Positions 1 to 64,000 of a stretch of 64,000 bases of DNA are shown here, piece after piece. How positions within the stretch are numbered: position 1 is the first letter of the stretch; every line of letters starts with the position of its first letter. Under the pieces are notes generated by a model. That model saw only the letters and a list, made by a program, of their open reading frames with translations, made no database searches and was not told the origin of the DNA. Origin of the DNA: Proteromonas lacertae (lineage: Eukaryota). The stretch is taken from positions 248,001 to 312,000 of the forward strand of contig NGBS01000292.1 of the NCBI GenBank assembly GCA_002245135.1. Direction: 5' to 3'. The position numbers and the translations under genes were made by a program.

Positions 1-103
1 GAACAATCGTCGTAAACACAACTATATTCCATTTGCAATGGAATTATTGAAGATTATGTGTGAAAAGAATATAATAGATGGAGTATATAATGATGCTGAA
101 CAG

Positions 104-141
<38 letters not shown>

Positions 142-215
142 GTGTTTTATGTGATTTATTTTTATAGAGAAAAGAGTATATTGAGAGAGAGAAAGCGAAA
201 CGACAAACTAAATAG
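1..215 (+). CDS. UCHL5: 3' end of ubiquitin C-terminal hydrolase UCH37/UCHL5 (partial; intron 107-167)
   Basis: Manual translation NNRRKHNYIPFAMELLKIMCEK... matches the RRKHNYxPFxxELLK C-terminal signature of UCH37; TAG at 213-215. Confidence 0.8.
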
Positions 216-567
216 CCAATAGAATTGATTCTTTTCTCTTTCCACTATTATTATGTTATTTTTTAAGATTGTTTGTATGGTATTTTGAGTATTTTAATGC
301 ATGTGCAACTTAAGAACTAGGTATAATTCTTTATGAGTTTAATTCGAGATATTTTTAGATAAATACTATGATATCAATGACTAGAAATTACCAACATGCT
401 TAACATGCCTTTTTAGATAATAAAAATATGTTTTTGAAGTAAACATAACAGATATCTAGAGTTTACAGTATAAAAAATGTAGTAATAGAAAGTTTAATAT
501 CCCCAAAAACAACAACATAAAAATAGCAAAAAAGTTTTTCATTATATTTACTCTATATCTACACACA

Positions 568-1909
568 TTATTGATTATTCAATCTAGTTTGACTTCTTAA
601 GGCATAATGAGAACCATTCCTTCTTGTTTTAAATTTAGGTTTGCCAACATATGGCTCAAAGTCCATATCACTCTCTCTTCTCTTTCTTTTATCTAAATAA
701 ACAAAATCAGAATAAATCTATAAAATATACAGCCTCCATGTTGACTAATTTGTGGAAATAGTTGGATTTGCATGTTCTACTGCTCTTTTTGATTGATTAT
801 ACAACCCATAATACAAACTATAATTGTCATTTGCATCAAGGTTATAGCCATTTACTTCCTCATGGATATTGTGTGTAATTGCATTATAGTAAATTGTTTG
901 ATCATTTTTATGAATAGAAAATATGGGTGAAAAAAAGGGCTATTAATATAATTATTACAAAATAATAATAATAATATATATACAATAATATTCGGTACAA
1001 AATGATTCAATTTATAAAACACTTGTTCTAGGGATGTACTATTTTTATAATATTCAAAAGCTACTATTTTATTATCTGATTTTAATTCAAACTATTACAA
1101 TTACATATAATATTCATTTATACTTGATATAATTTCTTATTATTAGAATCATTTAGAATAAACGGAGAATGCATCTATTTTGATTTAAATAAATATTTAG
1201 AAATACAATAAATTCAGTTCCTGGTGAAGCAGATAATATAATAAAACTGGGATGACTTCTGTATCTAAAAGCATCATTCAAATCACTTAATGTCAAAAAC
1301 CTATATATCATAAATTATTATTTCATTCAATTTTATATAAAATAAATTAATACAGTTGTTTGTTTTGTTTTCTAAACAGTTGTTGAATATTATAATTTAT
1401 ATCCTAATATAATAATCATTGAATATATACCCTATGACAAGCCTCTATAACCATATCTTCAGCATTCCATGATTTAAATGCATCTCTTTCTTTAAGTATC
1501 TAATATTGTGTAATAATAAAACATACAATATCCATTAATTCACGTTTAACTATGTAATTCCCATTATTGTCGTTCTTTTCAATAAAGTTAGATTCTACAT
1601 AGGGTATGCATTAAACAAAATACTTAGTAATATGTATTTGATAATTTTCTTGTCTTTTTCGAAAAGTGGGGAATCTAATTCAATATATACAACTTTTAAT
1701 ACCTAAAACTTTATCAGTATTCCTACATGATGACAGAAGATTGATAGCCAAATTTAGATAATTATTATCTGTATCGAAGTAAGGCATATACGCCAAAATT
1801 CTATTGAAACAATTTTAGATTATAAAAATATAGTCGTTATTATACTAAAATCATTTTCTATTTTACACCAGATAGTTTACTCGTTTGATGTAAATTCCAT
1901 TTGAAACAT
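568..1909 (-). CDS. multi-exon hypothetical protein (5' end uncertain)
   Basis: Chain of short exons separated by GT-AG introns (e.g. 693-730, 940-983); last exon DKRKRRESDMDFEPYVGKPKFKTRRNGSHYALRSQTRLNNQ*. Confidence 0.5.
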
Positions 1910-1963
1910 ATACAGTAGCTGTATATACGTATAATTATTAAAGAATTAAAAAGTATAGATAAT

Positions 1964-2116
1964 TCTGCTCAACTATTACTCTTTCGATTTAATACAGTCA
2001 TGTATTATCATAACGTTGAGCAGAGCAGATATTTATACGGATGGCACTCAATAATATAATACCATTATAGTCGATTATACTTAACTTTTGGATTTTGAGA
2101 TATGGACTGCACATAA
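1964..2116 (+). ncRNA. candidate structured RNA, H/ACA snoRNA-like
   Basis: Inverted repeat TCTGCTCAAC 1964-1973 / GTTGAGCAGA 2015-2024 encloses the hairpin TAATACA-gtca-TGTATTA; ANANNA (AGAGCA) at 2022-2027; ACA at 2111-2113. Confidence 0.3.
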
Positions 2117-2494
2117 TGGCTAATACACGTTGATGAAGCAAATATATACAGTTAAAAATATATATGAAAGTAATGTAATGAAAAGGCTAATAGTAAGATG
2201 ATTTACTATTAAGTTAGTGAAAAGTTAATATTTATAATGCAATAAGCAACTCTCAGTTAAATTAAAAAATTAAGCTAATAGATATAGTAGTATGTAATAC
2301 TAAATTAAAACCATTTTGATTATACACTAATTTTAAAGCTAATATTTTTCATTAGTATGTTACTAAAAAGATAAATAAATGCAATAATAATATTATATTT
2401 ACAATCAAAGTAGTGAAAATAGACATATTTAATATAAGTTTGAATTCCTCTCAAGCCTCATTTCTTGTAATTTTGTTATTATCTCGTTACAGAA

Positions 2495-4667
2495 ATGGAA
2501 GATGATTTAATTATGACAATAGAAGATACAGATGATGATGAAGTAGCTGTATCCTATGTTATCTAACTGTTATTATTAGATTCAAAAGAACTTGAAAGAA
2601 GATGAAGAAGAGGATCATCAAAGAAAAAAGAAAAAGAAAGTATTAATGCATCTTTTTAAATGTATAGAATTTAGAAATTGCTAATGACTTTATTTTTGAA
2701 GATGTACAGCCAACAGTTCAAACACTAAAAATAGATAATAATTCGATTGAAACGCAAATAGAAAAACATAAAACAAGAAAATTGGAAGAGAAAATACAGT
2801 TTATTAGAGAAAAATCTAACAATTATGGAATTGAAGAAGATGAGGATGAAGAAGAGGAAGAAGTGGAAGAAGAACAAAACATAGAAAATCAAAATAAAAG
2901 CGAAAGTGAAGAAGAAGATGATGATGATAATGAAGATGATGAAAATACAAATAAAAACAGTAATAATAAAGCTCAACAAAATAAACCTAAAAATAAAAAT
3001 TCAGATTTCTTTGATTATGATTCATCACTTTCAATCGACACAACCAATATAACGACCTTCTATTCATTTTCACTTTCTCGTTCACTTTTAAAAGCAATAA
3101 ACACAATGAATTTTAACCAACCAACTCCAATTCAAGCTAAAAGTATTCCACTAATATTGAAAGGAAGAGATGTTTGTGCATCTGCAAAGACAGGATCAGG
3201 TAAAACAATCGCATTTTTATTACCAATCGTTGAGAAGTTACTATACATGCAAGATGAGAATTATATAAAATGTTTAGTGATTGTTCCAACTAGAGAATTG
3301 GCAAATCAATGTTATGAAGTAGTGAAACAATTAACACAAGTATTAATGCTTTCTATATTTTTTTCCTCTCTCTCTCTCTTTCTTTCTTTATTCATTTATT
3401 TTTATATTTTAAATAGTTTACATCAATAACATCTACTCTTATCGTTGGTGGATTACCTCTCAAACAGCAAGAAATTACACTTCGTCACAATCCAGATATA
3501 GTTATATGTACTCCTGGTAGAATGATTGACCATATAAAGAACTCGATGAGTGTTTCGTTATATGATATAAAATATTTAATCTTAGATGAAGCTGATAAAT
3601 TATTAGAATTAGGTTTTCAAGCTGAATTAGAGGAAATAATCAAATCCTGTCCAATGAATCGTCAGACATTATTGTTTTCAGCTACTTTTTCAACCAAAGT
3701 AGATGATTTGATCAAATTATCATTAAACAAACCAGTAAGAGTATGTATTGATGACACAACCAAAGTAGTGGATAACTTATTACAAGAATTTATAAGAATA
3801 AGAGATGAAAGTTCAAGAGAAGCAATTCTATTATCATTAGTGAAGAGATATTTTAAAGATGATACAATTATATTCTGTTCAACTAAAGCTAGAGCTCATC
3901 GTCTGTTATTAATATTTGGATTAGCAGGTTTAAAGGCTGTAGAATTACACGGTAATTTGAATCAAACACAAAGAACTAACAGTATGGAAAGATTTAAAAA
4001 ACATGAAGTTAATTTCATGATAGCTACTGATATAGCAAGTAGAGGTATTGATATAGAAGGAGTTCAATGTGTTATAAATTATGAAATTCCATTTGATATT
4101 AATCGATATATTCATAGAGTAGGTAGAACTGCAAGAGCTGGTCATGGTGGAAGAGCAATTTCATTGGTAGGTGAAAGAGATAGAAAAATATTGAAAGAAA
4201 TAGTGAAAAGATCGCCAATGAGTGTAAAATCAAGAACTATTCCTCCTAGTCAGATTGAGAAGTGGAAAACTGCAATTAATGCGATGGAAAAGGATATTAA
4301 ATTGATATCAAAACAAGAGAAATTACAAAGTGAAGTTGATGAAGCAAATCGTGATATTGTAAAAGCAGAAAATATGATTAAATTTGAAGATGAAATAAAG
4401 AATAGGCCGAAGAGAGAATGGTTTCAATCAAATAAAGAAAAGAAAGAAATAAAAGAAAAAGAGAAAGAAGTACTTGGTTTGACTGAGAAAGAAATGAAGA
4501 AAATTCAAAAAGAGAAAATAAAAGTGAAGAAAATGAAGGAAGAAAAAGCTAAAGATAGTTATGCTCAAAAAGTGGTAGGTAAAGCTATTAAGAGGAAAAT
4601 GAGAGAAGATGGAAAATTTAGAAGAGATGCTTTAGCTCCAAAGAAAAAGAAGAATAAGAAACACTAA
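2495..4667 (+). CDS. DDX27: DEAD-box RNA helicase DDX27/Drs1 (ribosome biogenesis), 3 introns
   Basis: Acidic N-terminus, Q-motif PTPIQ, AKTGSGKT, PTRELA, DEAD, SAT, HRVGRTARAG, and Drs1-type C-terminal 'EIKNRPKREWFQS'. Confidence 0.9.
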
Positions 4668-4842
4668 AGATAATGAAGGTAATGATTTTGATATGTTTGT
4701 TAATTACCTCATTTTTGTTTTAATATTTTGAATTAGGAATATATCTACACAAATAACCAATTATTGAATGTGAACCAAACACAAATAATAAAAAGAATAA
4801 TAAAATAATATTAATTTTCTAATATTTTGAATAATATGACTG

Positions 4843-5583
4843 TTAAATGTTACCTACTTTAAGCTTGAACTTTAGCTGGTTGTTCTGTGCTTTCTGGAGC
4901 TTTACGTTTGTTGTCCTTCTATTAATTATAAAATATAAATAATTATAGTATACTCTACAATCTTCACAATAATAATCTCCTTCTGGTGATTCTTTTAATC
5001 CAACACATTGTAAATGGAACCAAAATCCACAACCATCACAACAAACCATGATTTCTTCTTCTTGCTTTTCATTTTCAGGTGTATATTGACTAAAGCATTT
5101 GAAGCAACCAAGATCTATTCAATATAAACGCCTAATAAATATACCATCATCTGTTTCAACAAGGTTTCTTTCGTCATCTACTAATTGTGATGCATACTAT
5201 GAAGAAAAAGAATACAAACTTATACATATGCACGAATAAATTGGGCCTTTTGTTCTTCAGCATTTTCACCTTCTCCGTTCTTATATTTATTGTTATTTTC
5301 ATCATTAAAAGGCTTTAAAGCTGATGCATCAATAATTCGACTAATTGTAATAATATAGAGCAATACAAAGGATCTTCTCTTTCAAATAACTTTACGCAAA
5401 TTGGATCAGCTAATGCAGTTAATTTTCTCTCGTCTTGCAATTTCTTTGGTAATTCGCTTGTTTCAACAACCAAAATCGGTAATGTTTCTTTATCATTAGT
5501 CCACCAGGCAATTGTATGAACTCTACGATATTACATAACAAAATATACGGGAATGATTTAGAATTTGAGGTAGCAGTTGCCAT
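4843..5583 (-). CDS. PHD-finger protein with a possible PWWP-like N-terminus, multi-exon
   Basis: MVCCDGCGFWFHLQCVGL...YYCEDC PHD pattern; ATG at 5583; small GT-AG introns link the exons. Confidence 0.7.
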
Positions 5584-6066
5584 TTTCTTACTTTTTAAAA
5601 AGGAATGAAAAGAGAAAAAATGTTATATGGGTAAGCCAAAATAATACCAAAAACTCAATTTAATTCTTTTTTATCTCATTCAGTTGTATGAATTACAAAC
5701 ATTTATCTATATTATGTTTTAATTATCACTTTTGTTACAATAATTTAATTTTAGTGTCCTAAATTATGAAAAATGATTAGACAAACCAAGCTGCTATACT
5801 GACTTTGAACTGTTATACTGGTTAATTATATAAAACCTAATGCTTTTATGACAAAATGTTTGCCATTAATATTATTTAATACATCAAATTCAAGATGGCG
5901 CGAAATATAAAGAATATTCTTCCCCCTTAATAATTCCCCCAAATTTTAAAAACCTTAAGAATTGTTAATTTGTGTATATTCATTCTCCTATTATTACTAA
6001 ATATATTTCATATGCATTAAATTATACAAAAAACTATAAAAATGAATGAATTAATATAAAGTAAGA

Positions 6067-7523
6067 TTAAACTGAGATTAATTTCTTCACTTTCATTGCT
6101 CTTGGGTGTGTAACAAATTTCAAAGATGATAAAATATCCAGATCTGTATAGAATTGCTTTATTTCTGGACAATTTCCAGCTAATACCATTAAACCACCTA
6201 GGAAATAATTTTGACAGTCTCTTTCTGATGACACATATGTATTGATGAAACAGACTATTTCAGTTGCTATATCATTTATTCTTTTCTCTTGATCTAAACA
6301 AATCAACTCTATACAGATATTCTGAATTAAAGCAGACATCACCACCTTTGACTGATTATTTGAAACTGGAAAATCTTTTGTAATTTGTTCAAATATGGAG
6401 TTTGACACTAATGCTTTCATTATCTCTAATTTACCATTGTTGGTATTGAAACAATTACAAAACACCAAATAGACTTGAAATCTTAACTGATCATTGTTAT
6501 ATTCACCATTAATTAGATTTGTAACCAATACAGTTATGATATCTTTCAAACATCTCAAACCTTGTTGAGCTACAGCTAATCGGAGGATATATAACAATGA
6601 CATATCACTTTTAGATGATTTCTGGAATATTTTAAATATCAAATCATTGATATTGGGTGATAATGAATATTCATTAGGAATCATTGATAATTCAGCATTT
6701 AATTTAGGTAATAAAGTAATATCATTACCAGATAATGATGATGTTGATGATAATGTAGATTGTATTAAATTGATACACACTGGTAATTGAGAATTTTCTA
6801 GAAAAAACACATGCTTTATTTCACTTCCTGTTGATGGTGGTACTGGAAATGTAGGAGTTGCTGTAGTTGCAGTTGCAGTTGTGGTGGTGGTTGTAGTAGT
6901 TGTTGTTGTTGTAACTGGAACAGTTGTTGGTGGTTGAGCAAATGAAGGTGGTGGAGTTGGAAATACTGGTTGTGATTGTTGTTGCTGTATTTGTTGTTGT
7001 GGTGGTGGTGGTTGTACTGTTGGAGCACCTTTGATTATACCCATTTGAGATAGTAATGGTGCAAATTGTTGAAATAATGGTGAATTCTTGGCTTCTTGGG
7101 GTAAATTGATGATGTAATCAGGAATTCCTTTTCCAACTAAGAATTCTGAAGCTTCATTTGTGAAATTGTTACAGTTATGTTCTAATAAATCATAATTTTC
7201 TGCTGTAAATCTGCTACTGATATCTGATAAAAAGGATTCGAATAGATCTTGTGTTATATATGTTTCACCTAAATCCTCTTCTCTCATATGTCTAATTCCG
7301 AAGGATTGAGACATCTAATAACATAAAATGATAAATAATTTCATACAAAATCTAATCCTTGCTTTTGGATTCCTCCACTGTAAAAATATTCTTTGCCATA
7401 CACCACAATTCCTGTATGATATATTGCCTCAATCTGTTTACCTATTACAGCTGGAGATAAGACCTTGGCCATTCCTTGACTAAGATCATACACTCGAAGA
7501 ATCACTTTATAAGATTCGGTCAT
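6067..7523 (-). CDS. DESI1: PPPDE/DeSI deSUMOylating isopeptidase with Pro/Thr linker and PUL-like C-terminal domain (1 intron)
   Basis: VYDLSQG, IYHTGIVVYGKEY and YDLLEHNCNNF catalytic His/Cys motifs. Confidence 0.85.
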
Positions 7524-7613
7524 GTTTTAAAGAAAGAAGAAGTTTTTCTATAAGCTTGATGATGAGTTTGAAATTCAACTAACGACTTATTGTTTTATAA
7601 AGAATATACCAAT

Positions 7614-10512
7614 ATGAATATATTTATTTTACTATTATTTTTATATCTAACTTCAGCTTTTCCTGTTTGTAACAGATTAAACTATGAACACGATAATTCT
7701 ATGAATAGAGACGACACTGGCAAATTACCACCTAGATATGTTGAAGATGTTATGACTATGCCAAAATTTAAGGAATTACAGTCTTTTGCATATTATTCGC
7801 AAGCAATTTACTACAAAAGTGTATTTTTATTAGTTATATATTATAATGTAAATAGCATTATATATTTATTGATACAAGAAATGAACTTTTTGGCTCAAAT
7901 GTATTAGGACCATGAAATAGAAGGTTTTGATGAGAAAATCTCAACTATATATCCTATATATAATGGATATAGAAATGGTTATTGTAAGAAAAGAGCTACA
8001 CACCCAATCTCATCATGTAAGGTAGAATTCCTCTATTTAGAAGGATATGAAGAGAATTTACACTATATTTCCTTATATTCAGCAGAACCACAACAACTAA
8101 ATGCAGATGAAGTTACTGGTATAATTGCATGGACAGAAAAGACAGATTTAACAGATGATTTCATTCTCAACAAAATTGATAGTCCATTTAAGTACACATA
8201 TACTGTATACTATATATATATAATTGTTATACATATTAAATAGATACGATTATATGATATTAAAAAGAGGGCTAGTGTTACTTTTCCAGTTAATGTCAAA
8301 TCTAATTATATCAATTTCCAAATTCGACCTCATATGTTGAATAACTTCTTAGTATATGAAGATTATGATCCAATAAAACAGGAAGCATCTATATTTGTAT
8401 ATAGTGTAAAAGTATTAATTATTATTAAATCAATTTCTATTATATATAATAGGAAGAGTCATTTCAACCATTATTATACGCTGAAAAGAGTAAGAACTGT
8501 ATATATCCCCAAGCTAGTTATGACGAAGCAAATAAAGATGGATTAATTGGTTGGATTGAGACAAATCATACAGTAATATTTGATAATGATTATAGAGGTT
8601 GTATATTAAACAGTAGTAGCAATACTAATGAAGATACAATGTTGGTAATAATGAAAATACCTATTAGAACAATGATCACAATCCTTCCATCTGATTGGAT
8701 AATTGAAGATTATAAATATTTAGTGGATTTTATATTATCTGATAGTTATTTGTTTATTATATTGCGAAATGATAACAGTGATAAATATATTATTCGATAT
8801 TCGTTTAGAGATGATTTATCTGCGTTTTATTCAATTAATATGACTAAAACCACATCTCCTATGAGAGTATTGATATATATATATATATATATGAATAGTT
8901 TCAAAGTTCATCAGATGGTGCTGTATTATATTATGTTAGATATAATGACAATAATATAATGATGAATATAATCAAATTCTCTGGAAAGAGAGATGATCCT
9001 TATTTCCAAGTTATCTGTTTATTAGTCGATGATATTCCATTACAATATGCATATTATACATCAATAGATACAAATATTGTCGGTTGGGCAGAACCAAATA
9101 CAGATCGTACAAAATCAAATATCCAAGCACAATTGAAGCTCTTACACCTTAATAAAGATAATGATATATTATTTGATATTAATGATAAGTTTCCTGTTGT
9201 TTATGATGATTTTTATGATAGTGATTTTGATGGAATTGGAGATGAGTATATCCATTATATATATATTATGAATAGAGCTGATTTAGTTGACTTATCAGGT
9301 AGTTCATGTGCTAAAAATCATAATTGTATGAGTGATGATACAATACTATGGATTGTGAGTGGATTGTTATTTTTAATTGTGTTTATTATCGTTTTGGTGA
9401 TGGTTTATTTATATTTCTACGTATTATTATTATTATATATTTATTGTTTTTATTTATATAATAGATGCAAGAAAAAGGAGTATTATTAAAAGAAGAAGAA
9501 ATGAAACAAGAAGCATCAATGACTGAAGAAGAAAAGAAAGAGAAGAAAGAAAAAGATAAAAAGAAAAGAATAAAAATGAATTATGCAGATTTATATGTGT
9601 TTTGTATTGATAAAGTATTATTATTTATTATTTATTATTATATAGACTGTTGCTGTTATAAAGTTCTTATTATTAATATTGACATTCTTAGTGTTATGGT
9701 TAAACGTTTCTGATATTTATTTCTACAACGGTTTAACTCCCAGATTACGTCAAACTATACTTTGGGCTGATATTTATTTTTCATATATATTCTTTTTAGA
9801 TTTAGTTGTTAGGTTTATTACAAGAGATCGAACCAAATGTAAAAATATTTTCTATTTCATTTTGTACAATTGGTTTGATATAATCCCATTAATATTTGAA
9901 TTTCCTAATACTGCAGGTTTTGTTGTACCATTTTGGATATTCAAATTATTACGTCTTATTCGTCTATATAAGCGATTTACAGAAGATCAAATCGTAGTTA
10001 CACTTATGGTTAAATATCCAAATACATTTTTACTCGTATTTGTAGTAATAATTGTAATTCTTTGCACATTTTTATTAAAAATCATTGAACAAACTCAAGA
10101 TGAGGAATGGAGCTTTATATTCAATGTTATTTACTTTACTGTAGTTACAATTACATCTCTAGGTTATGGAGATTATGCTCCTACTCACCCTTTGGCTAGA
10201 ATTATCACAGCTGTTGCTGTACTCTGTGCAATTGGTGTAGTTTCTACATTATCAGCTATTGTTGTTGGTAAAGTAGTTACAGTGAAGAAATCTATGAAAA
10301 AGAGAGAAGAATTGATTGAAAATATGAAGAAGAATTGGAATCAGTTATTATATGGTGTTTTACATGTCTGTGGGCCATTTAATCCTGTGATGAATGTGTT
10401 TTCTGATCAAATGAATTTAGAACCAAATGAAGATAAAATGAAGCGATTTACCACTGTTACTAGACACAGTAGTTCATTATTGAATATTACAGTTGGAATA
10501 AAACATGTATTA

Positions 10513-10543
<31 letters not shown>

Positions 10544-11415
10544 TTGTATAATAGGATTTTGAATTGCCTGTTGATACTGTAATGAAAGGATCACTTGGTA
10601 AAAAAGGGGGTGTTAGTGGAATAGCCAAAATTATCAGAGACCAACTTAAATCAGAAGATGAAGCGAATCTATTAAAGATATTAAGAACAGAGAATAAAGA
10701 ATTGAATGAAATTGATTCTGTCGATAATCCTCGTCTACTTTCACCAGATATTCGATTGAAATTTATACTATTCAGATATCATTTAAACAAAGAAGAGAAT
10801 TTCGATGAAATGTTTGATGAATTGAAAATGATATTATTTGAGCCATTTAGAAAGAAGGAATTAATAGTTGAAAAGGCATATCAAGTGAATTATGATTTAT
10901 TACATACTCCAATTGATGATATTGATTGTTCTTCTATTGATTTAACTGATCCGATTGATAGGAAATTGTCTTTAGCTGAAGAATTCTTTGATAGATATCA
11001 TATATGTGAAAAGTATATATTTATATTTTTATCTTATTATTTTTCATTATAGTATTGACTTTACAGAATTAATGACAGAAATTGAAATATTATTATTATT
11101 ATATGAAAGAGTTGAAATATCAAAATGGGTTACCGAAAATTGCAAGTACAAAAAGAAAGCTGTTATTGCTCAACCTGCTATGGAAGAAGAAAAAGTAGTT
11201 CCAACTAAAATGCCAAATACAATTGCTGTTTTAGATGATATTAACTTGAGGGATGTAAAGACACATACATTCCAATGGTGGACATGGATCTGGTACTTCT
11301 TCTGGATTTAAAAAGGGTGGAAGTTCTGCTACAACTAGCAACTTGATGGTATAGTTTGATTGATTTATATTTTTTTTAGCCAAGAAATACTGTTACACCT
11401 GCAAAACCTATTTAG
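7614..11415 (+). CDS. 6TM potassium channel preceded by a signal peptide, large ectodomain and an extra TM helix
   Basis: S4 FKLLRLIRLYKR; pore VVTITSLGYGDYAP; GT-AG introns 9421-9464 and 9615-9645 join the upstream exons to the channel in frame. Confidence 0.75.
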
Positions 11416-11545
11416 AACATTTATAGATATTTAAATATGAAAAATAATTAACCATTTTTTATTTATTTATTCAATAATTCAATGTTTTTATTTGGGGGTT
11501 TTATCCGAAATTTTGGTTTGAGTTTTTAAAATCTTCTTTTTTGAA

Positions 11546-12240
11546 ATGAGCGACGATGTGTGTTTAGAAACTTATTTAAATACCAATATGCGAACATATT
11601 ATTTGATGGCGCAATATCAGAAAGTTGCAAAAGCTCCTCCTAAAGGGATAGTTGTTATTCCCGATCCAAAGAATATAAGTGCATGGTATGGAGTTTTGTC
11701 TATCCATACTGGATTGTTCATGAATTGTATATTTCGATTTGCTCTGTTATTCCCAAATAAGTATAATTTGTGTGTTTTATTATGTAGTCCTATGGAAGAT
11801 GGGATAATAAAAGTTAAATTCGCAATACCTATATTTCATCCACTTGTTCATATAACCGTATGTTTTCTAAGATATTATGGTTGATTTAGACATTTAATTA
11901 TGACACTAAACATATATACGATAGAAAATCCACTGTATCTGCGTTAGATATATTAAATGACATATCAGCTTCATTTCATCTTGAAAATGATGATAATATA
12001 AATACAATTCTAAGTTATCAATCTCAATCAAATAGAGCAGCTTATTTAGTGTATTACATTTATATTCCTATTGATTATCAATATAGATATAGAGATTCTT
12101 CTCAAAAAGATCAACTACTGAATAAAATCGTAGAATGTAAGGAGAATTCAAAGAGGGATTTGGAGAATAATAATTCCCCTGTAAAAATAGGTGATGTAGA
12201 TCCTCAGTTTGTTAATGCTGCAAAAAATGGGTTTAAATAA
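11546..12240 (+). CDS. AKTIP: AKTIP/Fused-toes-like UBC-variant protein (3 introns)
   Basis: GIVVIPD...WYGVLSIHTGLF..CIFRF...IFHPLV. Confidence 0.75.
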
Positions 12241-12267
12241 TCATATATATTGGTGTTATTGCTTTTT

Positions 12268-12540
12268 TCAAATGTGAAATAATAAATCAACATAAACTAT
12301 TATATTTTCTTTTCTTTTTTCTGATATTCCATCTAATATTGATTTGTCTATATTGTCTCTCAATGTGATTAATAAAATTACTAAATAAAGAAATATTTCT
12401 TTTTTCTCAATAATTAATCTCAATTCTTCTTCATTTACTTCATTTCCCGATATATCTATCTTAATTAATTCAATTCTACTGGGCTTTTGAAGCACATATC
12501 ATATATTCTCATATCTTCTTCTTTTCTCAATGCAATTCAT
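12268..12540 (-). pseudogene. relic C-terminal fragment of the kinase-LRR family
   Basis: ISGNEVNEEELRLIIEKKEIF..LVILLIT resembles LSGNELDESKLRLMKENKGIF..LDVLLIT (25661-25903); the upstream CIEKRRRY resembles CIKKKRRY (~26240). Confidence 0.6.
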
Positions 12541-12720
12541 TTTAGAAAGATTAAAGATTTTATCAAAATTTTGGTTAAAATAAAAATCCCCAAATATATA
12601 AAATCTCATTTTCATACTTAATCGTTATATTTATGTGATTAAAATTTAATATTATGAAAATACAACTAAAAATCATAACATATAATATATAAATTAAGAA
12701 TTTCAATAATTCTACTTCAA

Positions 12721-15184
12721 TTATGTTAAATCTACTTTAAAATCTGTTTGCAACTCTTTTCGACATAATATTCCTTTCAATCTATTCTCATTATCACAAA
12801 CAGGTAAATGACGTATTCCCATCGAACGATCTATTAATAATAATAATAATGAATATTCATATACATAACGAATAAACTTTTGATAATGACCAACATTCAT
12901 TTACTATGAAAGGACTATGATTATAATAACATCTCAAATCAATATATAAATCCATTGACTTTGATAATACATTTATTTTATCAATATTCACTGTTAAACT
13001 AGATAAAGAAGTGCTAAAATCATATATTGATATTCTGTTGTTAATCAACTTTGGATCATCATTTATATTCTCTTCACTTACAAATACTTCTTTTTCAAAT
13101 AATACTATCAACTGATTTCGAAGAATTATTCCTAAACAATGATTATTTTCATCTATTATAGGAAAACCATTGTGAGTACTAATCAAATATTAATAAAACT
13201 ATAAACAAGAAATACGTTGTAGTAAGAACATTATATACTGTCGAGACTTTTTCTATTTCATGAAATGTAATTACTGGATTTATCATTACATCTTTTGCCT
13301 ATATATATATATATATATAATGTTAAAATTGTTATACATTTAACATTGATAAATGTTTTGGTGGAGTTGCTTCTACAAATGGAATTTTTCTTAACTCAAT
13401 GGTTTGATCATAAATTGAAATATTAAGAAAATCTCCAACCCATTTTGATATCATTAGCACTAACATTATAGGTAATAAATATTCTATATTATTTGTTGTT
13501 TCTAATAATATTACAGTTAAACTAATTGTCATTCTAGTTGTACCGCCCAATAATGCAGTTGAACCTATTAATGCATAAGTACCAGCTTTGATTTCACTAT
13601 TTGGTAATATTCCTATTAAAAACTGACCTATCATTCTTCCATAAGCAGATCCCATTAAAATTGTTGGAACAAATAAACCAGCTGGAACACTAATACCAAT
13701 TAAAAAAATATTAATTAACTTGAACTAAATTTTATATATATTATATATATAACACATAACAAAAAAGATATATGTAATAACAGCTAATAAATAAATAACA
13801 AAGAAATAGATTAATAATGCTTTCCAGTTCATTATATCAGTATTATGAAACATTCCTTTTATTGATTGTTCAAGTGGAGTAAATATTAAAGTTGCTAAAG
13901 GATTATAATAACCTTCCTCGCAACTATATCTTCGATAATATTCAAGAATTTCTTCACTTTCAGTAGGTATTTTGGAACAACTTCCATTAAATAAATTAGG
14001 AATCCAAAATTGAATTGTCACTGTTATAAAACCAATTATTAAAACTTCTAACACTTTAAATAATCTTCTCTTATGAATACAAATCCTTCGAAATTTTTGA
14101 ACTTTAATATTTAAGAAATTCCAACAAGCACCAAGTATTCCTCCTCCTATCCCAATTATTATAAATATTGGAATTTCCCATAAATGATAACCATCAGCAG
14201 GAAATGTTCCAAATGTAATTAAACCAGGTGAATTCATTGTTGTATCTCCTCTTTCTATCATTAATAATAAATTTAAAGTATAAGTGCTACACATTGCACC
14301 AAAAAATACTCTCCATGTCAATGGTAAAGACCAAAAACTAGAAGCTTCTTCTAATGAAAATAATACACCGCCTAATGGAGCACCAAATGCAGCAGCAACA
14401 CCAGCAGCTGCTCCACCACTTACAAAATCTCTTTTATCATGATCATTTCGATATTTCTTTAATGAATCATTATGTAATAGTTTTGGTATTTTGGGTAAAT
14501 GACTGATTATTGCTGCTAATGCTGCTCCTGTATGAACCATTGGACCTTCTTTTCCTCCAACTAAACCACCTGCTATACTCATCCATAAGCCAATCACTTT
14601 CACTGCTAATGTTTTAAATCTTAGGATTTTACTTATATTTGTACCATTTAAATAACTCTTTATTTCAGGAATACCTGAACCAGCTGCTGCTGGCTCTACG
14701 AATACAACTAATAATACTGGAATTGATATACATAATAATGAGATTGAAACAAAATATAAATAACCTAAGAACATCTGATTTTTCAATATTAATGAACGAG
14801 CTGGATTAAAACGTAAATTACTTACAAATGTTACACCTTCATGCTAAACCAAACGCTATTAAACCAGTACATATACCTACACACGAATAAACTAACCAAC
14901 CACATATAAATGCTATTCGTTTATCAGTTTTGGTTTGTTTTTCGAGATATTTCTTATTCAATCTATATATTACGCAAAATGTTTATACTCATTTTCAATT
15001 ATATCATAATCCAATGAATCATACTGCACTGTTATTGGTCTAATAATAATAATACATCAAAATACTCTTCTACGATATTTCGATGTTTAACTCCAAATAC
15101 TTCCTTCAATTGTTTAGCATGAATAGCTGATTTATCAGTTTCATCGGTTTCATATGGAATATCGTTCAACAAATAATCATTCAT
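12721..15184 (-). CDS. CLC chloride channel/antiporter (CLC-6/7-like) with CBS domains
   Basis: GSGIPE, GKEGPMVH, GVAAAFGAPLGGVLFSLEE, GLFVP and two CBS domains; apparent +1 frameshift at ~14844. Confidence 0.9.
13700..13771 (-). other. U12-type intron, AT-AA
   Basis: Donor ATATCTTT; removal to the AA restores the conserved VITFGISVPAGLFVP; branch site is weak. Confidence 0.6.
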
Positions 15185-15908
15185 GAGATATCCTAAAATT
15201 TAATTCTAACAAACCCAAGCTTTTGGCTTGATTCAATCATTTTTTGAAATTTGATTTTGATGTAGAGATGTATTATATAAATCGAATGAAAAACAGATAA
15301 AAGTCAACTGTGTTTATAGAATTGTTTATTTAACTTTTAAATAGACTTGTGAAATATTGTTAATAGACTAACAATAAACGATATGTGGATTTGATATAAA
15401 TATGTAAAACATGCCTATTATCTTTTTAAAAGAGTAGATGACGTAGATATTCATCAATATATATTGTGCTTAGTGTTATTATATGAATAATTAATATTAT
15501 TGGATAAAGTAAAGCTAATTCGTTAATATAGAAGATATTTCATAATACTTTCAATTTCATGAATATTGAATGTATGATATATGAATAATTATGTTAGATG
15601 AATAATTGCTTATATTGAATCATATGTTTAAATATCAATTATAAAACAGTTGTATTTACTGAAGTATGTTAGTTGTTATGTAGATATGAATTTATAAACA
15701 ACTAGATAAATATATTGTTAATACTTAAAAGTGATTGATTTGATGTATTTTATTGATTTTACATAGAAACTTAAAATGACATGTAAATTGACATATTGAC
15801 ATTTCAAATTCATTTTAACATATGAAGGTGATAAAGAGTTCAATTTGTGATATTGGGTATTAAATTATTTTCTATTATTATTTTGATGAGTATAGGTTAT
15901 GTAGAGAG

Positions 15909-17971
15909 ATGGTTTCAAAAGGATTGAGTGATTTGAAAGTGTTAATTGGTGAAGAAACAATAGAGAGTATGAGATGTATATTAATTAATGGAAATGAGAC
16001 ATTTCAAAAGTTATTAGAAGATGAACAATTTGAAGGAGTGTTAGTTTTATGTGAAGGAAGTAGTGTAGAATGATTTATAGAGATGGAGAAGTTTTACAGT
16101 GGTGGATGTATGGAATTATTAAATGAAAATGTAATAAATGTTTTATTGATGAGTATTTACTACAATGATAGTGAAATAATGAAATATTGTGTGAAGTATA
16201 TAAAAAGTCATTTATATGATGAAATGATATTGAAGATATTGGATTTATATGATTTATTTAAGAAAGAAGAGATTAATGAATTAATCAAGATAAGTGAAGA
16301 ATACTTGAAAGAAAATAGTTATAAGTACTTAAATAATGGTATATATATATATATGTAATTATCTAATTGTATAGAAGAATTATTATATAAGTTGAGAATA
16401 GAAAATTTGAAGATGATATTAGAAAGTGAAAAACTGATAATAAAAAATGAGAATTGGTTATTGAAAGTATTAATGAGATGGTATAGAAATGAAGAGAAGA
16501 AGATTGAAAAAGAAGAAAAGAAAGAATTAGATGAAGAATTTAAAAGAATATTATTAAAATCAATTCATCTAGAAGATGTGGAATTAGATGAGCTAGAACC
16601 TTCCATTTTAAATGAATTGAAAAACAATAGATATGAATGATTATTTAATGGAAATGAAAAACAGAATAAATCCAATATGTTTGAATAATGAAGAAATGAA
16701 AGATGAAAGAGTAGAAGAAATCATAGTAAAATATTACAAAAGTGAAGATGATAATATCAAAGAAGAAGATTTAATTGTATTGATTAATGAGAATACAATC
16801 TCAATGCTATTGAATAATAAAGATATAAGAATGAAAGAAATTGGTTTATTAATAATGATAGATAGTGGAATTGGATTGAAAGACATGAAAATCTCAAGTA
16901 AAACAAAAAGAAATATATTATGTGAATTGATAAATGAATATAAAAGTAAAGAAAATAATCGAATAATAAAATGTTTATGTTTGTTTATAAATGAAGAGAA
17001 GAACTTATTAACAATAGAGAATCTGTTAGGCAAGATGATATTATATGATTTATTGAATAATGATAATTTCTATTCAAATGAATCTAAGAAAATATTAATA
17101 AACTATATAAATCAAATTGTAGATGATAATGATGATGATGAAATATCAGAAATAAAAGAAATGAAGAAATATTAAACAAATTAACAAAAAAAATCACCTC
17201 ATTTTCATGTCCTCAATCAAAATATTCATTTATGGTAAATGATGAAATCTCAATTAATTCCAACATTTGATGGAGATAAATGTGAATTTTCAATAAATCC
17301 ATCTTTACCTGATGGTTTAATGATAGATAAAGAAAGTGGAATAATTCATGGAAGAGTAGAACAGCCAATGAAAGGGGATAATTATGAAATTACCTGTAAA
17401 AATATTCTAAGTGAAAAGAAATTCAAAATCTCATTGAAAGTAACACAAATACAATTTAATAGTTCTAACAAAAGTGAAGGAATATCAATCTCAAATAATG
17501 GAAAAGTAATAACAAATACAAATACATTTTATGGTTGGAATAATTGTTATTTGAATATGAAAATGGAAAATGGAGTTTATCATATCAAATATAGAATATC
17601 ATCGAAATGAAAGTGTAGATGATGGAATGTATTTAGGATTATCAACTAATAATACATATTCTGGATATGAATATTTATGATGCAATCAACAACATGTAAT
17701 TATTATGCAATTTGTAGTGAAAGTAGAGATATTACATCATTATGTCATATTGGAAGAGTTGTTAGCAGTAAATCCAAATTTCAATGATTGTGGAGATGGT
17801 TCAATTTATGAAGTGATTATTGATATGAATAAAAGAGAATTTTGGATAAGTCATAATAATTCATCTCCTGTTTTACTTGTTAAAGATTTACCTTCTCCAT
17901 TATATACATATGCTGCAATATATGGTCAAAACACTTCAGTTGAATTATTATCAGTCAATTATGAGAAATAA
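15909..17971 (+). pseudogene. BTB-BACK + putative Ig (He_PIG-like) + SPRY-like protein, disrupted
   Basis: BTB (SDLKVLIG..FQKLL..KFYSG), BACK (LKMILESEKL..ENWLLKVLMRW), PSLPDGLMIDKESGIIHG, SPRY-like (YEVIIDMNKREFWISHN..LPSPLY); in-frame TGA at 16071 and frameshifts near 16635, 17170-17240 and 17600-17760. Confidence 0.65.
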
Positions 17972-18519
17972 ATAATTTCTACTATTTGCTATTCTTATCC
18001 ATTTTTAGAATGCTCATGTGAATAAAAATATTTACATAAGCTAATTACAACAAGTACACTCAATGAAATATGTGTTTTCATAAATTGTTGAATTAACAGT
18101 CATTTACCAATAAAAATTCTTATAACTAATATATTAACTTTAATAATAATATATAATATATTAAAACAATTATAACATCTTAAATGACAGAAAATGTATA
18201 ATCCTAGGAATTATTGGATTATACCCACAATATTTGAATAATAAAACCATACATTTACCACCAGCTACAATTCCCAGAGAATAAAAGAAATCTATGAAAA
18301 ATCAGTAAAATAAGAGAAATACAAGATGATATTTGCATTAATAGAGATTCATCACCATCTAAATCATCATCCAAATTGTTTGGCTCTTTTTTCATTCTTA
18401 TTTAAGCAAAATCAGAGCAAATATCTTCTATTTAATATAATTGAAAGATAAATATCCCAAATCAAAAACATAAATATTTAACATTATATATATTATAACA
18501 TTAAACAAAAATTCTAAAT

Positions 18520-20460
18520 TTAATCAACTTCTTCAATATGTGGACCTTGAGCACTTCCACCACTTGGAGCAGCACCAGCTCCTGGCATTCCACCAGCTGG
18601 CATACCTCCTGCACCACCGCCTAACTTACTCATTATTGGCATTACTTTATTTTCTAATATCTTCAATTGTTCTTCATATTCTTCTTTCTCAGCATTTGGA
18701 TGACTGTCTAACCAACTAATTGCAGCTTCAGCAGCATCTTCTACAGCTTTCTTATCATTTTCACCTAATTTATTAGCTACAGCTTCTTCACGAACACTGT
18801 TCTTTACACTGAAAGCATAGTTTTCTAATTGATTCTTGGATTCTACACGTTCTTTATTTCTATCATCTTCAGCTTTGAATTTCTCAGCTTCAGCAACCAT
18901 TCTTTCAATTTCTTCAGGTGTAAGACGACCTTTATCATTTGTAATGGTAATCTTATTAGCTTTACCAGTACTCTTTTCTACAGCACTTACATTCAAAATA
19001 CCATTTGCATCAATATCATAAGTTACTTCAATTTGTGGAACACCTCTTGGCATTGGTGGAATTCCATCTAACTGGAACTTACCTAATAAGTTATTATCTC
19101 TTGTCATTGATCTTTCACCTTCAAATACTTGAATCAATACACCTGGTTGATTATCACTGTAAGTACTAAATACTTGAGTTTTCTTAACTGGAATTGTGGT
19201 ATTTCTCTTAATCAATACAGTCATTACACCACCAGCTGTTTCTAAACCTAAACTTAATGGAGTTACATCCAATAATAACAATTCATCTAATTTTCCACCT
19301 TTATCAGCACCAGTTAAAATAGCAGCTTGTACTGTTGCACCATAAGCTACAGCTTCATCTGGATTAATACTTTTACATGGTTCTTTACCATTGAAGAATT
19401 CTTTTAACATTTGTTGTACTTTTGGAATACGAGATGAACCACCAACTAATACAACTTCATCAATTTCACTTTTACCTAAACCAGCATCTCTTAAAGTCTT
19501 TTCAACTGGTTCCATTGTCTTACGGAAATAATCCATATTCATTTCTTCAAATCTAGCACGAGTGATTTTACTGTTGAAATCAATACCTTCATATAAACTA
19601 TCAATTTCAATCATTGCTTCAGTTGAACTGGATAAAGTTCTCTTTGCTCTTTCACAAGCTGTACGTAATCTTCTTAATGCACGTTGATTGGAAGTTAAAT
19701 CTTTGTTGTATTTTCTTTGGAATTCACGTGAGAAGAAATCAACTAATCTATTATCAAAATCTTCACCACCTAAATGAGTATCACCAGCTGTGGCTTTAAC
19801 TTCGAAAATACCATCTTCAATTGTTAATAAAGATACATCAAAAGTACCACCACCTAAATCGAAAATCAAAATGTTGTGTTCTTTTACATTCTTATCTAAA
19901 CCATAAGCAATAGCTGCAGCTGTTGGTTCGTTAATAATACGTAATACATTCAAACCAGCAATTGCACCAGCATCCTTTGTAGCTTGTCTTTGACTATCGT
20001 TAAAGTAAGCTGGAACTGTAATAACTGCATTCTTTACATCACTACCAATGTAAGCTTCAGCTGTTGTCTTCATCTTCGATAATACCATTGAGGAGATTTC
20101 TTCAGCTGAGAAGGTCTTGGTTTCACCACGATATTCTACTTGACATAATGGTTTTTGGTCTGGACCAGCAATCATCTTGAATGGCCAATGTTTCATATCA
20201 CTTTGGACTGATGGATCATTCACTTTACGACCAATTAAACGTTTAGCATCGAATACAGTGTTTGTTGGATTCATAGCACATTGATTCTTTGCAGCATCAC
20301 CAATTAAACGTTCAGTTTCAGTAAATGCAACATAAGAAGGAGTTGTACGTAAACCTTGATCATTAGCAATGATTTCTACACGATCATTTTGCCAAACACC
20401 AACACAAGAATAAGTTGTACCTAAATCGATACCAACTGCAGGGCCTGAGACTTTAGACAT
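18520..20460 (-). CDS. HSP70: cytosolic HSP70, intronless
   Basis: [32 protein letters not shown]-terminal EEVD. Confidence 0.98.
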
Positions 20461-20589
20461 TGTAATTGAATTGAGTTAATGAAAATTATCAAGAAAACTT
20501 GAAATGATTCAAAAATGTAAAATGAATCTTTTTTTTCTAAAGAAAATTCATTATTCTTCATCATTCTTATTGGATGATTTGAAAATCAA

Positions 20590-20607
20590 GAATCTTCTAG
20601 ACTGTTC
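20590..20607. promoter_or_regulatory. heat-shock element upstream of HSP70
   Basis: GAAtcTTCtaGACtgTTC = four alternating nGAAn units with one mismatch, ~130-150 bp upstream of the ATG. Confidence 0.75.
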
Positions 20608-20802
20608 TAATCTTCTTTAAAACATTCTCATAAGGTTTAGAAAATGAAAAATACCGAATAAATAAAAGAATTTAGCAAACAACACAAAAAACAAATTTCA
20701 ATCATTATTAATTTATACATACAGAGTGAATGAAGGGTTTTATTTGAATTGTCTATTTAGTAATAATAAAAATATGCTTTATAAATGATTTCAAAGATGA
20801 AA

Positions 20803-21120
20803 TCAGAATTGATATTTATACTTTTTTGGATTATAACCTAAATCATAGAAGAAATGATTATATCTAGTAATAATAAAAGCAAAAATATACGCTACTCCAT
20901 CTTCAACATAATACTTTTCTATTATTGAGAATAACAATAGTTCATCTACTTTAAACACTCTTTGAATTAACTTACGAAAATCAGCTTCAGATACTATACC
21001 TAAGCAAATAGAATAGACCAAAATAATACCTTTCTTTACATAATCAACTCTTTCTAACCATTCAAAACAACTTTTTTGATCTTCTCCTAGTTTATTAAAC
21101 TCTATTCTAATTGGTTTCAT
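20803..21120 (-). CDS. small EF-hand-like protein (2+ introns; start uncertain)
   Basis: FEWLERVDYVKK|GIVSEADFRKLIQRVF resembles an EF-hand; small GT-AG introns visible. Confidence 0.45.
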   Translation of the reverse strand: MKPIRIEFNKLGEDQKSCFEWLERVDYVKKGIILVYSICLGIVSEADFRKLIQRVFKVDELLLFSIIEKYYVEDGVAYIFAFIITRYNHFFYDLGYNPKKYKYQF

Positions 21121-21272
21121 TGATAATTCCCTAAATAAATAATAAAAATGAGATTTAGGTATATCTCATATTCTGACTATGAATTGTATTAAATACTCTC
21201 TATAATAAAAATATAACACTACATTTAAAGCAAATCCAACCAAAAAAACATTTAAAAATTATGAAATAATAT

Positions 21273-23895
21273 TTAATCAGCAACATTAACATCAACATCT
21301 TCCGTATCAACTCTCTTACCTTCAGAGGATTGTAATCTTTTATTTTTATTTTTATTATCTTCTTCAGGATTAATCAATCCTAACTCAGTCAAATATTCAA
21401 TCTCAATTCTTCTATAATCACCATTCATTCTATCTAACTCCATATGTCGCTTCTGTTCTTCAGACATTTCATCCTTTTGCTTAGTCTCATGCTTAGTTTC
21501 ATCTTTCTGTTTAAATGCATTTACCTTTTCAATATGTTCAGTAATCTTGTCAATATAATGGACTCTTTGTGATTCTCTTTCAAAATGTGATTGTATTATT
21601 TGCACTTCATTATTTACTTGTCTTCTCATTGATATTGGGATACTTAAAATGTATAAATTACCGTTACTATCACCAACTGCTATTAATTGCCTTCCAGTAT
21701 CACTATTTAATCTAAATTCCATTGATGATATTTGACCTGATGTGATTGGATGCACTATTGAGGCTGAATTACTCTGATCTGTGAAATCCCATACTTCTAA
21801 GTAACCATCAGTCCTACCAATATACAATACACCTGGACGTGTTGGACTCCATCTACCAATAGTAAAATCAGCTTGAGATCTTGGTGAGATAAACACAGGA
21901 TCTTGTAACTCACCCATATATATGTGGAAACTCCATGAACTTACTGTCAAATATACATTTGATACGAATGGTGATCTTTCTAATGATTTGATTGGTCGAA
22001 GTTGATCTTGTGAATGCCATCTGACATAGGAAGGTACCTCTCCTTCTAATTGGTTTAAATCACCACTTGCAATAACACCCATCTCTGAAACACATCTAAA
22101 GATAGTACTCTCGGTTTCATTGGGATCTGAGAAAATGAACCTCGTCATAGCCAAAGCACCTACTTCAGAAGAACAATCTATTAAATAACTAAATCGTGGA
22201 ACCCATGGCACTTCTTCATCATCTTTATATCGATACAATCCTGATCTCTTTGCAATTTCTTTATAATTCAAATCCCATACATTAATTTGGCCATCAATTG
22301 AACAGGACATAAACTGAGTAATATCTGAAGTCTCTTTCTTGTTAATCTGTCCTCTTGTATTCACTTCCATTTGTGTTTTAATCCAATGTAATGCCGTCAC
22401 TGCTTTACTGTGGCTCTTATCTGATGAACTGTATACAATTGGATCTAAATATTGTGAGTGTAAAGGATCTTCTAAAGGATCTCTTGGTCCTTTTTGTTTT
22501 TCTCTTTCTTTTTCTGCCCAGTTTTGTGCTAAATTGTACATCATCACTTGACCACTTGCTCCTCCTACTATCACAGTGTCTGGATTCTCAGGATGTATTA
22601 TAAATGAGTTAATTTCAACAGGTGATTTAAGAATCATCATTGGATGAATTAGATCTTCGAAACTCCATACCAATATATATGAGTTAGTAGGGAAAACACT
22701 CTTATTTCTTTTTTCTTCAAAACTGAGTTTCTCATTCACACTACACATTACTACACCTTTTCTTCTAGGATGCCATCTTATGTGTGATATAATTCTACCT
22801 TTACTGTGATCTAGATCAGTAAATACTCTAAATTCAGAGATTTGGTTTTCGGCTTGGTTGCCTAATGACAAACCATCTTCAGCAAAACTGTCCAACTCAT
22901 TTTTAAATACATCCACTGTCTCATTACTTTGTAAAGCAGATCTAACTAAAGGAACAACTCTATCCAAGAACAACGATAGTTCTTTTGACTTCAATTGCTC
23001 TTCTATGAAATTCTGGTCAAATGATCTAGTTTCATACTGAACTGAACTATTAACCAATCTAGCCAACTGACTTTGACAAGCTTCATCTTTTTTCAATGAG
23101 AAATAACTTGGACCTATTTGTAAGCATGTTTCTCTTTCCATTCTATTCAAATTATTGGCGAAATCAGGATCAATGTGTTTTCTAAAGTCATCACAGGTTT
23201 CTGGATCAACATCATTGAAGGTATAAGGAGCACAGAATTCACTTCGTTTTCTAGCAATTGTATAACTCAATAAAGGCCTTTGTGACTTAATTGTAAGCCA
23301 TTTCACATTTTCTATGGTAGCTTCTTCTGTTTCGGATTTATATTCTCTTGTAGTTAATGGCATTACTTCGTATATTCTCTGTGCTTCGATTTCTGCAGCA
23401 ATTTTTCTTTGTCTTTCTTCTTCTTCTAATCTTAGTTTTTCTTGTCTTTCCGCTTCTTCTTTATCTTTGAATACTTTTAATTCTCTATTGAATGCATCTT
23501 CTGTAATTGCAGCATACCAGTTCTATTGAAAATAAATCAAAAATAAAATACAGCTCCATATTGTTCATCAGGATCAGCTACTAAAATAATATCATCAAGT
23601 GGATATTCCTTTAATTGATCTGCACATGGTTGAAATATACAATAAAAGCCTACTTGTTGGATTTCATCCAACACATCATCTCTATTAAATAATTTATATG
23701 GTACTACATCATGTAAACCTTCACCAGTCTTTAAATCTATCGATATAATTAAAAAGTAAAGTAAATACCAGCATCTTCCATCTGTTTGATAGTTAATAAT
23801 AAAGAAACACATCCCTCTGGTGGCTGAGGTTTATTGTCTTCCACTACTACCTTCTTCTTCTTCTTCTTCTTCTTTCCCTTAGCTTTCTTTGCCAT
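21273..23895 (-). CDS. WDR63: WD40 axonemal dynein intermediate chain WDR63/DNAI3 (IC140-like)
   Basis: ALQSNETVDVF, ILVWSFEDLIHP, SCSIDGQINVWD, RWSPTRPGVLYIGRTDGYLEVWD; ATG at 23895; two short 5' introns. Confidence 0.8.
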
Positions 23896-23957
23896 TTAAG
23901 AAAGAAACGCTTTTGAAACGAATTTTTTTCTACTCTTCAGTAGATTTAAATTTTCTT

Positions 23958-25550
23958 ATGAGAAAAGCAACTTTTTTGGTTCTAATGAGTTTGGCTTGTT
24001 TTTGCATCTCAGTAGAATTTACTGAGGATGTGATTTCACCAAACGCATTCACTCCTATAACTAGATTTTGTTTTAGTAAGAATGATCCTCATGTGGAATA
24101 TGTATTCACTACCAATTTGATTACTACTCCATATGTCATATATTTTTATGAAGACGATGATAGCCTTGACAAATTATTTAAAACCAACTACAATTGTCAA
24201 CAAATGGCTTCAGCTTCATTAGTATTTTTAATATTTTATAATCAAACCTATTTATAGTGTAACACAGCTTCAGCAACAGATAAAAGTGTATATCAGTTAC
24301 CTTTGAAAGATGACCAATGTTTATATGTTGTGCTAGGACATTGTCTTGTAGAGTATAATAATTATTATTTATATATAATGTAGTTGTAATACAACACAAT
24401 GTAACCTTAATACCAACGTAAGTTATGCAATAAGACTCCTAAACGGAGAAGGTAATTGGAGTAAGCATATATCTGTAGATGAAACAGGATTATTAGAAAT
24501 AACAGTAGTATTTACCATTATAAATGTGTTTTTATGTGTATATATGAGAAAAATTGAAATGTCATTAAGAAGGTTGGATAAATTCCATCATACCGTGAAT
24601 ATGTTAAAAACTTCAATTGATGTTTCAATGATTGCAAGAGTGTTTGGAATATTTTATTATGTTTATTATGCTAGTTCAGGAAAACAGTATATAATATTTA
24701 TATATTTCTTTTTTTTAATTATTATTTTCAATAGATTCACTGTTTTATTAGTGTTTTATGAAATATTATATGCTATATCAGACATGCTATTAGTATTACT
24801 ACTCATCTTACTAGCAAAAGGTTGGACAATTGTCAATAAAGTCATCTCACGTCATGGACGATTAAAAATCACATTATATGCTACAGTATATTGGTGGATA
24901 TCCATATTGACAATATTATGGAGAGAGTTTTCTTATAAACTGTGGGAAAGAGGCGTTTTATATAGAAATACTGCAGGAATATTCCTTATTGTCGTTAGAG
25001 GGTTGGTGACTGTATGGTTTATATATGCATTGTATGTTACAATGAAGAAAATTACTAAGAAATTACATTTTTATTATAAATTTGGATTGTGTGGTTTGGC
25101 TTGGTTCATCATTAATTTTTGTATAAATATATATATATACATATATATATAGTTATGGCAGTATTTATTGACACTTCTAATCCAACTAAAAGATTCACTA
25201 TCTATTATTCAATTACATATATTATCCAAATATTATTACAAGGTGTTTTAACATTCTTATATAACCCTAATACCAGATGTAACTCATCTTTTCCATTCCA
25301 TCAAAAGACTGCTGAAATGAGAGATATAGATGAAGGACCAGATTGTAGTGATAGAGGAAAAGCAGGTATTTATATATATTATAGTGTTATTTAAATAGTT
25401 CAAATCGTAAATTATGCAAAATATTTTGCTAGACAGACTGCTTTATTACATGATAGTGCTGCTGATGTTACTGATTATTTTGATAAAACATTTTCCATGA
25501 TTCCTCCAAAGACAACTCCTACTCTTACTACAGCTGTTCCAGGAAAGTGA
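23958..25550 (+). CDS. TMEM145/GPR180-like membrane protein
   Basis: Signal peptide, ITRFCF, LLNGEGNWSKHISVDETGLLE, LILLAKGWTI, multiple TM helices. Confidence 0.8.
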
Positions 25551-25660
25551 TTGAGTAGTTATATATGTGTAAAAATTAAATATTTATATGTGATATATTG
25601 TATTTTTTTTTAACTCAAACAAAAATAATATTTACAAAATTATTGATTTTGTATATTAAT

Positions 25661-28600
25661 TTACACCAAATTTATTGTTTTAAGAAATGAAAAAGTCTCT
25701 AAAAATGATTCTATTTCTGTTTTTGTAATATCTTCTTTTACTGTTATTAATAATACATCCAACTTACTGAAAATTCCTTTGTTTTCTTTCATTAATCTCA
25801 ATTTACTTTCATCTAATTCATTTCCTGACAAATTTACTTCATATATTGTTCCACTATAATCTTTTAATCTTTCTATTAACATTTTTAATCCCTTTTCACT
25901 CATTCCAATATCTATTTAATAGTATTAAATTCTTATTATACTTGAAAGATTTAACGATGGATAATAATCAATAAAATAATCAATATTACTACATATTATC
26001 TCCATTCCTTCATCTCCAATATTATTGTTATTTATTGAAACATACTTTGCTTTGCTTGAAATACAATCCATCAATTCTCTTAATCCTTTTGAAGTAATTT
26101 TATTGTTAGATAAATCAATAGCCTTATAATAAATCTGATTAATCAATGAAATGTGAGAATCATTGATATTCAAATCTATGGTTATATGAAAATAAATTCT
26201 ATACTGGATAAATCATATTTTCTTTCATTAAAATATCTTCTTTTCTTTTTAATACAATAATCCAAATAATATTCCAACTCTTCATTCGTCCATGACGTAG
26301 ATTTAACTTTTATGAATGGATATTTATCACCAATTAATGATTTTAAACAAATCGATTTTAATCCATTCATAGTTATTGAATTTCCATTTAGATTTACTCT
26401 GTAAAGCACTTCTATTGAATCTGACATTTTTGTTAATAACTCTACACTTTCGTCATCTATCGACGTATTACTCAAATTCATTTCATATGGATAATATTCA
26501 TCCTTTAACATGTTTAGATTGTTTTGTAATAATTTAAATCCAGCATTACCAATTGGATTATCTATATAAATAAATGATTATAACAAATATATATTATACC
26601 GTGAATGACTATTCTTCTAATATTATCATTTTCTTTCACATAATTCATCAAATAATCTATTCCAGATGAATCTATATTATTATCACTTAAATCCAACATT
26701 TCAATCTTTTCTTCAACATTCTTTAAACCGTTTAACAAATGTCTCAATCCAATTGACGATAATCCCATATCTATTCATCATTACACAATAACAATTATAC
26801 TTGTACAGTTTATTTTATTATCATAATCTTCATAATCATTATATTCTAATAACAAACGGCAATATGGAAGTAATATTTTCATTCCTAAATCTCCAATTTT
26901 ATTTCCATTTAATTGAAGCTCTTTTAAACATTGAAATGAAGAGAGATTGTTAATCAGTATTTCTATACTTTTGTATGTAAGTTTATTATCTAGACAATAA
27001 AAAAGAATATCATATTATACTACTCAAATCTATTTTTTTTATCTCTCTTAATTCGTTTAATCTTAATGAAATGAATGATTTGAAAATATCATCATTAATT
27101 TCTAAATCATTCAGATATAAACTATTTATAGTTTTAATAAATTTGATTAACTCTGGAATGTCTTTATCAATCAGTAATTCTTTACTTCCTTTAAAATTAA
27201 AATCAACTTCTGTAATTGGAAATTTAGAGAATAATGATTTTAATCCTTTTGAACTGATATTTAAGTTTTCTGTAATATCTATTTTCTGAAGATTTGGATA
27301 CTTATATAACTCTTCTGCTAATAGTATCATCGATTCATCATTTAAGTTCATATCATAAAGATCTAATTCATTATTTTTGTTAATTAATAAATGCAAATAT
27401 GGAAGTAACAATTTGAATCCTTTAATACCAATTCGATTAGCTATTTCAAAATAATTCATATTCTATGATAAATATACTAGAAAGATTTATATATTCTAAT
27501 TTCATTACTGGAATTGATTTAATAAATGATTCAATGAAATCAAACGTAAGATAACACGAGTTTAAATACAATTGTTGTAAATTTGATAATTGACTAAAAA
27601 ACATTCCGAATAATGGTTGATGTTGGATTGGAATGTTACAATCATCTAATAGAATAGAAATTATCAGAATTATACTGAATTTAAGTTTTGTAAGATTCAT
27701 TAATTTCAATACTTTGAACAAGTAATTCATTCCATCTTCACATAAACATATGCATTTTGAATCAACTGTGAGGATTTCATTATAAACATAAATATGAAAT
27801 ATTAATTCATCTAATAAACATTCTTTTTCATTATTTTTACACTTATGTTCTATTCCATATTTCAGTTTGTCTATAATAACATAATCTTCTTTGTATATTT
27901 TCATCAACAATAATATCGACACTATTATTTCATTTGGTTTGTTAATGTAAAAATCTATCAAATCATCACGAATATTTTCTCTTTTTTCACTCTTAAGATA
28001 GTATTCTGCTTTTACATTAAATGATGATATTTCTATTAAATAATCATTATTAAATAACACATCTTTTCTTTCTTTACACAACATTAAATTATTCTCATTA
28101 TCTCTCCATATTTCACCCATTTTTATCATTTCTTTTTTCAGCTCTTTTAAACTCCATCTATCTTCAATTTTCACTTTCAACATTCTGAATATCATTTCTT
28201 TTATTATTTCATCACATTCTGCATCAATACTGTATTTACATCTCACAATATTCTCTTTTGTTTTATCCATATTATTATCTTCATTAAATGGTAATCTTCT
28301 TACTAATCATTTCATATAATATACATCCAATTGACCAAATTACACTTTTATCATCACATTCATATCCGTTCAACTCTTCTGGACTTTTGAAGCAGATATC
28401 ATATAATCTCATTTCATCTTCATTTCTCAAACTATCGATAAATAAATCACATAACTTTATATTATCACCATCTTCCTCATATATTATGTTACTACTCTTC
28501 AAATTACTAACAACTATATTATATTCACTTAATATCATCAATATATCACATAAACCACATAATACATCACATATATCACTTTTACACGATAATGAGTTAA

Positions 28601-28946
28601 TTTGAAGTAGCTCTTCTAAATCTCTCACATAATATTCTCTTTCTATCAACATATATTTATATACATCATCCATTGATATTTCACATCGTATAACACAACA
28701 AAAACGAAAATCACTTAAAGAACTACATAGATCTTCTATACATCTTAGCATTTTTCACTTACATTATCTACATCTATTATCTTTATCAATCTTTTACATT
28801 TTTTTTGTAATAAACTCACCTCACTTACACTCTCTTTCAATACTTCATATTCCTATATTGATATTATTATTATATTATCATACATTACTATCAATATCAT
28901 ATCTTCTTTTCAAATACTCAGTTACTCCCTCAATTTTGAAATACAT
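25661..28946 (-). CDS. N-terminal pseudokinase + RNI-like LRR protein (frameshifts near 28752 and 28298; possibly pseudogene)
   Basis: VVSNLKSSNII, IKLCDL, FKSPEE, VIWSIGCILYEM, then many LxLSxNxI repeats. Confidence 0.7.
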
Positions 28947-29066
28947 TCTTTGAATAGAAATACAGTGTATAAGATGTATTATTTGTATTTAATTTTCGAT
29001 ATTATTTAGTCATTATTTAACAACATAAACATTTATATCTTCAAATATAACGAATTATTGATTCAT

Positions 29067-31358
29067 TTAAAACTTAATTATTAAAGGAATAATCTGAAGT
29101 GAAACTAATAAATTGAATGCCAAATAAACTCCATAAAACAAGAACAACACAATGGAATACCACTTCTTCAATTCAAACTTACAAATCAAACAAGCAACCA
29201 TAGTTACACATAATGAACCAAACAAGAAGAAGAATGAAATGTAAGTTACAGTTATACCAACATCTCCCATTCCTGCTATCATATTAGCTTTTCCTTCTTT
29301 AATAGTTTCTATTGTCAAACCAGTGCCTAAACCAAATAACATATTGAATAATGGACCTGCATATGTACCAGCAATTGCCATAGTAGGAAAACCTTGTCTT
29401 GCAACTGCAATATCTGATATTAAATCACCTAAACTATTACCCCAACTCAATACAGTCATTCCTAATATAGCTTGACGAATGGAGAGAATATGACCAATTG
29501 TAACTAATACATTTACTACCTCATTAGCGATTATATAGATCCATAATACATTACATACAAAACTGATTAAAAGGATTGGTAAAAGTAAGAGTTTATTATT
29601 TGGAGCTTCTTCATCTTTACAGAAATAGGTTAATAATCCACTGATTAATAAACCAGCACCTAAGTAGATTGGTATTCCCCATAATGGTAATGGTACTATA
29701 TATTTACAATAATAAATAAATGAATATATATATACATCCTCCAAAATAAGCTAAGAAAATAGGGAATAAGAATAAACTAATCATATTTTGATATCTACAA
29801 TATAATTCATCATCTACTGTTGGTATTGTGAATTGACGAAGTAATGTTAATGGCAATTCAATAGCTCTGATTACTATCATCCATCCGCTTTGTTTTATAT
29901 CAGCTATATCATCAATGAACACATTCTTTAATGTTCTAACTGAATTATCTTCTACACCTTCATTTGGTGATTGAGGTGGGATTTCTAACGAATCTGGTAA
30001 TAAACTCTTTTCTACATCTTCTTCTTTAACATCCGACATAGCTTTCTCTGTGAAAATATGTTTCCATTTTAAAGAATTTCTTTCTTTATTTTTTTCTATT
30101 GATTGTGTTTTGGGTAAAGCAGTTGTTAAAATTCTTCTTCTATCTATTTTTGAACCTGTTTTTAACTCAGCTTTCTATATATAAATCAATATAAATAAAT
30201 AAATATATATACATAACTATAATTCTCAGATAAAGATCTATTCTGTCTTATAGCCATTTTTGTTCTTACAATTGTACTGAGGATTTCACCATCATTAATA
30301 TCTTTCTTATTGGATAAGATTCTTTCTATTTCTTTACATTCATTTTCTAAATTCTCTTCTTCTTTTACTTCATTTCCTGTAGCAGCAGCAGTAGTTGTAG
30401 TAGTAGTTGTTGTTGTTACTTCACCATTAGTATCAGCTGTAGTTGATTTATTTCCATTTTCTATTTCATTTTCTAACAAACCATCTTTCTTTTCATCTTT
30501 ATCTTTTCTATATCCACTGATTATTGCAACTATCACAAATGTTAAATATATTGCAAGAAACAAAACAGCTTCCCATACAGCAACATCCTTATCATAAAAT
30601 ACAAAGAACAAATAACCAATTGCAACTAAATAAAATCCAGTATCTCTATAAAAAGACTTAGGATTTACTACAACTTTTGATACTAAAACTACACCACCTA
30701 CTACGACTGTTGTTACGAAAATTCCTGCACCCAAAATTGCACCAACTCCCAATTCATATTGACCATGAAAGAATGAAACGACTAATGAGAAAACATCTGG
30801 AGCACCATTACCAAAGGAGAGAAATGTAACTCCTGCTGTTGCTGGTGGGATTTTTAACTTCACTACGATTGACTCTAAATTACTACAAAAGTAATCATCA
30901 GCTGTATCTCCAAGAATGTAAAGTAAAAAGAAGGTTAGCAGGACATAAATGATAAACATTAGTGGTTTAACTTTACTCATCGCTGAACAGTAATAAATAT
31001 CCCTATTACTTTATAAAAACACAGAAAAACATACATGTAATTAAACAAGTTGGCATTATCTTCGCAATCTTCTTCCTCACATTCAAATCTTTCCTATAAT
31101 ACATAAATTAATGACTACAATGGTATATCTATATACTTGAATATCTTCAGCACAGGTAGTACTGTTACCGTCTGTGTCATTTCCTTCTAACATTCTTCCG
31201 TTGAAGTTGCCATTATTGAAATCATTAACCATGTTCATTAGTGCTATGACTCAGCAATGATTCTATATACCTGCGCATAATAATACTCCAAATAACATGC
31301 ACGCGCCAAAAGCACATCGAAACTCTCTTTTCTTTTGGCTTTTAAGTCTATTATTCAT
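29067..31358 (-). CDS. cation/Ca2+ exchanger (CCX/NCLX family)
   Basis: alpha-1 AGVTFLSFGNGAPDVFS and alpha-2 LGMTVLSWGNSLGDLISD repeats. Confidence 0.9.
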
Positions 31359-31488
31359 CTTAAAAAGATCTTTAAACTAAAATGACACACAAACTTCCGT
31401 TCGTAAAAATATGTGGTATTATAGTAATATATTATCATTTTTAATTGCACAACAAATTCCAATATGACAACAATTAATTAATTAATAT

Positions 31489-32340
31489 CTAACATTTTCT
31501 TTGAGTAATAGCAGATCCTTCAAGGCCAGCATCCTTAATTGTAAGATTTAACTCATCTAAAGCTTTGGGTGGATAACCTCCTAACAAAATAAATTGTTCA
31601 CCTGGTGTTTGAGTTAATACAAACTCTTGAATATCTTTAATTGTGTGTGTTAAATTAAATGCTTGAGTTACTCTCTTGCCATTCACTAATCTGAACTGTA
31701 ATGTTGTCTTTGGTTGAGAATCATCAACAACTAACTTCCAACCAGCTTCTGTTACTACAGGAGTAACTGGGGTATGTTGAGTAGAACTATTAACTATAAA
31801 TACTTAATAATACCCTAATGATTGACCTTTACCTGAAAATTTGTCAAATGCCTCAACATATTCTTCAGAACGTTTATCGTTTAAGGCTACTGAATATCTA
31901 ATACCATTTTTTCTTGATTCTTCTTCCCATTCTTGGGGATATTCTTCTTTAGACAATGATTCAATGAATTGCCTATTCTTAGGATCATCCATTTTTCTTA
32001 AAGGCCCATCATTTACACGAAATCCGTTTGAATATAATGTTATTGTTTTGGTGATATTTGGAACATCATCACCCATACTACCAGCTCTATCAGCTCCGCC
32101 TCCACTATTCCTATTACAAATACAAATAAAATTCTTACATTTGAGCCCTTCTAATCATATTATCGAATGAACCATCATCATTACCTAAAACACTTATGCC
32201 ACTAGAAATATAGAAGAAAAACAATAATACCTTCCACCATGAGGTCCAGCTCCACCTGTATAATATTCATTTCTTTTCTTATCATCATCTGCATCATCAT
32301 CACCCTTTTTGAAACTAAAAAGATCCACTATATGACTCAT
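31489..32340 (-). CDS. NSFL1C: p47/Shp1-like SEP-SHP-UBX Cdc48 adaptor
   Basis: EYYTGG, ITLYSNGFRVNDGPLR (SEP), FSGKGQSLG (SHP), FNLTHTI...GYPPK (UBX). Confidence 0.85.
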
Positions 32341-32488
32341 TATAAAAGAAGAAAAAATGTGAAGAATCAAACCTGTTTGATTAATCGATTTTGAATAAAA
32401 TACGTAAACAACAACCAATTCAATGGCATTGTTGTTTAAAAGCATCAGATAATAGTCAATCAACAATAAATATCACAAAAGATAAGAA

Positions 32489-34485
32489 TTAATGTATTAA
32501 TTTAATACAAGTTTCAGTTTCAATATAATCTTTGATTTTTCTTTGCCAATTTCTATCATATCCACTGATTATCTTCATCAATTTCTTCAATCCATAAATT
32601 TTGATAAACTCACTCATCTTATTCAATCTTATTTTATCCATATTAGTAATAATAGAATCATATAACTCGTAAGAACCTTCAGATGGGAAACGCAATAACC
32701 AACAGAAAGAAAATACCAATTTCACTACTTCTACAAATATTGTATAATCTTCTTCACTGTTATAGTTACTTTCTATTTTTGAATAATCTTCATCTTCGTC
32801 ATCATTATACTCTTCAACATCTTCATCATCTTCATTGTTATTATTCTCTGCGTAATTATCACTTTTATGTATCAAATCATTTAACAATAAATCGAATAAA
32901 TAATCTGATGGAGAAAACAACCATATCGCAAAAGTGTAATAGATAATGTAATTACTTAAATGTGGAAGTATTAATCTTTAAAAATATAAATAAATTCAAA
33001 TTATATACTTTAATATAGTGAATTTCATATAATCATCCACACTTAAAAATGAAGGTAATGGTATAAAAATTGCACTCCATAATTCTAACTTTATAAAAAC
33101 AGTAAAATCTCTGATTGCTCTGTAATATTCACTATTGTATAATAAATAAATAAAATATACATATCATCTTCATATTGAAGTGGATTAATATACATAGAAA
33201 GAAAACTTGATAATTTAAAGATACTTTCTCCATTATTATATTTAAAAGTAATTTCTGGTAATTCATATTCTGGATTATCTCTTTTCTTATAATTCTATAG
33301 AAAACATATTTATAAAAAACAAATATGTATAATACAAATATTAATTCACTTAGTAATAAATACTTGGATATTAACATACTCACAACATTACCTTTGTTAT
33401 TATAATCATAATTTAAAGGTAAAAATATAACATGATCTCTAAACAAATATAACATATTATCACTATAAACAGGAGGATTAAATAATTCATTCAAATAATG
33501 ATGAGAAATCCTCTTTTTGTAACATAATTCTGTTGTAAAATATAATATTTCTAACTCATCCAAATATTTATTTATCTTATCAATGAAATTCTTTTTGAAA
33601 TATTTCCTAATAAATCTTTCTCCCCATGTTCCTTTCATATGTAAATAATATCTAATCACTTTCATATATTGATTCAATTCTAAGAAAGAAATAGAAAAAA
33701 AAAATAACAATACTTGGTTTTGTTCTATCATATCCTGTATTTTCTATGATTCTATTAAAAATATTCTTAGGTAAAGGATATTCTTTTCTTCTTATCAATA
33801 ATGCTAAGATATGAACTAAATCGTTTGGTATAGTGAAATGGGGTGATATTTCTCTGAATGAAATATACTGCAATTTTATGTATAACAGTTTTGTCTTTTT
33901 ATTAACATTGATAAACTTATTCAGCTTGATTACACCTTTTAATATTGGATATAATGCATAAGATAAATCATTTGTTATTATATAAGCGTCATTCTCTAAT
34001 GACAAATCTCTTAATAGACTAGAAAAGAGATAAAATGAGAGAAATATAATACTTCTTATTTCCTTCCATAATAACCTCATAATGAGACAATCCGAATGTA
34101 TTAACAAAGTTCATTTTGAAATAAGAGTCGTACATTGACATTGAACCTATTTAAGAGTTGATTTATAGAAAAAAAAAATGAATACAATGTCCTTGCGAAT
34201 TAATTTCTAGAGGAAAATCATTCATAAATGCATATAGATATGGAACAATTTTCAACTCTGTGAATTCTGTGAAAATGAACTGGATGTATTTCTTGTATAA
34301 TTCGAAATTGAAATTTGACTTCTGCACCAAAAATCCTAAAAATTCAGATCCGTTAATAATAACTCTATAAAAAGATACTATTAATCAACTTACCTTATTT
34401 CTTCATCATGTGGTAATGATCTGTACAAATCTAAGTGTTTTGATTTATCAACAACAAATTCTGATATTTCATCTACTTTACTCAT
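32489..34485 (-). CDS. multi-exon hypothetical protein
   Basis: ATG at 34485; consecutive ORFs joined by short GT-AG introns; no recognised motif. Confidence 0.55.
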
Positions 34486-34737
34486 AAAACCAACAATTTC
34501 AATAAAACTAGCTGTTATGTTTTAGTATTTTTGAAAATAAAGCCGTTTTCTTTTTAACATAAATCATGAATAAACCTTATTTTCTAATGAAATTATTGCC
34601 TATATATTAGAATAAGACACTAATTTGATTTTATAATACAAGAATTAGAAAAGATCCACTGTAAATTTTGAACTGAAATCTTTTTTCACAGAAAACCGCC
34701 AAACCGAACAACTCATTTTTTAATTCTTGATTAAAAA

Positions 34738-36267
34738 ATGAGTAATCCGGCAGCGATTGGTATCGATCTGGGTACTACATTCTCGAGTGTAGGTACCTTT
34801 AAAGCCAATAAGATCGAAATTATCGCTTTCCCTTCAGGTGAGAGAGTATTGCCTTCCCACGTGTATTTTGATCCTAAAGGTAAAGAAATAATCGTTGGTG
34901 AAGCTGCAAAATTCTCAGTGAAGAGTGTTGGACACACTATTTATGATTCTAAGAGATTTATTGGAGCGAAGTTTACTGATAAGTGTGTTCAAGATGATAT
35001 TAAGCATTGGCCATTTAAAGTAGTTGATGACAATGGTTATCCCAAAGTAGAAATGGAATATGATAATCAAGTCAGACGTTATTCACCAGAAGATATATCA
35101 ACCATTATATTAAAAGAAATTAAAAAAACAGCTGATGTGTTCATGGGAAAACCGTTAGATACACCAACCAAAGCAGTAATTACAGTTCCAGCCTATTTCA
35201 ATAACTCTCAAAGAGAATGTACCAAAAGAGCAGCAGAAAGTGCCAATTTACAAGTAGTCTCCATAATCAACGAACCAACAGCAGCAGCTATCGCATATGC
35301 TCATCAAAGAATCCAATCAGGCAATCAAGGTAACAAGCCAAGAAGAATATTGATATATGACTATGGTGGTGGTACTTTTGATGTATCTATCATCGAATTA
35401 AACGAGAAAACAAGACAAGTGAAAGTATTATGCAGTGATGGAGATGCACACTTAGGTGGTGAAGATATAGATAATCTATTAGTCACTCATTATGTTAATG
35501 AGTATAGAAATGAATCAGGATCTACTAAACCAATCGCTTTACCAAGAATGATCGCATTGAGAAAAGTATGTGAAAAATCAAAGTGTTTATTAAGTTCAAC
35601 TCCTGAGGTATTTGTAGATAGTGAATTCTTAGATGATGCTGGTGTAGATTGTAATTTAACAAGAGCAGCATTTGATGATATAATGAATAGCTTATTCAAT
35701 AAAACAATAGAAATAGTGAGAGCTGTATTGACAAAGAACAATATAGCAGTTACTACAATCGATGATATTGTTTGTGTTGGTGGAAGTTCAAGAATACCAA
35801 AAGTTCAGGAATTACTAAAGCAAACCTTCCCTAAGACGAATATATGTCAAGATATCAATGCTAATGAGGTTGTAGCATATGGTGCAACTATTGCAGCTAA
35901 TATCAGTGGATTTGATTTCAAAATTGTTGATGTTGTGTCTCACAGTCTATCTACAGATGTTGAAGGTGATAAAGTATATGTTATGATTCCTAAAAATACA
36001 CCTTTACCTTGCTCACATACAGAGAAGTTTGGTAATGCCTATGAAAATCAAACTCATATTGATGTGAAGGTGTTTGAAGGAGAAGGTGCTACTACTACAA
36101 CTAACCAATTATTAGCTGATTTCTCCATTGATGATATTACACCAAGTCCACCTAGAAGTGTTATTGTTAGAGTTACATTTTCTGTTGATACCAATGGTAT
36201 ATTGACTGTTACTGGTGAAGAAGAGAAGAGTGGAAGAGTTAAGAAGTTAGTGGTCAACTTAAAGTAG
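34738..36267 (+). CDS. divergent Hsp70-family protein lacking the helical lid and EEVD
   Basis: [36 protein letters not shown]; ends right after SBD-beta. Confidence 0.9.
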
Positions 36268-36381
36268 TTATTAATAATTAAATTCAATGTTTTTATTTTA
36301 TTAATGTTTGATAGTCATTTTTAAATATTAACAATATTTGCATGTTTTTTTTGTTTCGAAATTAAGGATTAGAATAATTAA

Positions 36382-36414
36382 GTTTCTACGTAGAAACCGT
36401 AGAAACTTAGAAAC
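36382..36414. promoter_or_regulatory. palindromic element GTTTCTACGTAGAAAC plus two extra TAGAAAC half-sites
   Basis: Perfect 16-bp palindrome 36382-36397, ~50 bp upstream of the ATG at 36446; near-copy at 37923-37937. Confidence 0.55.
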
Positions 36415-36445
36415 TATTTTTTAATCATTTTCAATTTTTCAAGCG

Positions 36446-37758
36446 ATGAGCAGCGCACACATAGAATTAGACATTAAATATGAAGCTCCCAGAGGCACTA
36501 GAGTCCAGGTATGCCATCAACTTCTTTATATGGTTAGGCTTATCTGAATTTACTGAAGGCTTGTTTAGGTGCAGGTATTTTTGGGTTGCCAATAGCTATG
36601 CATGATGTATATTAGTGTAAATTTATATTTTTTTAGTCTGGCATAGTCGAATCGGTAATTTTGATGATTGTAATTGCTATATGGGTGAGCTATTCATTAT
36701 CAAAACTGATTACAATAGAACGAACTGCAATCGTTGAAAGGCACACAGGCTTCAAAACAACCAACCTTCTCTCAGAAATCTGTTATCAAGCATTTGGTAA
36801 ATGGGGATCATATGTATTAGAAGCAACCGTCTCTCTCACAATGTTAGGAGTAGGTGTGGTATATATAACCACTTCAGCCGATTTAATTTCGCATTTACCT
36901 TGGGACAAAGCAGGATCAGATTTCCTATACAAAAATAAAGCCATGTTCGTACTATTTATTGGAATATTATTAATACCTTTAGTTTTATTACGTGACTGTG
37001 CTTCATTATCATTTGCGAGTATGCTAGGCAATGTAGCTATCATTGGTAGTTTATTGATTGTGTTTATCTATGGATTAGTGAATAATGATTTATCTCATAT
37101 GCACGATATACCCTATGTGAAAACATCATCAGCTGCATTATCTAATCTATTTGGTACTTTGATATTCTCATATGGAATAATATTTAATTTAATGCCAGTA
37201 CTACAAGATATGAAAGATAAAAAGCAATTTCCAATAGCCATGAATGGATCATTAGGAACTGCAGCTATATTATACATTATAGTGACAATATCACTGTGTG
37301 TCATCTATAATAATGTTCCTTCAGGAATAGCTGGTAATATCATACAGAATTTAGATAGTAATAATCCATGTTACTATGTATCAACAGTATTAGTGTCAAT
37401 GATGTGCATTTTTTCATTCCCATTAGCTGTATGTCCAGCAGTACAGATATTAGAACCAAAACCAAAGGATGATGATTGTGGATTCTTCACAAAAACACCT
37501 GGTAGAATTATATTGAGATTAATTGTGTTAATTATTGATTGTGGTTTAGGTGCTTTGATTCCTAGTTTTAATATAGCCGTTACATTGATTGGTGATGTTA
37601 CATTAACATTTGGTACATTTATATTGCCTCCTATTCTATATTTGAAGTTGAAAGGACATGATATGACTAAATTCCAAATTGGAGTTGAAATATTTTTCGT
37701 GTTATTGGGTGTTGCAACTATGGTGTTTGCAACAGTCAATTCTATTTTGTCGTTATAA
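36446..37758 (+). CDS. amino acid/auxin permease (AAAP, SLC36/38-like) paralog 1
   Basis: NLLKACLGAGIFGLP, EICYQAFGKWG, FSFPL, FILPPILYLKL; ~11 TM. Confidence 0.88.
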
Positions 37759-37941
37759 TCTTCTTAATCTTAACGTAAATTTATTCTTTTAAGATTAATA
37801 ATTAATTCATTTGATTTTAAGTGTGTATTTAAAAATTCTATAACTACTTTATACTATGTTAATATGAAACAAATAAAAAAATAAAAAATAGGCTTGACTA
37901 AATCAAGCTTTAGTTTTCCACGGTTTCTACGTAAAACACAA

Positions 37942-39406
37942 ATGAGTAAAGAGCTTATTCTTCTTGAAGATGACATTAAAAAATCAACAAATTCTCAAGT
38001 ACATGCTTTCTTCTAACAATTCATAGGCTGCAATTAATTTAATGAAAACATGCTTGGGATCTGGTCTTTTAGCTTTGCCGATTTTGTTCCAAGAGGTATG
38101 CAATGAATATATATTTCCTTTGTAGTCTGGTATTGTTGAAAGTGTACTTATATCATCCATAATTGGTTTTTGGGTGTATAATTGTGCAACTAAATTAGTT
38201 AAAATACAATACTTACTTGTTGATCGATTTGATGATTATAAAACACATTCAATGTACTCAGAAATTTGTTATCAAGTATATCCACATTTTATTATTATAT
38301 TACAGGCATACGGTAAAGTAGGAGAGAAAATGTTTGACTTGATGACAAGTGTAACTTTAATTGGTATAGGTTTAGTTTACACTGTATAAATTAAAACAAT
38401 TAATTTAATCCAAATAGTTAACATCCAGTGAAATGTTATCTGCATTGCCATGGGATAAAATGCATTTAGATTTCATGACTAATCAGAATTATTGTATTAT
38501 TTTAGTGACATTACTACTAATTCCAGTCATATTGTTAAGAGATATGACTTCATTATCGTTTTCAAGCTTATTAGGAAATATTGCAATAATTAGCAGTATT
38601 GTTTTGGTGTTAATGTATAATTTTTTAAAATTAATATAATCATAAATAGATATGGATTAATCTATAATGATATGAATAACCTATTAGTTAATGTAAAATG
38701 GGTAGATAGTTCATTGAAAGGAATATCCAATTTATACGGGACATTGTTATATTCATTCGGAGTAATCTTCGTTGCACTACCAACAGTAGATGAGATGCAA
38801 ACTCCTGACGATTTCAGTAGAATATTATCCATTACCACCACATCTTCAGCTTTATTTTATGCAATATGTAACTCATTCCTCTATATATTGTTCCATAATG
38901 CTACTGGTGGCGTGAAAGGAAATATATTAGAGAATATGCATCCAGAATCTGTTTTTTATTATGTTGCTACAGTGTTAGTCTCATTGATGTGTGTATTTTC
39001 ATATCCTGTCACTGTTATGCCAGCTTTGCAATTATGTGAGCCAAAAAGTGATGAAAATGATCGTGGATTATTCACTCATAATTATAAGAAGATTCTATTT
39101 AGGATATCGATTGTTATTATTGCTTCAATAACTGCATTTTTCTTTCCTAGTTTTAATATCGTAGTTTCATTATATATCTTTTTGAAAACATTCTATTATT
39201 CAATATTATTTCTTTAATTTAATATTTTACTAGGTAATTTAACAATAACTCTTATTACATTTGTATTTCCTCCATTATTATATATTAAACTAAAAGGAGA
39301 AGATACTACAACCTCAGAGAAATATCATAATATAATTTTATCAATATTTGGACTTGCAAGTATGGTTTTTACAACAGTTACAGCAATAGTAACATTAAAA
39401 CATTAA
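37942..39406 (+). CDS. AAAP amino acid permease paralog 2
   Basis: NLMKTCLGSGLLALP; tandem with paralog 1; last exon joined through an AT-AC intron. Confidence 0.85.
39174..39230 (+). other. U12-type AT-AC intron
   Basis: ATATCTTT donor, TTCTTTAAT branch, TTTTAC end; splicing gives VVSLLGNLT, matching the paralogs' VSLIGNVT. Confidence 0.85.
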
Positions 39407-39443
39407 ATATAGAATATATTATTATTATTAATTGAATTTTTCT

Positions 39444-42400
39444 TTATCTACTAAATAATTCAATATTATGAGAAAGATTTTCTACTTTTATTTTATACAA
39501 CTCGTATAAATATGGTAAATACTCATATATTTCTGATATTTCATCATGATTCAATTTCAAACGTGTTAAATCTATTGAATGTTTCTCTTTTATTGAAGAT
39601 AAAAGTGTGTGATATGTTGTATGTAAATCAAAAACTGTCTTTTCTATCACTCTAAATCTTTGATTTGGATATTTCAAACAAATATTCAACAACAAATATT
39701 CATATCCTTTTTTACTATCACTATTATTATATTCTTCACAAATATCCTCCAATAAATCTATTCATATAATAGAAATATAATTAATACTATATCTTTTCAT
39801 AATTTCGTTATATTCTTCTTCACTTTCAAAATGATATTTACTATTGTTTATCATTTCCTTTACTTTTTCTATCCATTTATAATTTGGATCATATAATTCT
39901 ACATCTTCCATTAACTCTTCGTCTATATCTCCCATGTTATTACCTGACACAATAATCTCTTTAACATTTGGATATTTTTTAATGTAAGTTAAAAGCTCTC
40001 TTATCTCATTAGATGTGAATTTATTATCTATAAATAATAATAATTACAATTATAATAAACTTTTTAAAACCAAAGATTTTATCACTATTTTTGGATTGAA
40101 TAGCATACATAAATTTGATATACAATTATCTGTTAAGGAATTATCTATAATACAAAATAAATATATTGAAATATATATACTTGATAAACATAGCATTTCC
40201 AGATTATGGAATGTATTAAATCTACTAGATATTATCTTGATTGCTAAATCAGTTAAACCACATTCTATTACATTATAAAATAATAGAATTACTAATAAAA
40301 TCTATTCTTATAAAATTATTAATATTCTTTGAATTAAAAAGATACTCCACTCCTTTATCAGTAATACAATTTCCTAATTGAATTATTATAATTAAAATAT
40401 ACTATTGATATTCAACATATTAATGTATGGTAAATTATCTAATGATTTTGATAAATATTTACAGCTAATTGCAGTTAAATTATTATCACCAACATTTATA
40501 AACTGTAAGTTGGACATACAATACAAATTCAAACATATTATTTTCATTGATTCATCTGTTAAATTTGTTTTCTGTAATTCTAAATTTTTTAAATTATGAA
40601 AAGAATCTGGTAATATTTTAAATCCTTTGAAATTTAATTTATTATCTATTTATTATTATGCTATATATATAATACAATTAAGATTGAATTCATTTAATCT
40701 CTTTGAATAAATTATATCACATAAATATTCTACTCCATCATCTGAAATATCATTTATACCTACATATAATCCCTCTAATCTTGACAGTATTGGAAAATAT
40801 TTAGACAAACCTCTTACTCCTTCATTTGTTATTCTATTGCCATTTACACCGAATGATTTAAGATTTGGTAGATGAGGTAATAAGTTACATAAATTATTTA
40901 AACCTTTGTCATTCAGATTATTGTCTATGAAGAATCGTATTTAATAAAATAACATATATACATCCAACGCCAAGTACTGTTATTGATAATGATTTAGGAA
41001 TAGATAATATCTCATTCAAATGTTCTACATCATCATTTCCTATCTCATTATCTATTAAACTAAAGATGAAAAGATATACAATTCATAAATATATTTCTGA
41101 GATTTAGTAAACTCATTAATTTTTTCATTAACATGCAAAATGAATAAGAATTTAATTGGCATCCACACAAACTAATTTCCTTTAGATTTTGACAAATTAA
41201 TATTGCATTAGAAAAACATTCTATACCAATTTCTGTAAAACTATTATTTGACATATCCAATTTTATTAACTTGTTTAAATAATGTAGGTTAAGCGATATA
41301 TACTTTAAACCACAATCATCTATATTTATTTCATATAAACTAAGTTCTGCTAAATTTGTCAATATGCTGAATCTATTACTTATTTCTTTTATTCCTTCAT
41401 TGCCTATATTGTTTTTATCAAGACATAACTGCTGTAAATACTTTAAATACGATAATTGTGAAGCAAGTTCTATAGCTCCTACAGTATTGAATCTATTATC
41501 TAAAAAAATAAAATATATTTATATTAATATACTCATTAATGATAAAATTTCTAAATAAACAACATTTCTTAGATTCTTACTTAACTCAATAACTCCAGAA
41601 TCATCAATATAATTATCTATTCAAATGAATATATTATAATATATACTATCCAATATAAGTTCTATTAAATACATACAACTATTCATTTGTCTAATTAATA
41701 AAGGAATAATGGATGATGATAAATTATCATCTCTAAAACATATTGTACGTAGTTGATATGCTTCAGACAATCCATCTAATATCAAATTCACTTTTTCATC
41801 ATTCAATCCACAATCTAAAAATAGACTATAAATATACATTGAAAATTAATTGTGATTATTCTTTTCAGATTTTTAATATAATAGCTTATGAAACAGCAGT
41901 CTTCAATAGTCAATCTCTTACCTATGTCAATAAAATAAAAATTTCTATACCTTTTGCTTCTATGTTTAGTGTATTTCCTATGCATTTACAATACTTCAGT
42001 CTTGAGTAATCATTTTCACAATCAATCATTTTCATCACTTTACTACCAATTCCATAATTCATTGCTATAATACATAAAAAGTTGAAAATTATTTCATCCC
42101 TTGTTCTATTGAAAGTATTTGCCACATCTTCCAATAAACCTATTTCAAATATTATCATGAAAAACAAGTATACCACAACTATCAACAACATATAACATTA
42201 CTCTTTCATTTGAATAACAGTCTTCTGTCTTTAATAAATTATATACTTCACTTTTACTAATAACTATTTAAATGAAATGATAATAATATCAATATATACA
42301 TTCTGAATCTACTTCTTTTATTTTATCCAAAAGATTAGGAATCTTTGATGAATCGATTGGATTTCTACTAATTTCCAGTTTAATTTTGTATGGTAATTGC

Positions 42401-45400
42401 TGAATACTCTCCAACAACACTTCACACCCCTTTTCTGTCATTCTGTTGCCTAATTGATATATAAATAAATAAAATACCTTTCAAATCTATCGATTCTAAT
42501 AATGGTAGAAGATGAAGTGAATGAGCAAATGATATTATTCCACTATCATCTATATAATTATTACATAATGTGATTCTTTTCAATTCAGACAAATAACTCA
42601 TGTTTTGTAGAAAGTATTTAAATCCAGCAATACTTATATCATTCTCTATTTTTAGAAAATATATAAAAGATTTACTGTTAATGTTAAATTCTTCAAGATT
42701 TTGCTAGTACGCTAAAATTTTTGCATAATACAGTAAATATATCATCTGTTATTTCACAGTCTAAATAATATCAGAAGAAATAAATACTATTAATTATTAG
42801 ATTCTTCAATGATCTTAAAAGTCTAATTGATTCGATCAATTCTTTAAACAATGATAGACAATTATGAATATCATCGAAAGCTAATGTTGTCAAATTTGTG
42901 ACATAACGTAAATTGTCTCTTATCGCTTTCAACCCTAATATTCCGCACCCACAATCTATATAAAATATAAACTCAAATAATAAGCAAACTTTGAAAACTG
43001 ATTTGCTCTAGTTTTCTAATGTATTTGAAAGAATTGGCAATTGATATCACTCCTTCATCTCCAATTGTTATTAAAAAAAAAATAAAAGTTTTCAAATTTG
43101 ATAAATATGGTAAAGCTTTTGAAAATTCCAATATTCCTTTTGAAGTAATAGAGTTTCCTATAAAAAATGCATTTGATTGAATAATATACTATAAATTCCT
43201 ATTATTTCAAGTTTTGTGAATCTTGTTAAAGCTTTGCTCAGCTTAATTAATACATTGTCACTTAGTTTGTTCTGAGAAATATTTAACCAATAATAATTTA
43301 GGACAATATTGTAAAGCATCACATAATATTTCTATATCATTATCATCAAGATTCTGATCTATGAAAATGGTAATGAAGAAAAATACTTTCAAGATTAATT
43401 CCATAATTATTCTGTATTCCTGAAAATATTTTATTCTGACTTCCTTTTAGTTTTGTTATATTCATTATTGATAGTTTATAAGCAGGGTATAGTGAGAGTG
43501 CAAAACCAAACAATATTCCAAAGAAATAATTCCTTGGATTATTCATTACACGATATGTATGGTTTGTCATAATATCTACAATTGATTAAAAAAGAATTTC
43601 TATACTAATATTCTTACTTAGTTGTTTATATATATAATGATTATCTATAATGTACTGACTTGTCTTCAACATTTCAAAAGCATCATTACTAATATTTTTG
43701 AATGAAAATTTCAATGGAATTGATTTGTTTTCATAATTATATAATAATAGTTTCACACTTTCATGGTTTAAAGATATTCCACATAAACTCAGTTTTTCTA
43801 ACTTTGGCATTTTGTACATGTATCTATGAATATATTTAACTGATTTATCACTCAATTTATTATCTAAAATATGTATTAAAAAAACTACATTATACAAGAT
43901 AAATACAACTTTGATAGTTCATTAAATGAGTTAGAATAACACAAAAATATAATAATATCATTGTCTTTAAGATGAGTGAAAGAGATTTTGAGAGATTTTA
44001 AATATGGCATATGTGACAAACCTATTGCAAATTCTTTCATTTTCTTATGTAAATTTATACTTTCTAAATAAATATAATAATTAATTAAATATACTGGACA
44101 TATTCAATTGTTCTAAACACGGAAACATTGATTCAGTTGGAATAAATCTTTTCAATTCTATGTTATACATGTTTAGTATTTTCAACTTTTGAATATAACT
44201 ATAATCTATATCTGATAGATGTTGTGTATCATCAACACTCATATTGGATAGATTTAGTTGAAATGGCTTTTCAGAATGCAGATAAAACTTCACTTTAAAA
44301 CTATTATCTTTCTTTATCAATAAATCTATTAATTCCTTATTATCTTTATTTAACCAACTAATATTTAACAAATAGTAAAGATATTTAATTTATTGTAAGA
44401 ATTAAAGTAGTGAATCATTTCCATTAAGTTTTCTAAACAGAATTACAATGCATATATACTTTTGTTTGTTATTGTTTTGTCAAATATAATTGAATCTTTT
44501 ATTAAATAATTATTTGAAATTAAATTGATAACAGAATGGAACATCGATTGCAAATATATCAATTATATCATTTTCTTCTATCATCTCTTTCATCTTCTTC
44601 TTTAAATGATTATAAATCTCTTCTATTGTTGGTCTTTTGTTTGGATCATTATTACAACATTTTCCATATAATTTGTGGTAATTCGAAGTGTTTCCATTGT
44701 AATTTATATGCAATATAGGTGATTTTGAGAATAAAATATAATGTAATAATACTCCTAGACTGAATATATCACTTTTATTACAGATTTCTTTGTTTTGTAT
44801 AACTTCTGGTGATGTATAAAATAAATCTTCTAGATCACATGATTCTATAGGATTCATTTCATATTCACAGGGATTACTTACTATATAATTACCATCATCT
44901 GTTATTAAGATATTTGAAGGTTTGATTCTTCCATGAATTAAACCAATTTTGTGTAATAATCTTAATTGATTTACTATTTGATTAAACATCTTATTTATGG
45001 TATTTTCATCAAAACTATCTACTCCTTCAATTGATCCATTTTTATAATAAGGTAATACTATTATCGATATAATCTTCGTACATTGCAACTATTGCAAAAA
45101 AATAGGAGTTTCTAGAGAGGATATTAACATAATTGAATTTATCTATAAAAATAATAAAATATATTATACATATGAAAGTTGAATTGGAATTGATTGTTCT
45201 TCTAAATCATATATTTTATATACTAGCCTGGTTAAAATTCTTTTCTTCCACAATATAAGTATATGAGTATTTGGTTGATTTTAGCTTAGATTTTAACTAT
45301 TTGTACATTTATATGAAATATACTTTAAAACCAAAAATTTCACAAAGTTCCATATCCGCATCTGACTATATATATACATATAACATATCAATACCTCAAC

Positions 45401-45447
45401 ACTATTAAAGATCTATAAACCAAATTTTTCATAATTAGTAAATCCAT
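39444..45447 (-). CDS. large pseudokinase + tandem RNI-like LRR protein, ~20 small introns, several frameshifts (possibly pseudogene; start uncertain)
   Basis: LHKIGLIHGRIKPSNILI, YTSPEV, SDIFSLGVLL, KRPTIEEI, then LxLxxNxIxDxG repeats. Confidence 0.65.
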
Positions 45448-45564
45448 TAATAATGAGAAAATGAAAAGATTTCTAATAGAAGATTTGATATAGAAATCAA
45501 GCCTAGATTCATTTAAAAATCAAATTAATCAACAACAAAAGAATATTAGAAAAAATAAAATATT

Positions 45565-46701
45565 TTAAAAACCTCTCACTGTAAGAATATGATCAATATC
45601 CTTCCAAAATTGTTGACTTACTTGAGCATCGTAAGATCTGCTATTTCTGTTTATAGATATGATTTTCACTTTCCATCCTTTCACAGCTGGAGGAGCAGGC
45701 TCAGTATTCCAATTGAAATAGAATCCAGCTCTGTCACTAAACACATCAACTGGATTCTTCCACACATAATCTTCAAATTGCCAAGTTTCACCACATGTAA
45801 CTACAGCTATTACATTCTCCCAATCGCCTCGTTTCAATACTAAAGGAGAGTCGACTAATCTAAATGTTCGTTCTTTATCTTTCTGTTTCCTAGTTATAAC
45901 TATCTCATTTGTATAAGCTTCTATTCTAGCTTCTTCTGGACTTATAAATTGATTCTCAACTAATAATTTCTTGGCATTTTTCAATGTCACTAAACCCAAC
46001 TCAGGAGCTGGGAATAATATTATTGGAACTATATTAGAAGTATTTATTGAGGAAGATGAATAGGAAGTTGAGTTTAATTTTTGTCGTTTTGGTCTTTGTT
46101 GTTCTAAAGAACCTTCTAAATCCAAATTTATATTTTCCATCTGCAAATGTTCCTTCCACTGTGCATTTGTCTTTTCTTGTATTTTAGAAGGAGGTGCTGA
46201 AGCTATTGCTCTACTAATATGATCATAATATGCACTTACTTCTTTTAAATCATCATTTCCTTTTAAAATGTTGTTTGTGTCAATTGTACTTATTTGAGAT
46301 TCTAAAATACGATCAATTATTGGCTTGGTTTGTTGTGGTTCGACTTCTTGTGCTAGTTCTACAGCAGCTGATGTTGTTAACACGGATTTATCAATATATT
46401 CACTATCTTTACTAATTCCTTTCAAATAATTCACTAAACTCGTCACTTCTAGTGAATTTAAACATGTAAAACCTTTTTCTTTGGCTTCACGATAGTAATC
46501 AGAATATTTCAGAGATGGGTTTTTGATATGCTCATTAATTGTAAAAAATATATCTTTTAATTGCACAAATCCATTACTTGATTTAAAATTTGTAACAGAA
46601 TCGCCTTTATATGCTTTTCCATTCAATACTATATTTTCACCATCGGCTTTCATTTCCTTATTTCCATTGACACAGTACTTTATTGTTCCTAAAAGATCCA
46701 T
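45565..46701 (-). CDS. CDC73: PAF1 complex subunit Cdc73/parafibromin
   Basis: PIILFP...LVTLKNAKKLL, DWENVIAVVTCGETWQFEDY, SINRNSRSYD. Confidence 0.9.
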   Translation of the reverse strand: MDLLGTIKYCVNGNKEMKADGENIVLNGKAYKGDSVTNFKSSNGFVQLKDIFFTINEHIKNPSLKYSDYYREAKEKGFTCLNSLEVTSLVNYLKGISKDSEYIDKSVLTTSAAVELAQEVEPQQTKPIIDRILESQISTIDTNNILKGNDDLKEVSAYYDHISRAIASAPPSKIQEKTNAQWKEHLQMENINLDLEGSLEQQRPKRQKLNSTSYSSSSINTSNIVPIILFPAPELGLVTLKNAKKLLVENQFISPEEARIEAYTNEIVITRKQKDKERTFRLVDSPLVLKRGDWENVIAVVTCGETWQFEDYVWKNPVDVFSDRAGFYFNWNTEPAPPAVKGWKVKIISINRNSRSYDAQVSQQFWKDIDHILTVRGF

Positions 46702-46746
46702 TTATTTGCAGGCTTTTAATAACAAAAATCAAAAAAATGAATTAGT

Positions 46747-46765
46747 TTGGCTTGACTTGACTTGA
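46747..46765. promoter_or_regulatory. TTGGCTTGA core motif (CTTGA x3) in a 92-bp bidirectional promoter
   Basis: Lies between the divergent ATGs at 46701 and 46794; the motif recurs upstream of many genes. Confidence 0.55.
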
Positions 46766-46793
46766 AAGAGTTGTTTTATTTTTTGTTTGAAAA

Positions 46794-47903
46794 ATGAGTG
46801 ATTCAGACCAAAGTATAACCAAACAGGCAAGTTTCAAAGCGTGTGACTCTGAAGCTTTAGATGAAGCTCAAAAGAAAAGGATGAACAACTACATTGAGTA
46901 TTAAAGGATATTTATTACTGTTATTAATAGCACATTGGTTAGATCTACTGATTTATACAAACCTGACATGCCAAATTCCATTATGGCTGATTTGACTCAA
47001 TTAATCAACAACTCTAAACTCTTGTTCTACATTGTTTTATGCAATATGTCAAGAAACCAAAATAATGAAAAGCCTTAATAGATGTATAGTTTGTATTTAT
47101 AACTGTTTAGATATTACTATTAAAAAATGCCCCATTCGAGTATTATGACTCAGCATTGCATTTGCTTTTGATAATGATGAATGAACCAGATACTCATAAA
47201 TTCTATTTAGCACAACGAAACTGTTTCAATGTCTTGTTAAATTTTTTACCTTATAATTCAACCACTTTTACTCAAGATCAGATTGTACATTTAGCAGTAG
47301 AAGCTTCTAATCTATTAAACTTATTATTAGCTGAAAATAGGAGAATGGCAAGACAAAATTATTTCAATGCCCCAAGTTTACCAGAACGGCTGTATAAATT
47401 CTTGCAATGGTCAATATCATTATATCCAACACAATACACTGAAAATACAGTACTTACATACGATATCAAAAGTAATTCACCAACATCGTCCTCATCTTCT
47501 TCATCATCCTCTACTCAACATTTATATAATACATATGACTTATGTAAAACCAGTTTAGAATTAATCAAAGAATCAGCTGCAGAAAGAGTAAGATATCAAG
47601 GTATAATATATAAATATAATACACATAAATAGATATTTTATGTAATAAAGACTACAATATATTATTATTACTATTAAAGCAATGTCTATACCCTATTCTC
47701 TCTACACACCCTCTAGAAGATATCCAATCATCTTCATTCATATCATCTCCTTATGTTATATATCTATTAGACTGCTTAAGGTCATTGATAGTCTTTAATA
47801 ATAAAGTCATTAACCATATAATAAGTAATGATAATAATAATAATATTTTATTATCGTTATATTGTGAATTATTGAAATTATATGTTTTATTCAATTATAA
47901 TTC

Positions 47904-47940
<37 letters not shown>

Positions 47941-50681
47941 TAGCAATGAAAATGAATCACTTTCTGTTAAGCCAATATATTATAGTTTATTACATTATAT
48001 GTCATTATTACCATATGATAATTCAACAATTGAAAGAATATTGTTAGAATATCAAGAGAAATATAATGTTTCATTCACTAATACATTAATAAAGCAATAT
48101 TTCCCAAGTGTTACTGATAATATTATATATTTACAATTAGAGTTATATTTTCATGTATATATAATATATATATATATTGTTATTATTATTAAATATAGAT
48201 ATTTGAATCAATATCTAAAGATCTGTATAAAATTAAAATTCATCATTATGAAGAAGACACTGTAGTACAAGCACTTACTGTATAATATATATTTATTATT
48301 ATATATTTAGTCTATTTATAATATAATGTCTAATGAATATGATGCATTCTATTTCTTCTATATCTCCTACAGTGGTACAAGACTGCTAATACAGTGTCTT
48401 AATGTATTAGATGAAACGGTAATATTAAAAGCTTGTCAATTAACCTATTTATATTTATACAATTATACTGATGGAATTGTTCCTTTTATAGAAAGAGGTG
48501 GTTTATATGCATTAAAGGAATGTATAAATGATTATGATCCTCAAATCAGAATCGAGTCTTTAAAAGCTTTATCTGTGTTTTATAACATTGAGAATGAGAT
48601 TGATATTAAGAAATATGGAATATTGAAGGAATTATGTGAAATTATTGATTCTTATCCAAGTGAAGATATATCTTTTTATTATTATTATATCATTATATTT
48701 TATAATTATTTTTCTTTAATTTTTATTTGTTTTACTGTCCATTAGAGATATTTGATACAACTGTTCAAATCCTAATAATTGCAGTAAAGACTAATGTTTT
48801 TAATCAAGTATATATAAATATATATATTATATTTAATAGGATGAATTATCATGTAATGGAAGATTAGATAAACTATGTCATATCTTAAAAACAGAATTAG
48901 AAAATATAATAAACCATCAACCATCAATATCCTTATATATATATATATATATATAAATTGTTATATTTCCTTTATTATTTTTTACTCATTACCTTTATCA
49001 CCTGAAGAAGTATTAGATGTAATAACACATATATTATTATGTATAACCAATACAATATATCACAACACCAGAAACCAAAATATCATTTACAGTACTGGAA
49101 TAATTGAATATTGTTGGAATATTAAGAATAAAATAAGTGATACTTTTTGTGATAATATATTGACATTATTAATCAATTGTATTGATACAAATAAGACTGT
49201 TCAAAATGCTTTTGGTGGTGAGGAAATAAAGAATGATATATTATATATTTTGGATGAAAAAAATAGAAAAAGTAAAAGAGCTTTAGGTTATATAATGATT
49301 TCACATTTATGATATCTTTTTATTATTATTATAATGTTATTATTATAATTATTATTTTCTTTAATTTAAAAGTTGTAATTGGAATAGTGAAAAAATCCAA
49401 CAACTTTATACTTGTGAAGAAATATTAAAGTATTTCAAAATTGACATTAATTACTGTAACTATGATCCTGAATCTCCAATCTCTATCTATAACCCAACAC
49501 TCTCTGCATTATATGCGTTTATTAATCTTTCTCTAAATAATAATAAATTAAAACAATCGATTAAGAATTATCCATCTATCAGTAGAACTTTGATTGACTT
49601 TTTGACTGTTGATAGTTATGATATTCGAAAGAATACAATATTTTGTTTAAGTAATTTGATAGATGATAATGAGGATCTAGCAGATCAGTATATATATATA
49701 TATATATATAATATTATTTATTTATTAGATTGTATAATTTATCAATAATTCCAAAGTTAATTTATAATATCAATGACAATAATGATGATCCACTATCTAC
49801 AAAGGCATATCAAGTATTAGAAAGAATGAGCAAACAGACTATTATCTATATAATCAGTTCATTATATTATATGAATAAAAATGAAATTAATAATAATTTC
49901 AGTAGTAATTTAGTCAATCAAATTGAGAATGAATTTAAAGATAAAATATTGAAGTTGAATGATGATGATAAAGCTAATAAACCACATGTTGAGACTAATA
50001 AAGAGTTTATATTGTCTTATGTTAGTATTTTGAATGGATTATTATATACCAATTCTACTTCTAGAAAGTTCTTTTTATCAAAATTTATATCCTTTTTTTA
50101 GAAATTTCTGAGAAATTTCTTTAATTTTTTTTGTAAGGAATTGCACCGTTATTATATTTAATAATGAAAACTGATAATGAATTAAGAGATATTATTTGTT
50201 TAATATTAACTAATTCATCCCTTGATAGAAGTACATCTCTTCAAAACGAAAGTGTAAAAGAAGGCTTACTAACAGTATTTGAAGAGTTATTTGTCATTTT
50301 ATCGAAGAAGAGTGAAAGTGATAAAAATATGAAAGAAGAACATTATATCTATCCTTTTGATGTTTTAACGAATTATACATTAAATAATAGTTCCGTGTCA
50401 TATACTATTATGAATTGGAAAAATGATTTTTATATGAAATTGTTAAAGTATTGTCATAGTAGTAATAAAGAATATTCAGTAATATGTGTAGAGTTGTTAA
50501 TTTCGATTTTGGAACAAGTATTTTAATATTTATTTATTTATTTATTTAGTCTAAAGCTGGTGCTATAGCATCTGGAATTTCAGGAACAAAAACATGTTTG
50601 AATGAAATTGTAAAATATGATTATCTGAGCGATGCTTTAAGAGCAAGAGCAAAACAGTGTATTAGGGACTTAAAACTGTAG
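46794..50681 (+). CDS. armadillo/HEAT-repeat protein with four U12-type introns
   Basis: FIERGGLYALKECI, NQNIIYSTGII, GIAPLLYLI, IRKNTIFCLSNL ARM-like segments; an in-frame model needs both GT-AG and AT-AN introns. Confidence 0.7.
47905..47935. repeat. (TA)n microsatellite extending an intron donor GTATATA
   Basis: Same pattern at 108-139, 8873-8890, 25125-25151 and 49689-49710. Confidence 0.8.
48668..48735 (+). other. U12-type AT-AC intron
   Basis: ATATCTTT...TTCTTTAAT...TTTAC, phase 0, restores frame. Confidence 0.85.
48927..48985 (+). other. U12-type AT-AC intron
   Basis: ATATCCTT...TTCCTTTAT...TTTAC, phase 0, restores frame. Confidence 0.85.
49312..49378 (+). other. U12-type intron, AT-AA (alternative AT-AG end at 49372)
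   Basis: ATATCTTT donor removes the TGA; TTCTTTAAT branch; both candidate ends are in frame. Confidence 0.75.
50087..50136 (+). other. U12-type intron, AT-AA
   Basis: ATATCCTT donor in phase 0, TTCTTTAAT branch; the AA end gives in-frame SKF|GIAPLLYLIMK whereas the adjacent AG is out of frame. Confidence 0.8.
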
Positions 50682-50852
50682 TTCTAATTAAAAATGAATA
50701 TTATTAGAATGTAAATTGTTTGTTGTTGTTGAGATATTCCACAAGTTTGGAAAAATGAGCTTGGCTCGGCTTGAAGTCAAATACGTTGGTGAGATTAAAT
50801 TGATTTTAAAGACATTCATATTGAAATATAAATTAATAAATAGTGTAATTTA

Positions 50853-52431
50853 ATGAGTACTGTAGATTCAAAACTTTCAGATACTCAATCTTCAAGTGAG
50901 TTAGTATTTTTACTTATTACTACTGTTTTTAGCATGCTGAAGATTTAGTTTTACTACAGGAAGAAATAGATGCACAGCAAAAGAATGCAAAAGTAGCACC
51001 ATAATATCCTTTTTATTTAGTGTATTTATGAAAGATAGCCTTAATAAATATACTTATTTAAATTATCCAATGGTTTATGTATTTTTATACATGTTCATGG
51101 TATTTACAAATCACATTATGATACATCAATATAACACAAGTGAATGTAGAGGTCCTAGAGCATATTTAGTGGGCCAGATAGTACTAGGCTATCTAATAAT
51201 GTTTTTATATGCATGGACTTTTATTGGTCCTGTTCCATTCTCTTCATTTACATATTATTTAGCATTGTGGGCAGTTCATAGTGTGTTATCAGTGTTTTGG
51301 TTTATAATGGGAATAGTATGGGAAGTAAAACAGAAAACATGTGTATAAATTATTAATAATTATAAATTTCATATAGAGAGACGATGCTCCTGGTGTATTT
51401 TGGTTGTGTTTTGTTGAATTACTAATTTTTGCTTTAGAAGTCGTACTTTTAATCTTATCCTACATATTCAGTTCAATTGATGACTGTTTAGAAAGAGTGA
51501 AAGAAGAAGATGCAATAATTAAAGACTTTGAAGAACAATTCGAAGATGATAAACGTCTAATTGAGGAAAAAGAAGAAGAAAAAGAGAAACAAGCCATCAA
51601 ACCAGTATTTCAATTTGATGTTATTGAGAATAAACAACCTGTTGCTGGAAGAAATGCAAAAGCATCAGCAAAAACAATTAAATCAGTTAATGGTAGTGTT
51701 ACTCGTAGTAGAGCTGTACAATCAATTCCAACGAAGAGATCAGTGGGTGATGAAAGAAAAACGCAATCAGTTACAAAAAGATCATCCAGTGGAGAACATA
51801 AAAGTTCAAGTGGAAAAAGTGGTGGAAAAGGCGGAAAATCTAGTAGTGAAGAAGAGAAGAAAGGATCTAGTACAACGTCTTCAGATAAAGGTGAGAAAGT
51901 ATTTGGTGAAGCTAAGAAATGTATATATATATATATAATCATTTTATTATATTGATTTAAATATAGCATCAAGTGATTCTAAAAGTGGTTCAAAAAGTGA
52001 ATCAAAGACAGATTCAAAGAGTGAATCTAAAAGCACTTCATCTGATGAAAGAAAGAGTATTTACATTCATATTTTTATTTATTATTTTAATAGAAGATTC
52101 ATCAAGTGATTCACATAGCGATTCTCATAATAGAAAGAGTTCTTCTTCAGAGAATAAGTCGGGTGAAAGAAAAAGTGAGTCATCTACTACATCTAGTTCA
52201 AGTAAAGGAGGTGCAAATCATTCTACAAGTGGTAGTGGAAGTGGAAGTGGAAATGCTGAAGGAACAAAAGCAAAGAGTCATTCAAGTGAAAGTGAAGGTG
52301 AAAGAAAGAGTGGATCATCAAGTAGTGGTAAAGAAGATAGAAAGAGTGAATCATCTGGTAGTAGAAGTGGAGAAGAGAAGAATGATGACGATCCACCACC
52401 ACCACCACCACCTCCAGAAGAAGAAGAATAA
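50853..52431 (+). CDS. 4-TM membrane protein with Ser/Lys/Glu-rich low-complexity tail and poly-Pro end
   Basis: Hydrophobic segments 51060-51470, then S/K/E-rich exons; the exons join in frame. Confidence 0.65.
51004..51053 (+). other. U12-type AT-AC intron
   Basis: ATATCCTT...GCCTTAAT...ATAC; removes the TAA and gives VAPYYLNYPM. Confidence 0.85.
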
Positions 52432-52666
52432 ATCAATAATGTTACTATTTTATTTTTATATAAATAATATTAATATATCTATTGTATTTATGGATTTGGT
52501 TAAATAATGAAAATATATTCGTTATTACAGTATTTTTCGTTAAAAGAATAATGTTTTGCCGATTGTTTATTAGAAATTCGAAGTCTGGTGAAAAGCGAAT
52601 GTCTATTTACAAAAGTAGAGTAACGAATATAATTTTGGAACGGACATTTAAAAAACACAAATAAAC

Positions 52667-54025
52667 ATGGAACCTCTTCCTACAGTGATGTCTAAAATGA
52701 TTCCTAAATCTAATAATGCACAGGTATTGCATTAGTGACTTATCTACCTAGGTTATATTCAATTTGGTGAAATGCTGTTTAGGTTCAGGTGTTCTTGGTT
52801 TGCCAATCGTTTTTGCTGAAGTATTTTTCTAATTTGTGCCTAAATGATTATTTTTTGAATAGACTGGTATTGTAGAAAGCATTTTATTGACCATTCTTAT
52901 TGCTTATTGGACTTATAGTTGTTCAATGAAAATAATAAAAGTAAATAGTTTAAAAAAGCCAAAGACTGATGAATATGTAACACATTCAGATTATAGTGAA
53001 TGTTGTTATCAATGTTATGGTAAAATAGGTGTATATATCTTTGAAGCAAGTACAACAATATCACTATTGGATGTAGGAGTAGTATATACATTAACAGCAG
53101 AAGGAATGTTGTCTAGATTACCTTGGTCCAAAATCGGAATACCATATTTTGAACATAACAGATTAATGATGATATTAATAATAGTAGCCGTTTTAATACC
53201 CGTTAATTTATTAAGAGATATGACATCATTAAGTTGGGCAAGTATGTTGGGAAACGTTTGTATTATAATCTGTTTATTTATTGTATTAATGTATAATAAT
53301 ATAAAAAAATAAATTATTATTATTATTAATAGTTATGGTTTCTTCACAGTTGATTTGAGTTTAATATTCAGTAATATTCCATGGATGACTTCATCATTAA
53401 GTGGATTTTCAAGACTCTTTGGAACAATCATTTATGCATATAGTATAGTGTTAGTAACATTACCAACAGTTGCTGAAATGGAAGAACCACATCAATATTC
53501 ATTAATGGCAATAATATCCTTATTATTGTCATCATTTTTCTATATTATATTTACATCTGTATTAGTTATGCTATATACTAATGATAATGAAGGAGTAAAG
53601 AACAATATATTATACAATATAAATGAAGATTCAATTTGGTATTATATTTCTACTTTAATGATTTCTGTAATGGCAATTTTTTCATTCCCTGTTGCTGTTA
53701 TGCCTGCGCTTCAACTAATAGAACCAAAAAGTAATGATAAGGATAAAGGATTATTCACTATAACTCCATTGAAAATAGTGTTTAGAATTGCAATTACTAT
53801 TGGAGTAGCTGCTGTAGCTTATTTATTTCCTAATTTTAATATTGTCATTTCGTTGCTAGGAAATATCATTTTTGCATTAGTTAATTTCATTATACCCCGT
53901 TGTTGTTAATTAAGATGAATAGTAAGAATATGGATTTGTTAGATAGATGTGTAAATTTTATTTTAATAATATTGGGAGTAGTTGCTGCAATATATACTAC
54001 TGTAACTACAATAAGTACAATGTAG
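52667..54025 (+). CDS. AAAP amino acid permease paralog 3 (1-nt deficit in CCCC at 53895-53898)
   Basis: NLVKCCLGSGVLGLP, LLRDMTSLSWASMLGN, FSFPVAVMPALQ. Confidence 0.85.
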
Positions 54026-54174
54026 TAGTAATTCTATTTTTTCCTTTTTCTTATTAAAGATGTTTTTTTGATGATTAAAAATAATATTTAAACATTACAT
54101 CAATACTCCTAATTGATGTCCTTCATAACATTAAAAAACACATTTTTCGCATGAATGACGAGTGCCCCAAAAAA

Positions 54175-55722
54175 ATGGATCAAGAAGAAAAGGTGGATAT
54201 TCCTCCTTTACAAGAGCCAATTGTGACTGCTGAAGTTACAGTCGAGGTACAAGACCCTGTGCCTGATTGAACCTGTGGTTGTTGAGCCAGTAACGACTGA
54301 GCCAATCAAACAGGTGAAATCAGTTTCTTTGGATGAACCCATTGAAAAGAAAAAAATAGCTAAGAAAAGTACAAACAGTCAAGTATGTAATCTGTTTTTC
54401 TATTTTAAAATTAGGTTTTAATCAATCTAGTGAAGGTCTGTGTTGGATCGGGAGTGTTAGGATTGCCTATTGTTATTCAAGAAGTATAATTCTGGTTTAG
54501 TATCTTTTTTTATATAGTCTGGTCTACTTGAAAGTGTGATAATTATAGCAGCAATTGCCTATTGGACTTATGTTTGTTCTAAAATCTTAATTAAAGCAGA
54601 CAAACTTATTTTACACAGAATTCCAGGAGATGGAAGTTATGAAGCAAGATCTTTATATTCCGAGTTGGGATATAAAGCATTCGGTAAAGTAGGTGTTTAT
54701 ATCTACGAAATATGCACTACTGTAAGCTTACTAGGTGTTGGTGTTGTATATATATTAACCTCATCTGGAATGATGGCGAAATTACCTTGGGATAAGATCG
54801 GAGTGCCTTATTTCTATGATAATCATTACATTATGATATTATTTGTAGCTATTTTATTAATCCCTGTGAATTTATTGAGAGATATGACATCATTGAGTTG
54901 GGCAAGTATGTTAGGTAACTTTGCAATATCTGCAAGTCTTTTAACTGTATTAATCTATGGATTAGTAACAGCAAATTACACTGACATATTGGCAAATGTA
55001 AACTGGGTTAAACCTACATTTAATGGAGTTGCAAATTTGTTTGGAACTACTATTTATGCATTTTCAATGATGTTGATTGTATTACCAACTATTGTATAAA
55101 TATTTATTATTATTATTGTTATATATTAGCAAGAAATGGAACATCCAGATAAGTTTCAAGTATTGAGTAGTATCTCATTAACAATATCAACATTATTCTA
55201 CATTGTATTTGGTTGTTTGTTAGTCATTTTATACTACAACAGTGAAGGTATATATATATATCATATTATTATATATATTATTATGTAGCTGGTGTTGAAA
55301 GTAATATATTATACAATATACCACATAATAATGTATGTTATTGGTTAACTACGATATTCATATCATTAATGTGTATATTAACATATCCAGTAGCTGTAAT
55401 GCCTGCACTACAAATATTAGAACCAAAGGAGAATGAGAATGACAAAGGTTTGTTCACTATAACTCCATTTAAGATCATATTTAGAATAGTGATAGTTGCA
55501 GGAATTGCTGGTATTGCATTGTTATTTCCAACTTTCAATGTGGTTGTTTCTTTGATTGGTAATGTTACTTTAGGAACAGTATCGTTCATTATGCCTCCTT
55601 TATTGTATATAAAGTTGAATAAACATAATACACGAGCTGATTATGTGTATAATGGTGGTATGGCATTTTTTGGATTTGTTGCTGCTTGTTTTGCTACTTT
55701 TGTAACTATATATTTTATGTAA
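54175..55722 (+). CDS. AAAP amino acid permease paralog 4 (apparent extra base near 54265)
   Basis: NLVKVCVGSGVLGLP, LLRDMTSLSWASMLGN, TYPVAVMPALQ, FIMPPLLYIKL. Confidence 0.85.
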
Positions 55723-55892
55723 ATAATGAACATAGAAAAAAGAGTGGTAAAACTGTTACTATATATATATATAAAACTATTATTATAATTATAACAATTT
55801 ATATATGATTATTTATTGTGAATTAAAAATGATCAACACAATCTGGAAAAAAAAGAAAGAGTAATAATATTTATATAAAATCTTCTTAATTT

Positions 55893-57511
55893 TTAATCTT
55901 TATATCTGTAAAACAGTAAATAAGCCATATCCATATCACCTCCACCTTTCAATTGTAAAATATTTTCAGTCTTACATTCTTCAACTGTCGCATCATCAAA
56001 GCAATACCATGAATCGTTATTCTGAGGTGATTTTGTCCAACCGACATAATGTCCACTGTCTGGATTTCTACCTTTATGAGTACATAATGCAAATAATTCA
56101 TAATTACCCATAAAGTTAGAAGGTAATGATTTACCAGCTGTTTCTCCACTTGTTATTGTTGTTACTGAACTTTCTTCTTTTTTCTTATCTTTTTCATCAT
56201 CTTCTTCCTCCATTAAAGCATCCATTGCATCTACTTTCTTTTCTTTACCATTCAATATTTTCTCTTCCATTTTCGCTCTTGGTATATTCAGTATATCTTT
56301 AACATGATTATTACAGAATTCATAAATATCAATAGTTGTTGGAAACATCACTGGTCTCATTATCTTACATTTAACACCTCCATTACTCTCTTTATCACCA
56401 GGTAATGCTTTCCAATAAAACCTCATGTACTGAACACATAGATACTTCGGTAATTTACTAATTCTCTGAGTCTTCTTCCATATACTATTCTTATGCAATT
56501 TAGAGGAGAATTTCTCCACTGTGCCTTCTAAACCTAACTGTAAACCTTGATGCATATGATCTATCTTCTCTACTGTACCAACACCTCCTTGAATATTACA
56601 TAATAATTTTCTGCTCATTTCCTGGTTAGTTTGAGTTGGTTCTTCTGCTTCTGCGTTTGTATAGACTGTCTCTAATTCAATACCAAATAAATCATCTATC
56701 AAATTACCTCCATCACTTGTCTTTAATATCTGAGCACAAGACTGCAAAACACAACTGTATAATTCTTCAGCATCTTCTTGTTTGTATATTGACATTCCAT
56801 GTATGCTTTGCTTATCATCAAATTGTTTATAACACTCTCTTACTGCTGCAATGAATCCTGCTGGATATACTGCTGATGTGGTGTGATCCATTTCATCGAG
56901 GGTTTTTCCTAACATTATGACTAATTTCTCATGTGGATTGAGTGTACTAGTACTGTTGCCGTGTGAATGACTATAATCTTTGACTGCTCGACTGAGTTCT
57001 GGGATAACACGAAGACATTGTAATATTGAGTTTAAATAACATGTATTTTGCATGTTATTTAAACCACAAGGTAATGTCACTCCTAAATTAGTCTTTTCTT
57101 CATTCTTCATATCTTCTACAAATTTGATTTGCTCTTTTGCTATAAAATATATAAATATATATAAAGAAATGAGTTGTTATTATACGTTGAAGTAATGGAG
57201 CGGATTCTGCTGTTCCCATCAAAGTGACTTTTGATTTTTCATTGAAATTATATTTTGAAAGATCATCATCATTCTTTAAACTACCTCTCCAACCATTATT
57301 ACATAACACTGTTTGTTTTTCAATTGGAACACCTATAAATACATTAAAGAAATGATTATATACCAGTTAATTCTAATAAACGCTGTTTGAATGCTGTTGC
57401 TGGTTCTTCAGTGTTTAAAGGAACTTTTTCATAAACATTCTTATTCCATTTTACAGTAAGCTATTCATGAAATAAATTGAAATAAACATGAAATACTTCG
57501 AAGTGTGGCAT
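55893..57511 (-). CDS. USP14: ubiquitin-specific protease USP14/Ubp6 with N-terminal UBL
   Basis: VKWNK...TLMGTAE UBL; Cys box GLNNMQNTCYLNSILQ; RFYWK; His box THKGRNPDSGHYVGW; LKGGGD. Confidence 0.92.
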
Positions 57512-57594
57512 TTGAAAAATCAAGAAGAAAAATACTGAAATATTTGGCTTGAGTTTCAAAATAATACATTGTATTTTATTAAATCTTTTATAAA

Positions 57595-59142
57595 ATGGAA
57601 TCAAGAGATCCTGTGATTGGAATTGACCTTGGAACAACTAATAGTTGTGTTGGTATTTATAAAAACCATCGTGTTGAGATTGTACCTACTCAGACTGGAC
57701 AAAATGTCTTGCCTTCTCGAGTTTGGATTAATAAAGAAGGTGAAAAAATCATTGGAAGTACAGCATGTTCTAAACAGCATAAAGTTATTTATAATTCAAA
57801 AAGATTTATAGGTAAGAACTACAGTAAGATATCTGAAAAAGATAAAGAATGTTGTTCTTTTAGAATTGAGAAAAGTGAAGCTGGTGATATTCCGTTAATG
57901 GTAGTAGAATATGGTGAAAAAGATGAAAAAGAAAAAAAATATAAAAAATATACACCAACACAAATATCATCCTTTATATTGAAAGAATTAAAAAAATTAG
58001 CTGATTTAAAGCTTAATAAAAATAAAAATAATATAACTCCCACAAATGCAGTGATAACTGTTCCAGCATATTTCAATGAAAAACAAAGAGAAGAAACAAA
58101 AAAAGCAGCTGAATTAGCCAATTTAAAAGTAATTCAATTAATAAATGAACCAACAGCAGCTGCATTTGCATATTGTGATCATTTAAATAATCTGAATGAT
58201 AAATCTTATACGCACATCTTAGTTTATGATTTTGGAGGTGGTACATTTGATGTATCTTTAGTTAAAGTAGATCATGAAAATAAAAAAATAATTGTCTTAA
58301 AAACAGATGGTGATAATCATTTAGGAGGTGAAGATATTGATCAAAAGTTCGTAGATAATTATGCTTGTTATTATAATGTAAAAGGAGTTGAAGATACTCC
58401 AAAAGAAATAAAACTAAAAATGAAACCAATATGTGAAGCTGCTAAGAAGTATTTAACTACTGATACACAAACTAATTTTAAGTTTGATATGTTTGGATTT
58501 GATGATGATGGGTATGACATATCAAGAGAAAGTTTTATATCAATGATAGAAGAGATATTAAATAAAACATTTGAAATAGTTGAAAATATGGTGAATAGTA
58601 TGAATGGATTTAATAAGAATGATATAAATTATATTGTATTAGTTGGTGGAAGTTCAAAAATTCCATATATTGAAGATAAATTAAAAGAAATGTTTCCTGC
58701 TAGTGTAATAAAGAAAGACATTAACACTGAAGAAGTTGTTGCAATTGGTGCTACACTTTATGCAAGTGGTAGTGTATTAAATGGTTATGAATGTGTTGAT
58801 ATTATTTCACACAGTTTATCGACTGATGTAGCTGGTGGAAAATCACAAATACTATTTCCAAAGAATAGTGTAATTCCATCAACCAAAATACTAACTTATA
58901 TAAATACAGATGATTCTGGTTTTAGTCATATTGGTATTTATGAAGGTGAAAATAAAGATTATTCTGATAATAAATACTTAGGTGGATGTAATATTCCAAT
59001 AACATCTGCTAAACCAGGAATGGTTAAATTCACTGTAATTTATAAAATAAACAAGAGTGGAGTGATTGAAATAACTGCGAAAGAAGAAAATCCAAATCCT
59101 CATGAAATATTAGAAAAGATTGAATTGAATGAATCTGTGTAA
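57595..59142 (+). CDS. second divergent lid-less Hsp70-family protein
   Basis: [37 protein letters not shown]; 515 aa, no EEVD. Confidence 0.9.
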   Translation: MESRDPVIGIDLGTTNSCVGIYKNHRVEIVPTQTGQNVLPSRVWINKEGEKIIGSTACSKQHKVIYNSKRFIGKNYSKISEKDKECCSFRIEKSEAGDIPLMVVEYGEKDEKEKKYKKYTPTQISSFILKELKKLADLKLNKNKNNITPTNAVITVPAYFNEKQREETKKAAELANLKVIQLINEPTAAAFAYCDHLNNLNDKSYTHILVYDFGGGTFDVSLVKVDHENKKIIVLKTDGDNHLGGEDIDQKFVDNYACYYNVKGVEDTPKEIKLKMKPICEAAKKYLTTDTQTNFKFDMFGFDDDGYDISRESFISMIEEILNKTFEIVENMVNSMNGFNKNDINYIVLVGGSSKIPYIEDKLKEMFPASVIKKDINTEEVVAIGATLYASGSVLNGYECVDIISHSLSTDVAGGKSQILFPKNSVIPSTKILTYINTDDSGFSHIGIYEGENKDYSDNKYLGGCNIPITSAKPGMVKFTVIYKINKSGVIEITAKEENPNPHEILEKIELNESV

Positions 59143-59211
59143 AGTAGTAATATTTAAAATATAAAAAAAATAACAAATAATAAATAAAATTAAGTTATAA
59201 ATATTATTGTT

Positions 59212-59869
59212 TTATATTGTAGTTATTAAAGTAGAATTTAGGAAGGGTTTCTTTCTCCTTCTTGATATTTTAAAATCTTCTTGATCTGTTCTTACTGTAT
59301 CAACTATATCTCTTGCTATTGTACCTCTTTTTGGTTCTGACATTTGCCATTGTTTTGGTTTAACTGTAATTTCATCAACTACCTCTTGAACAAATGGAGG
59401 AGGTTCTAATGGAGGTGGAGGAATATCTGGTTTTTCAACCACTTTTCTTTCCCTTATTCTCTTCTTTGCTTGCGGAGAATTAATTCTTAAAATGACACCA
59501 GTATGTGGACGAGTTAAAGAAGCTTGTGAAACTGAATCATCACCTTTTTGTCTTTTATTTCCTTTTTTAACATTCTTTTTTATTCTATTGCTTCTACGAC
59601 TAGACAAAGATGCTATTGACTGTAACTGATCAACATCAAACATCTCTTCTTCATCAGCTTGTGATAAAAGATCATCTACATTTGCTTGAAATGTTTCATG
59701 ATCAATGATACTTGCGCAATAATAAGGAATTTTGCCACCTAACAAATAACTATTAAAAATGTTAATAAAAATAATATACCCTAGAATTCTTTTATTTCTG
59801 TAATATATTTTTGGTTCTATATCTCATAAATAGAAATTATATACCATTTTTCGAAGCTGTTCTTGACAT
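59212..59869 (-). CDS. hypothetical basic/Pro-rich protein (2 introns)
   Basis: 177-aa ORF plus two short 5' exons starting at ATG 59869. Confidence 0.55.
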
Positions 59870-60039
59870 AATCAATAAATAAAAAATCAAACGACTACTT
59901 TTTTCAAACTAAGAATCAAACCTATTTAATAATTTAAAAACATTAATAATAATGTAAATGTTATAAAAAGGATTAAAATGAATTTAATGCTCAATACAAT
60001 ATACAACAAAAAAAAAATATAATTACTATAAGTATAGAG

Positions 60040-60061
60040 AAAAAAGAAAAAAAAGAAAAAA
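60040..60061 (-). terminator. Pol III oligo-T terminator of tRNA-His
   Basis: Several T6-T9 runs a few nt downstream of the tRNA on the minus strand. Confidence 0.7.
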
Positions 60062-60066
60062 TATCT

Positions 60067-60139
60067 TGCCCGGGCCGCGATTCGGACGCGGGTTATTTCG
60101 GCCACAACGAAATGTACTAACCAACTATACTACCCGGGC
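60067..60139 (-). tRNA. tRNA-His(GTG)
   Basis: Acceptor stem GCCCGGG/CCCGGGC, anticodon arm TTTCG-TTGTGGC-CGAAA, T arm CCGCG-TCCGAAT-CGCGG. Confidence 0.93.
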
Positions 60140-60219
60140 TCTATTAATTATGTAATAATTGGGTTTATTAATTTTATTTTTTCTTTTTAATTAAAAAAAT
60201 CATTTCATTTTCAAAAATC

Positions 60220-61578
60220 ATGTCAACAAATTCAACAACCACAAATTCAAGTATAAAAACCAAAAGAAATAATTTTTGCAATAGCCTTATCAGAAGATTT
60301 ACAAACTATTATTCAAAATGCACCACATGACACCAGATATAGAACAGAGGTATATTAAAATTGCGATATTTTTGTTCAGGATGTTACCAATACAGAAGGA
60401 ATAGAATTTTCAATGTTCGGTCTTAAAAAAGATCTACTAATGGGAATTTTCAATAAAGGATTTACAAAACCTTCTCCCATACAAGAAAAAGCAATACCAG
60501 TAGCATTAATGAGAAAAAACATACTTGGCCGTGCTAAAAACGGAACTGGCAAAACTTGCTCATTTGTTATCCCCTGCCTTCAATTAATTAATACCGAACT
60601 CCCTGTAATTCAAGCTATCATTTTAGTTCCTACACGTGAATTAGCATTACAAACTTCAGCCGTAGTAAAAGAAATAGGTAAATTCATACCAAACTTGCAA
60701 TGTATGGTTAGTACAGGTGGTACTTCAGTAAAAGAAGATATATTAAGATTAGAAAAACCAGTACATATTCTAGTAGGTACTCCTGGTAGAATAAATGATT
60801 TAATTCATAAAAATATTGTCAAATTAGGTAGATGTGATATTATAGTTATGGATGAAGCTGATAAATTATTGTCATCTACATTCATTCCTGTAATCGAAGA
60901 TATTATTCACGGATTCCCCAAAGCTCCTCAGATTGTACTATTTTCTGCTACTTTCCCCGTCTCTGTAAAGTCTTTTAAAGATAAATATATGCCAGATGCT
61001 GAGGAGATTAATATAATGGAAGAATTGACTTTGAGAGGTGTTACACAGTATTATGCATATGTAGAAGAAAGAGATAAAGTTAGATGTTTAACTACACTAT
61101 TTAGTAGAGTATATAATAATATTTTAATATAATTAATTTTATAAATTTTCAATAGTTGGAAATTGTACAAAGTATAATCTTTTGCAATAGTGTAGAAAGA
61201 GTAGAATTATTAACTAAGAAGATGACTGAGTATGGATATGCTTGTATGTATATTCATTCACAAATGAAACAAGAAGATAGAAATCGAGTATTCCATGAGT
61301 TTAGACAAGGTAGAACTAGACATTTAGTGTGTTCTGATTTAATTACTAGAGGTATTGATGTCCCAGCTGTTAATGTAGTGATTAATTTCGATTTCCCTTA
61401 TGCTTCAGAAACTTATCTTCACAGAATTGGTAGATCAGGAAGATATGGACATCTAGGATTGGCTATTAACCTTATTACAAAGAAGGATAAGATGTCACTC
61501 TATCAGATTGAACAAGAGCTGGGTACGGAGATTAAACCGATACCACGAGAAGTTGATCGAACTTTGTATTGTTCGTAA
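60220..61578 (+). CDS. DDX6: DEAD-box helicase DDX6/Dhh1 (2 introns)
   Basis: [57 protein letters not shown]. Confidence 0.95.
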
Positions 61579-61896
61579 TACTTCTTATACCTTTTTTTTG
61601 ACTCACTTACAATTAATTCGTGGCAAAACCTTGTTCACACAGTGGTTTCATCATTTGGATTAGCATTTGTTGAATTAATACTCTGTGAACCTTTCTGGAG
61701 TCAATTTAATTTTGTTTTGGGTTGATTATAAAGAAAAAAAGATGAAAATGAAAAATTTGTTTTAAAAATAGAGTCGTTTCTCTACTACAAAAAAACTGTT
61801 GGTTGATTTATTGTGGATTATATATCTCATTTACTAAATTACTAGAAGTAGATTACATACCACTATAGCAAAATATACTGTGTTTCAGTTGATCAA

Positions 61897-64000
61897 ATGA
61901 ACTTCGTTCTTCATCTTTGTATGGATTTGTTATTTTATTGTGTTATGTAGATGTAATATATATAATACTCACATATGGAGTATTAGCTTTTTCAATAGAT
62001 GATTCATCATCTTTTATAACAAATAGTCATTTAAACAGTATTTAATACCTTTGATATAATTAATAGATATGTCATTTCACTATACTAAGCAATACTGCAA
62101 GTATACAGTTGGAACAAGAATAAAGGACAATTATCCTTCTACAGCCAATGGTTTATACAATATAAAACCCTCATTGCCTTTTGGTGTTTTTCTCAACAGA
62201 ATAACAGGTGTTATTAGTGGTATACCTTTATTTACACAAAAACGACAAGAATATGAAGTTGCATACACTGATACGAATGGTAATACAACAAACACACATA
62301 TATTTATATCTGTGAGTAATAATAACATAAATGATGAAATAGATGAAGATATTAAAAGAAAATTATCAAGCGAAGATGACACTGAAGAGTTTATATCACT
62401 ATTTGCAGGTGAAGATGCAGATATAAAAATAACCAAGTCATATATTGTGAATATGTCCAAGATAGACAAACCAATTTTAAATTTTCATTCATTTTATAGT
62501 TTAACCAATCAAAACCCATCATTATCTCCAGCAATAATAACCATTATATGTGATAGAAATCAAAATTTTCAGTTATTTGGTGATTTGAAGAATGTTTACA
62601 TTGCAAATGTTTATTTCAATATTTATACATCAGATGAAAGTGAATCTCCAGAAATTCTATTAAATGGAATAATCAAGTCAATAGAAAACTCTTATTTATA
62701 TAATGTACATATATCTATACAAAATATAGAGAATAAAGAGATTATATTGATTTGTAATGATAGTTTAAATAGTTATTGTGGTTTATTAAGTAGTAATATA
62801 ACCAATTCTACGCTGTTCCATATCGGATTTATAAATGGCAATAATCTAATAATCAAAGCATCAGCTAGTAATAATAAGATTGGTTTATTAATTGGAAATA
62901 TTGATAGTTCAAATTGTTATGGTTGTTTTATCAATAGTAATAATGACAAATCGATTAAAATAGACAACACGAATAGTCAATATGATTTTTCAATTGGTTT
63001 GTTGATAGTTAATAGTGTAAATAGTAATTTCATGTATTCATTTGTGAATATTGATATATTTATTTATAATAATAATAACCAACAACAGAATAGTATTAGT
63101 TTATTTATTAATAGAATGAATGGAATAGATAGTAGAATAACCAATAGTTTTGTGTTAATAAGAAGTGAATTATTGATTGAGAATGTTGATTTTAGTGGAT
63201 TTATTTATTCAAATGATTGTAATGATCTGAATATAAAAGATAGTTATGTAGAATTACATGGAATTATGATTAGTAAAGAAAGTTCGTTTATAACAAGTGG
63301 TTTTATATACAATAGTAATGGAAAATCAATAACAATGACAGATACATTTATAAAGTTATGCTTTGAAGAAAGTAGTTATAATTTTGATTATTATTTGTTC
63401 AATTATGTTAGAAAGAGTGTATTGAATATGAAGAATTGTTTATTCTACATAAATCGTAATACAGTTGTTGATATTTCAGGTGCAAATAGTATTAGTAGAA
63501 ACATAGAAAGTAGTTATTATATTACACCAAAGAATAATACAATTGAAAGTAATTCAATAACAGAAATAAAGAACATAAAAGAATGTAGTGAATTACCAAA
63601 TGGATTTGATTTATTAGATGCTATTAATAGAGATTTTTCAACGATTTATAACAAAGAAATGTCTTTCTTTGACGTTTCAAAGAAACAAATTAATGATATT
63701 ACTTCAACTATAAATGGAAATTCTTTTCTTTCAGTAGATATTGAGTTTATAAAATTGAACAAGGTATTGTATAGTAATTTATATGGGAATATATTCACTA
63801 TTTATCACAATATTCCAGAAAGGATATATAACAATGAAAATAAAGACATAGTGAAATTATATAATATGAATATTACTATAAAATATCCATCAGAATCAAA
63901 TATAGTTGGGAAAATAGATAGTTGTATATTGTTTGATGAGAAAATAGATGAGATTTTTACTGAATATTCCATACTAATAAACATATCAAAATGTATAGAT
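61897..64000 (+). CDS. large Asn/Ile-rich secreted or surface protein with He_PIG-like Ig domain (runs off the window)
   Basis: Spliced N-terminus MNFVLHLYVIYIILTYGVLAFS is signal-like; the exon from 62067 has IKPSLPFGVFLNRITGVISGIP; absent from the ORF track, apparently because no stop occurs before the window end. Confidence 0.7.

Follow-up and report, generated by a model that had tools for sequence, protein, structure and literature searches.

Analysis of the window, the whole 64,000-nucleotide stretch of DNA studied here, identified seven short stretches that start with AT and that, judged by their splice signals, are likely minor-spliceosome introns. They interrupt four genes, one of which carries four of them. 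The features that enter the analysis were as follows:

13700..13771, minus strand: putative phase-1 AT-AA intron of 72 nt in a CLC-6/7-like chloride channel gene
39174..39230, plus strand: putative phase-1 AT-AC intron of 57 nt in an Aa_trans amino-acid transporter gene
48002..50682, plus strand: ARM-repeat-like gene with four predicted U12-type introns amid predicted GT-AG introns; 5' start uncertain
48668..48735, plus strand: putative phase-0 AT-AC intron of 68 nt, first of the four in the ARM-repeat-like gene
48927..48985, plus strand: putative phase-0 AT-AC intron of 59 nt in the ARM-repeat-like gene
49312..49378, plus strand: putative phase-2 AT-AA intron of 67 nt in the ARM-repeat-like gene
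50087..50136, plus strand: putative phase-0 AT-AA intron of 50 nt in the ARM-repeat-like gene
51004..51053, plus strand: putative phase-2 AT-AC intron of 50 nt in a membrane-protein gene
33752..33781, minus strand: candidate eighth intron, 30 nt, in frame, with an AG end and a perfect ATATCCTT donor
2549..2579, plus strand: GT-AG intron whose donor, GTATCCTA, is U12-like and whose branch match is weak
18520..20460, minus strand: cytosolic Hsp70 gene, a lineage marker outside the intron set
21273..23522, minus strand: DNAI3/WDR63/IC140 axonemal dynein intermediate chain gene, outside the intron set

Re-reading of the sequence confirmed that the initial annotation had given the coordinates of all seven introns, and their ATATC(C/T)TT starts, correctly. 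The donors were ATATCTTT in four introns and ATATCCTT in three. Three matched RTATCCTT perfectly and four had a single C-to-T change; with C-to-T changes allowed there were no mismatches in any of the seven. The 3' ends were AC in four introns (39230, 48735, 48985, and 51053) and AA in three (13700 on the minus strand, 49378, and 50136). A U12-type branch motif, also reported earlier, was indeed present in six of the seven, ending 8–15 nt before the 3' end, and the presumed branch A of these six was followed by 9–16 nt to the 3' end. Measured against a TCCTTRAC-like site with C-to-T allowed, six branch sites had 0–1 mismatch and that of the CLC intron had two. Phase 0 was found in three of the seven introns, showing no phase-0 deficit.

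Comparisons with the predicted GT-AG introns of the window indicated that these introns form a distinct class. The earlier observation that they are long for the locus held: they span 50–72 nt, with a median of 59 versus 32 for 163 predicted GT-AG introns (Mann-Whitney p = 2.9e-5), only ten of which reach 50 nt. The branch core C[CT]TT[AT]A[TC] occurred in 6/7 AT-starting introns and 3/163 predicted GT-AG introns, and C at +5 in 7/7 versus 1/154 of the GT-AG introns scoring at least 0. ATATCYTT alone was not rare, with 27 sites, of which 12 are in sense orientation within gene models, among them the seven donors described here. The donor combined with TYCTTTAAT occurred four times against 0.03 expected, and at least four times in 0 of 100 shuffles, a post hoc test as the pattern was derived from the finding itself. 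A gene finder chose the same seven donors, with a gain of 84.6 log units versus 0–21.5 for 12 permuted-motif decoys. This decoy test was not fully independent, as the wobble variants in the U12 matrices were selected with the candidates in view and the codon model was trained on gene models that already spliced them.

The initial annotation had further claimed that removal of each intron restores the reading frame or a conserved motif. Homologues upheld this at five of the seven; at 48927 the frame alone did so, and at 51004 there was no homologue to consult. When in-frame alternatives were scored, homologues ranked the boundaries listed above best at five of six testable junctions, including all three AT-AA ends.

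The boundaries of the CLC intron ranked first of 96 in-frame alternatives (685.3 bits versus 673.8 for the best GT/GC-AG option), and GT-AG splicing within this stretch was rejected; the alternatives trail by only 11.5 bits. Removal of the intron restores T-F-G; of 120 homologues, 115 have TYG or TFG at this position and all lack an insertion there. Retention of the intron introduces an in-frame stop. The branch motif of this intron was weak (just TAATTAAT), and the gene finder lost the intron under a stricter prior. A nested reading, GT-AG within AT-AA, was conceivable on paper and was without support. In the CLC model of a tortoise Blastocystis (P0134), the sole core deletion, of 22 columns, spans this junction, as would be expected if GT-AG-only annotation had met a non-canonical intron, which hints that the CLC intron may be old and common to the tortoise Blastocystis. 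One other model of the 120, Anopheles P0234, was gapped at the junction, within a larger garbled stretch. Among metagenome CLC loci, an intron at this site was found in 0 of 74 readable loci, a count to be read with the fact that matches were interrupted in just 23 of 80 and that many loci may be transcripts or come from intron-poor lineages. An insect U12 survey held no CLC entry. Judged by its hg19 position (PMC6800510, in part), the minor intron of human CLCN7 presumably lies in the 5' part of that gene and not at TYG, and identity of the two introns was rejected on this presumed placement.

The transporter intron ranked joint first of 125, the tie being a 5-nt slide with an identical peptide, and scored 257.4 versus 222.0 for the best GT-AG alternative. 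Of the four paralogues in the window it occurs in this one and is missing from the other three. Four private GT-AG introns further distinguish these paralogues, and intron turnover among them therefore appears to be general. A gene-finder intron at 40307–40345, considered as a GT-AG minor intron, was rejected because of its negative score and coding-like content. The third paralogue has a likely single-base assembly indel near 53895, and 53863–53909 was rejected as an intron as it spans this likely frameshift.

The spliced product of the ARM-repeat-like gene, taken from 48326, is 668 residues long with a single terminal stop, and matched ARM-repeat proteins with E values down to 1e-31. A Pfam search of its exons found no family, and a metagenome scan with an ARM exon returned 142 stretches, none of which was confirmed as a relative. 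At 48668 the boundaries ranked first of 149, with a junction gap-free against 10 homologues. The open reading frame of P0242, a 91%-identical relative, continues I-S-Y and then stops at this junction; P0242 has probably kept the ATATC donor, which would fit such read-through. The intron at 48927 has a perfect donor and a (TA)n interior, and its retention shifts the frame. Its boundaries ranked 14th of 147 because of their position in a variable loop, and there were no in-frame GT/GC-AG alternatives. At 49312 the boundaries ranked first of 62. The AA end at 49378 gives S-H-L-C-W-N, matching homologue P0249 at 286.4 bits, and the in-frame AG 6 nt upstream at 49372 was rejected as it adds two residues, scores 277.6 bits (8.8 worse), and disrupts SHL-xWN. 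Run without homology, the gene finder picked the 49372 AG over the 49378 AA. The boundaries at 50087 ranked first of 31, again with no in-frame GT/GC-AG alternative.

Support was weakest of the seven for 51004..51053, whose retention introduces a stop codon. In-frame alternatives there comprised two GC-AG options whose donor is poor and three further AT ends, with GT-AG lacking altogether. Pfam gave no family for its gene, and the cluster atlas returned clusters at low recognition and no useful relative. The candidate at 33752..33781 lacks a branch motif at the normal spacing and was called under a looser prior alone; this stretch may instead be coding, and a Pfam search of the exons of its gene (32489–34485) found no family. 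The intron at 2549..2579 was the sole GT-AG intron with C at +5 among the 154 scoring at least 0, and from its sequence could possibly be a hybrid or converted intron.

An Hsp70 tree, the axonemal dynein gene, and a GC content of 27% make a flagellated, Proteromonas-like sister of Blastocystis the likely host. In the FastTree analysis, the Hsp70 of the window was sister (99 SH-like) to a clade of 16 rows, the deepest of which groups with the Hsp70 of Blastocystis sp. Blastoise; the lineage placement depends on this one quick tree, built from 55 of 120 matches. No protein bearing the name Proteromonas turned up, and an exact look-up of two Hsp70 proteins matched neither. A quick-method CLC tree of 43 rows left the position of the window protein unresolved. 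The best PDB matches of the dynein gene were WDR63, DNAI3, and IC140 (E 2e-73 to 3e-64). The gene points to a flagellated host. Blastocystis has lost nearly all flagellar genes (PMC12129017, in part), and the intact DNAI3/IC140-like gene sets the host apart from that genus. The GC content of the window was 27.1%, and that of Proteromonas lacertae is given as 27.0% (PMC12129017, Table 1). Rfam searches of the window at two thresholds found a tRNA and no other RNA.

Together, these data favor, with a probability of about 0.72, removal of the introns by the minor spliceosome in a likely relative of Blastocystis that would share its AT-biased minor-intron system, the local density of 4% probably being inflated by clustering. 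We propose that U11 and U6atac would pair with ATATCYTT and U12 with TCYTTWAT, and that G-U wobble would accommodate the C-to-T drift of a 27% GC genome. Distance from the branch A (9–16 nt), and not an AG, would then fix the 3' end, which would explain both why three introns end in AA and why the AG at 49372, just 8 nt from the branch, is skipped. The AT bias is probably in part a survivor effect. Major donors in the window read GTAT(A/T)(T/A), so a GT-AG minor intron would be one substitution away from a major donor, and an AT-starting minor intron would be unable to convert without changes at both ends.

The AT-starting introns made up 7 of 170 introns in the window (4.1%, CI 1.7–8.3%), four of them within one gene, in a window selected for intron density. 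An "expanded, AT-biased" system had been proposed initially. The AT bias is borne out (7/7 start with AT, 7/7 have C at +5, 6/7 have the branch motif), and expansion is unproven; a single window cannot reveal a genome-wide excess. The baseline used for that proposal, minor introns being well below 1% and mostly GT-AG, overlooked the likely sister genus, as Blastocystis ST1 has 346 among 35,412 introns (PMC5608401, in part) or, by another count, 253, of which 77% are AT-AC (PMC10639083, in part). Against 0.98%, 7/170 gives P = 0.0016 if introns are assumed independent; without the ARM gene model the count is 3/157 (P = 0.20), and per gene it is 4/39 versus 319/6544 (P = 0.12), with no excess over Blastocystis. 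We consider it probable that clustering in one gene inflates the local figure and guess that the genome-wide share is ~1–3%.

An alternative that we regard as unlikely is a true genome-wide expansion, to at least 3%, in which minor introns arose recently, some of them as copies made within a gene, with the machinery unchanged. It would account for the P of 0.0016 and for one gene holding four introns, but the window was chosen for density, the excess loses significance when counted by gene or with the ARM gene left out, and U12 introns are known to cluster on genes (PMC1557818, in part). Recent gain would also fit the absence of a phase-0 deficit and the presence of the transporter intron in one of four paralogues, although the private GT-AG introns of those paralogues make turnover general. 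The metagenome count of 0/74 fits a young CLC intron, but the nature of many of those loci weakens it, and the P0134 deletion hints at an old one. Copying is suggested by the interiors of the 48668 and 49312 introns, which differ in phase and have a similarity of 0.62, the highest of 21 pairs (the other 20 reached at most 0.24), a value that none of 741 GT-AG pairs attained, nor any of the 20,000 pairs simulated under each of three Markov orders. This pair is rich in TTA repeats, and an unrelated GT-AG intron reaches 0.59 against it. Inverted repeats and TA duplications of the Physarum type were not found: the reversed donor scored at best 0–4/8 in the last 20 nt of the introns, and none of the seven was flanked by a TA target duplication. 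In its fullest form this alternative would have minor introns at several percent genome-wide, second to Physarum, nearly all AT-starting and many AA-ended by branch distance alone, with ongoing gain partly by intragenic copying, which we likewise think doubtful.

We consider it very unlikely that these are genuine introns of the U2 type, AT-AC or AT-AA, which the major spliceosome or a hybrid machinery removes. Such AT-AC introns are known (PMC1557818, in part), local major donors share TAT at +2 to +4 (T at +4 in 144/154, with G at +5 in just 14/154), and the CLC intron has no clear U12 branch site. Against this, C at +5 and the branch motif separate the seven from the major class, as does their length, and the likely sister genus Blastocystis retains the full minor machinery (PMC5608401, in part). 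U2-type AT-AC introns would have a donor of the major consensus but for base 1 and no U12 branch site, a description that the set of seven does not fit. Scarcely credible is the reading that these are not introns with the boundaries listed, the frames being due to assembly indels or nearby GT-AG splicing: there is at least one likely indel (near 53895), and in-frame GT/GC-AG options exist at the CLC, transporter, 48668, 49312, and 51004 sites, but each scorable option is 11.5–37 bits worse and disrupts a conserved motif, 48927 and 50087 have none, and donor-plus-branch pairs cannot arise from indels.

Of known systems, three come nearest to the introns described here. The four minor snRNAs are all present in Blastocystis ST1, together with seven minor proteins, and minor introns make up ~1% of its introns (PMC5608401, in part), which is at or above the share in most animals and plants; another count gave 253, short, with 49% in phase 0 (PMC10639083, in part). 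As in ST1, the introns here are mostly AT-starting, short yet longer than the ~30-nt major introns, and have no phase-0 deficit. They differ in their length (50–72 nt versus a median of 39), in all seven starting with AT, and in the local share of 4%; C-to-T drift in donor and branch signals and the flagellar dynein gene further set the window apart. The AT-AA share, 3/7 here, is not stated for ST1 in the compared text of PMC5608401 and PMC10639083. The RTATCCTT donor, the TCCTTRAC-like branch site near the 3' end, and clustering in genes are shared with animal and plant U12-type introns, of which ~26% are AT-AC (human) and ~4% non-canonical, AT-AA being the most frequent non-canonical type, at a density of ~0.3% (PMC10639083 and PMC1557818, both in part). 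In contrast to these, there is no confident GT-AG member here, and 3/7 AT-AA exceeds 4% (P = 0.002). Physarum polycephalum shares RTATC[C/T]TTT donors, relaxed 3' termini including AT-AA, and a 3' end linked to branch distance; its >20,000 minor introns are mostly GT-starting, with an altered branch site (TTTGA), a co-evolved U12, and transposon-like termini (bioRxiv 10.1101/2020.10.12.336362, in part), whereas the branch sites here fit a standard U12 by wobble and transposon-like termini were not found.

What appears new is the lineage, the AT-AA share, and mixed hints of age (a private transporter intron and a CLC intron that is probably shared with tortoise Blastocystis). The AT-biased pattern known in Blastocystis would thus extend to a sister lineage. 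Larue and Roy left open a recent gain of the odd Blastocystis minor introns and called for comparison within the clade (PMC10639083, in part); a flagellated sister with the same bias is the outgroup needed, and a shared bias would place the system before the Blastocystis split and let gain be separated from survival. If the 3/7 AT-AA share were true genome-wide, it would be a natural case for testing how a 3' splice site is chosen when its last base is not fixed. Annotation restricted to GT-AG, or to GT-AG and AT-AC, would mis-model such genes and undercount the minor introns of the group, and the Blastocystis CLC model P0134 may already exemplify GT-AG-only mis-annotation.

The initial annotation proposed seven minor-spliceosome (U12-type) introns beginning with ATATC(C/T)TT, and the sequence has all seven stretches, with this start, at the coordinates given:

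13700–13771 (−), intron of the chloride channel (CLC) gene
39174–39230 (+), intron of an Aa_trans transporter gene
48668–48735 (+), intron of the ARM-like gene
48927–48985 (+), intron of the ARM-like gene
49312–49378 (+), intron of the ARM-like gene
50087–50136 (+), intron of the ARM-like gene
51004–51053 (+), the remaining candidate intron

Their 3' ends were AC in four cases and AA in three. The reported branch motif was also borne out, as C[CT]TT[AT]AT was found in six of the seven, with the 3' end 9–16 nt after the presumed branch A, whereas 3 of the 163 GT-AG introns predicted had the core. The AT donor octamer alone was common in the window (27 sites, 12 of them sense-strand in gene models and seven used). 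The donor combined with TYCTTTAAT, a pattern chosen post hoc, occurred four times against 0.03 expected, and at least four times in none of 100 shuffles. A C at +5 was present in 7/7 candidates versus 1/154 GT-AG introns with a score of at least 0. Relative to the U12 consensus in the portion of bioRxiv 10.1101/2020.10.12.336362 used here, C-to-T changes were the sole donor differences across the seven introns, and the branch sites of six had zero or one mismatch besides C-to-T; such changes would pair with standard snRNAs by G-U wobble. A U12-type identity and an AT bias are very likely for the seven introns.

The boundaries were compared with their alternatives by enumerating in-frame GT-AG, GC-AG and AT-AN options at each site and scoring the products on homologue profiles; that for the ARM-like gene retained 10 of 20 matches as likely orthologues. 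The CLC boundaries ranked first of 96 in-frame options, the best GT-AG alternative being 11.5 bits lower, and 115 of 120 CLC homologues had TYG or TFG, with no insertion at the junction in any. The transporter boundaries tied for first place among 125, 35 bits above the best GT-AG option. In the ARM-like gene, rank 1 was obtained for 48668 (of 149), 49312 (of 62, the AA end outscoring the nearer AG by 8.8 bits) and 50087 (of 31). A 91%-identical ORF (P0242) stops three residues beyond the 48668 junction, ending I-S-Y versus I-S-F in the window, which would fit a retained donor. The earlier claim that removal restores the frame or a motif held, as the homologue-best product, for these five introns. 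Intron 48927, in a variable loop, ranked 14 of 147, with no in-frame GT-AG or GC-AG option among the enumerated boundaries. For the 51004 gene, family and relative searches found no homologue; retention of its intron gives a stop, and its only competitors were two GC-AG options, whose donor is poor.

Genes were predicted with a small finder trained on the window; its 39 models contained 163 GT-AG introns of median length 32 nt, and it chose the same seven AT donors. Adding a U12 class gained 84.6 log units, versus 0–21.5 for 12 permuted-motif decoys, six of which chose nothing; this test was not fully independent, because knowledge of the candidates guided the choice of wobble variants in the U12 matrices, and the codon model derived from models already splicing them. 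A stricter prior lost the CLC intron, and a looser one added 33781–33752 and a stretch across a likely frameshift. The former is a possible 30-nt AT-AG intron (33752–33781, −), in frame, that combines a perfect U12 donor with an acceptor of the major type. An Rfam search of the 64-kb window had one match:

60067–60139 (−), tRNA gene

The expansion of the minor-intron system proposed in the initial annotation is unproven. The U12-type share was 7/170, or 4.1% (95% CI 1.7–8.3), versus 346/35,412 (0.98%) in Blastocystis ST1 in the part of PMC5608401 used, giving P=0.0016 under independence of introns, an assumption that fails because four lie in one gene. Per gene, the comparison was 4/39 versus 319/6,544 (P=0.12), and leaving out the ARM-like gene model gave 3/157 (P=0.20). 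The window was itself chosen for density. Some of the 163 predicted GT-AG introns are surely false; 123 scored 2 or more, making the share 7/130.

The usual major donor is GTRAGT, unlike that of the window, GTAT(A/T)(T/A), in which T was at +4 in 144/154 and G at +5 in 14/154. Donors with T at +4 accompany loss of U6 m6A methylation. The signals, lengths and best-fitting boundaries form the established part of our proposed mechanism. The minor spliceosome would read the donor and branch site over a short intron and choose the 3' end by distance from the branch site; an AC terminus could therefore become AA by drift, and an AG at a branch distance of 8 nt would be skipped in favour of an AA at 14 nt. 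A single substitution separates local major donors from GTATCC, which would make conversion of GT-AG minor introns easy and leave the AT-starting ones in place. Intron 2549–2579 may be a GT-AG minor intron undergoing conversion.

Three observations hint at intron gain. The transporter intron was private to one of four paralogues (37–49% identical). The 48668 and 49312 interiors had a likeness of 0.62, exceeding 741 GT-AG pairs and every simulated pair, but a TTA-rich GT-AG intron scored as high as 0.59. The CLC site held an intron in none of 74 readable CLC loci (6/80 were unreadable, and matches were interrupted in only 23). Neither Physarum-type inverted repeats nor TA duplications were seen at the candidates. 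A hint that the CLC intron is old came from the CLC model of the tortoise-derived Blastocystis sp. Blastoise (P0134), whose sole core deletion, 22 columns, spans the TYG motif and junction; this gap suggests that a non-canonical intron at the site of 13771–13700 was mis-annotated. The only other of 120 CLC models gapped there was a garbled Anopheles one. A CLC relative (L006) has a GT-AG intron (1401–1506) 11 nt downstream of the AT-AA position. The Aa_trans paralogues form two tandem pairs (36446–39406 and 52667–55722, +), with two introns common to all four, one to two, and five private (four GT-AG), showing general intron turnover. The third has a frame shift by a short C run at 53880–53915 (+), about 45 codons before its likely end, reflecting either an indel in the assembly or recent pseudogene formation.

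The portion of PMC10639083 used counts 253 minor introns in Blastocystis, of which 77% are AT-AC and 49% in phase 0, with a median length of 39 nt, and gives, for animals and plants, about 4% non-canonical ends, AT-AA most frequently. The 7/7 AT starts agree with the Blastocystis 77% (P=0.16), whereas the 3/7 AT-AA ends disagree with the 4% (P=0.002). The pattern was largely foreseen from Blastocystis; its AT-AA share is possibly unusual. Proteromonas was not named in the PMC10639083 supplement searched, and the papers listed by literature searches, the Proteromonas genome paper cited in PMC12129017 not among them, included none on minor introns of Proteromonas or of opalinids. The window introns would supply an outgroup for asking whether the Blastocystis minor introns are recent gains.

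Window GC was 27.1%, against 27.0% published for Proteromonas lacertae. The top-ranked named USP14 matches were stramenopiles, and two further proteins were 84–85% identical. In a FastTree of 55 Hsp70 rows (54 of 120 matches, excluding fused and most redundant rows), the window Hsp70 was sister to a 16-row clade (99 SH-like support) whose deepest row clusters with the Hsp70 of Blastocystis sp. Blastoise; the CLC tree gave no resolved placement for the window. Among the window's genes is one for a DNAI3/IC140-like dynein chain, in contrast to the loss of nearly all flagellar genes in all Blastocystis stated in the part of PMC12129017 used. Together these markers make a Proteromonas-like opalinatan the likely host.

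Two intronless, shortened, divergent genes, Hsp70-like by reading of the sequence (34738–36267 and 57595–59142, +), occur beside the canonical cytosolic Hsp70. The Blastocystis polyadenylation motif is TGTTTGTT. It occurs at 4694 and 50717 (+), about 30 nt past two stop codons; ten copies were present in the window, several within coding DNA, and these positions are probably chance. Two genes appeared leucine-rich-repeat-like by eye, one at 39466–44242 (−), whose model has 27 short introns, and one at 25661–28946 (−), with a kinase-like start.

Follow-up and report, generated by a model that had tools for sequence, protein, structure and literature searches.

In Blastocystis ST1, 346 U12-type introns were reported in 319 genes among 35,412 introns in all (Gentekaki et al. 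2017, PMC5608401). According to the available text of a later survey, 49% of the ST1 minor introns are in phase 0, unlike in most species, and recent minor-intron gain was suggested for this subtype (Larue and Roy 2023, PMC10639083). For B. hominis, the accessible part of another study gives 0.29% minor and 2.6% minor-like introns (PMC11347168). We counted by hand the rows starting with ATATC in the intron table of PMC5608401 (supplementary file 32), of which 330 of 339, all from the ST1 sheet, were covered. In these rows, the ends were AT-AC in 197 introns, AT-AG in 109, AT-AA in 17, AT-AT in six and AT-CG in one, and AT-start introns occurred once in 281 genes, twice in 17, three times in five and four times in none. 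The surplus of 27 in our count is the same as in the published one (346 − 319) and leaves little room for a four-intron gene, with nine rows and any GT-start minor introns lying outside our count. The five three-intron genes contain 12, 15, 17, 23 and 41 introns in total; if introns were placed at random, with geometric numbers per gene, 0.8 such genes would be expected versus the five counted in this part of the table, so that ST1 minor introns cluster too.

Within-gene clustering of U12-type introns was also found in all 21 genomes tested in the survey part available to us (PMC7367187). In human and mouse, 50 genes that carry two U12-type introns and 3 that carry three are listed (Olthof et al. 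2019, PMC6717393), in agreement with the premise of an initial annotation of the present DNA that most minor-intron genes have only one. The accessible preprint text on Physarum polycephalum describes more than 20,000 minor introns with the branch point TTTGA, for which a transposon origin was proposed; recent gain of minor introns was shown there, and they are spliced efficiently (bioRxiv 10.1101/2020.10.12.336362). Given these intron numbers, Physarum would have to surpass four minor introns per gene. We found no description of four minor introns in one gene in the portions of the literature available to us, and subscription papers and survey supplements may already report such genes. Among the matches listed, Opalinata-related papers contained no mention of U12 or the minor spliceosome in their text, and no mention of U12 was found in the accessible parts of a paper on Proteromonas introns.

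The initial annotation had placed four U12-type introns, interleaved with ordinary GT-AG introns, within 1.5 kb of a single ARM-repeat gene, and a fifth in the next gene. We analysed the whole stretch of 64,000 nucleotides (hereafter, the window), and the gene was modelled as follows.

46794..50681, + strand: ARM-repeat gene; stop at 50681, open frame from 47111/47174, 11 introns
46898-46930 and 47084-47110, + strand: two likely GT-AG introns around a frame break at the 5′ end (by eye)
47601-47632, 47904-47943, 48155-48198 and 48280-48310, + strand: four GT-AG introns in the 5′ half (gene finder)
48668..48735, + strand: predicted U12-type intron, AT-AC, 68 nt, phase 0, branch A at 48719 (motifs, open frame)
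48808-48839, + strand: GT-AG intron, 32 nt, phase 0 (open frame)
48927..48985, + strand: predicted U12-type intron, AT-AC, 59 nt, phase 0, branch A at 48974 (motifs, open frame)
49312..49378, + strand: predicted U12-type intron, phase 2, branch A at 49364 (motifs, open frame)
49688-49728, + strand: GT-AG intron, 41 nt, phase 2 (open frame)
50087..50136, + strand: predicted U12-type intron, AT-AA, 50 nt, phase 0, branch A at 50124 (motifs, open frame)
50518-50549, + strand: GT-AG intron, 32 nt, phase 0 (open frame)

At the DNA level, the four AT starts lie exactly where they had been annotated, at 48668, 48927, 49312 and 50087, and three GT-AG introns were indeed found between and after them. 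All four introns begin with ATATC(C/T)TT, which matches the U12-type 5′ splice site RTATC(C/T)TT, and each contains TCTTTAAT or TCCTTTAT as a branch-point motif; these motifs are AT-shifted, near-canonical variants. The minor (U11/U12) spliceosome is predicted to excise all four introns; in keeping with established U12-type splicing, the U11 snRNA would base-pair with ATATC(C/T)TT and the U12 snRNA with the branch-point motif. We looked for the 3′ ends by enumerating nearby boundaries that hold the frame open from the consensus start. The frame was restored on removal of all four introns, and the frame-keeping ends agree with the predicted AT-AC, AT-AC, AT-AG/AT-AA and AT-AA of the initial annotation. 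The third intron has two in-frame ends, AG at 49372 (61 nt) and AA at 49378 (67 nt), and an AG one base past 50136 is out of frame in the present assembly. From branch A to the last base, the distances are 16, 11, 8 (or 14) and 12 nt, in order; the reported optimum for U12-type introns is 11-13 nt (PMC3584512, available text). According to the same source, U12-type introns are recognized by their start motif and their branch-point motif; they lack a pyrimidine tract, and distance determines the 3′ end. If the 3′ ends here are likewise selected by distance from the branch point and not by a pyrimidine tract, this would explain why AC, AG and AA ends all occur. The exact 3′ ends of the third and fourth introns are provisional, and the AT-AA call at 50136 is uncertain because frame breaks suggest assembly indels.

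The pair of start and branch-point motifs occurs four times in the 1.5-kb region, and more than two pairs were reached in 0/3000 order-2 and 0/3000 order-3 Markov simulations. The whole window contains seven pairs versus a mean of 0.57 in 60 simulations. Because the pattern was tuned on these introns, the chance test is generous. Six of the seven pairs are modelled introns; the pair at 39789 is a false match. Bare RTATCCTT was not enriched in the window (11 matches vs 7.9 expected; 19 of 100 shuffles reached 11).

The predicted minor introns are set apart from their surroundings by sequence and composition. Window GT-AG introns have a median length of 32 nt and a strong consensus (GTAT start in 99/104 models, TAG end in 102/104), which makes the four AT-start introns unlike the major introns. 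On the + strand from 47111 to 50681, exon-like stretches of 22-34% GC are interrupted by short stretches of 5-16% GC, and the GC contents of the AT-start introns were 7-16% as compared with 22-26% for the flanking exons. With 11 introns removed, four of them AT-start, a simple gene finder that had been trained on window sequence gave 1005 aa from the Met at 47174; its motif rules were written from these same introns and its agreement with the hand model is not independent. Two more 5′ exons, from the ATG at 46794, connect only if a frame break of one base near 47070 is bridged; the intron total is thus 11-13, being 13 if the break is an error.

The single open frame of 1005 residues, together with its matches to ARM proteins, bears out the annotation of one ARM-repeat gene. 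Armadillo repeats are tandem three-helix units of ~42 residues. The exon at 48326-48667 matched designed armadillo proteins (best E 5e-9), the look-alikes of the exon after the third AT-start intron (49374-49685) were ARM clusters with a score of 0.96, and look-alike clusters of the exon after the fourth included ARM-like ones. Repeat anchors, chosen by eye, are spaced 39-60 residues across the first three AT-intron junctions. Although all Pfam Arm matches in the gene were sub-threshold, we assign the predicted protein to the ARM-repeat proteins. Judged from motifs, composition and frame continuity, both the U12-type identity of the introns and the single gene are well supported.

Could some of the calls be wrong, with the major spliceosome splicing elsewhere, several genes sharing the region, or assembly indels lying behind the odd ends? 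One-base frame breaks without an intron explanation are present near 14840 (−), 16630, 17170, 17240, 28290 (−), 47070 and 53897, that is, about seven (by eye) per 47,295 modelled coding bases, one of them in the ARM gene and several at base runs. They are probably assembly indels, and the AT-AA at 50136 could be an AT-AG that has lost one G, but such an indel alters the end dinucleotide only and the minor-type identity stands. In-frame GT-AG alternatives exist for the first (48660-48745) and the fourth (50025-50137) introns. The former has a non-consensus donor, however, and the latter is 113 nt long, ends in AAG (1/104 in the window) and would lose 21 exon-like codons. Each GT/GC-AG alternative to the second or third AT-start intron loses at least 72 further bases. 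The introns of 50-68 nt are too short for gene boundaries, the ARM pattern resumes in the next exons, and no start codon was found near the head of the downstream exons, except for one at residue 9. We consider it improbable that some of the calls are wrong in these ways.

AT-start introns were also found elsewhere in the window, and the fifth minor intron of the initial annotation was found in the next gene.

51004..51053, + strand: in the next gene (50853-52431), predicted U12-type intron, AT-AC, 50 nt, phase 2 (motifs, gene finder)
39174-39230, + strand: AT-AC minor intron in one of four amino-acid-transporter-like paralogues
13771-13700, − strand: likely AT-AA minor intron, 72 nt, phase 1, with a weak branch point, in a CLC chloride-channel gene (reading of translation)

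For the chloride-channel intron, the gene finder placed an AT-AG end; we took instead the AT-AA end at 13700, which gives the most CLC-like reading as judged from family sequences. The gene finder's GT-AA call at 40345 (−) is coding sequence, GTATC(C/T)TT at 34378 and 54500 lies inside GT-AG introns in both cases, and no GT-start minor intron was accepted in the 64-kb window. The window further contains three Hsp70-like genes, of which, by translation, one is conventional and two are divergent, shorter and intronless (18520-20460 on the − strand, 34738-36267 and 57595-59142 on the + strand). At 25661-28754 (−) and 39444-45088 (−), kinase-like domains are followed by leucine-rich-repeat-like genes, which at both loci have short, regularly spaced introns, nearly all in phase 1. 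Transporter-like paralogues lie at 36.4-37.8, 37.9-39.4, 52.7-54.0 and 54.2-55.7 kb and are 41-53% identical. In an Rfam scan of the window, a tRNA gene at 60067-60139 (−) was the sole match at the gathering threshold.

Outside the ARM gene, 3/101 modelled introns are AT-start (39174, 51004 and 13771 on the − strand), a density of 3.0% with a 95% interval of 0.6-8.4%, which is not clearly different from that of ST1 (p 0.08). With random placement, a density of 3% gives 0.3-1.3 genes with at least four minor introns per 10,000 genes. A single four-intron gene in a genome is thus about what chance would produce at a density of ~3%. The most probable explanation, in our judgement, is that the cluster represents the far tail of a Blastocystis-type situation, in which a lineage rich in short AT-start minor introns shows the ordinary tendency to cluster. 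Minor introns would gather in intron-rich genes, and a raised genome-wide density combined with the usual clustering would yield about one such gene per genome, in which case a gene-specific mechanism would be unneeded. The density on which this account relies was estimated from three introns. The ST1 density of 1% stands against it, giving with random placement only 0.00-0.04 four-intron genes per genome and 0.00-0.02 in a genome of 10,000 genes, as does the enrichment of the ARM gene over its neighbours (4/13 vs 3/101 AT-start, Fisher p 0.003), although this test is post hoc and uncorrected and the gene was picked as extreme. The initial annotation had left only a choice between local de novo creation of minor introns and a gene rate-limited by minor splicing. 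Its U12-type identity and single gene stand, but the choice missed this simplest account, since minor introns cluster in all 21 surveyed genomes and in the five ST1 genes with three, as far as the available parts of those sources go.

The comparison with ST1 also favours a lineage-level origin. AT starts dominate in both, with mixed AC, AG and AA ends and a richness in phase 0 (3/4 here), and in both the minor introns are short, slightly above the ~30-nt major introns, with several per gene (up to 3/12 in ST1). Given the phase 0 of three of the four introns and the AT start of all, features that recall ST1, we consider it more likely that they would be lineage-level gains rather than remnants from the eukaryotic ancestor. 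On the other hand, the present gene has four minor introns (4/13) versus the ST1 maximum of three, the minor introns here are longer (median 59 nt, n=7, vs 39 nt), the motif variants are AT-rich, and AT-AA ends are possibly commoner (1-3/7 vs 17/330); according to the available text of PMC10639083, no other non-canonical minor end is as common as AT-AA in animals and plants. The ST1 gene OAO18147 has the same minor-minor-major-minor order as the ARM gene, which may be chance. The human and mouse genes with three U12-type introns, which encode SLC sodium/hydrogen exchangers, resemble the ARM gene in having multiple minor introns at a level above random placement (PMC1557818, PMC6717393, accessible parts). 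Unlike here, where all are AT-start in a gene without a detectable distant orthologue, those introns are mostly GT-AG, at most three per gene, ancient and conserved. Physarum, likewise a protist, shares an elevated density of minor introns and the use of non-canonical ends, but its branch point is changed, whereas those here are near-canonical, and the density here is far lower.

An alternative is local creation, namely that at least one of the four introns was copied recently from an existing minor intron, for example within the 48668/49312 pair. The interiors of these two introns align with a score of 44, which was reached by 1/630 pairs of long GT-AG interiors and by no more than 0.1% of Markov simulations. 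What the two interiors share, however, is a low-complexity run of the TAT type, and 1/36 GT-AG interiors matches that of 49312 better (score 47); the other five AT-intron pairs within the gene score only 8-19. The first two AT-start introns are both in phase 0 and, by eye, in the same loop of neighbouring repeats, but their positions lie about four residues apart in the repeat, in different codons. Of the four transporter paralogues, a single one has the AT-AC intron at 39174; their GT-AG introns vary too, and loss explains this pattern almost as well. Recent gain was proposed for Blastocystis and shown for Physarum, as cited above. These observations provide two weak hints that de novo creation may have occurred here, and we regard local creation as rather unlikely.

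Relatives of the ARM protein indicate that intron positions in this gene do change. In protein searches, relatives with 58-89% identity were found that cover the 5′ half only; the 5′ exon search gave one cluster with six members, and three close relatives, but no others, were found when the full library was searched with a stretch of 227 residues. The 3′ exons had no relative in the protein searches, no candidate at near lengths was seen for the exon after the third AT-start intron, and two metagenome scans yielded no confirmed relative (0/142 and 0/87 pattern matches). The GT-AG intron 47601-47632 is missing in relatives P0001-P0007 at 83-89% protein identity; P0001 has no insertion at this position and has low-complexity insertions at the next two intron positions. 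This difference reflects either a recent intron gain or loss in the ARM gene or a partly spliced source.

We also considered that selection retains the four minor introns because their slow splicing holds down or controls the gene's output. A rate-limiting model has been published (PMC3584512, available text), and retention of any single one of seven introns (the four AT-start and three GT-AG introns, 48668-50549) causes a premature stop, so that retention of each AT-start intron would truncate the protein; retained GT-AG introns truncate it as well, however. In addition, further minor introns may have no effect if a single one already sets the pace (Sheth et al. 2006, PMC1557818, in part), minor introns are efficiently spliced in minor-rich Physarum according to the preprint text, and the accessible part of a pan-eukaryotic survey favours neutral processes. 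Such selection seems highly improbable to us.

The genes in the window give some indication of the host. A WDR63/DNAI3/IC140-like axonemal dynein intermediate chain is encoded at 21273-23895 (−) (E 2e-73), which suggests a flagellated host. In Blastocystis, nearly all flagellar genes are reported as lost in the available text of PMC12129017. The window thus lacks this trait of the genus and differs from Blastocystis in encoding a flagellar dynein chain, judged from one gene and with "nearly all" permitting exceptions; the host is probably a protist other than Blastocystis. The best named matches of the USP14 gene are stramenopiles with ~30-48% identity (among 120 listed of 707), and no Blastocystis protein was found among the best 120 of 707 matches. 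In a quick USP14 tree from 46 of 121 rows, which contained neither an Opalinata row nor an outgroup, the window gene and two relatives formed a long, unplaced branch. The kinship of the host to Blastocystis is thus putative, which weighs against the far-tail account. The host is likely a divergent, flagellated stramenopile with Blastocystis-like introns, and we infer that it may belong to Opalinata (Blastocystis and gut-dwelling relatives).

With four minor introns in one gene, the locus exceeds by only one the maximum of three found for human, mouse and Blastocystis ST1. It also serves as a warning that gene callers restricted to GT-AG introns will split such genes. A bolder reading, which we hold to be doubtful, is that active gain of minor introns is under way in this flagellated lineage, whose genome would have them at several percent, unusually often with AT-AA ends, and that the gene was caught in the act of copying between 48668 and 49312. 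If true, this would follow Physarum as the second instance in which the creation of minor introns is documented, and the Blastocystis-type expansion would predate the loss of flagella. If the host is a flagellated relative of Blastocystis, it would be the outgroup that Larue and Roy called for (PMC10639083, in the text available), and such an outgroup would decide whether Blastocystis gained its odd minor introns, with their AT starts and abundance of phase 0, recently.

Follow-up and report, generated by a model that had tools for sequence, protein, structure and literature searches.

The 64-kb window, i.e. the whole stretch of DNA analysed, is eukaryotic and has a GC content of 27%. The gene-finder model of the window comprises 101 GT-AG introns of 26–87 nt and five introns with AT donors, to which two AT-donor introns found by hand were added, one at 51004 and one at 13771 in a gene for a CLC-6/7-like chloride transporter, the latter replacing a GT-AG call. 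All seven are predicted to be of the U12 type, four of them with AT-AC termini and two with an AA end, or three when the intron at 49312 is included (Table 1). The resulting minor-intron share of about 7 in 108 is an upper estimate, as 5′ introns are partly missed by the model and four of the seven lie in one gene. Together with the intron at 51004, these four make five U12-type introns within 2.4 kb.

Table 1. Predicted U12-type introns of the window and two of their host genes.
Feature	Position	Strand	Termini	Length	Phase	Branch-to-end distance	Basis
CLC-6/7-like chloride transporter gene, apparent 1-nt frameshift near 14844	12721..15184	-					gene model, profile comparison
U12-type intron in the CLC gene	13700..13771	-	AT-AA	72 nt	1		homologue-fixed junction
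U12-type intron in an amino-acid transporter gene (PF01490)	39174..39230	+	AT-AC	57 nt	1		paralogue alignment
Host gene of four U12-type introns, with 7 GT-AG introns	47174..50681	+		~1004 aa (model)			gene model
U12-type intron	48668..48735	+	AT-AC	68 nt	0	16 nt	frame and motifs only
U12-type intron	48927..48985	+	AT-AC	59 nt	0	11 nt	frame, motifs
U12-type intron	49312..49378	+	AT-AA (49378) or AT-AG (49372)		2	14 or 8 nt	motifs and frame
U12-type intron	50087..50136	+	AT-AA	50 nt	0	12 nt	motifs, frame, relatives' read-through ORFs
U12-type intron	51004..51053	+	probably AT-AC	50 nt	2	9 nt	frame and motifs only

The protein encoded at 47174–50681 is helical and, by eye only, ARM-like; orthologue fragments share 55–91% identity with it, while the best Pfam match (E 0.073) is below the cut-off and no Foldseek match was obtained at E ≤ 0.001 with a structure model of pLDDT 57.5. 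For its exon 49380–49685, no relative was found in metagenome contigs (none among 335 pattern matches), and for exon 49730–50086 none in prokaryote genome contigs (0/80) or viral contigs (0/10). The host of the intron at 51004 is a membrane-protein gene with a weak Serinc match below the cut-off. Elsewhere in the window, a homologue of the axonemal dynein chain WDR63/DNAI3/IC140 (21273–23895, minus strand, E 2e-73) points to a flagellate, and the source organism is probably flagellated. Named matches for DDX6 reach 65%, none of them from Blastocystis. Three Hsp70-like genes were recognized by eye at 18520, 34738 and 57595, a tRNA-His(GTG) lies at 60067–60139 (minus strand), and two repeat-protein genes (25661–28270 and 39444–44242, minus strand), leucine-rich by eye, have nearly all of their introns in phase 1. 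Apparent frameshifts or in-frame stops break the CLC gene near 14844 and a kinase-like gene near 28290 (both minus strand) as well as a fragmented gene at 16070–17700 (plus strand); such apparent lesions may represent either consensus errors or pseudogenes.

Pairs of the motifs ATATCYTT and TTCYTTWAY, the latter 20–70 nt downstream, occur seven times in the window. Across 200 block shuffles they averaged 0.27 and never exceeded 2, so that the observed number lies above every shuffle and the pairing is not a matter of chance. Five pairs correspond to the introns at 39174, 48668, 48927, 49312 and 50087, and the remaining two (30298 and 39789) are antisense to genes and are coincidences. Compared with the U12-type 5′ consensus RTATCCTT, the donor reads ATATCCTT in three and ATATCTTT in four of the seven introns, position +6 being T in four. 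A branch site resembling TTCCTTAAC is present as exact TTCYTTWAY in five introns, its final base being T, not C, and with two mismatches in the CLC and 51004 introns. Distances from the branch A to the intron end are short (9, 11, 11, 12, 13, 14 or alternatively 8, and 16 nt; optimum 11–13 nt). A distinct polypyrimidine tract is not a feature of U12-type introns; here, T-runs follow the branch motif, in introns with a GC content of 7–20% throughout. Retention of any of the seven leads to an early stop. An Rfam search of the 64-kb window returned no minor snRNA, its sole match being a tRNA.

The GT-AG introns of the window begin with GTAT in 96 and end with TAG in 99 of 101 cases, the strong T bias at donor position +4 being reminiscent of lineages without U6 m6A. 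This local donor is close to ATAT, and both U2-type AT-AC introns and edited AA ends are on record (PMC1557818, PMC4176328), so that the major spliceosome might process these seven introns, taken as real, or inosine editing might cause the last A to be read as G. Both variants are very unlikely, however, as position +5 is C in all seven AT introns versus only two of the 101 GT-AG introns (A 60, T 33, G 6, C 2), a departure from the local U2 consensus on which U2-type introns with AT termini were rejected. In addition, the AT introns carry the U12-like branch motif and, at 50–72 nt, are in general longer than the local GT-AG introns, and the edited AA ends listed in the paper cited for them are of the U2-like GT-AA kind. 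Separately, a 31-nt GT-AG intron at 2549–2579 (plus strand) in a DEAD-box helicase-like gene has a GTATCCT donor and CTAAC near its 3′ end and is a possible candidate for a GT-AG intron of the U12 type.

At 50087, the donor ATATCCTT is followed by the branch motif TTCTTTAAT at 50117–50125, with the branch A at 50124, and retention of the intron gives a stop after four codons. The first-pass annotation had described a phase-0 donor and an in-frame TTGTAA end with the adjacent AG displaced by 1 nt, all of which is confirmed by sequence and frame: when intron lengths of 35–95 nt were scanned, the first in-frame A-N end was the AA at 50136 and the next lay 21 nt further on, and use of the AG at 50137 would shift the frame by 1 nt. 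Within this intron, 50100–50120 holds a 10-nt direct repeat whose second copy extends into the branch motif. When the upstream exon was used as query, two protein clusters without names were retrieved, with identities of 88 and 82% and 12 members in total, nine of which contain the exon before 50087, while three cover the preceding exon. All nine are genomic ORFs that read on into the intron. In these ORFs (eight aligned, P0260 read by eye), the 19 residues ahead of the exon's last two codons are invariant or nearly so, and I-S-F, the translated donor, is kept in all nine. Conservation stops directly after I-S-F, which fixes the donor at 50087 and removes the rival GT at 50025. The latter would belong to an ordinary GT-AG intron, 50025–50137, on the reading that such introns are used here and in the CLC gene (13781–13725 or 13753–13682) and that the AT signals are incidental. 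In-frame GT-AG bridges are indeed present, 50025 matches the local GTAT consensus, and the gene finder picked 13781–13725 for CLC. Nevertheless, removal of 50025–50137 would drop some 20 codons that show no variation among relatives diverging by 11–18% elsewhere, and its 113 nt exceed the length of every modelled GT-AG intron, so this reading is very improbable at 50087 and, for the reasons given below, in the CLC gene.

The 3′ end of the 50087 intron can be followed in the relatives as well. In five of the nine, its branch motif can be made out in translation as S-L-I-F or F-L-stop, and the intron length varies from 50 nt in the window to about 80 nt in P0251 and probably about 60 nt in P0250 and P0257. 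An AA ahead of the next exon is readable in one of the nine, P0251, the remaining ORFs ending short of it. Across the acceptor, which it passes in another frame, P0251 has the residues C-K-E-L-H, and the window gives the same reading; with C, G or T as the final base the reading would be T, R or M, and with an additional G it would be V-R. The clearest branch motif of P0251 lies about 22 nt from the end in this protein-level reading, and a nearer weak branch site is possible. In P0250 and P0257, the ORF stops where expected, consistent with TAA but equally with TAG or a contig end. These data bear on whether AA ends could be consensus errors for AC or AG, caused by a substitution, a lost terminal base or, at 50137, a G lost from a run. 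The apparent breaks in the CLC and kinase-like genes and in the 16000–17700 gene would speak for such errors. P0251, however, is a distinct relative with 89% identity over the exon, thus no copy of the window, and shows the same AA and no extra G, so the AA at 50136, the one end on which P0251 bears, is not a consensus error. More generally, the modelled exons, about 47 kb in total, contain only a few breaks, and an error at one given base would be far less likely than the 4% rate of AA ends in Blastocystis, making consensus errors an extremely unlikely explanation for the AA ends. Hence, 50087–50136 holds as a U12-type intron with a well-supported predicted AA end.

The intron of the CLC gene has a weak branch motif at 13718–13710, and its junction is fixed by homologues. 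In agreement with the earlier claim that this intron needs an AA end, the AA at 13700 is the sole A-N end that, together with the AT donor, restores the T-[YF]-G found at the junction in 119 of 119 homologues (P0023, which has a gap there, excluded). Scored against the profile, the AA model reached 860.6 bits, whereas the five other models compared, four GT-AG and one AT-AG, gave 835.4–848.7 bits. The best GT-AG model attained 848.7 bits, and all four GT-AG models tested are 12–23 bits lower than the AA model and disrupt the motif T-[YF]-G-x-x-V-P-x-G. An AA end of this intron is hence a well-supported prediction. The frameshift near 14844 may be either a consensus error or a sign of a damaged copy. 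A single missing terminal C would likewise make this intron look as if it ended in AA, an improbable event for one given base. Of 80 loci with CLC matches, 38 were inspected; at the T-[YF]-G codon none carried an AT intron, the matches at three of them not reaching the site. In locus L002, a GT-AG intron lies a few codons further downstream, and L016 has an AG-ended intron nearby. In a tree of 47 sequences (46 of the 120 homologues plus the window model), the window model is sister to P0023, a public CLC model from Blastocystis, with a support of only 0.48. P0023 lacks 22 residues right over the window's U12 junction, a gap that may stem from wrong splicing of a non-canonical intron there. A literature search on U12 introns in CLC genes found no report of such introns.

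For the intron at 49312, with its branch A at 49364, the AA at 49378 (14 nt) and the AG at 49372 (8 nt) are both in frame. Its reported resemblance to the 50087 intron is correct, as both share the TTGTAA end at a similar branch distance (14 versus 12 nt), but the AA end is not forced by the frame. No homologue spanning the junction was found, and self-alignment scores of 36 versus 34 for the two ends are not decisive. We judge the AA at 49378 to be the probable end, because base –3 and the branch distance then match the other six introns. Use of the AG, giving an AT-AG intron, or of both ends with a two-residue difference is the less probable option at this one site, albeit a realistic one: the AG was chosen by the gene finder, and AT-AG has a precedent in 53 of 183 Blastocystis ST1 rows, with branch-to-end distances of about 5–9 nt there by eye. 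It would, however, make base –3 an A, which is T in the other six introns, and would lie closer to the branch A than the 9–16 nt found in these.

Among the four AT-AC introns, that at 39174 is confirmed by paralogues, its AC junction aligning with them without gaps. None of the three transporter paralogues modelled in the window contains the intron, which is a candidate for a recent minor-intron gain, or else for losses in the paralogues. For the intron at 48927, a GT/GC-AG bridge is absent within 100 nt.

In all seven proposed ends, the penultimate base is A and the preceding base T, while the final position varies between C and A. A rule that selects the first A-N (or Y-A-N) located 9 nt or more beyond the branch A predicts all seven, whereas demanding AC or AG instead predicts at most four. 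This rule is post hoc, being one of 24 pairs of rule and threshold, with the threshold set by one intron and the AA at 49378 assumed. The first-pass annotation had proposed that the 3′ site is set by distance from the branch point rather than by the dinucleotide. This stands insofar as either C or A is accepted at the last base and the location relative to the branch site matters. It goes too far in that the dinucleotide retains a role, the penultimate A and the T before it being invariant, and in that distances spread over 9–16 nt; under the above rule, branch distance would act as a minimum and not as a fixed measure. The AG at 50137 is also within the optimal branch distance and would compete with the AA at 50136. 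As judged from motifs, frame and homologues, the U12-type introns of the window are probably removed by a minor spliceosome, which would cut after the first A-N that follows the branch A by about 9 nt or more, some of them thus ending in AA. From established splicing knowledge, U11/U12 would read the donor and the branch site, the penultimate A of the intron would pair with the branch A, and the last base would pair loosely with the first A, tolerating C, A, G or U. Given the low GC content of the genome and of these introns, C may have been lost wherever this is tolerated, namely from donor position +6, the branch motif and the final base. Losses at the first two sites would leave G-U wobble pairs with canonical snRNAs. 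The idea of a distance effect is not novel, since both branch-to-end distance and AT-AN tolerance are already in print: distance matters in minor introns, with the above optimum (PMC3584512), an intron starting with A accepts any base at its 3′ end, with a preference for C (PMC4176328, citing Dietrich 2005), and the pairings of penultimate A with branch A and of first with last base are described for yeast (PMC11585973). At present, the AA ends are best read as the known AT-AN tolerance of the minor spliceosome, extended to another protist.

The suggestion that AT-AA is common here but rare elsewhere overstates the case. The AA share is 2/7 (95% interval 4–71%) or 3/7 (10–82%) in a tiny sample from a window picked for these ends, two of which lie in one gene, and AT-AA is established in other protists. 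In the RNA-seq-curated introns of Blastocystis ST1, 183 rows comprise AC 119, AG 53, AA 8 and AT 3 (PMC5608401, S11 Data); this hand count covers 183 of 339 ATATCC/ATATCT rows, namely ATATCC rows 1–150 and 307–336 and all three ATATCT rows. Fisher tests against these rows give p 0.046 (2/7) and 0.005 (3/7), uncorrected for window selection and the shared gene, and at an AA background of 10%, 2/7 gives p 0.15. With n = 7, an AA excess over the compared species is at most plausible. A literature search for AT-AA in connection with Blastocystis or Proteromonas found no report on this point. A far-reaching reading, which we consider doubtful, would be that of a flagellate lineage, possibly related to Blastocystis, with a minor-intron share of at least about 5%, some of these introns recently gained and nearly all with an AT start, with AT-AA in place of AT-AG as a main class (at least a quarter), and with a minor spliceosome that takes the first Y-A-N located 9 nt or more beyond the branch site whatever its last base. 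If a genome-wide count upholds 7 in about 108 and a high AA share, the lineage would be a natural test of terminal-pair drift under AT pressure and also of minor-intron gain. In any case, annotation restricted to GT-AG or AT-AC introns will mis-splice such genes.

In the rows counted, Blastocystis ST1 resembles the window in its AT-start donors, short introns among GT-AG introns of about 30 nt, a CTT-N-A-Y branch motif and a relaxed last base, with all four ends occurring (PMC5608401). Its minor introns amount to about 1% of introns (346 of about 35,000), with up to three per gene in these rows compared with four at 47174–50681. They are, however, mostly 37–47 nt long in these rows versus 50–72 nt in the window, with the shorter branch-to-end distances mentioned above. 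Donor +6 is T in 3/339 versus 4/7, and AA and AG ends, 2–3 and 0–1 of seven here, contrast with the Blastocystis proportions. Furthermore, Blastocystis has lost nearly all flagellar genes (PMC12129017), whereas IC140/DNAI3 is present in the window's organism. Animal and plant minor introns share the AT-AA termini, the commonest non-canonical minor subtype in both kingdoms, but such introns are rare there, with non-canonical ends accounting for about 4% of conserved minor introns (PMC10639083, PMC1557818) and AT-AA for 3 of 189 human AT-start minor introns (PMC1557818). A further comparison is offered by the expanded minor system of Physarum polycephalum with its +6T donor variant, eroded branch motif and many non-canonical ends, of which, among 1,014, 29% are AT-AG and 27% AT-AA, the branch A lying 9–12 nt from the end (bioRxiv 10.1101/2020.10.12.336362). 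By our own estimate from the figures given in this preprint, AT-AA represents about 11% of the AT-start introns of Physarum. There, however, GT-start introns dominate and the motif is TTTGA, whereas all seven confident cases in the window start with AT and carry the motif TTCYTTWAT.
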